Shown one piece after another: positions 1 to 19,963 of a stretch of 19,963 nucleotides of DNA. Within the stretch, counting starts at the first letter, position 1. Every line of letters starts with the position of its first letter. The stretch lies in UHGV virus genome UHGV-1527372; one strand, 5' to 3'. This stretch comes from a virus. Made by a program: the position numbers and the translations under genes. The notes under the pieces were generated by a model. That model did not search any database, had not been told where the DNA came from, and was given only the letters and a program-made list of their open reading frames with translations.

Positions 1-38
1 TAACGTATTCGCGCTACATCCAAAGCGTGTTATGAAAC

Positions 39-71
39 AAGGGGTTAGCGAATTCCTAACCCCTTTTTTAT
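39..71. terminator. Rho-independent terminator-like hairpin at the probable host/prophage boundary
   Basis: Perfect 10-bp stem AAGGGGTTAG / CTAACCCCTT with 7-nt loop CGAATTC, followed by TTTTTTA on the plus strand; T-rich on the other side as well. Confidence 0.5.
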
Positions 72-120
72 TGGTGGTGGCGGCAAATTGGCGGCAGAGG
101 TTGGAGCGATGGCGACAGAT

Positions 121-144
121 ATAAAAAAACCTGCCGAAGCAGGT
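121..144 (-). terminator. Intrinsic terminator downstream of ogr
   Basis: Minus strand reads ACCTGC-TTCG-GCAGGT followed by TTTTTTTAT, immediately after the ogr TGA (145-147). Confidence 0.6.
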
Positions 145-363
145 TCAAAGCCAAAGTTGCTGTTGTTGGTTTCTGATGGGGTGTGGCGGAGCAGGATCAA
201 CAGTACCCGGTTTCACAATGAATCTTGATAGCGTCTCAAAAGTGATAAATGTACATCCGCAATTTATGTTCTGGCACTGGTGATAACGTTCTTTTGTTTC
301 GGTGCTAAGGTACCGGCTAGTGCGAGCATGTGCGGCGTTTTGGCATAACGGGCAGTGCATCAT
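145..363 (-). CDS. ogr: Ogr/Delta-family zinc-finger late-gene transcriptional activator (72 aa from the ATG ATG pair at 363/360)
   Basis: MMHCPLCQNAAHARTSRYLSTETKERYHQCQNINC... has the C-X2-C ... C-X4-C zinc-finger pattern and strong similarity to P2 Ogr as recalled. AGGGG RBS lies 7-8 nt upstream of the ATG. The 87-aa TTG-start version in the ORF track is not supported. Confidence 0.9.
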   Translation of the reverse strand: MMHCPLCQNAAHARTSRYLSTETKERYHQCQNINCGCTFITFETLSRFIVKPGTVDPAPPHPIRNQQQQLWL

Positions 364-394
364 AATTATTTCCCCTGCTGGCGTATCTGAGGGA

Positions 395-422
395 ATAATA
401 AACTTCAAAATTGCATTTGCAA
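395..422 (-). promoter_or_regulatory. Candidate sigma70 promoter for ogr
   Basis: Minus strand: -35 TTGCAA (417-422), 16-nt spacer, -10 TATTAT (395-400), about 30 nt upstream of the ogr ATG. Confidence 0.4.
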
Positions 423-438
423 GTTTTGGTTTGCTTTT

Positions 439-1608
439 TCACTCCTCATTTTCTTCTGAGCTGTACTCCACATCGGAGAGTTTAACCTCAAGCTCTAAGC
501 CCGTCGTGAAACCGTTATTATTGAGGTTGTGGGTCACCTTGCTGATTAACCATGCCTGCTCGTCTATGACGCGCTTAAAGCCTGACACGCGTACAGGCGT
601 CTCAGGAAATAAATCCGCTCGCCCTAGCGCCAGTGTGATTGAAAACTCCGCAACGCCTCGCTGCAGTTTATCCCACTTAGCCTGAGCGGCGCGCATCGCC
701 TGTGCCTTTGAGGCATAGACCGTCGTCAGCGCCAGCACGTTATCGGCTTCACCGGCCATGTACTCACCCTCACGTGCTTCCTGTTCTTTTTTGACCTTTG
801 TCTTTTTGCTGACCGGCTTTGCTTTTGGGTGTTCCAGTGCGCGCAGGTGCTTCTCTTTTGGCTTGCGTTTCAGCGTTACTTTCTGCTTTTGTGGCTTCGG
901 GTCTTTGGTGTGCAACCATTTAGCAGTGACGCCGGTATAAGCCCCACGGTCGGCAATGGCAAACTGATGACGGTCACCATCACTGCGGGTCAGCGTCATT
1001 TGCGGGACGGGTTTGCCGCTGGCCGTCATCGCACTACCGGCTTTCAGAAACAACAGTTTCCCTGCCTTCACCGATACCGTTGCCCCGTTGCGGTCAGCCA
1101 GTCGACTCAAAAATACCGCGTCGGATTCCTGCGACTGGTCGATATGCGGTACCGGGATTTTTTTCAGCGATTCCGCAATGCTGGCCGTCAGTTTGTTGCG
1201 CTTTGCGATGGTACTGACCAGTTCGCCGATGGTGGTGTCGTGCCATGACTCTTCACGCCTGGAATTTAGCGTGCCGCGAAAGTCCGCGCTGCGCGCCCGG
1301 ATGGTCAGGGTATCAGGAGCCCCCCGGTGCTCAATCTCATCGACCGTAAAATCCCCCTTATTCAGCAGCGCCGAACCCTGCCAGCCAAGCCACAACGTCA
1401 GCACTGCCCCGCGCAGGGGTAACTCGACTTTCCCATCGGTGTCATCGAGCTCAATGTCGAGCTGGTCAGCTTCAAAGCCCCTATTGTCCGTCATGGTGAG
1501 AGAAATCAGCCGGTCGCTGAAGTTGCTGGTAATGTCCTGACTGTTCAGCGTCAGCATAAAAGCCGGTGCAAGGCTAGCACCGGCGTCAATTGCCATCCCC
1601 GTTATCAT
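439..1608 (-). CDS. D: Tail protein D (P2 late control gene D family)
   Basis: 389-aa ORF with ATG start; its ATG overlaps the U stop (ATGA); position between U and ogr matches P2. Contains a Lys/Pro-rich low-complexity segment. Confidence 0.9.
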   Translation of the reverse strand: MITGMAIDAGASLAPAFMLTLNSQDITSNFSDRLISLTMTDNRGFEADQLDIELDDTDGKVELPLRGAVLTLWLGWQGSALLNKGDFTVDEIEHRGAPDTLTIRARSADFRGTLNSRREESWHDTTIGELVSTIAKRNKLTASIAESLKKIPVPHIDQSQESDAVFLSRLADRNGATVSVKAGKLLFLKAGSAMTASGKPVPQMTLTRSDGDRHQFAIADRGAYTGVTAKWLHTKDPKPQKQKVTLKRKPKEKHLRALEHPKAKPVSKKTKVKKEQEAREGEYMAGEADNVLALTTVYASKAQAMRAAQAKWDKLQRGVAEFSITLALGRADLFPETPVRVSGFKRVIDEQAWLISKVTHNLNNNGFTTGLELEVKLSDVEYSSEENEE

Positions 1609-2090
1609 GCAGTGAAACCTCCGGGCATACCCTGCAGTTTATCTGTCAAATTACCGGCAGAGCCGAGAAGCTCACTGGCCTGTTTATTCAGGTCACCAAA
1701 CATCTCTGTCAGCGATTCATCAACCCGTTTTAGCGAAAGCGTGAAATCAATCTTTCTGGCCGCACCATCACTGAAAAACTCGGTGCGTGTAGTCGATACT
1801 TTATCGACGATATACATCCCGAGGATATTTCCGGTTCCCTCTATCAACGGCCACGCTCTGCCTTCATTGGCCATCACCTCTACAGCCTTAAGTGAGATCC
1901 AACCGCCAGTGATAGCGGGGTATAGCGTACCAGCAAGCTGTATAGAATTTTCTCCCTCGCCAAGAAACTGATAGGCAGGTGGTTTACCCACCCGGTCATT
2001 GGACACCCAGCGATAATCTTTCGAATGCTGCATCGACTGGTAAGGCAGGGTGCGAAGTTCAAACACAAACATTCCGAGAGCAAGCATCAT
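1605..2090 (-). CDS. U: Tail protein U
   Basis: 161 aa starting MMLALGMFVFEL, synteny T-U-D, GGGAGA RBS upstream. Confidence 0.9.
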   Translation of the reverse strand: MMLALGMFVFELRTLPYQSMQHSKDYRWVSNDRVGKPPAYQFLGEGENSIQLAGTLYPAITGGWISLKAVEVMANEGRAWPLIEGTGNILGMYIVDKVSTTRTEFFSDGAARKIDFTLSLKRVDESLTEMFGDLNKQASELLGSAGNLTDKLQGMPGGFTA

Positions 2091-2103
2091 CGTTTAATCT
2101 CCC

Positions 2104-4548
2104 TCAATAGTCGTGGGTCATGTTGGCACGCTGGCGGGCGCGTTTATCGCGCTCAATCTGTTCGAGCGTGTCGCGTAGTTGTCTGTCAAGCTGATGCCCC
2201 GGCGCAACACCTCCCGGCAGATTGATGTTGTATTCGCTTTTGCTCTGGTCAATGTAAGAGCGCCCCGCCGGTGCGGTAACTGGCTGATAAGCCTGATAGC
2301 CGCCATATGTGCTGGTTGCCGGGATGTAGGAATTACCCTGTGTGGCGGCATTGGTTTTGGCGGCGGTCTGGTCGAGGCTGTCCGACTCTTTGTTGATGAT
2401 GCCGAGCTTTTCGAGAAGCCAGTCGACACCGCTGCGCAGCTTGTTAAAAACATTGAGCGGAGCCATCAAGGCAGAGGCCAGTGCCTGACCAAATATGACG
2501 CCGACATTTTTGCAGCTATCAAGCGTTTCCTGCGTGGCCTTAACCGGTGCTATCAGGTCTTTAAACCACTGCCAGACGCCGCGCAGTTTCTCGCCGAGAC
2601 CATCAAAAATGGGAGCCAGTGGAGCGAACATTTCCCCGACTGGGGCAAAGGCACTCATGATGCCCTCAATCACTCCCGAGAAAAATGCGCTGATGGGCTC
2701 CCAATATTTACGGATGAGTAGCGCCCCCGCCACAATCGCCGCACCGACGGCCACTATCGGCCAGGTAATCGCACCGAGCGCTGTCGCAATGGCACTACCG
2801 ACGACAGTAAAGACCGTACCCAGCACGCCAGCAGCGGCGATAATGGCATTAATCCCCATGACAACCGGCCACGCAACGAGACCAATGCCGCCGATGATAC
2901 CAATCAGCGCCAGCGCACCACCGGCGATGATGCCGATAGTTTCCGCTAACTCCTTGTTGTCTTTGATCCAGTCATCAAGCTTTAGCACATACCGTGTTGC
3001 TGTCTGAGTTAGCTGACGCAATGAGCTATCTTGCTGGTCGTAGAGGTCGGTACCGACGGCCTCATAAGCGGATTGAAACTCTTTGAAGTCGCCACCTAAG
3101 TTATCCTGCATGACCTTAACCAATTCCTCGGTTTTACCGTCAGAATCCTTAATTATCTTGGTCAGTTCATCCAGTTTTCCACTGGCCGCTGCGGCCATTA
3201 ACACACTTGCAGCGGAACTGGCTTCCTCGCCGAATATCGTTTTCATATACTCGGCTTTTTGACCTGTACCGAGGTTGTTGCGCTTAAAGCTGGCTTGTAT
3301 TTCTTTCAGGATGGTAAAGATTGGCCGTGTATTGCCTTTTTTATCCATCGTCTTAACGCCAAGCTCTTTAATGGCATCATAGGCTTTGCCAGTTGGAGCC
3401 TGCAGTCGACTTAAAACAGCTCGGCTACCAGTTCCTGCCATCGAACCTATGATTTTTGCATCGTGTAGCGCACCCAGCATCGCGGCGGTTTCTTCTAGGC
3501 TGACACCGGCATCTTTGGCAACTGGACCAACATATGTAAGTGAGTCGTTTAATCCCTCAAATGATGCCTGTGTTTTATTTATCGCCATCGATATGACATC
3601 TGCTATATGCGATGCCTTGTCATCTGCGAGCCCGAATGCCGATTTGGTGCCAATAAGCAAAGCGGCGTTTTCCTCCATAGTTTTTTTATTTGCCAGCGAC
3701 ATATTCAGAATGGCCGGTGTTTGCGCCACTATGCCGTCTTTATCTGCGCCAGATTTGGCTACAATAATCTGCGCGGCGGCGGCATCATCTGCTGAGGCCG
3801 CTGAGTTATCGCCGAGCTGACGCGCCTGTTTGCGTAGAGCCTGCATTTCTGGAGACTGCTTATCGACCCCAAGCACGGCCTGCAGCTCGGAGTTTTTTTG
3901 CGCAAAGTCATAACCGGGCATCAGCAATTTAACCCCGGCCATCGTTCCCGCTGTCGCAATACCGACCCCGGCAGCACCTGCAGCGGCCATGTTACCGGCA
4001 AGCTCCTTACCCGATTTATATCGCTCTTTCACTCGGTTTAGGTGCGCCTGCTGTGCGCTGACCTTCGCCAATGCTTCACGCTGCCGGTTGAGCTGCGCCG
4101 TCGTCTCGCTGATGCGTGTTTTAAGCCCCCGCTCATCGTTTGCCAGATTGCGGGTATTGATACCGGCGGCACCCAGCTCGCGTTGCTGGCGTTTAACCGA
4201 CTCGGTGAGGCTGTTGTATTTAATCTGCAGCCCCTCGGCGGCACGTTTTGCGGATTCGAGCACCTGTGCCTGCGCTCGCGTCGGGCGCTCAGTATTTTTG
4301 AATTGCGTGGCAAGCGCTTCAGCCTCGCGCTTTGCCTTCTCCAGCGACTGGCCGGTTACGGCCAGTTGAGCGCTGGTTTTGCGAAAACCGTCAATTTTCG
4401 CGGCCTGCCCGTTCAGGTCACGCAGCCCTTTTTGTGTGTCGCGAATATCGCCCGACAGGGTTTTACTCGCGGTCTGGATGGATTTAAGCGGTCGGGTCGC
4501 CTGGTCGACCGCTTTCAGCAAAACCTCAAGTCTCAGGTTATTACTCAT
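2104..4548 (-). CDS. T: Tail tape measure protein T
   Basis: 814 aa with a coiled-coil N-terminal part and Gly/Ala-rich hydrophobic segments typical of tape measure proteins; sits directly downstream of E/E'. Confidence 0.9.
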   Translation of the reverse strand: MSNNLRLEVLLKAVDQATRPLKSIQTASKTLSGDIRDTQKGLRDLNGQAAKIDGFRKTSAQLAVTGQSLEKAKREAEALATQFKNTERPTRAQAQVLESAKRAAEGLQIKYNSLTESVKRQQRELGAAGINTRNLANDERGLKTRISETTAQLNRQREALAKVSAQQAHLNRVKERYKSGKELAGNMAAAGAAGVGIATAGTMAGVKLLMPGYDFAQKNSELQAVLGVDKQSPEMQALRKQARQLGDNSAASADDAAAAQIIVAKSGADKDGIVAQTPAILNMSLANKKTMEENAALLIGTKSAFGLADDKASHIADVISMAINKTQASFEGLNDSLTYVGPVAKDAGVSLEETAAMLGALHDAKIIGSMAGTGSRAVLSRLQAPTGKAYDAIKELGVKTMDKKGNTRPIFTILKEIQASFKRNNLGTGQKAEYMKTIFGEEASSAASVLMAAAASGKLDELTKIIKDSDGKTEELVKVMQDNLGGDFKEFQSAYEAVGTDLYDQQDSSLRQLTQTATRYVLKLDDWIKDNKELAETIGIIAGGALALIGIIGGIGLVAWPVVMGINAIIAAAGVLGTVFTVVGSAIATALGAITWPIVAVGAAIVAGALLIRKYWEPISAFFSGVIEGIMSAFAPVGEMFAPLAPIFDGLGEKLRGVWQWFKDLIAPVKATQETLDSCKNVGVIFGQALASALMAPLNVFNKLRSGVDWLLEKLGIINKESDSLDQTAAKTNAATQGNSYIPATSTYGGYQAYQPVTAPAGRSYIDQSKSEYNINLPGGVAPGHQLDRQLRDTLEQIERDKRARQRANMTHDY

Positions 4549-5028
4549 TGTGGTGTCCGCTACGCTGCAGCGCCTTTTCGCGCCATGTGATGAGCTCGGT
4601 CAGGCTCAGGGAATAGAGCTCTGATAGCGGCCAGTGGAATATCACCGCGATATCCGCCATCAGGTCATCGGTCGACAGGTCGGGCGGGAAATCTACTCCG
4701 CCGAAGCCGGTGACAAAAAACCAATCACCTTAGCGGCCAGCGACAGCATATCGGGCAGGTTCATTGCGGTAAGCTCCTGCGCCGTAAGCGCGGGGTAGGT
4801 CATGCGTGGCAATACCTTAATCAGCGCATCGACTTCGGACTGCGCCACCGCTGCCAGACTGACACCGCGCAGGGTACCGGCGTTCGGCTCAATCAGTGTG
4901 ACTTTATCTATCGTCTGACCGGCGCGCTTAATCGGCTTGTCGAGGGTCACGACGTTCGGGTTTACGGTGTCAATTTCATTGCCAGCCATATCAACAAATT
5001 CAGCGGTTTTACGTGGTGCTTTTGCCAT
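4541..5028 (-). CDS. E+E': E+E' tail assembly chaperone made by programmed -1 ribosomal frameshift
   Basis: Slippery heptamer T TTT TTG at 4714-4720 (minus strand) inside E. The -1 frame stays open for 51 more codons (VTGFGGVDFPPDL...TWREKALQRSGHHNE) and stops at a TAA that overlaps the T start. Confidence 0.8.
4693..5028 (-). CDS. E: Tail assembly chaperone E (zero-frame product)
   Basis: 111 aa starting MAKAPRKTAEF with ATG start; position upstream of T. Confidence 0.9.
   Translation of the reverse strand: MAKAPRKTAEFVDMAGNEIDTVNPNVVTLDKPIKRAGQTIDKVTLIEPNAGTLRGVSLAAVAQSEVDALIKVLPRMTYPALTAQELTAMNLPDMLSLAAKVIGFLSPASAE
4714..4720 (-). other. -1 programmed frameshift slippery site (TTTTTTG)
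   Basis: Heptamer seen directly in the sequence; matches the conserved E/E' frameshift of P2-like phages. Confidence 0.8.
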
Positions 5029-5052
5029 GATGTTTTTCTCTGCTCTGAATGG

Positions 5053-5083
5053 GGATTAATAACCGGCCAGCAGTGCTGACCGG
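5053..5083 (-). other. Hairpin between FII and E (possible attenuator)
   Basis: Minus strand CCGGTCAG-CACTG-CTGGCCGG (8-bp stem with one G-U pair) followed by TTATTAAT; the U-tract is weak. Confidence 0.3.
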
Positions 5084-5091
5084 TCAGGGAA

Positions 5092-5485
5092 TTACAGCCC
5101 GATTGCGCGGCGGTGCTGTTCCAGACGGTCGACGCCGTTCACCTTCTCAACCATGTTGACGGTATCGATTTCGATGACGTCGCTACCATCAATCGTGAGG
5201 CGGTAATAGGTGCATACGGTCGACAGTTTGGTCGAGGTGTTTTCACCCTGCTTATTCTCGCCGCCGTCGATTTCTTTATGACGGCCACGCATGACCACCT
5301 CGACCGCCACGATTTCGCCAGTGTCGTCACGTTGGTAAGAGCCAGCAAAACGCAACGGCACAGCGTCAGCACCCGGCGCGGCGTACTGCGCCCACAGCGC
5401 CACATCAGGCAGGCCACCGACAGACCACTCGACGGTTACCGTCGTTAATCTCAAGCACCTGCACGCCGTGGTGAAAATCACTCAT
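5092..5485 (-). pseudogene. FI/FII: Deletion-fusion remnant: first ~18 codons of tail sheath FI fused out of frame to the C-terminal ~112 codons of tail tube FII
   Basis: ATG at 5485..5483 encodes MSDFHHGVQVLEINDG (P2 FI N-terminus) and then hits a stop after ~10 junk codons. In another frame, from about 5430, the sequence encodes EWSVGGLPD...VNGVDRLEQHRRAIGL (C-terminal two-thirds of FII). There is no sheath-sized ORF anywhere in the window. Confidence 0.7.
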
Positions 5486-5580
5486 CCGGTTAACTCCGTG
5501 GTTAGTGGGCGAGTGTTATTGTCCTGGCTGGTCTGGTGAGGGGCTATTTGTCGGCGATGGGTAGCGGATGGCACATAAAC

Positions 5581-5611
5581 AAATTACAAAAAAGACGGGC
5601 ATCAGCCCGCC
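5581..5611 (-). terminator. Intrinsic terminator after G (end of the V-G tail operon)
   Basis: Minus strand GGCGGGC-TGAT-GCCCGTC followed by TTTTTTGTAATTT, immediately after the G stop. Confidence 0.7.
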
Positions 5612-5616
5612 TCGCA

Positions 5617-6213
5617 TTACTCCGGTTTAACCGGCCACTCGATATCCGGTGCCGTGGAGGTATCGACCGCGTTCAGCGCCTGAATGTATTTCATCCACGC
5701 AATCAGGCTGTCCTTGTCATCGTCGCTGATGATGCCGAGCTGCAGCTCAGTCTGCCACAGGCTGATTGTGCTTTGGGCTTCGGCCAGCAATGAGGCTTTT
5801 TTCTGTTCTGCTGCTGCAATCTGACCGCTTTTCTGCGCATCCGCATTCGTAACCCATTCGCTACCGTTCCAGCGGTCATAAGGCGTCAGTGGTTCGATGA
5901 TGGTCACATTATCAGGATAATCACCGAGCCCGGTTATCTCGACAGGCTTGCCGGTTTCCGTGTCATATACAGTTTCTCCCCGGTGGTCGATAACATAAAC
6001 CCACCCATCAAGACTGACCGAGCGGCAAATGGCAAAACCGTCTTTCTCAGCTACCGGTGCATCGATACAGGAGTTGGCTGGAATCCCCACGCCCACCGCC
6101 AAAAACTCGGTGGAAGTCGACAAAAACTCTCGCGTTTCCCCGTCGTAGTTAAAGACCGTCACATCGCCAGCTTTTGTGGCAATACCACTTTTATTCAATG
6201 TTGCTTTCGCCAT
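5617..6213 (-). CDS. G: Tail fiber assembly protein G
   Basis: 198 aa with tail-fiber-assembly C-terminal motifs (PYDRWNG, SDDDK, APDIEWPVKPE); its ATG overlaps the H stop (TAATG). Confidence 0.85.
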   Translation of the reverse strand: MAKATLNKSGIATKAGDVTVFNYDGETREFLSTSTEFLAVGVGIPANSCIDAPVAEKDGFAICRSVSLDGWVYVIDHRGETVYDTETGKPVEITGLGDYPDNVTIIEPLTPYDRWNGSEWVTNADAQKSGQIAAAEQKKASLLAEAQSTISLWQTELQLGIISDDDKDSLIAWMKYIQALNAVDTSTAPDIEWPVKPE

Positions 6214-7295
6214 TATGCCGCCCTCACGATGTAATTAAATGCGATGTTGCGTGGTCGGGTTTCAGTTCCGCCTATAATATTGGTACTCAACCCGGTCGCG
6301 GTTCGCTTATTGTTTTTGTTACCTTCTGCAAGACAGTTGTAATCATCATTGCCGATTAGAGTGCCGTTGGCATCAATATCAAGCGGTGCCAGCGAGCTCG
6401 TCGCTGAGCTTAACGTCAGCATTTCATCCGAGCTTGGCAGACTTGTCAGAGGTACCTCGTTACGTGATACTCCTGCATAAAAATAGGACTCATGCCGATG
6501 AGCTTTGAAGTCATCTACTTGGGCACTGAGCAATACTCGACCGCTGTCAATACCTCGCCCGTCATCCCAGCCACGCAAAAACTCACCGCGTAAATCAGGC
6601 AGATTGCCAGAAGGATAAGCGACGGCCAGCTTTGGATATTTCGCCTTATCGAACGCTGCACCGTTGCATTTTAACCACCCCTCCGGCGGTGTTGCCTGCG
6701 GCCACGGCAGCGGAAAACCAACCGGAATATATTTATCAATATCCGCTGTTTTGAGGTACTGAGCGTGCGGGTCAGCAGCGGCAAGGTGTGCAGCCATCAG
6801 GCTATCGGCATAAGCTTTTACCTCGATAACCTTATCGTCGACATACTGGCGCGTTGCCAGCACGACCGACGGGTCGATTTTCAGGGTAATAGCCGACGTG
6901 CTCGACACAATCAGAATCATGCGAATGGTCTGCGTGCGGCCGCTTCCCTCCTGCAGTTGCGGCTTGTAGGTTTCCGGGCAGTTCGCCACGGCAATAAGCA
7001 CACCGGCATCATCATAGAGACCAATCTCGCGGATCCAGAAACCACCCTCATTCTCGGGAATAATTTGTTCCGCGATAATCTGGCTGGTATTGGCCGGGTC
7101 AACGGTCAGCAGGTTCAGCGGCGCGATGCGCTTCTGGTTAATGAGCTTCGTCTGCGCCGGGTCAGGGGTCGGCAACGTACCATTCGCATCACCGACGGCC
7201 ATCTGCGTCAGGTTGAGTTTGGTACCGAGTGCCGCCGCGTTCGCCAGCCGCGCCGCGCCCTGATTGGTCAGAATGGCAAAATATTTTGCGGTCAT
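6213..7295 (-). CDS. H: Tail fiber protein H (short form, 360 aa) with phage tail-collar-like C-terminal domain
   Basis: Conserved P2 H N-terminus (MAVGD..., GGFWIREIGLYDDAGVLIAVAN) and a collar-like C-terminal region (PEGWLKCNGAAFDKAKYPKLA...LPDLRGEFLRG). Confidence 0.85.
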   Translation of the reverse strand: MTAKYFAILTNQGAARLANAAALGTKLNLTQMAVGDANGTLPTPDPAQTKLINQKRIAPLNLLTVDPANTSQIIAEQIIPENEGGFWIREIGLYDDAGVLIAVANCPETYKPQLQEGSGRTQTIRMILIVSSTSAITLKIDPSVVLATRQYVDDKVIEVKAYADSLMAAHLAAADPHAQYLKTADIDKYIPVGFPLPWPQATPPEGWLKCNGAAFDKAKYPKLAVAYPSGNLPDLRGEFLRGWDDGRGIDSGRVLLSAQVDDFKAHRHESYFYAGVSRNEVPLTSLPSSDEMLTLSSATSSLAPLDIDANGTLIGNDDYNCLAEGNKNNKRTATGLSTNIIGGTETRPRNIAFNYIVRAA

Positions 7296-7900
7296 GCGTT
7301 CACTCTCAGGTTATCAATCAAATGGATGGCCGAGGCCGGGTAATATTCACCGCCGACGACAATTTCCTCAGGGGTGTAGGGGTAAACGGTCAGCGCGTCG
7401 CCGTCGTAACATCCCGCGCCGACATACAGCTCGCCGGTCGCACTCAGGCTGATAGCCAGCCCTGTCAAATGACGGCTTGCCGGTTTGGCGTCTTCAATCA
7501 GGCGCTCAAGCTCCTGATACATTTCGTCAGTGATGCCGCTATCGAGCACGCCGACAACGAGGCGGAATGTGCCAGGCTCCTCGTCGAGCTGCCACCACTC
7601 GCGCACCTCAATCAGAAAACCGAGCGGCTCAACCACCCGACGCAATGCGCTGATGGTGCCTTTGTGCTGATGGACGAAAAACGAAGACGCGCAGACGCTG
7701 CGCTTTGTCGCCTCCGGCCACTTCTCATCCCACCGGTCGACCGACAGCGCCCACGCCAGATACGGCAGCAGGTTTACCGGGCAGGTACGCCAGTTCCACA
7801 GGGTGCGCAACGGTACCGGCACGCGCTGAATCTCAGAAAGTGCAGCAGCGGCGGCAACTTCCAGCGGCGACGAGCCAGCGGGTAACAGCCTGTCACTCAT
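7292..7900 (-). CDS. I: Baseplate protein I
   Basis: 202 aa starting MSDRLLPAGSSPLEVAAA with WNWRTCP and RWDEKWPEATKR motifs; stop overlaps H start, start overlaps J stop. Confidence 0.9.
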   Translation of the reverse strand: MSDRLLPAGSSPLEVAAAAALSEIQRVPVPLRTLWNWRTCPVNLLPYLAWALSVDRWDEKWPEATKRSVCASSFFVHQHKGTISALRRVVEPLGFLIEVREWWQLDEEPGTFRLVVGVLDSGITDEMYQELERLIEDAKPASRHLTGLAISLSATGELYVGAGCYDGDALTVYPYTPEEIVVGGEYYPASAIHLIDNLRVNA

Positions 7901-8801
7901 CCGATCCCCCGATAGTTATCTGGTACTCGGTGCAGTTCGACGCCTGCGACTTACTCAGCACAATGTCGGCCTGCGGTGATGCCAGCTCGACACGCTGTAC
8001 CCCCTCAACATGCAGCGCCGCGTAAATGGCTGACAGTCGAATATCACGCCCGAGACGGTGCTGCGCACTGATGTAGCTCTTCAGCTTCTGCTCTGATGCC
8101 TGCCTGATGGGCTCAGACTCCGGGCCGGGGTAAACGTAGAGCGTTGCGTCAATCTGGTAGGGCACAATCTCGGCTGACTGGACGGTAACCCGGTCAGCCA
8201 CCGGGCGCACATCTTCGGCGTTCAGCGCTTTATCAACAATCGCCAGTAGTTCAGGGCTGGCAGTGCCGTCACCCTCGCGCGATAGCACGGTAATCGTCAC
8301 GCAGGCTGGCGACGGACTTGCGACCGAGACGTCAGCGACCCGCCCGTCGGCGCTGCGACCGTGATACTCATATGCGCCGACCGGACCCGCCACGCTCAAC
8401 CCCTCAAACGCCTGTTGCGTGCGCAGTCGCAGGTCAGTATCAGATTCCATAACGGCAGGTGTCGGCGGGATGGTGGTGTCATCCGCCGGGGTGATGGTCA
8501 GGCGTTCGGTATTGTTGTTCCCTGCCACGACGTCGAGGTCGTTACCGGCGGAGTAGGCCAGCGTCACTGCCTGCGCTGCTTCGTTCACCCGCTGACGCCA
8601 GATAACTTCACGGTAGGCGTTTTCCTGCAGCAGCTTAACAATCGGCTCTGACTCAAGTGTGAGCGTCCGGGCAATGGCCTCCTGTTGGTCTTCGGGATAG
8701 AGCGAAATCAGCGTCGCAATGCGTTCCGCAAGGATAGTTTCATAGTCCAGTTCCTCAACCACATCGGGAACGGGTAACTGACTCAGGTCAACGGTTGCCA
8801 T
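7893..8801 (-). CDS. J: Baseplate assembly protein J
   Basis: 302 aa, synteny W-J-I, ATG start 10 nt after the W-frame TAA. Confidence 0.9.
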   Translation of the reverse strand: MATVDLSQLPVPDVVEELDYETILAERIATLISLYPEDQQEAIARTLTLESEPIVKLLQENAYREVIWRQRVNEAAQAVTLAYSAGNDLDVVAGNNNTERLTITPADDTTIPPTPAVMESDTDLRLRTQQAFEGLSVAGPVGAYEYHGRSADGRVADVSVASPSPACVTITVLSREGDGTASPELLAIVDKALNAEDVRPVADRVTVQSAEIVPYQIDATLYVYPGPESEPIRQASEQKLKSYISAQHRLGRDIRLSAIYAALHVEGVQRVELASPQADIVLSKSQASNCTEYQITIGGSDE

Positions 8802-8807
8802 AGTGAT

Positions 8808-9370
8808 TTAACTCAGTGAAACAGTGGTTGAAACTGACGCACCGGTATCGGTACGCATCCCGGTAATATCGACATACATTTCGCCAGCGTCGCCGGTCTC
8901 AAAGTTGATGGCGGTAAGCCTGATGCGCGGCTCCCACTTCTGGATACCAGCGGTACGGTTGCAGTGATGGACTCCGATGCCGTCACGTCGGCAGTTTTGA
9001 TACCGCTGACCGTCAGCGCGCCGGTCTCGGGCTCGTACTCAATGACCGCACCATCAGGGAAAGCCACATGCCACGCATCCGCCGAGGCAGACGGGGCGGG
9101 GTTATCGTCGGAGAAAATACCCGGCAGCACGAAAGCGGTATCAAGCTCGCCACCGATTGCCAGCAGCAGAACCTGCTCACCGACCGAGGGAGCCCACCAC
9201 GTCCGCGAACGACCGGCGCGGGTGGTCAGCCAGTTCAGCCATGTAGTCTGGATCCCGCCGCTTTGTACGCGGCACAGCCCCTGCACGGTATCAACCTCAG
9301 TCACCACACCTGAGCGGATGAGGTTGCGAATCGCACGTGCGAGCTCCTGTATCGTGGATAACGTATTCAT
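8808..9370 (-). pseudogene. V/W: Deletion-fusion remnant: N-terminal ~142 codons of baseplate spike V fused out of frame to the last ~45 codons of baseplate protein W
   Basis: ORF begins MNTLSTIQELARAIRN...GIKTADVTASESITATVPLV (V-like) then runs into ~40 junk codons. A different frame encodes IQKWEPRIRLTAINFETGDAGEMYVDITGMRTDTGASVSTTVSLS* (gp25/W-like C-terminus) ending at TAA 8808-8810 just before J. Only ~570 nt lie between the V start and the J start, where V plus W would need about 1 kb. Confidence 0.65.
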
Positions 9371-9438
9371 AGTGCAAGGATGCCTCTGGTCTGGAGTCGC
9401 GCCAATTCGCGCGGCTCCGGTGGTGGTTCACACAATAT

Positions 9439-9888
9439 TTATTTACCGAGATGCCTGATAATGACGTCTTCAATCATCTGCTCATCGTCGCGGGTGAAAC
9501 CGAGTAACGGGCGCGCCTCGTACTGCACATCCCGGCTGTTGCGGTTTGGTCTGTCTTTGAGCCCGTACTGATGCACCCGCGCCATGCGCTGCACCTTGCC
9601 GGTAAACTCCACCACCGCCGCACTGTCGCTGCCTTTGGCTTTCATAAAGCGACTGGTGCGCAGTTTGGCGAACATTTCACGTTTAATCCGACCTTTCTTG
9701 TTCCTCACCGGCTGGCGCTTTCGTGCCGCATACGGGGTGCCGTCTGGTGCCTGCTGGCGCTTGATACGCTGTTGCTGACTGGTACGCAGCTTTTTCGCAA
9801 TCTCAGCCGCCATTTGCCTACGCGTCGCCGATGACAGGCTGGCAATCAGACCGGCAAGGCGTTCCTGCAGTGCGGTTAACTCACTCAT
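9439..9888 (-). CDS. S: Tail completion protein S
   Basis: 149 aa, start overlaps R stop (ATGAGTGA), synteny R-S-V. Confidence 0.85.
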   Translation of the reverse strand: MSELTALQERLAGLIASLSSATRRQMAAEIAKKLRTSQQQRIKRQQAPDGTPYAARKRQPVRNKKGRIKREMFAKLRTSRFMKAKGSDSAAVVEFTGKVQRMARVHQYGLKDRPNRNSRDVQYEARPLLGFTRDDEQMIEDVIIRHLGK

Positions 9889-10357
9889 CCCACTTACTCA
9901 CCAGTTCGCCGTTAACGTACAGCTCGACCGGGCGCGTCACCGGCTCAGGCAGCGGCGGCTCAGGGGCATAGCTGACATGCAGCGCGCCGTCGACCTCTTT
10001 GACGAGCGTGCGCTCGGTGAGCCTCAGGCTGATACTGATATCGAGCGAATCGTCGTTATTGATATCAATAATCCAGGTGAATCCTTTTTCCCGCCCGTCG
10101 TCGGTGGTCATAATGTCCGGCTGATGTTCACGCAGCCACGCCTGCACCGGCACGAATATCAAATCAAGGTCACCGGTGAAGTCGGTCACCAACACGTTAA
10201 GCACGTACACCTTTTCAAACGACAGCGAGCTCGCCAGTCTGGAATCGGTATGGCCGTTGTCGGCAAAAAGGCGCAGCATATCGGGGTTGTTTCGGAGCTG
10301 CGGCACGGCGTTAATCAGCGCTTTGCGCAGGCTTTTGTGCTTCTGCATCGAGTTCAT
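9881..10357 (-). CDS. R: Tail completion protein R
   Basis: 158 aa with FEKVYVLNVLVTDFTGDLDLIFVP and NGELVSKWDE matching P2 gpR as recalled; true start may be the internal Met at codon 4. Confidence 0.85.
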   Translation of the reverse strand: MNSMQKHKSLRKALINAVPQLRNNPDMLRLFADNGHTDSRLASSLSFEKVYVLNVLVTDFTGDLDLIFVPVQAWLREHQPDIMTTDDGREKGFTWIIDINNDDSLDISISLRLTERTLVKEVDGALHVSYAPEPPLPEPVTRPVELYVNGELVSKWDE

Positions 10358-10601
10358 CCTGACAGTGTTTGACGGTTTTGACCTGTAGCGCGCAGGCGAT
10401 CAGCGCGCCCTCAAGGCGGCGGATATCTGCGCTCAGGTCACCATTGGTTTTCGGGTCACTTCCCGGCATCGGGCAAAGGCTCACTCTCGGGCATCCGTTG
10501 ACCACAATCACCGGCGCTGGCGCAGGCGGTGCGGATGTGCAACCGACGCACAACATCAGGTAAAGCAGCGTTATACCAGCGGCGAAAGGCTTCATTTTCA
10601 T
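10311..10601 (-). CDS. lysC: LysC (Rz1-like o-spanin lipoprotein), nested out of frame in the 3' end of lysB
   Basis: 96 aa with signal peptide, Cys-containing lipobox-like LCVGC and a Pro-rich mature part (SAPPAPAPVIVV); overlaps lysB in a different frame as in P2. Confidence 0.7.
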   Translation of the reverse strand: MKMKPFAAGITLLYLMLCVGCTSAPPAPAPVIVVNGCPRVSLCPMPGSDPKTNGDLSADIRRLEGALIACALQVKTVKHCQDELDAEAQKPAQSAD

Positions 10602-10869
10602 TAAGTAACCTCGTTATTGATTGCTCGCGGCGGCTGGCTTCCTCGCTGGCCTTTGCGAGCTGTTCACGCAGTGCCACCTGGGCAGATTCATTACGTCTGG
10701 CAAGCTGACCGGCAACACTGAGCTGATTTTTCAGCATGCCAATCGTCGTCTTTTGTTCGCTCGCGACGCGGTTTGCTGTCTCAAAGGAGCGGGATAAATT
10801 GCCGTTCTCATGGCGCAACCACAACATCCCGAGCACAGTCAGCACCAGAAGTGTAATCAGGATTTTCAT
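10456..10869 (-). CDS. lysB: LysB (Rz-like i-spanin)
   Basis: Starts MKILITLLVLTVLGMLWL (N-terminal TM) followed by a coiled-coil periplasmic domain; its ATG overlaps the K stop (ATGA). Confidence 0.8.
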   Translation of the reverse strand: MKILITLLVLTVLGMLWLRHENGNLSRSFETANRVASEQKTTIGMLKNQLSVAGQLARRNESAQVALREQLAKASEEASRREQSITRLLNENEAFRRWYNAALPDVVRRLHIRTACASAGDCGQRMPESEPLPDAGK

Positions 10870-11363
10870 TCCATTACCCCGCCAGCGGTGCGCCATACGG
10901 TGACCAGTTTATCGAGGCTGTGCTCACGTTGGCCGTAACCGGCACCCGGTAACGACGCCCAGATATTGCGGCACCGTGAAATTGCCCGCTCAATACGCCC
11001 CGCCTTAATATCCTCAATGGCACCGCGTTCGCGGATTAACTGAATCGCAAGTTTGTCCTGCGACAACGGGCTGAAATCAGACAATGCGAGTTGTTTCTGA
11101 TAATGCGGCCAGTAGAGATAAAGCTGCTGGTAACGCCCTGATGCCGTGGATTTTTCGCCGCGTCGATTAAACACTTTCGCTGGTCTGCCATGTGCGAAAG
11201 GGTGGTCGGTGTAGTCGGTGAAAATTTCCGGTTTGCCATCAAGGCCAGTGACAATGACGTCGTAACCACGATTTTTCGTCAGCGGATGCGTCGCCGTCCC
11301 TTCGGAATAGGCCAGCATGTCCAGAAATGCGGCGATATTCTGGTGAGTATTAATGACCGGCAT
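10866..11363 (-). CDS. K: Endolysin K (phage lysozyme)
   Basis: MPVINTHQNIAAFLDMLAYSEGTATHPLTKNRGYDVIVTGLDGKPEIFTDY... is near-identical to P2 K as recalled; start taken at the internal ATG at 11363. Confidence 0.9.
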   Translation of the reverse strand: MPVINTHQNIAAFLDMLAYSEGTATHPLTKNRGYDVIVTGLDGKPEIFTDYTDHPFAHGRPAKVFNRRGEKSTASGRYQQLYLYWPHYQKQLALSDFSPLSQDKLAIQLIRERGAIEDIKAGRIERAISRCRNIWASLPGAGYGQREHSLDKLVTVWRTAGGVME

Positions 11364-11646
11364 CGCTATCCCCCTGTTGTGACTTAAAGCGGCGCTGAAT
11401 GGCAATTTCTACCACCTGATAACCTGCAATGCCGAGCATGGATCCAATCCCACAAACGGCAGGCAGTGACATATCTGGAAACTGCACCAGAACAACACCG
11501 GCGACCATTGAAACAAAACCGCCGAGCAGCATGCGGCCGATAAACAGGCGCGGGGTAATGGGCTCACCACCCGCCAGCACTTTTCCGACAACAATCATCA
11601 CGCCAATCACAAACAGTGACAGGACGCCTTTTTCCCCTTCTGTCAT
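11350..11646 (-). CDS. Y: Holin Y
   Basis: 98 aa with hydrophobic TM segments, GGGAG RBS, position between X and K. Confidence 0.85.
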   Translation of the reverse strand: MTEGEKGVLSLFVIGVMIVVGKVLAGGEPITPRLFIGRMLLGGFVSMVAGVVLVQFPDMSLPAVCGIGSMLGIAGYQVVEIAIQRRFKSQQGDSDAGH

Positions 11647-11649
11647 GGT

Positions 11650-11853
11650 TTACTCCCAAAGGTTGATAGTTTCTGTTACGGGTGACGATGCCACGTCGGG
11701 CAGGTCAATCGCCGTGCCATGCGGCAGAATGACGCCCAGCTCAGACAGACCGGGATTAGCCTGCAGCACCGTCTCGACCACGCCCTCAGTGCGCCCGTAA
11801 TACCGGGCGCAAAGCGCGTCGAGGGTGTCGCCCTGCATCGCGTAGACTTTCAT
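11650..11853 (-). CDS. X: Tail protein X (LysM-like)
   Basis: MKVYAMQGDTLDALCARYYGRTEGVVETVLQANPGLSELGVILPHGTAIDLPDV... matches P2 X as recalled; start at internal ATG 11853, overlapping the L stop. Confidence 0.85.
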   Translation of the reverse strand: MKVYAMQGDTLDALCARYYGRTEGVVETVLQANPGLSELGVILPHGTAIDLPDVASSPVTETINLWE

Positions 11854-12362
11854 CAGAGCTGACCCACGATGCAGCGCGGCTTGTCCTGCAGACGCGAGAC
11901 CGACCAGCGCATATCCCGCCACAGGTCATCAATGGTGGTTTCGACGCTGTCGGCTTTTTTGTCACCCTTGCCCGTGGCCTCAACCCCGCGATAACGCTCA
12001 TACAGGGTGGCGGTCGCCATCGCCGTCACGGCGCTGAGGTAGTGGAAAACGCGCACATTCTCGCCGTCGATTTCCTCGGCGTCAGGCACGTCGGCCAGTG
12101 TCTTAAACCCTGCGGCAATCTGGCGCAGCCGGTAGTCGTAAAGCTCCGCATTGGTTTCCGCCATGCCGGTCTTGATGGCGTTGCGCAGGCGCGCATCGGA
12201 AACCGTCTGCTCAAGGCGCATCAGTTCGCGCACCCGCTTCGGATCCACATCAGGGAAAAAGAACGTGTTTTTAATCACTGCGTCGCCCGTCTCCGGTGCG
12301 GGAATCACCACGCCCGGTACGTCCTGCGGTTCGTCGGGCTGATTCAGTATTACTGTCGTCAT
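11853..12362 (-). CDS. L: Head completion/stabilisation protein L
   Basis: 169 aa, GAGG RBS, synteny M-L-X. Confidence 0.85.
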   Translation of the reverse strand: MTTVILNQPDEPQDVPGVVIPAPETGDAVIKNTFFFPDVDPKRVRELMRLEQTVSDARLRNAIKTGMAETNAELYDYRLRQIAAGFKTLADVPDAEEIDGENVRVFHYLSAVTAMATATLYERYRGVEATGKGDKKADSVETTIDDLWRDMRWSVSRLQDKPRCIVGQL

Positions 12363-12455
12363 GACAACCTCATTAGGTTGGGCGGTGGACGCCGGTCGCC
12401 GTCAGGGTCAAAACCCGCTTTGACCGGCGTGCCGCCCGGCTCGGGGAGCGTTCAG

Positions 12456-13205
12456 TTAACCGGCGGTTTTTACCGCCTTTGGTGGACGCCCGCGCTTTGC
12501 CGCCGGTTTGTTGGCAGGTTTGCGCGTGCGCGGTTTAGTCGTTTTACGGGGCGCGGCCTCTGGCTTTGGCTTCAATGCCCGTTCCAGTCGCTCAATCTCC
12601 TTGCGCACACCGGCATTGCGGTCGAGCTGCATCGCGCGCTGAAACTGCGCCAGCGCCTCTGCATTCATACCGGCATCACGCAGGGTCAGGCCTGTCACCT
12701 TATGCAGACGGGCGCGCACCATATCGGGAACGTCAGCGCCGTCGGTCAGGTCGATAGTGGTCTGCAGCCAGGAACGGTCGACAGACTCACCGGCATCGCG
12801 CAGGCGCTGCGTAGCAAGCGCCACTTCCTCAACCAGCATGTAAGGTGTTGTGCGGCGGTGGTCAGAGGTGAGGCCGTATTTCAGCGCGTACGGGGCAATT
12901 TCCAGCGCGCCAGCGATATCACCGGCATCGAGACGCCACAGCATGACGGTCATGACAATGTCATCCTGCGCACCACGGCCATCAGCCAGCACACCGGCGA
13001 CCCACGGCGCATAGAACGGCAGCAGCTCGCGCTTTTTCTCGGCTTTACGTTCGTTTGAACGGATGTTTTTTAACGTGCGGCGGTCATCGGCCAGCTTAAC
13101 CAGCATCTGCTCATAGGCGGTTGCATGGCGCAGCGGGGCTTGCTCCCGCTGCGCGGCTTGAGAGGCCGAGACCCGCATCATGTGACGCTGTGCGGGGCTC
13201 GTCAT
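12456..13205 (-). CDS. M: Terminase small (endonuclease) subunit M
   Basis: 249 aa, basic C-terminal tail, ATG 4 nt after the N stop. Confidence 0.85.
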   Translation of the reverse strand: MTSPAQRHMMRVSASQAAQREQAPLRHATAYEQMLVKLADDRRTLKNIRSNERKAEKKRELLPFYAPWVAGVLADGRGAQDDIVMTVMLWRLDAGDIAGALEIAPYALKYGLTSDHRRTTPYMLVEEVALATQRLRDAGESVDRSWLQTTIDLTDGADVPDMVRARLHKVTGLTLRDAGMNAEALAQFQRAMQLDRNAGVRKEIERLERALKPKPEAAPRKTTKPRTRKPANKPAAKRGRPPKAVKTAG

Positions 13206-13208
13206 GGT

Positions 13209-14276
13209 TTAGGCTCCGCTTTCCGGTGCTGCAGGTGCGGTGAAATCGCCCAGGGTGATGTTTTCCAGCAGGCACCCGGCGGCATACGCCTCGACCACAT
13301 AGTCGATGTTCATCGACTCGTAGTTTTCAACGCGGTCTTTTTTCGGGTTTTCATCAATGCTGCGGCGGTGGCTCTCATCCATGAAATAGATAGAGAGGTT
13401 TTCCAGCGTGGTCACTAACACGGCATTCGCCGGGAAGTACGGCACACGCACAGCAGGCAGGTTGCCGATTCGCTTCTGACTGATGATGATATCTGCCGCA
13501 AGCGCCTCGCTGTTTTCCTGCGGCTTGTTCACCAGCGGGAAATATTTGTCGGCCAGCAGCTTACGGCCAACGATGGCAACGAGTTTCGGGTCATCCTGAT
13601 AAACCTCGTCAATCAGGTTGTTGGTGGCGTCCATCACCAGCGCGTCGAGGTTCTCATAGTCGCCGTTTCGACCTACACGAATCACTGCTGAAACGACCTT
13701 ACCGTCAGCGTCGGTGATGTTGCTCATCACGCGCGTCGGGGCTTCATTGCGGTATTTCTGCAGCCAGCCGACGGCCACATCCTGCAGCATCGGATTTTTG
13801 GTGCGGTCAGAGGTGGCGGCGCGGGTGGTACCGTTAAAACCGGCCATGATGAAATCCAGTGCCTGACGTTTGACAATGGCGTCGCGGATGCGGCGCTGGA
13901 AGTCCTGAAAACGCGCCCACAGGTCGAGGGTTTTATATTTCAGATGGAAGTCAAAATTAATTTGGTCGCACTCGTACTTGTTGGACTCAAGCGCGGTGAA
14001 GTCGGCGGTCTTACGCTCATCATCGCCCGAGGTGTCGGTCGTGCTGGCGATAGTACCGGTCACACCGACGCCGATTTTCTCACCCTTCATTTCTGCGACC
14101 GGCAGAATATTAATCGTCTGCAGAAACGCGGATGACTCCTGCACTTTGTTCATCAGTGTTTGCGTGACGGACGGCTCGACGGTGAATTTTTTACTGACGT
14201 CATCAGTGCTGATGCCGTTCAGCTCAGCGACGCGGGTCAGATAGGCATTGAACTTAAAACGGGTATCCGGGCGCAT
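13209..14276 (-). CDS. N: Major capsid protein N
   Basis: 355 aa, AGGAAA RBS, synteny O-N-M. Confidence 0.9.
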   Translation of the reverse strand: MRPDTRFKFNAYLTRVAELNGISTDDVSKKFTVEPSVTQTLMNKVQESSAFLQTINILPVAEMKGEKIGVGVTGTIASTTDTSGDDERKTADFTALESNKYECDQINFDFHLKYKTLDLWARFQDFQRRIRDAIVKRQALDFIMAGFNGTTRAATSDRTKNPMLQDVAVGWLQKYRNEAPTRVMSNITDADGKVVSAVIRVGRNGDYENLDALVMDATNNLIDEVYQDDPKLVAIVGRKLLADKYFPLVNKPQENSEALAADIIISQKRIGNLPAVRVPYFPANAVLVTTLENLSIYFMDESHRRSIDENPKKDRVENYESMNIDYVVEAYAAGCLLENITLGDFTAPAAPESGA

Positions 14277-14352
14277 AGTATTTCCTGTTTGAATTTATCG
14301 GTTAGTCACTGCATCGGGCGGGGATGCCGCCCGGTTTCTGGTCTGCGGTTTA

Positions 14353-15207
14353 TCAGCAGTCGGTCAGCAGCTCATCGCCACCACCGCCGCTGGCTTTCGT
14401 GCGTCGCGGCTGGCTGAAACTTTCGGTTTTGTCGAGGGTGGTTTTCAGGTCGGAAAATGCCTGGCTGGTTTCTTCAACCTTGCCGGTCAGTTCCTGTTTG
14501 AAAGTGGCAAACGCGGTTTCCATAGCGGAAAGGCGCTCGTCCTGTTTTGTCAGGTTGGTTTGCACATGTTCGCTGACGGTGGTCACCGCTTCATGCACAT
14601 CATTCAGGCGCGCATCGTCGCTGACCTGCTTACGGCTGAAAATGGCTTTCACCTTATCGGCCAGGCTGTTGAGCACCGTGTCGGGAACGTCTTCAAACTC
14701 CAGCTCGGCCAGAGTGGCAGCGGAAAAGACGTTTTCAGGGTTGGCCTTAAAGCGCTGCAGTGGGTTGTGCTTCGCGTTGCGGCAGAATTCGAGGTATTCA
14801 GTGCCGAGGCTCGCCGGGTCATCGGTGACAGCAAGGCCGACGAGGTAGCATTTGCCGGTATTGGCAAAATTCGGCTGAATTTCCATTGAGGTGTAGACCT
14901 TCTGCAATTTTTTATTCATCGCAATCAGGTCGTCGGTTGGGGTGATTCTGGCGAACAACGCCCATTTGCCGTTAAGCGCAGAATCGTCGTCAATTATTTC
15001 AGCTTTCAGTTCAACCACATCGCCTAAGCGTTTGAAGTCGCCATCAGGAAAGAGACCGCGAATATGCTCAAGGTTAATGCGGCAACCGTAGACGCGAGGG
15101 TCAAACGATTCGGCCATTTCCTGAATATCGTTGCCGCTGATAATGCGGCCGTCGCAGGTGTCACCCTCGACGCCGATGCGAAAGAATTTTGAGACTTTTT
15201 TTGCCAT
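14353..15207 (-). CDS. O: Capsid scaffolding protein O
   Basis: 284 aa starting MAKKVSKFFRIGVEGDTCDGR; first gene of the rightward late operon, divergent from P. Confidence 0.9.
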   Translation of the reverse strand: MAKKVSKFFRIGVEGDTCDGRIISGNDIQEMAESFDPRVYGCRINLEHIRGLFPDGDFKRLGDVVELKAEIIDDDSALNGKWALFARITPTDDLIAMNKKLQKVYTSMEIQPNFANTGKCYLVGLAVTDDPASLGTEYLEFCRNAKHNPLQRFKANPENVFSAATLAELEFEDVPDTVLNSLADKVKAIFSRKQVSDDARLNDVHEAVTTVSEHVQTNLTKQDERLSAMETAFATFKQELTGKVEETSQAFSDLKTTLDKTESFSQPRRTKASGGGGDELLTDC

Positions 15208-15372
15208 TGTCAGGAGTCCTGAGGTTGAGGTTACTGGTCACCGCCAGTTTCCAGACTCAGGACACGCCAGACCACCAATGACGACTGGACAACCGCCCAC
15301 ACAACAGCACCTTAGCGAATCACTGACGGCCATTAAGTAGCCTTGCCCTGAATCCACTACGGCGAGGCATCA
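15208..15372. promoter_or_regulatory. Divergent late-promoter region between O and P (expected Ogr-dependent promoters)
   Basis: 165-bp intergenic region between divergently transcribed O and P, with an 8-bp inverted repeat GTCCTGAG...CTCAGGAC. No perfect TGT-N12-ACA Ogr box found, so the assignment rests on position only. Confidence 0.4.
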
Positions 15373-17142
15373 ATGACCATTTCCACAGATACAACCTTGT
15401 TGCATGACCCGCGACGGCAGGCATCGCTGCTTTACTGGCAGGGTTTTTCCGTGCCACAGATTGCCGAAATGCTGCAGGTCAAGCGCCCGACCGTGCAGAG
15501 CTGGAAGCAGCGCGACGGCTGGGACGGCATCGCGCCGATTTCCCGCGTTGAAAGCAGCCTTGAGGCCAGGCTGATTCAGCTCATCGCCAAGCCGCAAAAG
15601 ACAGGGGGTGATTTCAAAGAGATTGACCTGCTCGGACGGCAGATTGAACGGTTGGCGCGAGTCAACCGCTACAGCCAGACCGGCAACGAAGCCGACCTTA
15701 ACCCCAACGTCGCCAACCGCAACAAAGGGGAGCGCAAAAAGCCGAAAAAGAATTTTTTCAGCGACGAGGCTATCGATAAACTAGAGGAATTATTTTTCGA
15801 CCAGTCTTTCGAGTACCAGTTGCAGTGGTACCGCGCAGGACTGGAGCACCGTATTCGTGACATTCTCAAATCCCGCCAGATTGGCGCGACATTCTATTTC
15901 TCCCGCGAGTCACTGCTGCGCGCACTCAAAACTGGCCATAACCAGATATTTTTATCAGCCAGTAAAACGCAGGCTTACGTGTTCCGCGAATACATCATCC
16001 AGTTTGCGCGACTGGTCGACGTTGACCTGACTGGCGATCCGATTGTCATCGGTAACAACGGCGCAAAACTGATTTTTCTCGGTACCAATTCCAACACCGC
16101 GCAGAGCCATAACGGCGATCTGTATGTCGATGAAATATTCTGGATCCCGAATTTTCAGAAACTGCGCAAAGTCGCCTCGGGCATGGCCTCGCAAAAGCAC
16201 CTGCGCTCGACCTATTTTTCGACACCTTCCACGCTGGCGCACGGCGCTTACCCCTTCTGGTCTGGCGAGCTGTTCAACAAGGGGCGCAGCCGGATTGCCG
16301 ACCGCATCGAAATCGACATCAGTCACAGCGCGCTCGCCGGTGGCCAGCTCTGCGACGATGGCCAGTGGCGGCAGATTGTCACCATTGAGGACGCCCTTGC
16401 CGGTGGCTGCACCCTGTTCGACCTCGACCAGCTCAAACGCGAAAACAGTGATGAGGACTTTAAGAACCTGTTTATGTGCGAGTTTGTCGACGATAAAGCG
16501 TCGGTATTCCCGTTCGAGGAGCTGCAGCGCTGCATGGTCGATGTGATAGAGGAATGGGAGGACTTTGCCCCGTTCGCCGACCATCCGTTCGGCTCTCGTC
16601 CTGTCTGGATTGGCTACGACCCGTCACACACCGGCGACAGTGCCGGGTGCGTCGTGCTCGCGCCGCCGGTGGTCTCTGGTGGCAAGTTCCGCATGCTGGA
16701 GCGCCACCAGTGGAAGGGCATGGATTTTGCAGCACAGGCAGAGGGCATCCGCAAGCTGACCGAGAAATACAACGTCGAATACATCGGCATTGACGCAACC
16801 GGCCTCGGTCTCGGCGTGTTCCAGCTGGTGCGCTCATTTTACCCGGCGGCACGCGGCATCCGTTACACACCTGAAATGAAAACCGCAATGGTACTCAAGG
16901 CGAAAGACACCATTCGCCGTGGCTGTCTGGAGTACGACGCCGGAGCAACCGACGTCACGCAGTCGTTTATGTCCATCCGCAAAACCATGACCAGCAGCGG
17001 GCGCAGCGCCACCTATGAGGCCAGCCGCACCGAGGAAGCCAGCCACGCCGATATCGCATGGGCGACCATGCACGCCCTGTTAAACGAACCGCTTTCTGCC
17101 GGTAGCGGCATGCAGCCTAAATCTATTCTGGAGTTCAACTAA
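15373..17142 (+). CDS. P: Terminase large (ATPase) subunit P
   Basis: 589 aa, typical P2 gpP length and position, followed 1 nt later by Q. Confidence 0.9.
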   Translation: MTISTDTTLLHDPRRQASLLYWQGFSVPQIAEMLQVKRPTVQSWKQRDGWDGIAPISRVESSLEARLIQLIAKPQKTGGDFKEIDLLGRQIERLARVNRYSQTGNEADLNPNVANRNKGERKKPKKNFFSDEAIDKLEELFFDQSFEYQLQWYRAGLEHRIRDILKSRQIGATFYFSRESLLRALKTGHNQIFLSASKTQAYVFREYIIQFARLVDVDLTGDPIVIGNNGAKLIFLGTNSNTAQSHNGDLYVDEIFWIPNFQKLRKVASGMASQKHLRSTYFSTPSTLAHGAYPFWSGELFNKGRSRIADRIEIDISHSALAGGQLCDDGQWRQIVTIEDALAGGCTLFDLDQLKRENSDEDFKNLFMCEFVDDKASVFPFEELQRCMVDVIEEWEDFAPFADHPFGSRPVWIGYDPSHTGDSAGCVVLAPPVVSGGKFRMLERHQWKGMDFAAQAEGIRKLTEKYNVEYIGIDATGLGLGVFQLVRSFYPAARGIRYTPEMKTAMVLKAKDTIRRGCLEYDAGATDVTQSFMSIRKTMTSSGRSATYEASRTEEASHADIAWATMHALLNEPLSAGSGMQPKSILEFN

Positions 17143-17143
17143 A

Positions 17144-18190
17144 ATGGGTAAACAAAAATCCCGTAAAGCCAACGCACAAAAGGCCAGCAAACCACAACAA
17201 CTGACCGCCAGCGCACCACCAAAAACGACAGCGTTCACCTTCGGCGAGCCGGTGCCGGTACTCGATAAGCGCGACATTCTGGATTACGTCGAGTGCATCA
17301 GTAACGGCAAATGGTACGAGCCGCCGGTCAGCTTCTCAGGGCTGGCAAAGAGCCTGCGCTCTGCCGTGCATCACAGCTCGCCAATTTATGTTAAGCGTAA
17401 CGTGCTCGCGAGCACCTACATTCCGCACCCGTTGTTATCCCGTCAGGATTTCAGCCGCTTTGCGCTCGATTATCTGGTGTTCGGTAACGCCTTTCTTGAG
17501 CAGCGCCACAGCGTCACCGGCCAGTTAATCAAACTGCTGGCCTCGCCAGCCAAATACACCCGACGCGGAGTCGACGATTCGATTTTCTGGTTTGTGGAAA
17601 ACTTCACCCAGCCGCACGAGTTCGCGCCTGATACCGTGTTTCACCTGCTGGAGCCCGACATTAATCAGGAGATTTACGGTCTGCCGGAATATCTCAGCGC
17701 GCTTAATTCCGCTTGGCTGAATGAATCCGCGACGCTGTTCCGCCGCAAGTATTATCAGAACGGCGCGCACGCAGGCTACATCATGTATGTGACTGACCCG
17801 GCGCAAAGTGCGACCGACGTCGAATCGCTGCGCGAGGCGATGCGTAACTCGAAGGGACTCGGCAACTTTAAGAACCTGTTTTTCTACGCCCCCGGCGGAA
17901 AACCGGACGGCATCAAAATCGTGCCACTGAGCGAGGTCGCCACAAAGGATGACTTTTTCAACATTAAGAAAGCCAGCGCCGCCGACCTGATGGACGCGCA
18001 CCGCGTGCCGTTCCAGCTCATGGGCGGCAAGCCCGAGAATATCGGTTCACTCGGTGACGTTGAGAAGGTGGCAAAGGTATTTGTGCGTAATGAGCTGTCA
18101 CCCCTGCAGGATAGGTTCAGGGAGGTAAACGACTGGCTCGGTATGGAGGTCATCAGGTTCAAAGAGTACACACTCGACAACCCGGAATAA
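17144..18190 (+). CDS. Q: Portal protein Q
   Basis: 348 aa, last gene before cos as in P2. Confidence 0.9.
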   Translation: MGKQKSRKANAQKASKPQQLTASAPPKTTAFTFGEPVPVLDKRDILDYVECISNGKWYEPPVSFSGLAKSLRSAVHHSSPIYVKRNVLASTYIPHPLLSRQDFSRFALDYLVFGNAFLEQRHSVTGQLIKLLASPAKYTRRGVDDSIFWFVENFTQPHEFAPDTVFHLLEPDINQEIYGLPEYLSALNSAWLNESATLFRRKYYQNGAHAGYIMYVTDPAQSATDVESLREAMRNSKGLGNFKNLFFYAPGGKPDGIKIVPLSEVATKDDFFNIKKASAADLMDAHRVPFQLMGGKPENIGSLGDVEKVAKVFVRNELSPLQDRFREVNDWLGMEVIRFKEYTLDNPE

Positions 18191-18200
18191 TCACCTTTTA

Positions 18201-18225
18201 AGCCGCCATTTTGGCGGCTTTTGCT
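18201..18225 (+). terminator. Intrinsic terminator after Q
   Basis: AGCCGCC-ATTTT-GGCGGCT followed by TTTTGCT, 10 nt after the Q stop. Confidence 0.65.
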
Positions 18226-18228
18226 ATG

Positions 18229-18453
18229 TTAGCCTTTAGACTTTTTAGGATCATCTTTTCTCTGATAAGTGCGTTCTTCCTGAATTTTCCCATCTTCCTT
18301 GTGAATTTTGACCGAGCCTGTTTTGTTCGACATAAACTCAGATGTTGTTTTAATCAGCTCGGCCTTTGTGGGCGCGGTCTTGCTAGGGCGGTCATTGCCC
18401 TCTTTTTGCAACTTCCACTTATCGCCATCTTTTGTAATATGATAGTTATCCAT
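18229..18453 (-). CDS. DUF2188-like small protein (moron between portal gene and cos)
   Basis: MDNYHITKDGDKWKLQKEGNDRPSKTAPTKAELIKTTSEFMSNKTGSVKIHKEDGKIQEERTYQRKDDPKKSKG fits the DUF2188 pattern as recalled. Strong GGAGG RBS 5 nt upstream of the ATG at 18453. Markedly AT-rich compared with the phage backbone. Confidence 0.6.
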   Translation of the reverse strand: MDNYHITKDGDKWKLQKEGNDRPSKTAPTKAELIKTTSEFMSNKTGSVKIHKEDGKIQEERTYQRKDDPKKSKG

Positions 18454-18546
18454 TAAAGCCTCCAACTGTTGTGGGGAACATAAAGTCTCAATATGGATAT
18501 TAGCCAAAGCGAAACCGTAAAATTGTGCAACTGATCCCATCCTTTA

Positions 18547-18646
18547 GCACCACGCCACAGACGCACCACGCGCCCACGATCACACCCGGCCACTACAGCG
18601 CCGTCACGACGTTCTCAGACGATAATTTTTAATAATACGCACCACC
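18547..18646. repeat. Three GCACCAC(G/C) direct repeats flanking the cos side (candidate terminase recognition elements)
   Basis: GCACCACG at 18547-18554 and 18563-18570, GCACCACC at 18639-18646, all within about 110 bp of the cos core. Confidence 0.3.
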
Positions 18647-18657
18647 GCTGGCGCGCA

Positions 18658-18676
18658 ATGCTTTCCCCGCCACGCC
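18658..18676 (-). other. cos: cos cohesive-end core, 186-type
   Basis: Minus strand reads GGCGTGGCGGGGAAAGCAT, which matches the 19-nt cohesive end of phage 186 as I recall it (the P2 end differs at two positions); located just beyond Q as expected. Confidence 0.7.
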
Positions 18677-18841
18677 TGCCCGCTTTATGGGTCGGTTTTA
18701 ATGCAGTTGCATGACAACTCTGGATCCGCGCTAGCTCTGGCGGCGCACGGACAGAACGGGCAAGACTGACGCATGCAAAACCATGCACCTGATGCATGCA
18801 CGACTAAAAAACGGGAAATTCGCGGAAAAATGGCATAAAAA

Positions 18842-18863
18842 AACCGGCATTCAGGGTGCCGGT
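18842..18863 (-). terminator. Strong intrinsic terminator ending the post-cos cargo transcript (usable in both directions)
   Basis: Minus strand ACCGGCA-CCCTGAA-TGCCGGT followed by TTTTTTTAT; the plus-strand side is followed by TTTAGTCTGGTTTT. Confidence 0.7.
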
Positions 18864-18884
18864 TTTAGTCTGGTTTTGTCGCGA

Positions 18885-18986
18885 TTAATGGCCGCGCAAT
18901 GCGCCAATAACACTGTTGAGGCACATGCTGGCAACAATCATCAGAAAAATCGTCGTCCACGGATTTTCATAAACGAGAGATAACAT
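18885..18986 (-). CDS. Candidate 33-aa hydrophobic small membrane peptide
   Basis: ATG-initiated ORF MLSLVYENPWTTIFLMIVASMCLNSVIGALRGH with one predicted TM segment; starts 16 nt after the upstream ORF stop with AAGAGGAA upstream (12-nt spacing, suboptimal); ends 20 nt before the terminator. Confidence 0.3.
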   Translation of the reverse strand: MLSLVYENPWTTIFLMIVASMCLNSVIGALRGH

Positions 18987-19002
18987 ATTTATATAGTTCC
19001 TC

Positions 19003-19197
19003 TTATTTGCGCATTCTGATGTGATTTAACAGGTGTTTGATAACGACTGATAGCTCATCTTTACCGGCCTGCTCGACCATTTTTGCGGTGTAGCTTTCCA
19101 CCTCGCGAGAGCTCAGGTCGTTATTTAAAGCCATTAAAGTCAGATTCTTTGCCCAATCGACAAACGGGTCATTTTTCGATGAAAGGGGATTTTGCAT
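19003..19197 (-). CDS. Hypothetical small protein (64 aa), post-cos cargo
   Basis: MQNPLSSKNDPFVDWAKNLTLMALNNDLSSREVESYTAKMVEQAGKDELSVVIKHLLNHIRMRK; ATG with GAGG 9 nt upstream; AT-rich. The 94-aa TTG-start extension in the ORF track would read through the upstream repeat and is not favoured. Confidence 0.5.
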   Translation of the reverse strand: MQNPLSSKNDPFVDWAKNLTLMALNNDLSSREVESYTAKMVEQAGKDELSVVIKHLLNHIRMRK

Positions 19198-19259
19198 GTC
19201 CAAAAACCTCGAATTATTTAACCAGCAGACGGTTGAAGTATTTGCGACGCTATGACCGG

Positions 19260-19328
19260 CTAACGCCTCGCGTAGCTCGTTGTTCAACCCCGCCAGACCT
19301 GAAAGCGAGTTTCAGCTCCGGCGGCGTT
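19260..19328. repeat. 69-bp structured direct repeat, copy 1
   Basis: About 85% identical to 19665-19733; contains the CTGAAA-N5-TTTCAG palindrome inside a longer imperfect stem; begins 2 nt after the stop of the 69-aa ORF on the minus strand. Confidence 0.75.
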
Positions 19329-19330
19329 AT

Positions 19331-19540
19331 CTATGGTCGACGTGGTGGCGGTGAGTAATGTGTCGGCTTGCTGATGCTATCCAGCTTGCCGTAATTATCC
19401 CTGACTATTTCGGCACACCCGACCAGCTCGGCGGGTGTCAAATTCTCATTGACCATTATCTGCTGCAGACGATGAACGATGGCCATCAGTTTGATGCTTT
19501 TAGTTTTGTGCTGCGGAATTTCGCCCGGTAGTCGATGCAT
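19331..19540 (-). CDS. Hypothetical small protein (69 aa), post-cos cargo
   Basis: MHRLPGEIPQHKTKSIKLMAIVHRLQQIMVNENLTPAELVGCAEIVRDNYGKLDSISKPTHYSPPPRRP; ATG with GAGGG 8 nt upstream; flanked on both sides by the 69-bp repeat. Confidence 0.55.
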   Translation of the reverse strand: MHRLPGEIPQHKTKSIKLMAIVHRLQQIMVNENLTPAELVGCAEIVRDNYGKLDSISKPTHYSPPPRRP

Positions 19541-19664
19541 ATTATCGCCCTCAATGAATTTTATTTAGTGCTGCCACAGCGCCACTATAAAACCCACTAA
19601 GGTAACGTCCCATTCATCACTGGTGTGTAACCAATAAAACATCGAGAAACTTTGAGAGGAAGAA

Positions 19665-19733
19665 CTAGCGCCTCGCGGTGCGAGTTGTTCAACCCCGCCA
19701 GCACTGAAAGCAAGTTTCAGCACCGGCAGCGTT
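19665..19733. repeat. 69-bp structured direct repeat, copy 2
   Basis: Same element as 19260-19328, with an additional small hairpin CTCGC-GGT-GCGAG; begins 2 nt after the stop of the partial ORF. Confidence 0.75.
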
Positions 19734-19735
19734 TG

Positions 19736-19963
19736 TTAATGCAGCCAGCTATCGTCCTCCCATACCTGCTGCATGATTTCCATTACTCGTTTTTTATCTT
19801 CGTCCAGTTTCAAACCGCTTAGTTCAACGCCATTAGCGGAGCCCTTGCGAATTCGGATAGCAGTCTTTGGGTAAATAGGTTGAAGATTGCGGTACAGTTC
19901 AGCCTCAAGGTAATGACTCCAACTTATTGATAGTGTTTTATGTTCAGATAATGCCCGATGACT
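19736..19963 (-). CDS. Partial gene (C-terminal 75 codons; start lies beyond the window end), unknown function
   Basis: Open frame from the window edge, ...YLEAELYRNLQPIYPKTAIRIRKGSANGVELSGLKLDEDKKRVMEIMQQVWEDDSWLH*, ending at TAA 19736-19738. Not reported in the ORF track because its start is outside the window. Confidence 0.5.
   Translation of the reverse strand, partial: SHRALSEHKTLSISWSHYLEAELYRNLQPIYPKTAIRIRKGSANGVELSGLKLDEDKKRVMEIMQQVWEDDSWLH

What the first reader, a model, noticed from the sequence alone, without database searches (positions are those of the whole stretch)
121..18676. Prophage retains intact head, packaging and lysis modules but has a doubly disrupted tail module
ogr, D, U, T, E/E+E', G, H, I, J, S, R, lysB/lysC, K, Y, X, L, M, N, O, P, Q and cos all look intact (ATG starts, coupled overlaps, conserved frameshift site), whereas FI, FII, V and W are broken by two discrete deletions. 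That is not the pattern of uniform pseudogenisation. It could be a recently inactivated prophage, or an element kept for capsid/packaging or lysis functions (for example as a helper for P4-like satellites or as a lysis cassette). This is speculation from gene content only.
Basis: inference. Interest (0 to 1): 0.35.

Follow-up and report, generated by a model that had tools for sequence, protein, structure and literature searches.

The report
Freshly broken P2/186-like prophage
This is the late-gene half of an ordinary P2/186-type prophage of E. coli that very recently lost four tail genes through two small deletions and has an IS1 element at its edge; the other genes look intact simply because there has been no time for them to decay.

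Summary
The window is the late region of a 186/PSP3-like (P2 family) prophage next to rplS. Compared with intact relatives, a 1,319-bp deletion (junction 5438/5439) removes nearly all of the sheath gene FI and the first 57 codons of the tube gene FII. A 417-bp deletion (junction 8946/8947) removes the last ~69 codons of V and the first ~68 of W. The other 22 late genes, the E/E' slippery site and cos are intact. The deletions are real: the same V' ORF occurs on 11 contigs, and the seven retrieved, from seven independent samples, are at least 99.98% identical to the window. A third lesion was missed: an IS1 end at 19910 truncates a dinI-like gene, and the window stops inside it. "Recently inactivated" is strongly supported. 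Two genomes carry the intact prophage with only 4-5 substitutions over 15.8 kb. At that divergence only 0.06-0.3 further disabling point mutations are expected, so the intact head and lysis genes say nothing about selection. Two random deletions would hit only tail genes with probability 0.13-0.33. "Kept for capsid, packaging or lysis functions" has no support. The early region could not be retrieved. Ordinary; low interest.

The parts
1..88 (+). Host DNA immediately downstream of rplS, including the rplS terminator hairpin
   Evidence: Window position 1 aligns to the base after the rplS stop codon in L002 and L010
89..103 (.). Probable att core, TGGCGGCAGAGGTTG
   Evidence: The same 15-mer recurs at the integrase-proximal end of the complete related prophage in ETEC1716, L010 45171-45185. 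Its role as att core is inferred.
145..363 (-). ogr/B-type zinc-finger late-gene activator, 72 aa, intact
   Evidence: 100% identical to the L002 protein; Pfam Ogr_Delta, E = 1.8e-20
439..5028 (-). Tail genes D (439-1608), U (1605-2090), T tape measure (2104-4548), E' (4544-4678) and E (4693-5028), with the slippery site GGTTTTTTG at about 4714-4722; all intact
   Evidence: Full-length matches at 100% identity to L002; slippery site read directly
5092..5438 (-). FII (tail tube) remnant: codons 58-172 only, with no native start
   Evidence: tblastn covers residues 58-172; Pfam Phage_tube profile positions 54-165 of 165
5438..5439 (.). Junction of deletion 1: 1,319 bp missing, with exact 2-bp (TA) and imperfect 5/6 microhomology and no IS at the junction
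5405..5485 (-). FI (tail sheath) remnant: native ATG and about 16 codons, then out of frame to a stop, giving a 26-aa ORF
5617..8801 (-). G tail-fibre assembly (5617-6213), H tail fibre (6213-7295), I (7292-7900) and J (7893-8801); all intact
   Evidence: Full-length matches at 99.3-100% identity; Pfam families on the identical contig L003
8808..8946 (-). W (gp25-like baseplate protein) remnant: last ~46 codons only, with no start
   Evidence: tblastn covers residues 69-115
8946..8947 (.). Junction of deletion 2: 417 bp missing, with 2-bp (TA) microhomology
8813..9370 (-). V' ORF of 185 aa: V codons 1-142 (OB domain kept, spike domain lost) followed by 43 out-of-frame residues read through the W remnant
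   Evidence: Pfam finds Phage_base_V only, whereas intact relatives also have Phage_spike
9439..12362 (-). S (9439-9888), R (9881-10348), lysC (10311-10556), lysB (10456-10869), K endolysin (10866-11363), Y holin (11350-11646), X (11650-11853) and L (11853-12362); all intact
12456..15207 (-). M small terminase (12456-13205), N major capsid (13209-14276) and O scaffold (14353-15207); all intact
15373..18190 (+). P large terminase (15373-17142) and Q portal (17144-18190); both intact
18229..18453 (-). DUF2188 cargo gene (74 aa) between Q and cos
   Evidence: Pfam DUF2188, E = 1.5e-18; PHROG 3220
18658..18676 (-). 19-nt cos cohesive-end sequence, GGCGTGGCGGGGAAAGCAT
   Evidence: One match with 2 mismatches to P2 cos; 0.03 expected by chance
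18885..19540 (-). Small cargo ORFs of 33 aa (18885-18986), 64 aa (19003-19197) and 69 aa (19331-19540), all of unknown function
   Evidence: Gene calls on identical or related contigs; PHROGs 2454 and 11386, function unknown
19736..19909 (-). dinI-like gene remnant: codons 21-77, with the first 20 codons cut off
   Evidence: Alignment to the L002 DinI-family gene stops at 19909
19910..19963 (.). Terminal 54 nt of an IS1 element; the window ends inside it
   Evidence: Matches more than 71,000 IS1 copies in E. coli genomes

Best explanation
The window is the late (virion and lysis) half of a 186/PSP3-like member of the P2 family (Peduoviridae), integrated between rplS and yfiB in an E. coli-type chromosome. 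The phage entered this host lineage recently as a functional phage. It then suffered two independent, microhomology-flanked internal deletions. One removed the sheath gene FI and the 5' third of the tube gene FII. The other fused a truncated spike gene V, out of frame, to the 3' end of the baseplate gene W. An IS1 insertion or IS1-mediated truncation also occurred in the dinI-like gene. The element is therefore a young defective prophage and cannot build a tail. The rest of its late genes are intact because almost no time has passed, not because they are being preserved. If the early region beyond IS1 survives, induction should still give DNA-filled tailless heads and lysis. That last step is inferred from P2 tail-mutant genetics and was not shown here.
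For: Family and gene order come from megablast to Peduoviridae phages and annotated prophages, Pfam families on the identical contig, cos, the E/E' slippery site and Ogr_Delta. The lesions were mapped against several intact references. They are real and heritable: the V' ORF is on 11 contigs, and seven retrieved contigs from seven samples are 99.98-100% identical to the window. They are recent. The intact prophages in GCA_900449305.1 (L031) and GCA_052874175.1 (L030) differ from the window by 4 and 5 substitutions over 15,796 bp, and two of those sites are polymorphic inside the deletion lineage itself. In the right-hand block, L020 and L028 differ by 3 substitutions in about 10 kb and carry intact V and W. 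There is no signal of selective retention. Only 0.06-0.3 disabling point mutations are expected in the remaining genes, and the chance that both deletions fall only in tail genes is 0.33 or 0.13. The few within-lineage changes include two amino-acid replacements, D A302T and J A195S, against one synonymous change. Decay is commonplace in this prophage family. ETEC1716 has a V pseudogene, an IS1 between N and O, and a frameshifted gpA. Strain 52F4 has ISEc12 inserted in U. A survey reports that 98% of P2-like elements have at least one pseudogene, with no core gene always hit (PMC13586616). The phage was mobile recently: the 1,188-bp host flank differs at 4 sites between L030 and L031, a higher rate than in their prophages.
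Against: Three structural lesions against at most 4-5 point substitutions in about 19 kb is a high ratio for neutral decay, judged by my recollection of E. coli mutation-accumulation rates. That leaves room for selection, or for a locally raised breakage rate. Tail-gene loss alone would not protect the host from lysis on induction, so host-level selection for these particular deletions is not obvious. The state of the early region is unknown. No experiment shows what is produced on induction.
Confidence: 0.85

Rival explanations
1. The tailless prophage is maintained by selection as a producer of capsids and packaging machinery. It might help satellites, or its own DNA-filled heads might acquire tails from another P2-like phage in the same cell or environment. 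Alternatively it could be kept as a lysis cassette.
For: Head, terminase, portal, cos and lysis genes are all open and near-identical to those of intact phages. Both deletions are internal to their operons and keep the FI and V start codons and upstream regions. Defective prophages can be packaged and transferred through complementation by co-resident prophages (PMC2669165). Capsid-forming PICIs spread as tail-less capsids that acquire phage tails (titles and abstracts of bioRxiv 10.1101/2022.09.08.507074 and 10.1101/2025.02.11.637232).
Against: No time has passed in which selection could have acted or be detected: 4-5 substitutions to the intact relatives and 0-2 within the lineage. Eleven tail genes are retained, which a dedicated capsid-only element would not need. 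The lesions are frameshifting truncations, not a tidy module loss. Junction 1 is absent from all 5,426 complete E. coli genomes and from GTDB representatives, IMG/VR and JGI metagenomes; no complete genome spans the deletion-2 region in one piece. P4-type satellites need the helper's tails. IS1 has already hit the element.
Confidence: 0.05
2. The structural lesions were positively selected because inactivating the prophage benefits the host. Alternatively they are scars of double-strand breaks in the prophage, for example from self-targeting defence or abortive induction, repaired by microhomology end-joining.
For: There are three structural lesions but at most 4-5 substitutions in 19 kb. Both deletion junctions have only 2-bp exact microhomology and no IS. 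A paper whose abstract reports that prophage carriage is costly through frequent reactivation was listed (PMC4752277; abstract only, not read further).
Against: Loss of sheath, tube, spike and W does not stop replication or lysis, so it should not rescue an induced cell (established P2 genetics). The ratio argument rests on three events and on rates recalled from memory. No defence system or spacer was examined.
Confidence: 0.08
3. The deletions are assembly or sequencing artefacts.
For: The window appears to end at a contig break inside IS1, which suggests a short-read draft assembly (inference).
Against: Identical junctions appear on contigs assembled independently from different samples with different assemblers (Logan, ENA k119_, NODE_ and scaffold names), with 0-2 mismatches.
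Confidence: 0.01

Closest known systems
Intact prophages at the rplS-yfiB locus of E. coli GCA_900449305.1 (UGDB01000003.1), GCA_052874175.1 (JAIOOF010000001.1) and FDAARGOS_1253 (NZ_CP069549.1)
   Same: Same integration site, gene order and sequence. The first two differ by 4-5 substitutions over 15.8 kb. FDAARGOS_1253 differs by 2 substitutions over the first 8.2 kb.
   Different: They have full-length FI (392 aa), FII (172 aa), V (211 aa) and W (115 aa). Close relatives of the right-hand block (L022, L025, FDAARGOS_1253) have an uninterrupted dinI-like gene. The window lacks 1,319 and 417 bp and has IS1 at 19910.
Phages 186 and PSP3 and other isolated Peduoviridae (SEN1, SW9, Midge, EtG)
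   Same: Same late-gene order over 80-88% of the window at 89-91% nucleotide identity. The cos matches what I recall for phage 186 (plus own knowledge). Close relatives have a 186-type early region with CI, CP76/CII, Fil, Dhr and DinI.
   Different: Those are complete, plaque-forming phages. This copy cannot make a tail, and its early region was not seen.
Sp13, the defective P2-like prophage of E. coli O157 Sakai (PMC2669165)
   Same: A P2-family prophage with morphogenetic defects that sits among other mobile elements. That paper shows such elements can still be induced and packaged with help.
   Different: Sp13 lacks most morphogenetic genes, including head and packaging genes. The element here keeps everything except four tail genes and is far younger.
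Capsid-forming PICIs (cf-PICIs)
   Same: They encode capsid and packaging functions, make no tails, and rely on foreign tails (abstracts).
   Different: cf-PICIs are dedicated satellites with their own regulation and no tail genes. This element is a full phage genome 99.97% identical to intact phages. It still carries 11 tail genes, and its lesions are fresh truncations.
R-type tailocins / phage tail-like bacteriocins
   Same: They are also prophage derivatives that keep one structural module and a lysis cassette (own knowledge).
   Different: The pattern is the opposite: tailocins keep tails and lose heads, and they are conserved across lineages.

Membership tests
P2-like phage/prophage (Peduoviridae) | P2 late-gene order: ogr-D-U-T-E/E'-FII-FI-G-H-I-J-W-V-S-R-lysis-X-L-M-N-O, then P-Q on the opposite strand | tested here: met
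   FI, FII, W and V are present only as remnants
P2-like phage/prophage (Peduoviridae) | 19-nt cos site next to the portal gene | tested here: met
   18658-18676, with 2 mismatches to P2 cos; 0.03 expected by chance
P2-like phage/prophage (Peduoviridae) | Ogr/Delta-type zinc-finger late activator | tested here: met
   Pfam PF04606, E = 1.8e-20
P2-like phage/prophage (Peduoviridae) | E/E+E' programmed -1 frameshift site (TTTTTTG) | tested here: met
   GGTTTTTTG at about 4714-4722 on the minus strand, with the E' frame open. Frameshifting itself was not tested.
P2-like phage/prophage (Peduoviridae) | Late promoters with the TGT-N12-ACA activator-binding dyad | tested here: inconclusive
   The strict motif is not found upstream of the operons. 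The upstream regions are identical or near-identical to those of intact relatives.
186-like subgroup | Early region with CI, CII(CP76), Fil, Tum and DinI, replication gene A and integrase | not testable with these tools
   Only a dinI remnant lies in the window. The full set is seen in near-identical relatives. The region beyond IS1 in this lineage could not be retrieved.
Defective (cryptic) prophage | At least one gene essential for virion production is inactivated | tested here: met
   FI, FII, V and W are truncated. Their essentiality comes from P2 genetics (own knowledge).
Domesticated prophage remnant retained under selection | The same degraded architecture conserved across diverged lineages, with purifying selection on the retained genes | tested here: not met
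   Carriers are clonal, with 0-2 SNPs. Junction 1 is absent from 5,426 complete E. coli genomes, GTDB representatives, IMG/VR and JGI metagenomes, and no complete genome spans the deletion-2 region in one piece. There is too little divergence for dN/dS.
Capsid-forming satellite (cf-PICI-like) | A small element with capsid and packaging genes, no tail genes, and its own satellite regulation | tested here: not met
   Eleven intact tail genes are retained, and the whole phage backbone is 99.97% identical to intact prophages
Tailocin | Complete tail module with loss of head and packaging genes | tested here: not met
   Opposite pattern

The most novel reading that the evidence does not exclude
Loss of sheath, tube, spike and W is not accidental. 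The element would persist or spread as a tailless head producer whose DNA-filled capsids are completed by tails from other P2-like phages. That would be a phage caught in transition toward a cf-PICI-like, tail-borrowing lifestyle. Alternatively, the tail genes were specifically selected against in this host. The excess of structural lesions over point substitutions is the only hint.
Probability: 0.04. Interest if true: 0.55.

Novelty: new member of a known kind. Interest (0 to 1): 0.1.

Why it matters
It matters little by itself. It is a clean, well-dated snapshot of the first steps of prophage decay: intact and broken copies differ by a handful of substitutions. Such a pair could serve as a natural isogenic control for studying how fast and by what lesions P2-like prophages are inactivated. 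It also shows that intact neighbouring genes next to a broken module are not evidence of selective retention unless enough divergence has accumulated.

Tried and rejected
1. Assembly artefact: rejected, because identical junctions occur in independent samples.
2. IS-mediated deletions: rejected, because no IS sequence lies at either junction, only 2-bp microhomology.
3. One hit (H34, ETEC1716) seemed to extend through the IS1 junction. Its IS1 actually lies between N and O, so this was a coincidence of piece-joining.
4. Searches for the FI/FII junction and the dinI-IS1 junction in complete E. coli genomes found none. Scans of GTDB representative genomes and JGI metagenomes with both junctions, and of IMG/VR with the FI/FII junction, also found none. 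The source organism and the DNA beyond IS1 therefore stay unknown.
5. Look-ups of window proteins near the IS1 end (the 69-aa ORF and DUF2188) returned only other lineages, which have an intact dinI and no IS1.
6. A strict TGT-N12-ACA late-promoter search was uninformative: one match, below chance, and not at a late operon.
7. An Rfam scan of the window found nothing.
8. dN/dS or any other selection test is impossible with 4-5 substitutions.
9. My first estimate of the deletion sizes (1,313 and 415 bp) ignored the overlap of the BLAST pieces. The corrected values are 1,319 and 417 bp.
Full report
**What the window is.** Megablast places the whole window in the P2 family (Peduoviridae). It covers 80-88% of the window at 89-95% identity to PSP3, SEN1, SW9, Midge, EtG and a predicted E. 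coli prophage. It reaches 97% coverage at 98.3% identity to an annotated prophage next to rplS in E. coli FDAARGOS_1253. Window position 1 is the first base after the rplS stop codon. A 15-bp sequence at 89-103 recurs at the integrase end of a complete relative and is probably the att core (inference). On the minus strand the gene order is ogr, D, U, T, E'/E, FII', FI', G, H, I, J, W', V', S, R, lysC, lysB, K, Y, X, L, M, N, O. P and Q follow on the plus strand, then a DUF2188 gene, cos, three small ORFs and a dinI-like gene. Close relatives carry a 186-type early region with DinI, a 60-aa ORF, gpA, TraR-like, DUF2732, Fil, CP76/CII, CI and integrase. The element therefore belongs to the 186/PSP3-like branch.

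**Checking the observation.** I translated the 33 annotated genes of the intact FDAARGOS_1253 prophage and ran tblastn against the window.
- ogr, D, U, T, E, E', G, H, I, J, R, lysC, lysB, Y, X, L, M, O, P and Q match over their full length without gaps. K and N match to within one residue of the end.
- S matches residues 1-147 of 151. It is a 149-aa variant also found in ETEC1716.
- FII matches only residues 58-172, FI only about its first 16-20 residues, W only residues 69-115 and V only residues 1-142.
- Pfam agrees: the FII remnant covers profile positions 54-165 of 165, and V' keeps the OB domain but not the Phage_spike domain seen in intact relatives.
- All 22 remaining late ORFs are open.
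- The E/E' slippery site GGTTTTTTG is present, and cos is at 18658-18676.
- From its native ATG, FI now encodes a 26-residue peptide. V' encodes 142 V residues plus 43 out-of-frame residues.

**The deletions.** Deletion 1 removes 1,319 bp (junction 5438/5439) and deletion 2 removes 417 bp (junction 8946/8947), measured against near-identical intact prophages. Each junction has only a 2-bp exact microhomology (TA); junction 1 also has an imperfect 5/6 match. Neither has IS sequence. Both deletions lie inside their operons and keep the FI and V start codons and upstream regions.

**They are real.** The exact 185-aa V' ORF is found on 11 contigs, including Logan assemblies and several ENA gut metagenome assemblies. 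The seven contigs retrieved, from seven different samples, are 99.98-100% identical to the window over 1.2-19.4 kb. Both junctions are present wherever the contig reaches them. This is a heritable feature of one clonal lineage.

**A third lesion.** At 19910 the alignment to every relative stops inside the dinI-like gene. The last 54 nt of the window are an IS1 end, with more than 71,000 matches in E. coli genomes. The longest contig from another sample stops at the equivalent of window position 19936, also just inside IS1 (inference). No complete E. coli genome has this junction. The pattern is also absent from GTDB representative genomes and JGI metagenomes. I could not determine whether the early region continues beyond IS1.

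**How old the lesions are.** This is the decisive point.
- L031 (GCA_900449305.1) and L030 (GCA_052874175.1) carry the same prophage at the same locus with intact FI (392 aa), FII (172 aa), V (211 aa) and W (115 aa).
- They differ from the window at only 4 and 5 positions over 15,796 bp. Two of those positions (55 and 13479) are polymorphic within the deletion lineage itself.
- For the right-hand block, L020 and L028 differ at 3 positions in about 10 kb. L022 and L025 differ at 12 positions in 11 kb, right up to the IS1 junction, and have an intact dinI and a full early region.
- The host flank (1,188 bp of rplS-trmD) differs at 4 sites between L030 and L031. Per base that is more than their prophages differ, which suggests the intact phage was spreading horizontally until very recently.

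**Does the pattern argue for selective retention?** No.
- With 2-10 substitutions in the window, only 0.06-0.3 disabling point mutations are expected in the 16.4 kb of remaining late genes, so the probability of seeing none is 0.74-0.94.
- Tail genes occupy 57% of the late region. Two random deletions of these sizes hit only tail genes with probability 0.33 within the late region, or 0.13 over a 33-kb prophage.
- The few within-lineage changes include two replacements (D A302T, J A195S) and one synonymous change, which is no sign of constraint.
- Related prophages at the same locus are also decaying in various places. ETEC1716 has a V pseudogene, an IS1 between N and O, and a frameshifted gpA. 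Strain 52F4 has ISEc12 inserted in U.
- A recent survey reports that 98% of P2-like elements contain at least one pseudogene, with no core gene consistently hit (PMC13586616).

**Mechanism.**
- Shown: the sheath, tube, spike and W genes are destroyed, and everything else in the late region is intact.
- Inferred from P2 genetics: no tail can be assembled. If the early region survives, induction would give DNA-filled tailless heads and lysis but no infectious particles. A P4-type satellite would also lack tails.
- Complementation by another resident P2-like phage is conceivable, as described for defective prophages of O157 Sakai (PMC2669165) and, in a different setting, for cf-PICIs. Nothing here indicates it.

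**What remains unexplained.** Three structural lesions against at most 4-5 substitutions is a high ratio for neutral decay, by my recollection of mutation-accumulation rates. It could reflect selection for inactivation, break-prone episodes such as abortive induction, or chance. I could not test this.

**Verdict.** The 'recently inactivated' interpretation is supported, and the 'retained for function' interpretation is not. This is an ordinary young defective 186-like prophage, a new instance of a well-known kind, and of low interest.

Noticed in passing
window 19910-19963: An IS1 end abuts a truncated dinI-like gene (19736-19909), and the window stops 54 nt into it. No complete E. coli genome shares this junction.
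   Followed up: partly
window 1-19909 as a whole: There are three structural lesions (two deletions and IS1) but only 4-5 point differences from intact relatives. This ratio of structural to point changes looks high for neutral decay and is unexplained.
   Followed up: no
L030 and L031 17533-18720; L003 19371-20558: The host flank (rplS-trmD, 1,188 bp) differs at 0-5 sites among carriers, and at 4 sites between L030 and L031. Their prophages differ at only a handful of sites in 15.8 kb. The phage is younger than its hosts' divergence, which suggests recent horizontal spread.
   Followed up: partly
window ~8187 (inside J) onward, compared with L002: There is a sharp mosaic boundary relative to the FDAARGOS_1253 prophage: 2 mismatches in 1-8186, then 3-5% divergence. 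Other relatives (L030, L031, L020, L028) stay near-identical across this point, so FDAARGOS_1253 is a recombinant relative.
   Followed up: yes
window 9371-9438 and 18191-18657: Two cargo hotspots vary among relatives. The V-S spacer is empty here but holds a pentapeptide-repeat protein in L002 and L011, and other hypothetical proteins in L010 and L012. The Q-cos spacer holds a 74-aa DUF2188 gene here but a 334-aa hypothetical protein in L002, an nSTAND1 NTPase in L011 and two hypothetical proteins in L010; a Ser/Thr kinase lies further toward gpA in L010 and L026. This fits the published gpA-gpQ defence hotspot (PMC13586616).
   Followed up: partly
window 18885-18986 (-): A 33-aa hydrophobic ORF (MLSLVYENPWTTIFLMIVASMCLNSVIGALRGH) lies just past cos, and a hairpin with a T-run follows its stop codon. 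It is called as a gene in several relatives (L013, L015, L023, L025) and has no Pfam or PHROG match. It could be a small membrane peptide or toxin.
   Followed up: no
L010 (ETEC1716) and L011 (52F4): Sister prophages at the same locus carry their own independent lesions. ETEC1716 has a V pseudogene, an IS1 between N and O, and a frameshifted gpA. 52F4 has ISEc12 in U and a frameshifted invertase. Decay of this prophage family is frequent and hits different genes.
   Followed up: partly
L017 7060-8825 (CP081762.1): This relative has an extra 248-aa Terminase_6N ORF between a 340-aa portal gene and the full-length large terminase. This is an unusual partial duplication or insertion in the packaging module.
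   Followed up: no
window 89-103; L010 45171-45185: The 15-bp repeat TGGCGGCAGAGGTTG occurs at both ends of the prophage family. At the far end it overlaps the 3' end of the integrase gene. It is the probable att core.
   Followed up: partly

Follow-up and report, generated by a model that had tools for sequence, protein, structure and literature searches.

The stretch of DNA analysed here (19,963 nucleotides, in the following called the window) most probably represents the late-gene half of a P2/186-like (Peduoviridae) prophage, which is integrated beside rplS in the E. coli chromosome and which is best understood as a recently inactivated, clonally inherited defective prophage, that is, as a case of ordinary prophage decay and not as a new system. 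We consider this reading very probable. When compared with its intact relatives, the window lacks 1,319 bp in the FI-FII region and 417 bp in the V-W region and carries an IS1 element in its dinI-like gene. FI and FII, named according to the annotation of P2 and 186, encode the tail sheath and the tail tube, both of which are essential.

The element and its intact relatives

In a megablast search of the region 4600-6300 against phage records, P2/186-type phages were matched, and in each match about 950 query bases corresponded to about 2,270 phage bases extending across the genes annotated as 'tail sheath FI' and 'tail tube FII'. In the annotated regions of Escherichia phage vB_EcoM-613R3 (613R3) and of phage 186, the genes T, E', E, FII and FI follow one another in the canonical order. 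As a reference we used L003, the complete prophage beside rplS in E. coli FDAARGOS_1253 (NZ_CP069549.1). The window, L003, 613R3 and 186 have in common the gene order ogr, D, U, T, E', E, FII, FI, G, H, I, J, which is continued by W, V, S, R, the lysis genes, X, L, M, N and O and then by P and Q, and the side of integration is the same in the window as in the intact relatives. Identity across FII-E-T is 99.4% to 613R3 and about 93% to phage 186. Late-gene order and nucleotide similarity thus place the element among the Peduoviridae, and the Pfam families of the called genes fit the P2 modules; the complete set of essential morphogenetic genes, as expected of a viable phage, is not present in the window.

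The blastn segments shared with L003 are listed in Table 1. Apart from the gap of 1,319 bp, window positions 56-7092 are 100% identical to L003 with 0 mismatches, and to the left of the FI-FII junction (junction 1) a single mismatch was found in 5,438 bp. Mismatches to L003 cluster from position 8187 onward, inside gpJ, and this mosaic boundary has no relation to junction 1. A mosaic recombination breakpoint at junction 1 could be ruled out, since 56-7092 is without mismatch and divergence begins at 8187 only.

The cargo of the window differs from that of L003 at two variable sites. At 9371-9499 the pentapeptide-repeat gene which the closest intact relative carries between V and S is missing, and at 18191-18586 a hypothetical gene of 1,005 bp, downstream of the portal gene, is replaced by a small DUF2188 ORF. 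The differences at both sites are swaps at variable cargo sites and no lesions.

Table 1. Features of the window and segments shared with the reference prophage L003
Feature	Window positions	Strand	L003 positions	Identity	Remarks
FI' remnant ORF, 26 codons	5405..5485	-			16 sheath codons (5485-5438), 10 out-of-frame codons from FII DNA, TGA (5407-5405)
FII (tail tube) remnant	5092..5436	-			codons 59-172 and stop; identical to L003 FII
129-aa GTG-initiated ORF	5092..5481	-			as called by gene callers; 15 junk residues and FII 59-172
Deletion junction (junction 1)	5437..5438	.			TA at both parental breakpoints; blastn overlap 5433-5438
Junction palindrome CGACGGT-T-ACCGTCG	5430..5444	.			7+7 bp; left arm from FII, right arm from FI
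Intergenic region upstream of FI start	5486..5616	-		131/131	identical to L003
Second lesion	8813..9370	-			gpV codons 1-142 and 43 out-of-frame codons from gpW DNA
Third lesion: IS1 end in prophage dinI-like gene	19910..19963	.			last 54 bases of the window
blastn segment	1-5438		3001-8438	99.98%	
blastn segment	5433-8946		9752-13265	99.0%	
blastn segment	8945-9370		13681-14106	95.8%	
blastn segment	9500-18190		15238-23929	97.0%	
blastn segment	18587-19909		25160-26482	98.6%	

Lesions in the tail genes and in the dinI-like gene

According to the initial annotation, a deletion of about 1.3 kb had joined the beginning of FI out of frame to an N-terminally truncated FII, and the comparison with intact relatives bears this out. 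L003 positions 8439-9757, exactly 1,319 bp, are missing from the window when it is set against 613R3, 186 and the FDAARGOS_1253 prophage, and the gap offsets against 613R3 and 186 are the same as those against L003. Of the missing DNA, 1,132 nt belong to FI, 15 nt to the spacer and 172 nt to FII, and with it FI codons 17-392 (376 codons) and FII codons 1-58 (58 codons) were lost; the earlier estimates of about 380 and about 60 codons were of the right order and are replaced here by the counted values. Since 1,319 is not divisible by 3, the first 16 codons of FI are fused out of frame to what is left of FII.

From the ATG at 5485, a frame of the minus strand reads MSDFHHGVQVLEINDG, then NRRVVCRWPA, and then ends in a stop. 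The 16 residues of MSDFHHGVQVLEINDG are identical (16/16) to those at the beginning of the L003 sheath protein (392 aa), and the origin of this N-terminus from FI, which had been named as one of the points on which the reading of the region could fail, held up. They are all that remains of the sheath (gpFI in P2, J in 186), the full length of which is about 392 aa. Another frame of the minus strand reads ...TVEWSVGGLPDVALWAQ... and continues to the FII C-terminus ...LEQHRRAIGL, with the stop at 5092. This tube remnant retains residues 59-172 together with a match to the family PF04985, and it has neither a start codon nor a ribosome-binding site of its own, the start, the first 58 codons and the spacer with the ribosome-binding site having been deleted. 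The ORF of 129 aa which gene callers assign to it begins with a GTG situated 4 nt past the FI ATG, and a precomputed Pfam match (PF04985, Phage_tube) exists for it.

A second break in the tail genes, the gpV-gpW deletion, had been overlooked in the initial annotation. It comprises 417 bp and has its junction at the TA 8945-8946 (junction 2); the start of gpW and about 70 of its codons are lost. The deletion of 417 bp is confirmed by a closer relative, strain P13-6. An inverted repeat of 4+4 bp is found at junction 2.

Homology to L003 stops at window position 19909, corresponding to L003 26482, inside a DinI-family CDS (26309-26542). A 59-mer at the IS1 end has 71,119 matching places, annotated as IS1A-family transposase. 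The end of the contig at 19963 is explained by this copy of IS1, and the more than 9,000 records matched by a search with the whole window are likewise due to the IS1 end.

Of the other late genes checked, ogr, D, U, T, E/E', G, H, I, J and R have the same length as in L003, as have the lysis genes and X, L, M, N, O, P and Q, and gpS has 149 codons as compared to 151 in L003. The capsid, scaffold, terminase and portal genes are full-length.

Reality of the junction and joining of its ends

By exact-sequence lookup the exact fusion ORF of 129 aa was found on at least 11 contigs. Ten contigs carrying the junction were aligned, coming from 9 metagenome or read-set samples, namely the Logan samples ERR15952809, SRR31800383 and SRR31800605 and the ENA samples ERZ1745538, ERZ1745288, ERZ28625908 (Qin-2014 by name), ERZ19635716, ERZ27294159 and ERZ27294008. 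At least three contig-naming styles are represented among them (NODE_, k119_, scaffold, Logan). Identity of the 10 contigs to the window is 99.6-100%; those with longer alignments (8-20 kb) show 0-2 base differences from it, and contig NODE_1453 of ERZ1745538 (20,112 bp) is 100% identical over the 15,481 bases compared. An exact lookup of the 185-aa ORF that the second deletion produced agrees with this. The contigs that reach into the host all show the same flank, rplS-trmD-rimM-rpsP-ffh, and thus the same chromosomal site, and the identity of this host flank to E. coli chromosomes is 99.6% at best among complete genomes.

In view of this distribution it is scarcely credible that the true genome has an intact FI-FII region and that the contig was collapsed or mis-joined at a short repeat, a possibility which the initial annotation had itself raised. 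The window does look like a low-coverage metagenome contig (the name of the identical NODE_1453 gives a coverage of 6.5), and the junction occurs in 0 of 5,426 complete E. coli genomes and in 0 GTDB representative genomes. However, the identical junction recurs across the 9 samples and the different naming styles, including long contigs of 11-32 kb, and the second deletion and the same flanks co-occur with it on the same contigs. In addition, the longest exact direct repeat near the FI-FII breakpoints is 5 bp and the repeat at the breakpoints themselves 2 bp (imperfectly, 5/6); as repeats of 2-6 bp lie far below any assembly k-mer, a k-mer collapse is not possible. Thus, neither a breakpoint repeat of k-mer length or more nor a confinement of the junction to a single assembly was found, as would be expected if the assembly had collapsed.

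The prophage type as such is carried by 70 of the 5,426 complete E. coli genomes, and both the FI-FII and the V-W region are intact in 70/70 of them; the V-W deletion, like the one in FI-FII, is found in 0/5,426. No exact match to the FI-FII junction was obtained in the contigs of the GTDB species representatives, none to either junction in the JGI metagenome contig collection, and no NCBI accession exists for the exact 129-aa and 185-aa fusion proteins. The doubly deleted allele is therefore that of one real clone, so far encountered in metagenome-derived and Logan assemblies only. The source samples are probably gut samples, judging by the name of one of them, and finished genomes seem to include no representative of the host clone.

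Since the window is free of mismatches to L003 from 56 to 7092 outside the gap, the parental breakpoint sequences are known exactly. With a slash marking the breakpoint, the left parental end reads ...CGACGGTTA/ACGC and the right one ...GCGGGTA/CCGTCG; in longer display the left site is ...CTCGACGGTTA/ACGC and the right site ...GACGCGGGTA/CCGTCGTT, and the product at junction 1 reads ...CTCGACGGTTACCGTCGTT. The same TA is present at both breakpoints and one copy of it is kept, as in a microhomology deletion; it lies within CGGTTA in FII and within CGGGTA in FI, which match at 5/6 positions. Neither an IS sequence nor a recombinase site was found at either deletion junction. A short sequence shared in this way is the signature of RecA-independent short-homology illegitimate recombination, by which, as we infer, the FI-FII deletion arose.

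According to this reading, a single event in one bacterial lineage would have joined the TA of CGGTTA in FII to the TA of CGGGTA in FI, either by replication slippage or by microhomology end-joining after a break, and the removal of 1,319 bp left the 26-codon FI' ORF and a tube remnant without a start. An independent second event, the deletion of 417 bp, also at a TA, destroyed gpV and gpW, and IS1 landed in the dinI-like gene. The outcome is a recently inactivated, vertically inherited and presumably neutral defective prophage. The deletion resembles known short-homology recombination in E. coli in its kilobase scale, in the 2-bp repeat of which one copy is kept and in the lack of an IS or recombinase site, but differs in that the junction also unites a pre-existing inverted repeat of 7 bp. 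Short-homology pathways neither need nor predict an inverted repeat at the junction, and an inverted repeat of this length is rarer than expected from a simple null (0.2-2%), which is a misfit of the joining model.

The palindrome GACGGT-T-ACCGTC had been described at 5431-5443, where it is indeed present, and it extends by one further pair to 7+7 bp. Folded as DNA, it forms a hairpin of -6.4 kcal/mol, and 8/200 shuffles fold equally well. The suggestion that it is a deletion scar left by hairpin-mediated excision has to be given up, as the intact parent already has the two arms, in FII and in FI respectively (L003 8430-8436 and 9757-9763, 1.3 kb apart). Neither of the arms, CGACGGT and ACCGTCG, is part of the deleted interval, and both were retained; as they pre-exist in the parent, nothing was newly templated at the junction. 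To obtain a null, 60,000 deletions with a 2-bp microhomology were simulated in the parent prophage. The junction was spanned by an inverted repeat of 6 bp or more in 0.74% of these deletions and of 7 bp or more in 0.2%, and by DNA folding energy 1.6-2.3% of the simulated junctions fold equally well. We therefore regard the palindrome as mildly unusual, by statistics that were chosen after the feature had been seen.

It is conceivable, albeit unlikely, that DNA secondary structure picked the breakpoints, be it that a hairpin nuclease such as SbcCD cut a native hairpin in FII at the border of stem and loop, or that pairing of the distant arms CGACGGT and ACCGTCG brought the ends together before they were joined. 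The parental FII does contain such a hairpin, CTCGACGG-N11-TCGTCGAG (L003 8428-8454, window about 5428-5438), with -6.8 kcal/mol and 1/200 shuffles equal to it, and the left breakpoint falls exactly at the 5' border between its stem and its loop. The low frequency of a perfect 7+7 palindrome among the simulated junctions points in the same direction, as does the small inverted repeat in which junction 2 lies, CTGG-ATA-CCAG, the loop of which contains the TA. However, the repeat at junction 2 is at chance level (9.6% in the null, with an energy at about the 30th-50th percentile), and the statistic for junction 1 was picked once the palindrome had been seen. A stem of 7 bp closing a loop of 1.3 kb would be energetically negligible, inverted homology favours inversion over deletion, and the arms were retained outside the deletion, unlike in classical palindrome-stimulated slippage. 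Short-homology joining without a guiding structure thus remains the preferred reading.

Several more specific routes were considered and rejected. Palindrome-stimulated slippage of the Glickman-Ripley or Tn10 precise-excision type classically deletes the arms of an inverted repeat that is flanked by direct repeats, and the geometry found here, with the arms retained, is the opposite one. A templated scar of the P-nucleotide type, as left by hairpin opening, is ruled out by the presence of the palindromic bases in the parental flanks. Crossover by a serine invertase (Gin/Cin-type) at a 2-bp core does not fit because the centre of symmetry is the single base 5437 and not the TA; moreover, no invertase gene adjoins FI in the window, although the relative 613R3 has one in this place. 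An adjacent deletion mediated by IS1 was ruled out by the lack of IS sequence at either junction.

The motif GGWTACC occurs in both junction products, as GGTTACC at 5434-5440 and as GGATACC at 8942-8948, with the TA in the same register, for which the joining model does not account either. The window contains four such 7-mers as compared to 2.6 expected, and the presence of the motif at two junctions may be due to chance.

Probable consequences for the element

The expectation that the element can no longer build a contractile tail agrees with our results, as the sheath gene is down to 16 codons and the tube gene lacks its first 58, from which we infer the loss of assembly. No sheath, functional tube, gpV spike or gpW would be made, and tail assembly would be blocked twice, once by the FI-FII and once by the gpV-gpW lesion. 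The element may still produce heads and lysis functions.

The intergenic stretch that precedes the FI start (Table 1) also contains a terminator-like hairpin with a T-run belonging to the upstream fibre operon (stem-loop 5613-5592). In the annotation of phage 186 the late promoter pJ sits upstream of FI, and the 186 stretch homologous to this region carries pJ, the B-binding site and t45. Thus, the region holds the position of the late promoter (pJ/P_F-type), which would presumably still be active. An exact match to the P2-type late-promoter dyad TGT-N12-ACA was not found in 5486-5616, the sole match in the window being at 19624, so that the case for retention of the promoter rests on the identity of the region to that of the intact relative. 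A sigma-70 promoter scan of 4900-5800 was negative, as is to be expected of a late promoter that depends on an activator. The FI ATG is preceded by a well-spaced GGAG ribosome-binding site, which should allow it to outcompete the GTG situated 4 nt later; translation of the 129-aa FII' product is therefore probably marginal, with little of the product made.

The location of both deletions in tail genes could hint at selection, although, roughly estimated, nearly half of the late region consists of tail genes. It could be imagined that a tail-less element, competent for heads and lysis, was kept as useful, either by packaging DNA and borrowing the tails of a co-resident P2-like helper in the manner of a satellite, or by expressing the FII remnant from the intact FI promoter and poisoning the tail assembly of superinfecting P2-like phages. 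We consider such a selected or domesticated state highly improbable. The full-length capsid, terminase, portal and lysis genes, the unchanged region upstream of FI, the FII' frame opened by the GTG and the occurrence of the clone in at least 9 samples all speak in its favour. However, the near-identity to intact prophages means that the lesions are too recent to show purifying selection, and the IS1 in the same element also points to decay. Most tail genes (E, T, U, D, G, H, I, J, R, S) have been kept, unlike in a streamlined satellite, the poor translation expected of FII' argues against a poisoning tube, and the fact that all copies belong to one clone at one chromosomal site points to vertical inheritance and not to mobility. 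No evidence for a domesticated function of the element was found. Helper-dependent persistence, an interfering tube remnant made at low level from the GTG, or an uncharacterised structure- or sequence-directed deletion process are, even when taken together, very unlikely.

R-type tailocins and satellites such as P4 and the capsid-forming PICIs resemble the element insofar as they derive from, or depend on, a subset of myovirus structural modules. R-type tailocins keep the sheath and the tube and lose the heads, whereas the element shows the opposite pattern, and with sheath, tube, V and W broken and the head genes full-length it does not belong to the tailocins. Satellites combine a streamlined genome with mobility, whereas the element keeps most of its tail genes and is found as one clone at one site; a phage satellite could be ruled out on these grounds.

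Ordinary decay of a defective prophage accommodates all three lesions. In reviews of 'grounded' or defective prophages, deletion and IS insertion are described as the usual ways in which such elements degenerate, and cryptic or 'grounded' prophages of enterobacteria likewise show internal deletions and IS elements, vertical inheritance at a fixed site and otherwise intact genes (PMC6379469). In contrast to these, the decay seen here is at a very early stage, with three lesions only in an element that is otherwise near-identical to functional phages.

The decay of prophages by deletion and IS insertion is already well known, and no new biological principle is involved. The present case is distinguished by the precise allele, by the clonal spread of this allele through several metagenome cohorts and by a decay that has only just begun, and the element offers a clean example, dated by identity, of the first steps of this process, namely two microhomology deletions and one IS1. 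The carrier would be a gut E. coli clone which is present in several metagenome cohorts and missing from the complete genomes searched. Prophage predictors would probably score the element as intact, although it would be unable to form tailed particles on its own.

For annotation, it follows that the 129-aa 'major tail tube protein' and the 185-aa 'baseplate assembly protein V' are pseudogene fragments. In the source annotations both fragments are treated as ordinary proteins, the one by its Phage_tube match and the other as 'phage baseplate assembly protein V'.

Follow-up and report, generated by a model that had tools for sequence, protein, structure and literature searches.

A 417-bp deletion fuses the baseplate spike gene V out of frame to the end of W in an apparently defective P2-family prophage

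Phage P2 cannot do without its baseplate spike gpV, as growth of a Vam mutant fails on a host lacking a suppressor; the dispensable part of the protein is limited to its apex (residues 191-211), which carries the HxH iron cage of His197 and His199 (bioRxiv 10.1101/2023.02.25.529910). In the P2 baseplate, gpW lies in the core of every wedge and acts as the sheath initiator; contacts with gpX, gpJ, gpI, and the sheath are made by its N-terminal loop together with a helix-loop-helix domain spanning Glu20-Trp74 (bioRxiv 10.64898/2026.09.14.750843). In the related phage Midge, V encodes 211 aa and W 115 aa; W starts at an ATGA that overlaps the V stop and is read in a different frame.

We have analyzed a stretch of 19,963 nt of viral DNA, called the window throughout, which by gene order and alignment is the late region (structural and lysis genes) of a 186/PSP3-like prophage of the P2 family (Peduovirus). 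From its low end, the window carries ogr, D, U, T, E, truncated FII/FI, G, H, I, and J, mostly on the minus strand, followed by the V/W lesion described below, S, R, the lysis genes, X, L, M, N, and O, with P and Q on the plus strand. This is the conserved late order of the P2 family, Q-P / O-N-M-L-X-lysis-R-S-V-W-J-I-H-G-FI-FII-E-T-U-D-ogr. The phages vB_EcoM-613R3, SW9, Midge, and PSP3 aligned with 84-88% of the window at 89-95% identity, and a prophage of E. coli FDAARGOS_1253 aligned with 97% of the window at 98.3% identity.

The FDAARGOS_1253 prophage is located directly after rplS, and the prophage represented by the window is likewise integrated beside rplS, with E. coli or Shigella as host. 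In the lineage to which the window belongs, the host flank of the longest contig was 99.8-100% identical to the E. coli rplS-trmD-rimM region and about 94% identical to Salmonella-type loci; the rplS-rimM flank thus points to E. coli/Shigella rather than Salmonella, and no finer. Base 1 of the window is the base next after the rplS stop codon, which suggests that the window starts at a gene-boundary cut, made for example by a provirus-calling step, and not at a natural contig end. The ogr protein was found in more than 9000 blocks of the collection; the ten places returned all carried intact FI and FII and lay outside the lineage of the window.

The features that matter for the lesions and their intact neighbours are as follows.
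8946 to 9370, minus strand: remnant of V (baseplate spike), codons 1-141 plus 2 nt, with the OB-fold domain and the beginning of the beta-helix preserved.
8813 to 9370, minus strand: 185-aa fusion ORF, V residues 1-142 followed by 43 out-of-frame residues across the W remnant.
8808 to 8945, minus strand: remnant of W (gp25-like sheath initiator), codons 71-115 plus the TAA stop, in a frame other than that of V.
8945 to 8946, no strand: V/W deletion junction, 417 bp missing as compared to intact relatives, with a 2-nt TA common to both parental breakpoints.
7893 to 8801, minus strand: J (baseplate), intact, 302 aa, of the same length as in intact relatives, Pfam Baseplate_J E = 7e-23, directly downstream of the lesion.
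9439 to 9888, minus strand: S (tail completion), intact, 149 aa, equal in length to Midge S, upstream of V, Pfam Phage_tail_S E = 2e-39.
5437 to 5438, no strand: FI/FII junction, a 1319-bp deletion as compared to the FDAARGOS_1253 prophage, with a TA overlap.
19910 to 19963, plus strand: terminal 54 nt of IS1 inside the prophage dinI-like gene, the third lesion.

The deletion at V/W was mapped with Midge, RCIP0057, and the FDAARGOS_1253 prophage as intact references. V and J start with ATG at 9370 and 8801, both on the minus strand, and their starts are 570 nt apart as compared to 986 nt in Midge (531 to 1517 of the Midge locus). When aligned with Midge and RCIP0057 by MAFFT, the window lacked a single uninterrupted block of 417 columns. 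A blastn comparison with the intact FDAARGOS_1253 locus placed the break as in the MAFFT alignment, with window position 8946 corresponding to 11765 and 8945 to 12181; the repeat at the breakpoints consists of the 2-nt TA only. The junction is contained in the 25-mer CCGCTGGTATCCAGAAGTGGGAGCC. That this is a deletion is far beyond chance. Since its size of 417 bp is a multiple of three and the frames of V and W differ, the V frame continues into W in the wrong frame. An internal deletion has placed the last 45 codons of W, out of frame, behind the N-terminal two thirds of V.

The loss in V begins at the third base of codon 142 and comprises the C-terminal 70 residues, among them the HxH apex that binds iron; this greatly exceeds the 21 residues of the P2 apex. 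In Midge, the deleted part reads ...LVKASTS...GKVLHTHKHPGDSGGQTGAPI and contains the HTHKH motif. The fusion ORF was identical to Midge V at 141 of residues 1-142 (99%) and unrelated beyond; it matched P2 gpV (PDB 3QR8) over residues 1-147 of 211 only (E = 1.3e-70). The complete trimeric beta-helix and the HxH iron-cage apex are absent from the V of the window, as the 3QR8 match ends at residue 147. Pfam PF04717 (Phage_base_V) was found at residues 20-86 of the fusion ORF (E = 6.6e-19; 68.5 bits, cut-off 23.8), and the last 43 residues were without a Pfam family match; the ORF ends with a TGA at 8813-8815, 11 nt upstream of the J start. Residues 1-142 are thus colinear with P2 gpV and its orthologues in 186, PSP3, and Midge, and the gene occupies the same slot between S and W/J in the late operon, but in contrast to P2 gpV residues 142-211 (the C-terminal half of the beta-helix and the apex) are missing and 43 wrong-frame W residues stand in their place.

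The frame at 8808-8945 was identical to Midge W residues 70-115 at 43 of 46 positions (93%) and closes with the regular W stop codon, which lies 6 nt ahead of J. In these respects it resembles the P2 gpW/T4 gp25 family; unlike a family member, it retains only 45 of 115 codons and has no start. Pfam PF04965 (GPW_gp25) aligned with profile positions 56-92 of 96 at 17.6 bits and remained below the gathering threshold of 27.2. The start that would overlap the V stop (ATGA) is absent, being deleted together with codons 1-70. Translation of the W frame met an upstream stop and showed no ATG, GTG, or TTG before an internal Met about 22 codons from the stop, and the ORF list of the window held no minus-strand ORF of at least 30 aa ending at 8808. 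The W remnant is therefore untranslatable for want of a usable start. The deletion of W residues 1-70 takes away the N-terminal loop and, with residues 20-70, almost the entire helix-loop-helix domain.

A sequence-only reading had described this place as a second lesion of the tail module in which V is fused out of frame to the C-terminus of W. It was based on about 570 nt between the V and J starts where an intact pair would need about 1 kb, on an ORF that is V-like for about 142 codons and then leaves the frame, and on a W/gp25-like C-terminus in another frame at 8808-8945. DNA and protein alignments agreed with this description throughout, each of the two frames matching its own family part (Midge V, Midge W, and 3QR8). 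We assign a probability of about 0.93 to the account that 417 bp were lost recently, in a single deletion and in one clonal lineage, from V and W of a P2-family prophage; one spontaneous event of this size would have removed V codons 142-211 and W codons 1-70.

The second internal deletion of the window allowed us to compare two junctions. At FI/FII, the sheath gene FI is joined after 47 nt (codon 16) out of frame to codon 58 of the tube gene FII, so that FI is largely lost and FII lacks its first third. The joint, CGACGGTTACCGTCGTTAATC on the plus strand of the window, shows either the perfect 2-nt TA or an imperfect 5/6 homology of CGGTTA with CGGGTA. The two deletions have in common a joint with a 2-nt overlap, which is compatible with illegitimate (microhomology-poor) end joining or with replication slippage rather than with a programmed event. 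The junction data are consistent with illegitimate joining that needs little or no homology and do not distinguish between mechanisms.

Two motifs had been proposed for the junctions by the sequence-only reading. The 11-mer TACCAGCGGTA is indeed present at 8945-8955 on the plus strand and contains the inverted repeat TACC-AGC-GGTA; however, this repeat is the remainder of a GTACC-GCT-GGTAC already present in intact V. DNA folding at the junction gave z = -0.01, and the junction together with the four parental breakpoints ranged from z = -0.44 to +1.09, no better than shuffled sequence. A hairpin promoting the deletion was rejected on the grounds that the repeat is ancestral V sequence without significant folding. 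The hexamer ACGGTT does lie near both junctions: at 5432-5437 it overlaps the FI/FII junction, and at 8955-8960 its start is 9 nt from the V/W junction. Each strand of the window contains it six times, where 4.8 occurrences are expected; for randomly paired 30-nt windows, a hexamer in common is found in 16% of pairs on the same strand and in 28% on either strand. The hexamer is therefore at chance level and was rejected as a common junction motif. Additionally, in vitro engineering by blunt joins of the HpaI/RsaI type was considered by eye; it fits the FI/FII junction and not the left breakpoint at V/W, and the occurrence of the lineage in several metagenomes, from gut and elsewhere, makes engineering implausible.

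A resemblance of another kind was observed between the two junctions. On the plus strand, both read GG[T/A]TA|CC, within 5432-5444 and 8940-8953 (ACGGTTACCGTCG and CTGGATACCAGCGG). Both right-hand parental sites contain GTAC (GGGTACC and CAGTACC), and the left parent at FI/FII is the palindrome GTTAAC. Simulated random deletions had an overlap of at least 2 nt in 16% of cases, which amounts to about 2.6% for two such events; among simulated pairs of deletions with a 2-nt overlap, 0.37% matched at six or more of the central seven positions, a value that refers to two events and a frame chosen post hoc. The likeness is at best a weak oddity (n = 2, post hoc p about 0.004), although a purely random process does not seem to explain it. 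One might propose that a single sequence-directed break-and-join activity (a nuclease, topoisomerase, or transposase acting at TA- or GTAC-centred sites), combined with end joining, made both deletions: the same TA overlap, the GG[T/A]TA|CC reading of both junctions, the GTAC sites and palindrome, and the small simulated fractions speak for it. We consider it unlikely. There are two events only, and with the 7-nt frame picked post hoc the true p is several-fold larger; neither junction shows the footprint of an IS or a recombinase; the deleted DNA is ordinary phage coding sequence found in all relatives; no breakpoint has significant secondary structure, and ACGGTT is at chance level. Furthermore, a hotspot was not apparent, with no other V/W deletion among the E. 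coli relatives listed.

Single-deletion decay, which we prefer, has consequences for the tail. The product of the fusion ORF would be a 185-aa protein that retains the N-terminal OB-fold domain of the spike and lacks both the iron-binding apex and the C-terminal half of the trimeric beta-helix. By analogy with P2, loss of W would leave the phage without a baseplate core and without sheath initiation. With the V/W lesion and the 1319-bp FI/FII deletion, the prophage is presumably unable to build tails. A defective prophage is one in which a virion-essential gene is disrupted; here V and W are truncated and FI/FII are fused. The prophage appears to be a defective one, a well-known kind of object, and the V and W remnants are fragments of well-characterised proteins, neither fragment showing the defining features of a functional family member. 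Recent loss-of-function decay of this kind is an ordinary and already known phenomenon. As a practical matter, the 185-aa "baseplate assembly protein V" in metagenome protein catalogues is the product of a pseudogene, and the prophage should be scored as defective. Its importance beyond annotation is small.

Tail loss could also have been favoured by selection, either with the host keeping useful prophage functions without producing infectious virions or with the element persisting as a head-only parasite of co-resident P2-like tails. Both internal deletions indeed lie in tail genes, with head, packaging, lysis, and the other tail genes intact, and the doubly deleted form was found in several samples. 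Yet some 40% of a genome of this kind is devoted to the tail, so that by a rough estimate two hits would both fall among tail genes in about one of six cases; D, U, T, E, G, H, I, J, R, S, and X are still intact, which looks like early decay and not like streamlining; the near-identity of the contigs points to one clone whose spread can be hitch-hiking; and the lesions of a related, decaying prophage at the rplS site are of quite another kind (see below). Selected inactivation is thus quite unlikely. Very unlikely in our judgement is the combined proposition that the two deletions are not independent, owing either to one TA/GTAC break-and-join activity or to a prophage reduced to head and lysis functions and completed by the tails of a co-resident P2-like phage.

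The related prophage just mentioned is that of E. coli ETEC1716 (NZ_CP122880.1 1283030-1312656). It shares with the window the rplS site, the gene order, and the phage family, and it likewise shows few discrete lesions including an IS1. In contrast to the window, its IS1 lies between N and O, its V is annotated as a pseudogene without a C-terminus, its replication endonuclease gene is frameshifted, and W, FI, and FII are intact. We had considered it as an intermediate, as its match ran into IS1; this was rejected because the IS1 is at another site and the lesions are different. Decay of this prophage by other lesions indicates that such decay is commonplace and not site-specific.

The deletion is genuine and not an assembly artefact, as independent assemblies demonstrate. 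In public assemblies, 11 contigs encode the exact 185-aa fusion protein. The seven contigs that were fetched from Logan and ENA derive from different samples and represent MEGAHIT-style k119, SPAdes NODE, and Qin-type scaffold assemblies; all seven contained the junction 25-mer and were 99.98-100% identical to the window over 1.2-19.4 kb. The three contigs reaching the FI/FII site also carried the 1319-bp deletion (129-aa Phage_tube ORF). The chance that 417 bp are really present and were collapsed by an assembler is practically negligible: the window resembles a draft contig ending inside IS1 and some junction contigs are of low coverage (e.g. cov 2.07 in ERZ1745288), but the identical junction recurs in the seven contigs across samples and pipelines, and the 2-nt overlap offers no repeat at the breakpoints able to cause a collapse. 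An assembly error, which the sequence-only reading had named as a way in which it could fail, was thus not what was found.

The lesion is fixed in one clonal E. coli/Shigella lineage that occurs in several samples from gut and other metagenomes. The remaining late genes of the window are all full length as compared to intact prophages, and the identity of the flanking DNA to an intact prophage reaches 99.98% (the first 5.4 kb of the window, by blastn); the decay is therefore recent. All contigs of the lineage stop at IS1, the longest at about the end point of the window; the terminal 54 nt of IS1 begin with GGTAATGACTCCAACTTATTGATAG. Because the window ends in IS1, nearly all complete E. coli genomes (5147 of 5426) and many plasmids match it. 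The lineage may serve as a clean and datable example of the first steps of prophage decay, with two internal deletions and one IS1 insertion, and the junction 25-mer as a specific marker for tracing the E. coli/Shigella clone in metagenomes.

The layout was also sought in relatives. Among phage records, the best 25 of 182 matches aligned with the 1001-bp query as two pieces over 1418-1425 bp and carried annotations for V, W, and J, and the close phage relatives listed had a full V of 211 aa and a separate W of 115 aa. In 5426 complete E. coli genomes, 70 loci matched the junction region, 60 of them covering at least 80% of the query; the rows listed for these 70 showed the intact span of 618-619 bp in two pieces, and none of them showed the junction in one piece. 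A perfect one-piece match would have topped the ranking of these E. coli matches. Sampled rows of 191 E. coli V-W loci were single colinear pieces. Exact 40-mer and 25-mer junction scans found no match in GTDB representative genomes, IMG/VR, or JGI metagenome contigs; the scans are sound, since the pattern matches the window and the seven related contigs. The V/W deletion thus seems to be confined to the window's own lineage. That some functional phages of this group naturally possess a short V and no separate W, which the sequence-only reading had named as the finding that would overturn it, is hardly conceivable: although dispensability of the P2 spike apex in the laboratory means that some C-terminal shortening of V is tolerated, the related functional phages listed all have the 211-aa V and 115-aa W, the junction is absent from the best phage matches and from the IMG/VR, GTDB-representative, and JGI metagenome records, the final 43 residues of the ORF are wrong-frame W without a family match, and the loss of 70 V residues and 70 of 115 W residues goes far beyond a 21-residue apex.

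Some further observations concern regions outside the lesions. An Rfam scan of the window gave zero matches. Between the portal and dinI-like genes, a 69-nt direct repeat is present at 19260-19328 and 19665-19733; the copies are 86% identical and 405 nt apart, and each contains a CTGAAAGC.AGTTTCAG hairpin without an Rfam match. The spacer between V and S (9371-9499) is short in the window and in Midge; its place is taken by a gene for a pentapeptide-repeat protein in the FDAARGOS_1253 prophage and by a gene for a 347-aa hypothetical protein in that of ETEC1716. This spacer looks like an insertion hotspot for cargo (moron) genes. Downstream of the portal gene, the region 18191-18586 is unrelated to the matching 1.2 kb of the FDAARGOS_1253 prophage and is another cargo swap; the mechanical ORF list shows a minus-strand ORF of 103 aa at 18229-18540, and the gene at this place in a sister contig encodes 74 aa with a DUF2188 match.

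Follow-up and report, generated by a model that had tools for sequence, protein, structure and literature searches.

Independent units at the cos-proximal end of a probably SOS-inducible, partly decayed operon in a 186/PSP3-type Escherichia coli prophage

The question raised by this locus is whether the small open reading frames (ORFs) beside the cos site of a P2-like prophage form one functional cassette or are separate parts of an operon that is already known. The window is the whole stretch of 19,963 nucleotides analysed here, from the virus genome UHGV-1527372, and the locus occupies its positions 18,885 to 19,963. The first-pass annotation of this DNA had proposed one accessory module of defence, toxin-antitoxin or regulatory type, consisting of a partial gene and ORFs of 69, 64 and 33 aa (p69, p64 and p33). 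Our analysis indicated a different reading, to which we assign a probability of about 0.75, namely that the locus is the promoter-distal end of an SOS-inducible (p95/tum-type) operon in a P2-like E. coli prophage of the 186/PSP3 type (Eganvirus), and that it is a mosaic of independent units with no single cassette. The locus is genuine but unremarkable: it belongs to a variable region of an already known kind, and part of it has decayed, at two places, by an IS1 element within tumB and by deletion of a 143-aa cargo gene. Read along the minus strand, the units would follow each other from IS1 through the last 57 codons of tumB, a hairpin element that we call REP, p69 and a second REP to a decayed cargo module (the stump of the 143-aa gene, p64 and p33), a t95b-type terminator and cos.

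The position of the locus had been recognised correctly. The cos region (18658..18677) lies just to the left of it; the ends of the linear 186 record join at 18676/18677, and the alignment to the 186 right end begins at window position 18677. The portal gene Q is found at 17144-18190, and gene A lies on the other side in relatives. Rousset et al. (2022, PMC9122126) described the gpA-gpQ locus of P2-like phages as a hotspot whose cargo varies and is often directed against phages. The present locus has both the gpA-gpQ position adjoining cos and a gene content that varies among related phages: the slot behind p69 and its REP holds orf97, gp38, a 223-aa gene, the 143/64-aa pair or nothing, and the distance from p69 to the portal gene ranges from 453 to 2869 nt across loci. 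Also confirmed were the coordinates of the ORFs, which are all on the minus strand and include the hydrophobic 33-aa frame, and of the strong terminator, as well as the lower GC content relative to the backbone (0.43 at 18801-19200 and 0.50 at 19201-19600, against about 0.55-0.62 elsewhere). The intrinsic terminator (18833..18866, minus strand) is equivalent to t95b, the end of the 186 SOS operon; its stem at 18844-18862 is followed by seven T on the minus strand, and it looks bidirectional. A permissive Rfam search of 18100-19963 placed Thr_leader over it at 22.8 bits, against a gathering threshold of 55 (E = 0.2), and this match was set aside as chance.

The first gene had been described as running off the window, which proved to be incorrect, since it is tumB truncated by IS1 at 19909. 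Between 19736 and the end of the window, the open frame shows 75 residues, of which the last 57 (LEAELY...WLH) belong to TumB and the first 18 are the translated inverted repeat of IS1. What is present of tumB (19736..19908, minus strand) is codons 21-77 and the stop, codons 1-20 having been cut away, so that the reading frame is incomplete. The remnant matched the Pfam family PF06183 DinI with E=1.3e-21 and 77.1 bits (cutoff 24.2) over profile positions 7-63 of 63, and also phrog_189, "RecA filament binding protein DinI", which places it in the DinI-like, RecA-filament-binding family. There is no difference between the remnant and the DinI-family gene of E. coli MINF_2E; tumB of PSP3 and the 3' part of 186 tum are homologous to it, and the dN/dS of the remnant is about 0. 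The first-pass annotation had recognised no P2 gene here and had held that a match to an ordinary early-region gene such as tum would speak against its module; the first gene is now such a match, while the small ORFs are indeed without an assigned function.

The IS1 right end (inverted repeat) occupies 19909..19963 on the minus strand. The 55-57 nt at the window end match the IS1A end of plasmid pEc631_2 at 100% identity, and this tail was matched in >9,000 E. coli records. The transposase gene would follow outside the window, in minus-strand orientation and pointing at tumB. Similarity to intact prophages breaks off at 19909. Either a simple insertion of IS1 or an IS1-mediated deletion or rearrangement may have produced this junction, and both fit the sequence visible up to 19963. 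We infer that tumB is inactivated by IS1 in the window copy.

Relatives with intact synteny, including E. coli MINF_2E (99.5% identity) and the phages SW9, PSP3 and Midge, carry the order A, tumA, tumB (DinI), 69 aa, 64 aa, cos, (DUF2188), portal. A perfect LexA box of the CTGT-N8-ACAG type, CTGTATAAATATACAG, is located 22-37 nt upstream of tumA in MINF_2E, and it suggested that the genes of this locus are most likely expressed by SOS-driven read-through. Transcription in the intact relatives would begin at the LexA-boxed promoter ahead of tumA, continue past the REP hairpins, whose operon-strand tail lacks a U-tract, and stop at the terminator, so that p69, p64 and p33 would be produced upon DNA damage or prophage induction. 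A terminator scan of the operon strand found no canonical terminator between tumA and the p33 region, and a consensus scan found no consensus sigma-70 promoter on the minus strand of the window region. IS1 would be polar on the genes downstream of its insertion. The tumA/LexA promoter region of the window copy would fall beyond IS1 and outside the window, and because IS1 separates the three small genes from this promoter, the tail is probably poorly expressed in this copy. In the 186-like prophage BTP5, tum was reported to be the most expressed transcript, with its peak under nitric oxide shock (PMC7067206).

The gene p69 (19331..19540, minus strand) is the backbone-like final conserved gene of the early/SOS operon and not cargo. 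It matched phrog_11386 at 1.7e-47 over 69/69 profile positions and corresponds to gp37 of PSP3 with 92% identity; homologues are also found in SW9, Wphi and many peduoviruses, and P2 lacks it. The homologues form 184 protein clusters, every one in Enterobacteriaceae-like genera and every one annotated "hypothetical". The AF2 model is helical (mean pLDDT 79, core >90) and consists of a helical hairpin with a proline-rich tail. Among 109 non-redundant loci p69 was present in 93, a count inflated by the seeding of the survey with p69 and p64. In peduovirus-type loci, the p69 start overlaps the stop of the preceding early-operon gene (ATAATG), and this arrangement points to translational coupling to the upstream early gene. 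The window copy is preceded by a conserved spacer of 124 nt (19541..19664, minus strand), which contains a GAGGG ribosome-binding site and a TATAGT -10-like box without a good -35; given this box, a weak independent promoter for p69 may exist. The GAGG-type ribosome-binding sites of p64 and p33 are 11-12 nt from the ATG, further than ideal.

The two structured repeats noted before were confirmed as copies of REP, an element of 69 nt. On the minus strand, one copy (copy 2, 19665..19733) begins 2 nt past the tumB stop (-35.1 kcal/mol, z -4.3; 94 bits with the covariance model), and the other (copy 1, 19260..19328) begins 2 nt past the p69 stop (-37.8 kcal/mol, z -4.55; 97 bits). The copies are 86% identical, and each is a hairpin of about 18 bp. 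In an alignment of 93 copies, 94.5% of cells were paired and both sides had changed in 11 of the 18 pairs, a covariation that exceeded all shuffled and all slid controls; the mean column identity was 82%, with a conserved loop and 3' tail. The element is absent from Rfam, and the covariance-model search did not find it in P2 or P4. It is found behind p69 in nearly all related loci, and copy 1 forms the upstream border of the variable cargo slot. The assignment of REP as a Rho-independent terminator of the operon strand was rejected, because its tail is GGUUGAACAAC, with no U-tract, and the hairpin, although present, was not called by the terminator scan. The opposite-strand tail, as read from the alignment, is richer (GUUUGYUAU), and in cargo that is read from the cos side, one gene has its stop codon inside REP. 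Identity with t95a of 186 was also ruled out: 186 has in t95a a canonical terminator distinct from REP, and its REP copy is located after orf97. Intercistronic stem-loops and partial terminators include 186 t95a and the mRNA-stabilising hairpins of the REP/BIME type. Like such intercistronic stem-loops, REP is a GC-rich hairpin placed 2 nt past a stop codon and repeated in one operon; in comparison with generic terminators, it is far more conserved in sequence and has no operon-strand U-tract.

Behind this edge lies p64 (19003..19197, minus strand, ATG at 19197), which matched phrog_2454 at 2e-39 over 64/64 profile positions and is predicted to fold as a three-helix bundle (AF2 model helical, pLDDT 75). 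Its homologues form 53 clusters. An HMM profile search of 1.84 billion representative proteins returned just 12 representatives, which are its own family, and no remote relatives. On the opposite strand, a 19-codon stump, MSKNLELFNQQTVEVFATL* (19196..19255, plus strand), was found by tblastn to match a 143-aa protein known from E. coli E66 and phage Midge (CPTMidge_045). The 143-aa gene normally stands head-to-head with p64, and DNA alignment revealed an internal deletion of about 372 nt in the window copy. Here p64 is the surviving half of a two-gene head-to-head cargo module, and our best guess is that p64 would bind or regulate the 143-aa protein that has been lost. The stump had been overlooked in the first-pass annotation.

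The last ORF, p33 (18885..18986, minus strand; MLSLVYENPW-TTIFLMIVASMCLNSVIGAL-RGH), is a predicted single-pass membrane peptide. Its Kyte-Doolittle maximum over 19 residues is 2.09 (residues 12-30), so that it belongs to the proteins of <60 aa with one predicted transmembrane helix. The exact peptide was called on at least 1000 contigs in an exact-sequence look-up, and RefSeq/PGAP leaves it unannotated. In its distribution, p33 goes with p64 and with the t95b-type terminator. The conservation and coding signature of the small ORFs across related prophages, on which the first-pass annotation had made its reading depend, are present, with purifying selection on p69, p64 and p33 at dN/dS of 0.10, 0.28 and 0.48, respectively. 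The value for p33 is the weakest of the three, with a range up to 1.49. A less likely possibility is that p33 is not a gene, and that its conservation reflects nucleotide-level elements, such as a terminator or attenuator hairpin (18953-18976) with its T-run or the promoter region of opposite-strand cargo. A terminator-like hairpin with a T-run does lie inside the ORF (18976-18944) and might halt transcription before p33 is fully transcribed. The median dS of 0.15, against 0.42 in the adjoining p64, fits constraint on the DNA or RNA itself, the excess of variable sites at the third codon position is weak (16, 15 and 25 at positions 1, 2 and 3), and the missing RefSeq/PGAP annotation agrees with this. 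On the other hand, 30 of 35 distinct relatives retain the frame with its ATG, GAGG/AGGA box and stop position, no indels occur within the ORF while many are found in the spacer just behind it, and the hydrophobic-core pattern survives substitutions. Moreover, the alignment indicated that the internal hairpin is not kept in the most diverged relatives. The consensus scan found no promoter-like site opposite p33, and there was no Rfam match in the region. Under the preferred reading, p33 would be translated, and our best guess is that it would act at the membrane, for example as an exclusion or toxic peptide; p69, p64 and p33 together would be small accessory proteins of the induction phase.

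Another explanation takes p64 and p33, originally with the 143-aa gene, as a still-active accessory unit, so that copies lacking the 143-aa gene would represent a functional variant and not decay. For example, SOS-induced p33 might shut out superinfecting phage or harm the membrane, with p64 modulating it. Such an arrangement is supported by the joint occurrence of p64 and p33 in 40 of 43 loci, with p33 lacking p64 in 2, and by the frequency of the variant without the 143-aa gene (16/43), which keeps p64 and p33 intact in relatives including the diverged SW9 (about 91% DNA identity). The transmembrane segment predicted in p33 is clear, and orf97 of 186, which has the same position, blocks 186 infection when expressed from a plasmid, according to the annotation of the 186 record. 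However, there is no homology to a characterised exclusion protein or toxin, the dN/dS of p33 is just 0.48, and 6 of 35 distinct relatives have a frameshift in the ORF or no longer have its start. In the window copy, IS1 also cuts the unit from its likely promoter. We consider a still-active unit, including the example given, unlikely.

Two further readings, REP as a dedicated boundary, terminator and swap element and p33 as a toxic or excluding membrane peptide, single-pass and induced by the SOS response, are offered tentatively and are rather improbable. In the first, REP would delimit the cargo slot of P2-like phages and would be, as far as found, a previously undescribed element. It would act as a strand-asymmetric convergent terminator that is leaky for the SOS/early operon and efficient for cos-side cargo, and would also serve as a homology anchor for swapping cargo cassettes.

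The view that the partial gene and the ORFs of 69, 64 and 33 aa make up one cargo module (toxin-antitoxin, defence or small regulatory) is very improbable. The ORFs are co-directional and closely spaced, share one terminator, sit in a locus of defence cargo and are AT-richer than the backbone, all of which is in line with a module. Against this, the first gene has a known counterpart in 186 and PSP3, namely tumB/DinI, and in peduoviruses p69 shows coupling to the early operon. The co-occurrence check showed that the ORFs are not one unit: p69 was found without p64 in 66 loci and p64 without p69 in 16, in a survey of 109 non-redundant loci whose seeding with p69 and p64 biases these counts toward loci holding either. 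Hairpins, the gene stump and the 124-nt spacer separate the units, while typical toxin-antitoxin pairs overlap. Family searches pointed in the same direction. PADLOC gave no significant match for p69, p64, p33 or TumB, the best match to the small ORFs being PtuB for p64 (E = 0.029, 12 bits), which is noise. No toxin or antitoxin family was matched by the small ORFs in Pfam or NCBIfam; NCBIfam gave zero matches of any kind for them, and the weak Pfam matches to VBS, YqgU, DUF883_C and Gp37 (E 0.03-0.2) were each under their own cutoff and were discarded. The fold and profile comparison proposed for the 69-aa and 64-aa proteins did not help the module either, as the best PDB sequence profiles (E 0.67 for p69 and 0.097 for p64) were not meaningful and Foldseek against the PDB returned nothing at E < 1 for either model. 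The single-module explanation is largely refuted by the co-occurrence data; of the earlier description, the operon tail in a hotspot stands and the single accessory module does not.

That the small ORFs arose by chance in non-coding DNA near cos, which their shortness and the longer than ideal ribosome-binding-site spacing of two of them might suggest, deserves next to no credence and is already refuted for p69 and p64 by the full-length PHROG matches, the low dN/dS of both, the confident helical AF2 models and conservation across E. coli, Salmonella, Citrobacter, Klebsiella, Enterobacter and other genera.

The operon end described here is best compared with the SOS operon of 186, annotated as p95 (LexA), tum, t95a, orf97 and t95b. 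Both share the place between gene A and cos, a DinI-like protein upstream (the Tum C-terminal part in 186, TumB here) and the terminator ahead of cos, the "p95 transcript terminator" t95b of 186 being at the equivalent site, where one copy of the 69-nt REP directly precedes it. In the intact relative of the window copy, a LexA box stands in front. They differ in that Tum is split into tumA and tumB in the window lineage, as in PSP3, that orf97 (243 aa) is missing and p69, p64 and p33 are in its place, and that the t95a-type terminator after tumB is replaced by a REP hairpin. The Salmonella phage SW9 has the identical order tumA, tumB, 69 aa, 64 aa, cos, whereas in PSP3 the slot is occupied by gp38 (139 aa) in place of p64 and p33; the window copy differs by IS1 in tumB. 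The tin/old locus of P2 covers the same cos-adjoining gpA-gpQ interval with strongly variable gene content among relatives. However, tin and old are transcribed from a cos-side promoter toward A, while the three small genes here are read along with the early/SOS operon. A recognisable defence gene is missing from the window copy, and P2 has neither p69 nor REP.

TisB and DinQ are SOS-induced small membrane toxins of E. coli. The predicted p33 peptide resembles them in its length of about 30 residues, its one hydrophobic helix and its place downstream of a LexA promoter in intact relatives. It differs from them in that no sequence similarity was found and no antisense RNA or dedicated leader is evident, and in being the last cistron of a phage operon and not a stand-alone type I locus.

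Taken together, the cos-proximal hotspot of this prophage is nearly empty, with no recognisable defence system, and it should not count as a candidate toxin-antitoxin or defence cassette. The three small proteins p69, p64 and p33 are widespread orphans downstream of a LexA-controlled phage promoter and are therefore cheap to test. REP and the small membrane peptide are the sole parts that deserve follow-up; REP stands consistently after the last conserved early gene, marking the start of the cargo, and could aid automatic delimitation of cargo in P2-like prophages. On the far side of cos, the DUF2188 gene matches the PADLOC candidate PDC-S16.

The window belongs to a P2-like prophage of E. coli; prophages from complete genomes match 97% of it at up to 98% identity. 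The end of portal gene Q is at 18190, and cos is placed at 18676/18677, the point at which the two ends of the linear genome record of phage 186 come together. To the right of cos, the sequence aligns with the right-hand ends of two Salmonella phages, SW9 and PSP3, of Escherichia phage Midge and of numerous E. coli prophages, which share the gene order A, tumA, tumB (DinI family), a 69-aa gene, variable content and cos. In 186, the equivalent position is annotated as an SOS operon consisting of p95 with a LexA site, tum, the partial terminator t95a, orf97 and the terminator t95b, and the orf97 annotation states that 'expression from plasmid blocks 186 infection'. The interval between replication gene A and portal gene Q is reported to be a hotspot that takes hundreds of different arrangements and includes many genes still untested (PMC9122126; PMC13586616), in agreement with the hotspot placement in the first-pass annotation. 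In one 186-like prophage of Salmonella, strong expression of the tum transcript under stress has been reported (PMC7067206). The stretch 18885-19963 is the tail of an operon that is already known, lying in a hotspot that is known as well. Its parts form a mosaic: a truncated tumB, a small backbone-like gene, and a cargo module in decay made up of the stump of a 143-aa gene, the 64-aa gene (p64) and the 33-aa ORF (p33). Copies of a conserved hairpin stand between them, and a t95b-type terminator closes the series.

Four minus-strand frames were found again: p33 (18885-18986), p64 (19003-19197, ATG at 19197), p69 (19331-19540) and a frame that stays open from 19736 up to the end of the window. 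The last element of this series is a terminator at 18833-18866 that combines a hairpin with seven consecutive T. Two 69-nt direct repeats, here called REP (19260-19328 and 19665-19733), are 86% identical to each other, each starts 2 nt past a stop codon, and the hairpin that each forms is long, with a z-score near -4.4. The GC content of the stretch is 0.43-0.50 versus about 0.55-0.62 in the structural genes. Since the ORF list, the hairpins and the GC content agree with it, the anatomy drawn earlier was accurate, with one important exception.

This exception is the first gene, which had been described as running off the window and matching no recognised P2 gene. Its translation matches Pfam DinI at 1.3e-21 as well as phrog_189, identifying it as tumB, a relative of 186 tum that is cut by IS1 at 19909. 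Identity to intact tumB stops at this position, and 19909-19963 is an IS1 end with 100% identity. Only TumB residues 21-77 are left, and the initial 18 residues of the 75 aa reported earlier are IS1 read-through. The tumB/IS1 junction was absent from all 5,426 complete E. coli genomes searched. The window ends inside this element, beyond which a deletion or rearrangement may have occurred. An intact relative in E. coli MINF_2E, 99.5% identical to the window in this region, carries a perfect LexA box, CTGTATAAATATACAG, 22-37 nt upstream of tumA, and a terminator scan of its operon strand upstream of the p33 region found no canonical terminator. The likeliest expression route would be transcription from the tumA promoter, with SOS-driven read-through into p69, p64 and p33. 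The IS1 transposase would read in the operon direction, and in the present copy IS1 probably blocks this read-through.

p69 corresponds to gp37 of PSP3, and its match to phrog_11386 covers the full protein. The 184 protein clusters of this family all come from Enterobacteriaceae-like genera, and all are annotated as hypothetical. Its N-terminal 53 residues are highly conserved in the alignment and its proline-rich tail is variable; the dN/dS is 0.10, and structure prediction gives a helical hairpin whose core has a pLDDT above 90. It was found in 93 of the 109 non-redundant loci surveyed, a proportion inflated because the loci were fetched with the 69-aa and 64-aa proteins as queries. The gene is present in Wphi but not in P2. 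Its upstream neighbour is tumB, orf97 or, in peduovirus-type phages, an orf91-like gene, whose stop overlaps the p69 ATG (ATAATG), which indicates translational coupling within the early operon. From this distribution, conservation and context, p69 behaves as the final conserved gene of the early/SOS operon and not as cargo.

p64 matches phrog_2454 at full length, with a dN/dS of 0.28 and a predicted three-helix bundle (pLDDT 75). Its family is tiny, with 53 clusters, and a profile search of 1.84 billion proteins recovered only 12 representatives. At 27 of 43 loci p64 stands head-to-head with an opposite-strand 143-aa gene, which is strongly constrained (dN/dS 0.07) and whose product matches no Pfam or PADLOC family. 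The start codons of the intact pair overlap in CATG, so that in intact loci the promoter of each gene must lie inside or beyond the other. An internal deletion has removed about 372 nt of the 143-aa gene in the window and 15 other loci, here leaving a 19-codon stump on the plus strand (19196-19255). The starts of p64 and the stump still share the palindrome CATG at 19195-19198, with zero intergenic space. In two relatives (L014 3245-3677, Entomohabitans; L048 3001-3433, an IMG/VR contig), p69 follows p64 directly, with only a few initial codons of p33 between them, and thus these units are reshuffled in nature.

p33 is probably a real gene. It lies 3' of p64 in 40 of 43 loci and occurs without p64 in two; its ATG, frame and stop position are retained in 30 of 35 distinct relatives, and the ORF is free of indels although the spacer up to the terminator is full of them. 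It encodes a single clear hydrophobic helix, and at least 1000 public contigs carry a call for exactly this peptide, in each case as 'uncharacterised'. However, among the three ORFs it has the weakest evidence of coding (dN/dS 0.48 with low dS), six relatives have a frameshift or lost start, and codons 4-15 (18944-18976, minus strand) contain a terminator-like hairpin followed by CGATTTTTCT. This hairpin is kept in close relatives but not in those that have diverged most.

A single toxin-antitoxin or defence module, as proposed earlier, is unsupported: the units are mosaic, p69 is backbone-like and does not co-occur with p64 as a shared unit, and searches with the small proteins, including the suggested profile comparison of the 64-aa and 69-aa products, returned nothing significant in Pfam, NCBIfam, PADLOC or PDB sequence profiles. 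A literature search found nothing on p69, p64 or p33.

REP lies directly 3' of p69 in almost all loci, with an extra copy after tumB in the window lineage and one after orf97 in 186; the site is always just past the stop of one of these genes. Positions of the element outside the window include L005 213-281 and L130 4007-4087. Over 93 copies, 94.5% of cells in the main helix are paired and 11 of 18 helix pairs show two-sided changes, values that no shuffle or slid control approached; sequence conservation extends to the loop and the 3' tail. With a covariance model, exactly two copies were found in the window, one each in Wphi and 186, and none in P2 or P4, and an Rfam search did not find the family. 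The hairpin lacks a U-tract on the operon strand, the opposite-strand tail is more U-rich, and the end of REP contains the stop of the 143-aa gene, which is convergent. From these sequence features, we suspect that REP acts on operon transcription as a leaky barrier and terminates cargo transcripts from the cos side more effectively. Possibly, it also serves as a recombination anchor. Its 3' arm CCCCGCCAGACCTG (19288-19301 and 19693-19706) resembles the cos core CCCCGCCACGCCTG (18665-18678) at 12 and 11 of 14 positions, respectively, which may be chance.

On the other side of cos, a minus-strand DUF2188 gene of 103 aa (18229-18540) lies between the portal gene and cos and matches phrog_3220 and, in PADLOC, the candidate defence family PDC-S16 (1.4e-14). 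Just 7 of 109 related loci have it, so a second variable slot exists across cos. As read from the sequence, the hairpin aagccgccattttggcggctttt at 18195-18222, which separates the convergent genes for the portal and DUF2188 proteins, resembles a bidirectional terminator. The closest prophages are about 3.5-7 kb longer than the window across the matching interval, and an nSTAND1 NTPase or an IS21-family element is present in some of them; cargo thus varies at other places in the window too.

What the first reader, a model, noticed from the sequence alone, without database searches (positions are those of the whole stretch)
18885..18986. 33-aa single-TM peptide ORF at the end of the cargo operon, directly upstream of the terminator
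MLSLVYENPWTTIFLMIVASMCLNSVIGALRGH is ATG-initiated and the size and hydrophobicity of type I toxins and other small membrane peptides. It sits 16 nt after the preceding ORF stop and 20 nt before a strong intrinsic terminator, the position expected for the last gene of an operon. A plus-strand ORF (18783-18983) overlaps it antisense, which is where an antisense regulator could lie. The RBS spacing is suboptimal, so translation is uncertain.
Basis: inference. Interest (0 to 1): 0.4.

Follow-up and report, generated by a model that had tools for sequence, protein, structure and literature searches.

The report
Conserved small prophage membrane-peptide gene
The 33-codon reading frame is a real, protein-level-conserved but dispensable gene for a one-helix membrane peptide, found only next to the DNA-packaging site of P2/186-like prophages of enterobacteria; its function is unknown and nothing supports the toxin/antisense idea.

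Summary
Observation confirmed. ORF 18885-18986 (-) is ATG-initiated and 33 aa. It lies 16 nt after orf64's stop, with a GAGGA 11 nt upstream, and 18-22 nt before a hairpin plus U7 terminator homologous to phage 186 t95b. The window is a 186-like prophage. The ORF is the last cistron in the cos-proximal gpA-gpQ hotspot, downstream of a DinI/Tum-like gene; a LexA box lies upstream, outside the window.

An ORF like this can arise by chance (3 of 82 short ATG-ORFs here have a TM-like stretch). The conservation cannot:
- Substitutions by codon position are 45/24/75.
- pN/pS is 0.32, against 0.55-1.9 in the other five frames.
- 30 distinct intact variants occur across several enterobacterial genera.
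- One clade moved the start codon but kept the frame.

The antisense + ORF is spurious. No antisense promoter, conserved RNA structure, toxin family or Rfam family was found.

The gene is often lost: 18 of 56 neighbour-anchored viral contigs lack an intact copy. PGAP omits it; other pipelines call it "hypothetical protein".

Best reading: an accessory single-pass inner-membrane peptide that acts by sequence-specific binding to a membrane partner. The function is inferred, not shown. Modest interest.

The parts
18885..18986 (-). orf33: a 33-aa single-pass membrane peptide gene (ATG 18986-18984, TAA 18887-18885)
   Evidence: ORF. It is conserved in 15 phage records, 49 IMG/VR loci and 94 of 5426 complete E. 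coli genomes. Codon-position changes are 45/24/75. pN/pS is 0.32 against 0.55-1.9 in the other frames. TM stretch. The exact sequence is in nr/UniRef as 'uncharacterised protein'.
18998..19002 (-). Shine-Dalgarno-like GAGGA, 11 nt upstream of the ATG, directly after orf64's stop codon
   Evidence: Sequence. It is conserved as (A/G)AGGA in most relatives, and replaced by an in-frame ATG (TAAAATG) in one clade.
18837..18866 (-). Intrinsic terminator (stem CCGGCA/TGCCGG, loop CCCTGAA, U7). It is also hairpin-competent on the + strand. It is homologous to t95b of phage 186.
   Evidence: Scan. The 186 annotation reads 't95b; p95 transcript terminator' at the aligned position. It is the only helix conserved in the alignment fold.
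19003..19197 (-). orf64 (phrog_2454), the upstream neighbour. It has a predicted three-helix bundle and no known function. It is the likely translational coupling partner.
   Evidence: PHROG hit. PGAP CDS WP_001544861.1. 49 of the 61 sequences then held (60 fetched loci plus the window) carry it. AF2 pLDDT 75 with no PDB match. Homologues are all 'hypothetical'.
19331..19540 (-). orf69 (phrog_11386), the next gene upstream in the same operon
19736..19963 (-). 3' part of a DinI-family gene (it runs off the window), homologous to the C-terminal half of the 186 antirepressor Tum. It is the SOS-operon gene upstream of the cargo.
   Evidence: PGAP 'DinI family protein'. Pfam DinI 7e-24. 47% identity to Tum residues 71-145, E 5e-28. 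A LexA box CTGTATATTTATACAG lies further upstream, outside the window.
18658..18676 (.). cos cohesive-end sequence (atgctttccccgccacgcc on +), 209 nt from the ORF's stop
   Evidence: Sequence. The right end of the linear 186 record aligns to window 18677.
18783..18983 (+). Antisense 66-aa ORF: a spurious ORF, not a gene
   Evidence: There is no codon periodicity. Most changes fall on its first codon position where it overlaps orf33, and its length is 6-66 aa in relatives. pN/pS in its frame is 0.62. Its N-terminal half matches phrog_17882, an ORF family called across the cos flank and terminator hairpin.

Best explanation
orf33 is a genuine accessory gene of P2/186-like (Peduoviridae) prophages and encodes a 33-residue single-pass inner-membrane peptide.

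Transcription. In this prophage it is the last cistron of the LexA-box-preceded operon orf60, dinI/tum-like, orf69, orf64, orf33. That operon ends at the t95b-type terminator next to cos.

Translation. It probably starts from the weakly spaced GAGGA, or by termination-reinitiation coupling with orf64, whose stop lies 16 nt upstream.

Product. The peptide has three parts:
- a strictly conserved 12-residue head (MLSLVYENPWTT);
- a 19-residue helix with a conserved polar face (S20, C22, N24, S25, G28);
- a short basic tail (R31-G-x).
The tail should hold the C-terminus in the cytoplasm, giving N-out/C-in topology.

Mode of action. Selection acts on specific residues and not only on hydrophobicity. 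I therefore infer that it works by sequence-specific helix and head-group binding to another membrane protein, of host or incoming phage. This is how known small membrane modulators and prophage exclusion proteins work. I do not infer a generic pore-forming toxin.

It is dispensable and has been lost repeatedly.

Shown: the ORF, its conservation pattern, its context and its losses. Inferred: transcription, translation, topology, partner binding and biological role.
For: Coding in this frame:
- Parsimony changes on 45 unique sequences fall 45/24/75 on codon positions 1/2/3, and 7/1/25 in codons 1-12.
- NG86 pN/pS is 0.32 overall and 0.15 for codons 1-12. The other five frames of the same DNA give 0.55-1.9.
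- The 20-nt spacer after the stop evolves 2.5 times faster than the ORF.
- There are 30 distinct intact variants, with conservative I/V/L/M/A/T changes in the helix. M1, L2, Y6, W10, T11, T12, F14, L15, C22, S25 and I27 are invariant.

Spread:
- It occurs in Escherichia, Salmonella, Klebsiella, Citrobacter, Edwardsiella and Lelliottia.
- Among complete E. coli genomes found by DNA similarity, 9 of the 10 identity classes sampled are intact.

Selection for translation:
- One clade has SD AAGG changed to AATG. This gives an in-frame ATG 4 nt after orf64's stop.
- In L092 the canonical ATG is lost and only that upstream start remains.

Independence from the neighbour:
- The ORF stays intact where orf64 is deleted (SEN1) or degraded (L015, L036).

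Context:
- LexA box and no terminator-like site before t95b.
- DinI/Tum homology and the 186 annotation of p95/t95b.
- The locus is the gpA-gpQ cos-proximal hotspot of P2-like phages (PMC9122126).

TM helix.
Against: - There is no direct evidence of transcription or translation.
- PGAP never annotates it.
- The SD spacing of 11 nt is suboptimal.
- 18 of 56 orf64-anchored viral contigs lack an intact copy. The causes are start loss, frameshifts, a premature stop, or replacement. A Cronobacter lineage, an Enterobacter lineage and one E. coli lineage also lack it. Selection is therefore weak or conditional.
- No partner, no homologous family and no structure-based hint was obtained. Only 5 proteins matched among 1.84 billion representatives: close variants, two truncated or frameshifted forms and one chance repeat protein. 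orf64's fold has no PDB match.
- The 'binding a partner' step rests only on the residue-conservation pattern.
Confidence: 0.55

Rival explanations
1. Type I-toxin-like or TisB/DinQ-like peptide. This would be an SOS-induced small hydrophobic peptide that depolarises or permeabilises the inner membrane. It would be kept in check by an antisense RNA or by poor translation.
For: - Size and one TM helix.
- Last gene of an operon preceded by a perfect LexA box. The known SOS peptides TisB and DinQ are also LexA-controlled (established knowledge).
- Weak RBS spacing.
- Frequent loss would fit a costly gene.
Against: - No match to any toxin family in Pfam or NCBIfam.
- No promoter-like site on the antisense strand between 18500 and 19963.
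- The antisense ORF is spurious and no Rfam RNA matches.
- No conserved mRNA structure sequesters the RBS; only the terminator helix is conserved.
- It is operonic, 16 nt after orf64, not a stand-alone locus.
- The strongest constraint is on a polar and aromatic extramembrane head (pN/pS 0.15). That fits a binding interface better than a pore.
- In Midge, FSL SP-004, Klebsiella and O157 prophages, opposite-strand genes separate the module from the SOS promoter.
Confidence: 0.15
2. Not a functional gene. On this view the ORF is an untranslated stretch of 3' UTR that stays open in many relatives because they diverged recently or because it hitch-hikes with orf64 and the terminator. The broken copies would show that it is decaying everywhere.
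For: - PGAP does not call it.
- Multiple independent disruptions.
- Suboptimal SD spacing.
- An ORF with a TM-like stretch is not rare by chance, 3 of 82.
Against: - Third-position-biased substitution and pN/pS 0.32 are specific to this frame, with the other five frames of the same bases as internal control.
- Synonymous divergence is substantial (pS 0.26), so recent ancestry cannot explain the intact frame.
- A start codon was relocated in frame.
- The ORF persists where orf64 is lost.
- The adjacent spacer evolves 2.5 times faster.
Confidence: 0.12
3. RNA- or DNA-level element. The conserved sequence might be a 3'-UTR-derived sRNA ending at the terminator. It might be a leader-peptide attenuator governing read-through across cos into the DUF2188 gene. 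It might be a packaging-related site.
For: - Position immediately upstream of a strong terminator.
- A weak Rfam Thr_leader match spanning the ORF's 3' half and the terminator (22.8 bits, E 0.19).
- DUF2188 lies downstream on the same strand.
- MFE z-score of -2.6 for the region including the terminator.
Against: - The Rfam score is far below the gathering score of 55.
- The alignment fold finds only the terminator helix, with no compensatory pairs elsewhere.
- The hairpin inside the ORF is broken by frequent third-position changes without compensation.
- The substitution pattern is that of a protein.
- DUF2188 is absent from most relatives.
- Phages 186 and P2 share the terminator and cos flank but not the ORF sequence. 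It is therefore not needed for packaging.
Confidence: 0.05
4. A phage-borne relative or mimic of PmrR, the 29-aa membrane peptide that inhibits the lipid A kinase LpxT. It would alter lipid A charge in lysogens.
For: - The N-terminal halves align from residue 1: MLSLVYENPWTTIFLMIVAS against MKNRVYES-LTTVFSVLVVSS.
- Smith-Waterman score is 35, with shuffle p about 0.003.
- NCBIfam PmrR (NF033224) is the only one of 18,950 models hit by a family variant, at E 0.039.
- The family HMM against PmrR gives 9.7 bits, reached by 23 of 20,000 shuffles.
Against: - The window's own peptide gives no NCBIfam hit.
- 13.8 bits is well below the curated cutoff of 30.
- BLASTP finds nothing.
- The lead came from memory among many small proteins, so there is an implicit multiple-testing cost.
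- Charges are placed oppositely. PmrR has K2 and R4 at the N-terminus. orf33 has E7 at the N-terminus and R31 at the C-terminus. This predicts inverted topology.
- The C-terminal halves are unrelated.
Confidence: 0.05

Closest known systems
TisB and DinQ (LexA-regulated type I toxins of E. coli)
   Same: All are small (27-33 aa), have a single hydrophobic helix, and lie downstream of a LexA-controlled promoter (LexA box).
   Different: No sequence similarity and no family hit. No antisense RNA or structured leader was detected. orf33 is the fifth cistron of an operon rather than its own locus. Toxicity is untested.
PmrR (NF033224, LpxT activity modulator) and other small inner-membrane modulators such as AcrZ, MgtS and MgrB
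   Same: Similar size, one TM helix, and residue-specific conservation that suggests a binding interface. There is a weak N-terminal resemblance to PmrR.
   Different: The score is below the family cutoff and the window peptide does not hit the model. The predicted topology is opposite. orf33 is prophage-borne rather than chromosomal core. The partner is unknown.
Phage 186 orf97, and P2 old/tin (cargo of the cos-proximal gpA-gpQ hotspot)
   Same: Same genomic slot: last gene(s) before the t95b-type terminator and cos (PMC9122126). 186 orf97 is annotated as blocking 186 infection when expressed from a plasmid.
   Different: No sequence homology; homology between the window and 186 begins only at the terminator. 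orf97, old and tin are far larger proteins (orf97 is about 240 aa). orf33 flanks many different cargos (retron RT, Fic, DinI) rather than being the variable cargo itself.
Small prophage-encoded membrane proteins that exclude superinfecting phages (e.g. HK97 gp15; recalled from the literature, not tested here)
   Same: Prophage accessory position, small membrane protein, dispensable for the phage.
   Different: No homology was examined or found, and an exclusion phenotype is untested.

Membership tests
Protein-coding small ORF (real gene versus chance ORF) | Purifying selection in the proposed frame, stronger than in the other five frames | tested here: met
   pN/pS is 0.32 against 0.55-1.9. 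Codon-position changes are 45/24/75.
Protein-coding small ORF (real gene versus chance ORF) | Frame kept open in relatives found without reference to the peptide | tested here: inconclusive
   38 of 56 orf64-anchored IMG/VR contigs are intact. 9 of 10 sampled E. coli DNA-identity classes are intact. Cronobacter, Enterobacter and the 81% E. coli class are broken. The frame is mostly kept, with repeated losses.
Protein-coding small ORF (real gene versus chance ORF) | Evidence of translation | not testable with these tools
   No Ribo-seq or proteomic data were reachable. No paper contains the sequence.
Single-pass membrane peptide | One hydrophobic stretch of about 19 residues able to span the membrane | tested here: met
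   Residues 12-30 have mean KD 2.09 and a Hessa sum of +0.5 kcal/mol. Substitutions there are conservative.
Type I toxin-antitoxin system | Toxin belongs to a known family (Hok, Ldr, Ibs, ShoB, TisB, DinQ, Fst, ...) | tested here: not met
   No Pfam or NCBIfam hit at E<=1 except a chance DUF883_C match at 0.21.
Type I toxin-antitoxin system | Cognate antisense or overlapping small RNA with its own promoter | tested here: inconclusive
   The consensus scan finds no + strand promoter-like site near the ORF. No Rfam match. The antisense ORF is spurious. A weak promoter cannot be excluded without transcript data.
Type I toxin-antitoxin system | Stand-alone locus whose mRNA leader sequesters the RBS | tested here: not met
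   The ORF starts 16 nt after orf64 in an operon. Only the terminator helix is conserved.
Type I toxin-antitoxin system | Toxicity on overexpression | not testable with these tools
   Requires an experiment.
PmrR (NCBIfam NF033224) | Score at or above the curated cutoff (30 bits) against the family model | tested here: not met
   The window peptide gives no hit. The best family variant scores 13.8 bits, E 0.039. Genuine PmrR scores 74.2 bits.
PmrR (NCBIfam NF033224) | Binds and inhibits LpxT | not testable with these tools
   Requires an experiment.
Phage 186-type SOS operon (p95, tum, ..., t95b) | LexA box promoter, Tum/DinI-like gene, and a terminator next to cos, all on one strand | tested here: met
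   LexA box CTGTATATTTATACAG in the identical prophage L001. The DinI gene is 47% identical to the Tum C-terminus. The terminator aligns with 186 t95b. No terminator-like site lies in between.
Cargo of the P2-like cos-proximal defence hotspot (Rousset et al. 2022) | Located between replication gene A and portal gene Q, next to cos | tested here: met
   Gene order. Definition in PMC9122126.
Cargo of the P2-like cos-proximal defence hotspot (Rousset et al. 2022) | Matches a known or candidate defence protein model | tested here: not met
   PADLOC gives nothing for orf33 or orf69, and only a chance-level hit for orf64 (E 0.029).
Leader peptide / transcription attenuator | Match to a leader family, or an alternative antiterminator structure with covariation | tested here: not met
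   Thr_leader scores 22.8 bits against a gathering score of 55. There is no conserved helix besides the terminator.

The most novel reading that the evidence does not exclude
orf33 is a prophage-encoded effector peptide released with the SOS/Tum operon. It docks onto a host inner-membrane enzyme through its conserved YENPWTT head. The only hint from sequence is PmrR's target, the lipid A kinase LpxT. It would thereby rewire the envelope or block incoming phage DNA. That would make it a phage-borne mimic of a host small regulatory membrane protein.
Probability: 0.07. Interest if true: 0.6.

Novelty: new member of a known kind. Interest (0 to 1): 0.3.

Why it matters
- **Annotation gap.** RefSeq's pipeline systematically omits a gene that is under purifying selection. 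The exact 33-aa sequence was recorded on at least 1,000 contigs (the tool's counting cap), and several other variants on hundreds more. It is the most conserved element at one edge of the P2-like defence hotspot.
- **Possible role.** If its product modulates a host membrane protein or excludes phages, it would add to the short list of characterised phage-encoded small membrane proteins.
- **Limits.** The family is narrow and dispensable, and no function can be assigned from sequence. The finding is useful for annotation and as an experimental lead, but it is not surprising.

Tried and rejected
- **Family searches of the peptide.** Pfam, NCBIfam, PHROGs and PADLOC gave nothing meaningful.
- **phmmer against 1.84 billion representatives.** It returned only close variants, two truncated or frameshifted forms and one repetitive eukaryotic chance hit.
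- **Rfam.** Only a sub-threshold Thr_leader hit driven by the terminator.
- **RNA structure.** The single-sequence fold suggested an SD-sequestering hairpin and an intra-ORF hairpin. Neither is conserved or shows covariation.
- **The neighbour orf64.** Its homologues are all 'hypothetical' with no Pfam domain. The AF2 model is a three-helix bundle at pLDDT 75. No PDB fold match has E below 1. It gave no functional hint.
- **Programmed frameshift fusion of orf64 and orf33.** Rejected, because the frame relation is not conserved; spacer indels occur in L064 and L066.
- **Lipoprotein or signal peptide.** Rejected by inspection, as there is no lipobox before C22.
- **Remnant in phage 186.** Rejected. 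Homology starts at the terminator.
- **Literature.** No paper contains the peptide sequence. The ST313 BTP5 paper and the two P2-hotspot papers do not mention it.
- **Own promoter in orf64-less lineages.** A TATAAT is present, but there is no -35 at 16-18 nt. This is left open.

Full report
**What the window is.** The ORF map and annotated relatives show a P2/186-like (Peduoviridae) prophage of E. coli. Tail and head genes are followed by terminase gpP (15373-17142, +) and portal gpQ (17144-18190, +). Next come a DUF2188 gene (18229-18540, -) and the cos cohesive-end sequence (18658-18676). On the minus strand lies an operon that runs toward cos. Nearly identical prophages in E. coli CX21 and MINF_2E continue beyond the window. 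Their gene order is replication endonuclease gpA, a 60-aa ORF, a DinI-family gene, orf69, orf64, and then the region of the finding. This gpA-gpQ, cos-proximal interval is the known hotspot of accessory and defence genes in P2-like phages (PMC9122126).

**The observation.**
- The ATG-initiated 33-codon ORF is at 18885-18986 (-).
- The gap after orf64's stop codon is 16 nt.
- A GAGGA lies 11 nt before the ATG.
- A GC-stem hairpin followed by seven U lies 18-22 nt after the stop.
- A 66-aa ORF sits on the opposite strand.

The hairpin aligns with the terminator annotated in phage 186 as t95b, the end of the LexA-controlled p95 'SOS operon'. The DinI-family gene is 47% identical to the C-terminal half of the 186 antirepressor Tum. 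A perfect LexA box, CTGTATATTTATACAG, lies upstream of the 60-aa ORF, just outside the window. No terminator-like site intervenes. 'Last gene of the operon' is therefore a fair description, and the operon is probably SOS-controlled in this phage.

**Is the ORF more than chance?** On its own, no. The window has 82 ATG-ORFs of 25-60 aa in six frames, and three of them contain a TM-like stretch. The decisive evidence is comparative.
- tblastn finds the ORF in 15 phage records from Escherichia, Salmonella and Klebsiella at 73-91% amino-acid identity.
- A pattern scan finds 49 IMG/VR contigs, plus Citrobacter and Escherichia sp. genomes.
- A DNA search finds it in 94 of 5426 complete E. coli genomes, always inside P2-like prophages.

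In an alignment of 47 unique sequences, the ORF is more conserved than the spacer that follows it: 1.4 against 3.6 parsimony changes per site. Within the ORF, changes fall 45/24/75 on codon positions 1/2/3, and 7/1/25 in the first twelve codons. Nei-Gojobori pN/pS is 0.32 in the peptide frame and 0.15 for codons 1-12. The other five frames of the same bases give 0.55-1.9. Synonymous divergence is substantial (pS 0.26), so the open frame is not just recent common ancestry.

**The bias check.** Loci found through the peptide are biased toward intact copies, so I re-ascertained through the neighbour orf64 and through DNA similarity.
- Of 56 orf64-anchored viral contigs, 38 carry an intact peptide ORF.
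- The other 18 fall into four groups: 1-nt deletions (L060/63, L061/72); lost start codons (L071, L079, L097, L091/93); a CTG start plus frameshift (L112-116, the same lineage as the 81%-identity E. coli class); and a different or highly diverged downstream sequence (L106, L108, L111, L109, L110, L117).
- orf64 homologues from other genera gave intact copies in Edwardsiella and Lelliottia. They gave a premature stop in Cronobacter and a decayed copy in Enterobacter.

The gene is therefore under purifying selection where it is kept, but it is dispensable and has been lost several times.

Two observations argue that selection acts on translation of this frame. First, one clade changed the SD AAGG to AATG, which creates an in-frame ATG four bases after orf64's stop. 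The product gains MIYIK at its N-terminus, and in L092 this is the only start left. Second, the ORF remains intact where orf64 has been deleted (SEN1) or has decayed (L015, L036).

**The antisense ORF and RNA-level readings.** The + strand ORF 18783-18983 shows no coding periodicity on the cos side. Where it overlaps orf33, most changes fall on its own first codon position. Its length ranges from 6 to 66 aa in relatives. It is a spurious ORF. Its N-terminal half belongs to phrog_17882, an ORF family that annotators have called across the cos flank and terminator hairpin.
- No promoter-like site on the + strand was found near the ORF.
- Rfam gave only a sub-threshold Thr_leader hit caused by the terminator.
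- The only helix conserved across the alignment is the terminator itself, with no compensatory changes elsewhere.
- Phages 186 and P2 share the terminator and cos flank but not the ORF sequence, so the ORF is not a packaging element.

**The product.** The peptide has three parts.
- A head, MLSLVYENPWTT, is invariant at M1, L2, Y6, W10, T11 and T12 and nearly so at E7, N8 and P9.
- A 19-residue hydrophobic stretch has mean Kyte-Doolittle 2.09. Its variation is conservative, and it has a conserved polar face: C22 and S25 are invariant, and S20, N24 and G28 nearly so.
- A short tail, R31-G-x, ends the peptide.

The single basic residue at the C-terminus and the acidic E7 at the N-terminus suggest an N-out/C-in orientation. 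This is inferred from the positive-inside rule.

**Databases.** The exact sequence is already in nr and UniRef as 'uncharacterised protein', recorded on at least 1,000 contigs, which is the tool's counting cap. It is annotated in Klebsiella phage ST147-VIM1phi7.1. PGAP never calls it. No family model matches the window peptide. An exhaustive phmmer search of 1.84 billion representatives found only close variants, two truncated or frameshifted forms and one chance repeat-protein hit. No paper in the library contains the sequence.

**How it most likely works.** This is inferred. Constraint is strongest on specific polar and aromatic residues outside and inside the helix. I therefore favour a small membrane modulator that binds another membrane protein over a generic pore-former. 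The genomic slot makes an exclusion or defence-related role, or a host-envelope role, the most natural guess. That slot is the edge of the defence hotspot, where 186 carries orf97, annotated as blocking 186 infection. None of this is shown.

The neighbour orf64 gave no help. It is a three-helix bundle with no PDB match and no annotated homologue. In Midge, FSL SP-004, Klebsiella and O157:H7 prophages, the orf64-orf33 pair is separated from the SOS promoter by opposite-strand genes and lies beside varied cargo, including a retron reverse transcriptase and a Fic protein. SOS control may therefore be particular to this arrangement.

**The type I toxin reading.** It shares size, hydrophobicity and, here, LexA control with TisB and DinQ. 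The testable defining features fail or are unresolved: known toxin family (not met), stand-alone structured locus (not met) and antisense RNA (inconclusive). Toxicity needs an experiment. I give it 0.15.

**A lead from memory, tested.** The N-terminal half resembles PmrR, the LpxT modulator. I took PmrR's sequence from K-12.
- Smith-Waterman score is 35, with shuffle p about 0.003.
- The family HMM against PmrR gives 9.7 bits, reached by 23 of 20,000 shuffles.
- The NCBIfam PmrR model is the only model hit by one family variant, at E 0.039 and 13.8 bits against a cutoff of 30.
- The window peptide does not hit the model, and BLASTP finds nothing.
- The charge distribution predicts the opposite topology.

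Membership is not met, and the resemblance remains a low-probability lead.

**Verdict.** The finding is a real, conserved, unannotated-by-RefSeq small membrane-protein gene. It is a new, uncharacterised member of a known kind: small accessory membrane peptides of prophages. The toxin/antisense interpretation is not supported. Interest is modest, at 0.3.

Noticed in passing
window 18658-18676: The 19-nt cos cohesive-end sequence (atgctttccccgccacgcc on +). The right end of the linear phage 186 record aligns to 18677. The finding therefore lies about 210 nt from the packaging site.
   Followed up: partly
window 18229-18540 (-): A DUF2188 protein between the portal gene and cos matches the PADLOC candidate defence family PDC-S16 (E 1e-14). 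It lies on the same strand as, and downstream of, the t95b-type terminator. It is absent from most related prophages.
   Followed up: partly
window 19196-19255 (+): A truncated remnant (MSKNLELFNQQTVEVFATL*) of a 143-aa opposite-strand gene. That gene is intact in phage Midge (gp045), FSL SP-004, Klebsiella ST147-VIM1phi7.1 and O157:H7 FRIK944. Its ATG overlaps orf64's ATG by 2 nt, so each gene's promoter must lie inside the other.
   Followed up: partly
L001 4578-4593 (about 215 nt beyond the window's right end): A perfect LexA box, CTGTATATTTATACAG, between replication gene A and the 60-aa ORF + DinI gene. It matches the position of p95 in phage 186.
   Followed up: yes
window 18783-18880 (+); L007 2605-2775; L003 2504-2776: ORFs annotated in several phage records ('aI protein' in SW9, gp047 in Midge, SEN1_43; phrog_17882) span the cos flank and the terminator hairpin. 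They show no coding signature and are probably spurious gene calls.
   Followed up: yes
L085, L087, L092, L098-L101, L120, L132: In this clade the SD AAGG is AATG, which creates an in-frame ATG 4 nt after orf64's stop (TAAAATG). The product is 38 aa (MIYIK + peptide). In L092 the canonical ATG is AAG.
   Followed up: yes
L015 and L036, about 30 nt upstream of the peptide ATG (also L042-44, L051, L053-54): In lineages where orf64 has decayed, the sequence ...CAGAATG... has become ...TATAATG.... This is a perfect -10 hexamer on the peptide's strand, but no -35 lies at 16-18 nt. It may be a new promoter or may be coincidence.
   Followed up: partly
window 18782-18798: A strongly conserved second hairpin (CATGCATCAGGTGCATG followed by GTTTTGCATG) lies between the terminator and cos. 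It is present in all relatives, including 186. Its function was not examined.
   Followed up: no
L119 3874-5110; L005 485-1721; L123-L124 and L127-L128 about 700-1950: In O157:H7 FRIK944 and Klebsiella phage ST147-VIM1phi7.1, a reverse transcriptase plus HTH (retron-like) cassette is annotated as the hotspot cargo next to the orf64-orf33 pair. Cronobacter and Enterobacter prophages have a gene layout of the same sizes at that position, but their Pfam tables show no reverse-transcriptase hit, so that identification is by layout only.
   Followed up: no
window 6198-6359 (+): The only other short ATG-ORFs in the window with a TM-like stretch lie antisense inside the 360-aa gene 6213-7295 (-). They were taken as chance ORFs.
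   Followed up: no

Follow-up and report, generated by a model that had tools for sequence, protein, structure and literature searches.

A repeat pair in the SOS operon of a 186/PSP3-like prophage as putative phiX174-type primosome assembly sites

Towards its end, the stretch of DNA analysed here (the window; 19,963 nucleotides of the virus genome UHGV-1527372) contains the right arm of a 186/PSP3-like (Eganvirus) prophage. On its plus strand, the genes for the terminase (15373-17142) and the portal protein (17144-18190) are followed by a minus-strand gene encoding a DUF2188 protein (18229-18540). Found in some relatives only, this gene lies at the far left end of the phage genome, with the portal gene on one side and cos on the other. 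The cohesive-end sequence GGCGTGGCGGGGAAAGCAT (18658-18676, minus strand) is identical to the cohesive end of 186 and represents the junction of the right and left genome ends in the prophage. The minus strand near the end of the window belongs to the SOS (tum) operon, of which it carries the distal part. The operon is closed by a hairpin with a T-run (18840-18866, minus strand), which was called by a terminator scan and is homologous, according to the 186 annotation and sequence, to the terminator t95b that closes the SOS operon of 186.

At the other side, the operon is interrupted by the end of an insertion sequence (19910-19963), which we take to be the terminal inverted repeat of IS1. For this segment, 71353 matching places were found in 4977 E. 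coli genomes, and the homology of relatives ends at query position 1710. The interrupted gene is tumB, of which the 3' part has been retained (19736-19909, minus strand). Relatives annotate a DinI family protein of 77 aa at this position, and the Pfam family DinI was found on the intact homologue. As the insertion removes the 5' part of tumB, tumA, and the LexA-controlled promoter, the prophage may have lost its SOS inducibility. Three small minus-strand ORFs without a Pfam family lie between tumB and the terminator. The first is a 69-aa ORF (19331-19540) that is similar to gp37 of PSP3 and has an unannotated homologue in P2-type phages. The second, a 64-aa ORF (19003-19197), belongs to the variable cargo. 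Directly downstream of it, a further cargo ORF of 33 aa (18885-18986; MLSLVYENPWTTIFLMIVASMCLNSVIGALRGH) was read from the sequence; it contains no internal stops, is unannotated in relatives, is strongly hydrophobic, and looks like a small membrane peptide or toxin.

The 69-aa ORF is bracketed by a direct repeat of 69 nt, the copies of which are located at 19260-19328 and 19665-19733 with a spacing of 405 and are identical at 59 of 69 positions (86%). This pair had been pointed out in a sequence-only reading of the window and was reproduced by a repeat search. Further details of that description proved to be accurate as well: both copies begin 2 nt past the stop codon of a minus-strand ORF (19331-19333 for the 69-aa ORF, 19736-19738 for tumB), both contain the palindrome CTGAAA-N5-TTTCAG within a longer stem, and the reported differences between the two stems (A-U to U.G, and G/G to G.U) are real. 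A covariance model (CM R1) places the limits of the element slightly outside the coordinates of the repeat. Copy 1, downstream of the 69-aa ORF and upstream of the 64-aa ORF, extends from 19259 to 19331 on the minus strand (93.8 bits) and comprises hairpin 1 (19286-19328), a linker G (19285), and hairpin 2 (19262-19284). Copy 2, downstream of the DinI/TumB-like ORF, extends from 19664 to 19736 on the same strand (88.3 bits) with hairpin 1 at 19691-19733, the linker G at 19690, and hairpin 2 at 19667-19689. In an Rfam scan of positions 18000-19963, no family matched the element at E-values up to 10, apart from a chance match to a miRNA (19.5 bits vs. a gathering score of 52).

Folding of both copies in both orientations revealed a clear preference for the minus strand. 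With RNA parameters, copies 1 and 2 reach -30.7 and -33.3 kcal/mol on the minus strand (z -2.9 and -3.5), compared to -22.4 and -19.4 kcal/mol on the plus strand (z -1.7 and -0.2). With DNA parameters, the respective values are -22.7 and -18.0 for the minus strand vs. -14.4 and -10.1 for the plus strand. The folded element is a discrete module of about 72 nt. Its long hairpin 1 has the form AAC-G-[15 bp]-G-GUU and is followed by one unpaired G, while the short hairpin 2 has the form AAC-AA-C(GA/UC)GC-NNN-GC(GA)G-GC-GUU and is thus closed by AAC and GUU like hairpin 1. Most copies contain tandem G.A pairs in hairpin 2, others U-A and C-G; copy 2 of the window has the Watson-Crick form CUCGC/GCGAG.

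The covariance model was built from homologues, among which structural covariation of hairpin 1 was found. In an alignment of 62 distinct copies (A1), 94.6% of the cells of its 18 pairs are paired, and 9 of the 18 pairs have changed on both sides. None of 500 shuffles was as good, and pairing dropped to about 40% when the partner was slid. A diverse set of 24 sequences is 90% paired, with double changes in 14 of 26 pairs and a covariation of 0.47, compared to 0.18 after shuffling and at most 0.10 after sliding (alignment A3 was fitted to the model). G.U pairs, frequent at three central positions of hairpin 1, restrict the fold to one strand. The tail GGGGTTGAACAACGAGC..CGCGAGGCGTTAG is near-invariant in a set that is partly pattern-selected; its invariance is overstated because alignment A1 was gathered with a pattern fixing part of the tail, and divergent tails were found by pattern-free searches. 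An alternative long-range helix formed by AACGCC and GGCGTT is disfavoured because variants with a C at the G/G mismatch improve hairpin 1 instead.

BLAST searches with either copy led to matches in 186, PSP3, Wphi, and P2-type phages as well as in phages of Yersinia, Klebsiella, Salmonella, and Erwinia. The repeat is therefore not private to the window and recurs after gene ends in other P2-like phages. A degenerate pattern search resulted in 99 viral loci, the context of which was mapped by tblastn. In these loci, the element has a single invariant context downstream of the replication gene A, in the same orientation as this gene, and upstream of cos and the portal gene. It begins within a few nt of the stop codon of the last gene, which can be DinI, the 69-aa ORF, orf97 of 186, TumA, or A itself. 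Next on its 3' side come either the terminator and cos, at a fixed distance of +243, or variable cargo. Where the neighbours differ, homology is limited to about 72 nt, with 62-90% identity in the module compared to roughly 45-60% in the 80-nt flanks, the latter being about the background of the aligner.

The prevalence of the element was determined in unbiased samples selected by the A protein. It is present in 48 of 72 186-type loci (about 67%), 16 of which have two copies, and in 15 of 64 P2-type loci (about 23%), and it is located on the A-sense strand in every locus of these samples. Reference P2 has no copy. The module is not essential, since it is lacking in one third of the 186-type loci and in P2 itself. 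In many two-copy loci, pattern-free searches revealed a divergent upstream copy, in which the hairpin sequence has changed yet is still paired, indicating that both copies are maintained. P2-type phages also contain two weak same-strand matches to the covariance model (17-18 bits; L137 574-641 and L005 94-161) at homologous spots near the 5' end of gene A, which could be chance matches or a remote relative of the element.

The element was found in about a quarter of the complete E. coli genomes. Among the findings that the sequence-only reading had named as speaking against its proposal are a restriction to the two copies and a scattering as a host REP or MITE. Neither holds, as the module recurs in prophages and plasmids: a REP/MITE-like repeat was rejected on the basis of a median of one place per element-bearing E. 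coli genome, with a maximum of 6 and with a prophage or plasmid as context in all sampled cases. Across 185,579 species genomes, only 29 stretches were found. With hundreds of phage loci and thousands of plasmids carrying the module, the repeat pair is far beyond chance.

One of the possibilities named in the sequence-only reading was an RNA processing or stability element. According to this explanation, the element would act mainly in the mRNA, where the hairpin following the stop codon would attenuate or terminate transcription or block 3' exonucleases and thereby tune the small genes of the SOS operon. This would agree with the strong RNA fold, with the mRNA sense of the element in all phages, and with a stop codon that precedes the element by exactly 2 nt in 49 of 66 unique copies, the genes to which it belongs being unrelated. 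In addition, a homologous hairpin of phiX174 (see below) overlaps with the terminator T_F, and the slot after tum in 186 holds a genuine partial terminator, t95a. On the other hand, neither copy is followed by a U-tract, as had already been recognized in the sequence-only reading, and the terminator scan calls neither of them. In 186, moreover, the real terminator t95b follows 23 nt later, so that a hairpin for 3'-end formation would be redundant. An intrinsic terminator was also rejected on the basis of the bases that follow the stems, which are GAACAAC for hairpin 1 and AGCC or AGTT for hairpin 2; the scan called only the t95b-like structure at 18840-18866.

The partial terminator t95a of 186 (L004 1705-1736), which ends with ...CATGGGGTTGTTTTG, has the motif GGGGTTG in common with hairpin 1 (3' arm). 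Where PSP3-type phages carry an element copy, 186 has t95a, which may have arisen from the element by gaining a U-tract. Also in 186, the stop codon preceding the AAC of hairpin 1 is the second of two in-frame stops (TAA ACA TGA; L004 2493-2501). On the opposite strand, the 3' end of the element (GTTAG or GTCAG) reads TAA or TGA, and one plasmid gene (DUF2726) stops there.

The copies on plasmids allow a distinction between an mRNA element and a signal acting in single-stranded DNA. In PLSDB, at least 5000 plasmids contain the module, mostly conjugative IncF types, and often in two copies. A complete plasmid contains exactly two matches to the covariance model, one in the slot between traT and traD and one in the slot between a variable block and copB/repA, and the same two slots are used in five further plasmid lineages. 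In all six lineages, every gene next to the element is antisense to the structured strand, and the regions flanking the plasmid copies have no promoter- or terminator-like sites on this strand. A stand-alone antisense sRNA was rejected for the same reason. The hairpin 1 sequences of plasmid variants are almost unrelated and still paired, and the fold of the structured strand exceeds that of the complement in stability by 7-17 kcal/mol. Hairpin 2 of the plasmid copies shows a swap from A-U to G-C together with a coordinated insertion of one base on each side (paired U/A). Copies that are antisense to their neighbours, have no promoter or terminator of their own, and nevertheless undergo compensatory change and keep the G.U asymmetry cannot be explained by an mRNA element, but can be explained by a signal in single-stranded DNA. 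The earlier suggestion of selection on an RNA structure instead of a decaying duplication thus stands with respect to selection on structure, which concerns one strand (the operon sense) only, and was abandoned with respect to RNA as the main level. A further suggestion, binding by one of the adjacent small proteins, found no evidence, and the genes upstream and downstream of the element are interchangeable.

Altogether, a mainly mRNA-based function is considered unlikely. A role in RNA survives only as a possible second one, because the phiX174 hairpin overlaps T_F; by analogy, blocking of ribosome entry, attenuation of transcription, or protection of the 3' end are plausible secondary effects. 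The 2-nt spacing to the stop codon, seen in 49 of the 66 unique phage copies, suggests that some constraint acts on the mRNA as well; alternatively, it could originate from compaction of the genome around an intergenic DNA signal.

In the complete plasmid, an F-type nic sequence is located on the same strand as both copies, and the leading region lies at higher coordinates. The nic sequence is conventionally written on the cleaved strand, from which it follows that the copies are located on the transferred single strand (T-strand). The inserts flanked by the plasmid slots (L106 37931-38671; L141 2133-3143; L139 3150-4597) vary with the IncF lineage and contain genes for a 246-aa protein without Pfam family, DUF2726, vapBC, hok, and PIN-domain proteins. 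This resembles the turnover of cargo beside the phage copies.

Similarity to a known single-strand signal was found with the covariance model R1, which had been built from peduovirus and F-plasmid copies only, without phiX174, and the E-values of which are rough. In phiX174, it has one strong match at 2305-2372 on the plus (viral) strand with 37.9 bits and an E-value of about 1e-8. A sequence-only profile (nhmmer) identified the same place with an E-value of 0.0012. By eye, the match can be recognized from the motifs AACGCCG and GGGGTTGACCAA together with a long hairpin, the apex of which is A/T-rich, and a short one with GCGGTAG at its end. BLAST starting from the phiX174 site reached no peduovirus. 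Other sequence amounting to about 1.5 Mb yielded no matches of the covariance model outside the element except reverse-strand shadows of true copies, which scored up to about 29 bits.

In phiX174, a hairpin with its 5' stem at 2308-2326 has been described as overlapping the complementary-strand origin, ori(-), and as being the PriA binding site as well as the terminator T_F, and a shorter hairpin just downstream at 2353-2373 is also sensitive to mutation in saturation mutagenesis (bioRxiv 10.64898/2026.07.25.740675). As the positions coincide, hairpins 1 and 2 of the match correspond to the ori(-)/PriA hairpin and this short hairpin. On SSB-coated phiX174 DNA, PriA, PriB, PriC, and DnaT load DnaB at the primosome assembly site (PMC5778457). 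Shared with this F-G intergenic site are the motifs AACGCCG and GGGGTTGA.CAA, a long hairpin whose apex is rich in A/T, and a second, short hairpin that ends with GCG.TAG. The element is also similarly placed, on a strand that probably turns single-stranded and directly after the stop codon of a gene, which is gene F in phiX174. There are also differences. In phiX174, a single-stranded DNA virus, stage I replication necessarily starts at this site, whereas the prophage belongs to double-stranded DNA phages with rolling-circle replication, which can do without the site and sometimes have it twice. Furthermore, the short hairpin of phiX174 is followed by a U-rich tract belonging to T_F, whereas the element has no U-tract and a longer hairpin 2 with tandem G.A pairs.

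ColE1 has a single match to the covariance model at 1532-1606 on the minus strand (25.3 bits, E-value 1e-5), which is modest, weaker than the similarity to phiX174, and obtained with the covariance model only; the sequence-only profile did not detect this site. The match (L302 1532-1606) lies directly past the stop codon of rop on the rop sense strand, which is the same placement as in the phages and in phiX174. This stretch next to rop is presumably the mapped ssiB or H-strand factor Y site of pBR322. ColE1 carries the PriA-dependent sites ssiA and ssiB (PMC3167613), and the PriA sites of ColE1/pBR322 serve the priming of the lagging and leading strands and probably also of the mobilised strand (PMC3167613; PMC4595007).

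The single-strand origins (sso) known from rolling-circle plasmids and ICEs, like the single-strand initiation (ssi) signals on conjugative plasmids, are orientation-specific, active only in single-stranded form, non-coding, dispensable, and module-like (PMC4595007; PMC7690428). The element is likewise portable and dispensable with homology confined to the module, and its IncF copies are located on the T-strand. Pairing rather than sequence is maintained over about 70 nt in two adjacent hairpins, as in ssi of the PriA type. As a counterpoint, PriA sites are usually described as structure-specific, which would not require a tail as conserved in sequence as the near-invariant GGGGTTGAACAACGAGC..CGCGAGGCGTTAG. 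In contrast to the element, signals of the sso and Frpo types recruit RNA polymerase via promoter-like hairpins; the element is devoid of boxes resembling -35 and -10 and absent from the leading region of F. A single-stranded DNA promoter of the Frpo type was rejected accordingly, as no promoter-like hexamers were found at the element and the 50-kb plasmid half with the leading region contained no match to the covariance model. A primase-dependent origin of the G4 type was rejected as well, since no match exceeded 8.3 bits in G4 and none was located at its origin (3970-3998).

The two repeats are probably primosome assembly sites of the phiX174 type (n'-pas, a kind of ssi signal), located on the strand that the A protein would displace. 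We estimate a probability of about 0.65 for this assignment; a dependence on PriA would follow from the resemblance to the phiX174 site. While this class of element is classical, its occurrence in the P2/186-like phage family appears to be new. In the literature searched, which did not cover key older papers, there was no report of the element in P2/186-like phages, no printed sequence, and no link between PriA and P2 or 186. Eleven ssi of conjugative plasmids were catalogued in 1991, as far as can be taken from a citation in PMC7690428, and the IncF copies may be among them. If the assignment is correct, one classical replication signal of phiX174 and ColE1 would be a portable module common to temperate double-stranded DNA phages and thousands of clinically important IncF plasmids, where it lies on the T-strand and not in the well-studied leading region.

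A mechanism can be proposed from the position of the module relative to the replication origin. The nick site of ori is annotated inside gene A, at 29892 in P2 and at 28576 in 186, and the gene A protein of phiX174 nicks within its own gene on the viral strand. Judging from the annotation and this parallel, the A protein would nick the sense strand at ori inside gene A and thereby start rolling-circle replication. Leading-strand synthesis would then displace the A-sense strand, and the module would be exposed after about 1.8 kb in 186. Presumably inert in duplex DNA, it would fold into the long hairpin, the unpaired G, and the short hairpin once it is single-stranded. As in phiX174 and ColE1, PriA may recognise this fork-like fold on SSB-coated DNA and recruit PriB and DnaT, whereupon DnaC would load DnaB and DnaG would prime the lagging strand. 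The presence of two copies in the window could be due to the joining of two gene-plus-site modules in this lineage, one consisting of tumAB and its site and the other of the 69-aa ORF and its site. The IncF copies, in turn, would serve for the priming of complementary synthesis on the incoming T-strand.

The T-strand also offers an opposite explanation, in which the folded strand is a roadblock to second-strand synthesis and not its start site, so that the region next to it would stay single-stranded for a longer time. A precedent exists in the leading region of F, where a stable T-strand hairpin stalls complementary-strand synthesis (bioRxiv 10.64898/2026.01.09.698686). However, beyond the leading region, where the copies of the element are located, the same study found T-strand conversion to be continuous with entry. 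As the element is moreover similar to a priming site and not to single-strand promoters, and as the leading region contains no match to the covariance model, a roadblock has only a very slight chance of being the correct explanation.

For a priming function, the helicase-loader gene B of P2 is of interest. Its annotation reads 'required for lagging strand synthesis', and it is absent from 186-type phages. The element is commoner in phages lacking B (48 of 72 loci vs. 15 of 64; Fisher p 5e-7), a comparison that is confounded by phylogeny. Strict complementarity between the element and gene B was rejected, as 23% of the B-carrying loci have the element and 33% of the B-less loci do not. It is conceivable, as a tentative extension of the primosome model, that 186-type peduoviruses without B depend on the host PriA primosome, loaded at the module, to start their lagging strand and that the module, being common to many phages and IncF plasmids, additionally is a homology anchor fixing one border of the TO hotspot for anti-phage defence and of the IncF variable regions. 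If so, a replication signal would shape where cargo is exchanged. The start of the lagging strand in P2/186-like phages is only partly understood, given that P2 needs B and 186 has none. A site of the PriA type about 1.8 kb downstream of ori would be a concrete answer, and it predicts that the dependence on priA, dnaT, and dnaC differs between B-carrying and B-less relatives.

The sequence-only reading had also suggested a cassette-boundary element for the exchange of cargo. This was correct insofar as the module is located at the proximal edge of the variable TO hotspot, the region that is known to hold anti-phage genes (PMC9122126), and also borders variable blocks in IncF plasmids. Exchange as the primary function is not favoured. 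Such a function would require a recombination site or anchor that marks the boundaries of cassettes and mediates the exchange of cargo at the P2 TO hotspot and in the IncF variable regions, and several observations are compatible with it. The module sits exactly at the junction of backbone and variable cargo in phages and plasmids, homology is limited to the module, and the title of a 2004 paper ties site-specific recombination to the region. Furthermore, the unit of the 69-aa ORF plus site was found after A, after the DinI site, and after the orf97 site and in this way gives rise to flanking direct repeats. This placement is what recombination inside a common patch of 72 nt would produce. However, no dedicated recombinase is associated with the element, larger cargo has no second flanking copy and is bordered on the right by the terminator and cos, and the core arrangement of attC sites is absent. 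Covariation and the similarity to a replication signal already explain the conservation, with the patch of homology as a by-product. A dedicated recombination site is therefore regarded as quite improbable, and recombination at the module as a consequence of its conservation and not as its primary function. Irrespective of this, the module is a conserved non-coding landmark at the edge of a hotspot for defence genes and can be used to delimit cargo in the annotation of prophages.

Several other types of elements were compared with the repeat and rejected. An integron attC site does not apply because AAC and GTT are the outermost and not the innermost pairs and the 7-mers that would correspond to the inverse core RYYYAAC and the core GTTRRRY, which pair at the hairpin base in attC, are not complementary in alignment A1; moreover, there are only one or two copies, and no association with an integrase in the phage loci. 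The element is not part of cos, the distance to which is 243 nt without cargo and up to about 3.5 kb with cargo, and has no similarity to the nick site of the A protein. A coding or read-through function was rejected as well: both copies are in frame with the upstream stop codon, but 8 of the 10 differences between them are non-synonymous, and conservation tracks base-pairing. A LexA box was rejected because of the wrong spacing (CTG-N11-CAG) and an apex of the hairpin that varies among lineages, and the Chi-like sequence GCTGGCGG is missing from variant hairpins. Inspection by eye revealed no resemblance to dif/cer, Ter, a DnaA box, or KOPS.

Copies of the element were also encountered in assemblies of other bacteria. 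The copies in short contigs from Streptomyces, Acinetobacter, Lachnospiraceae, and Merdiplasma assemblies (L108, L111, L120, L122, L126, and L127) are identical to the IncF plasmid element, and a Chryseobacterium contig (L124) contains a copy of the phage type. Most likely, these contigs represent contamination with enterobacterial plasmid or phage DNA.
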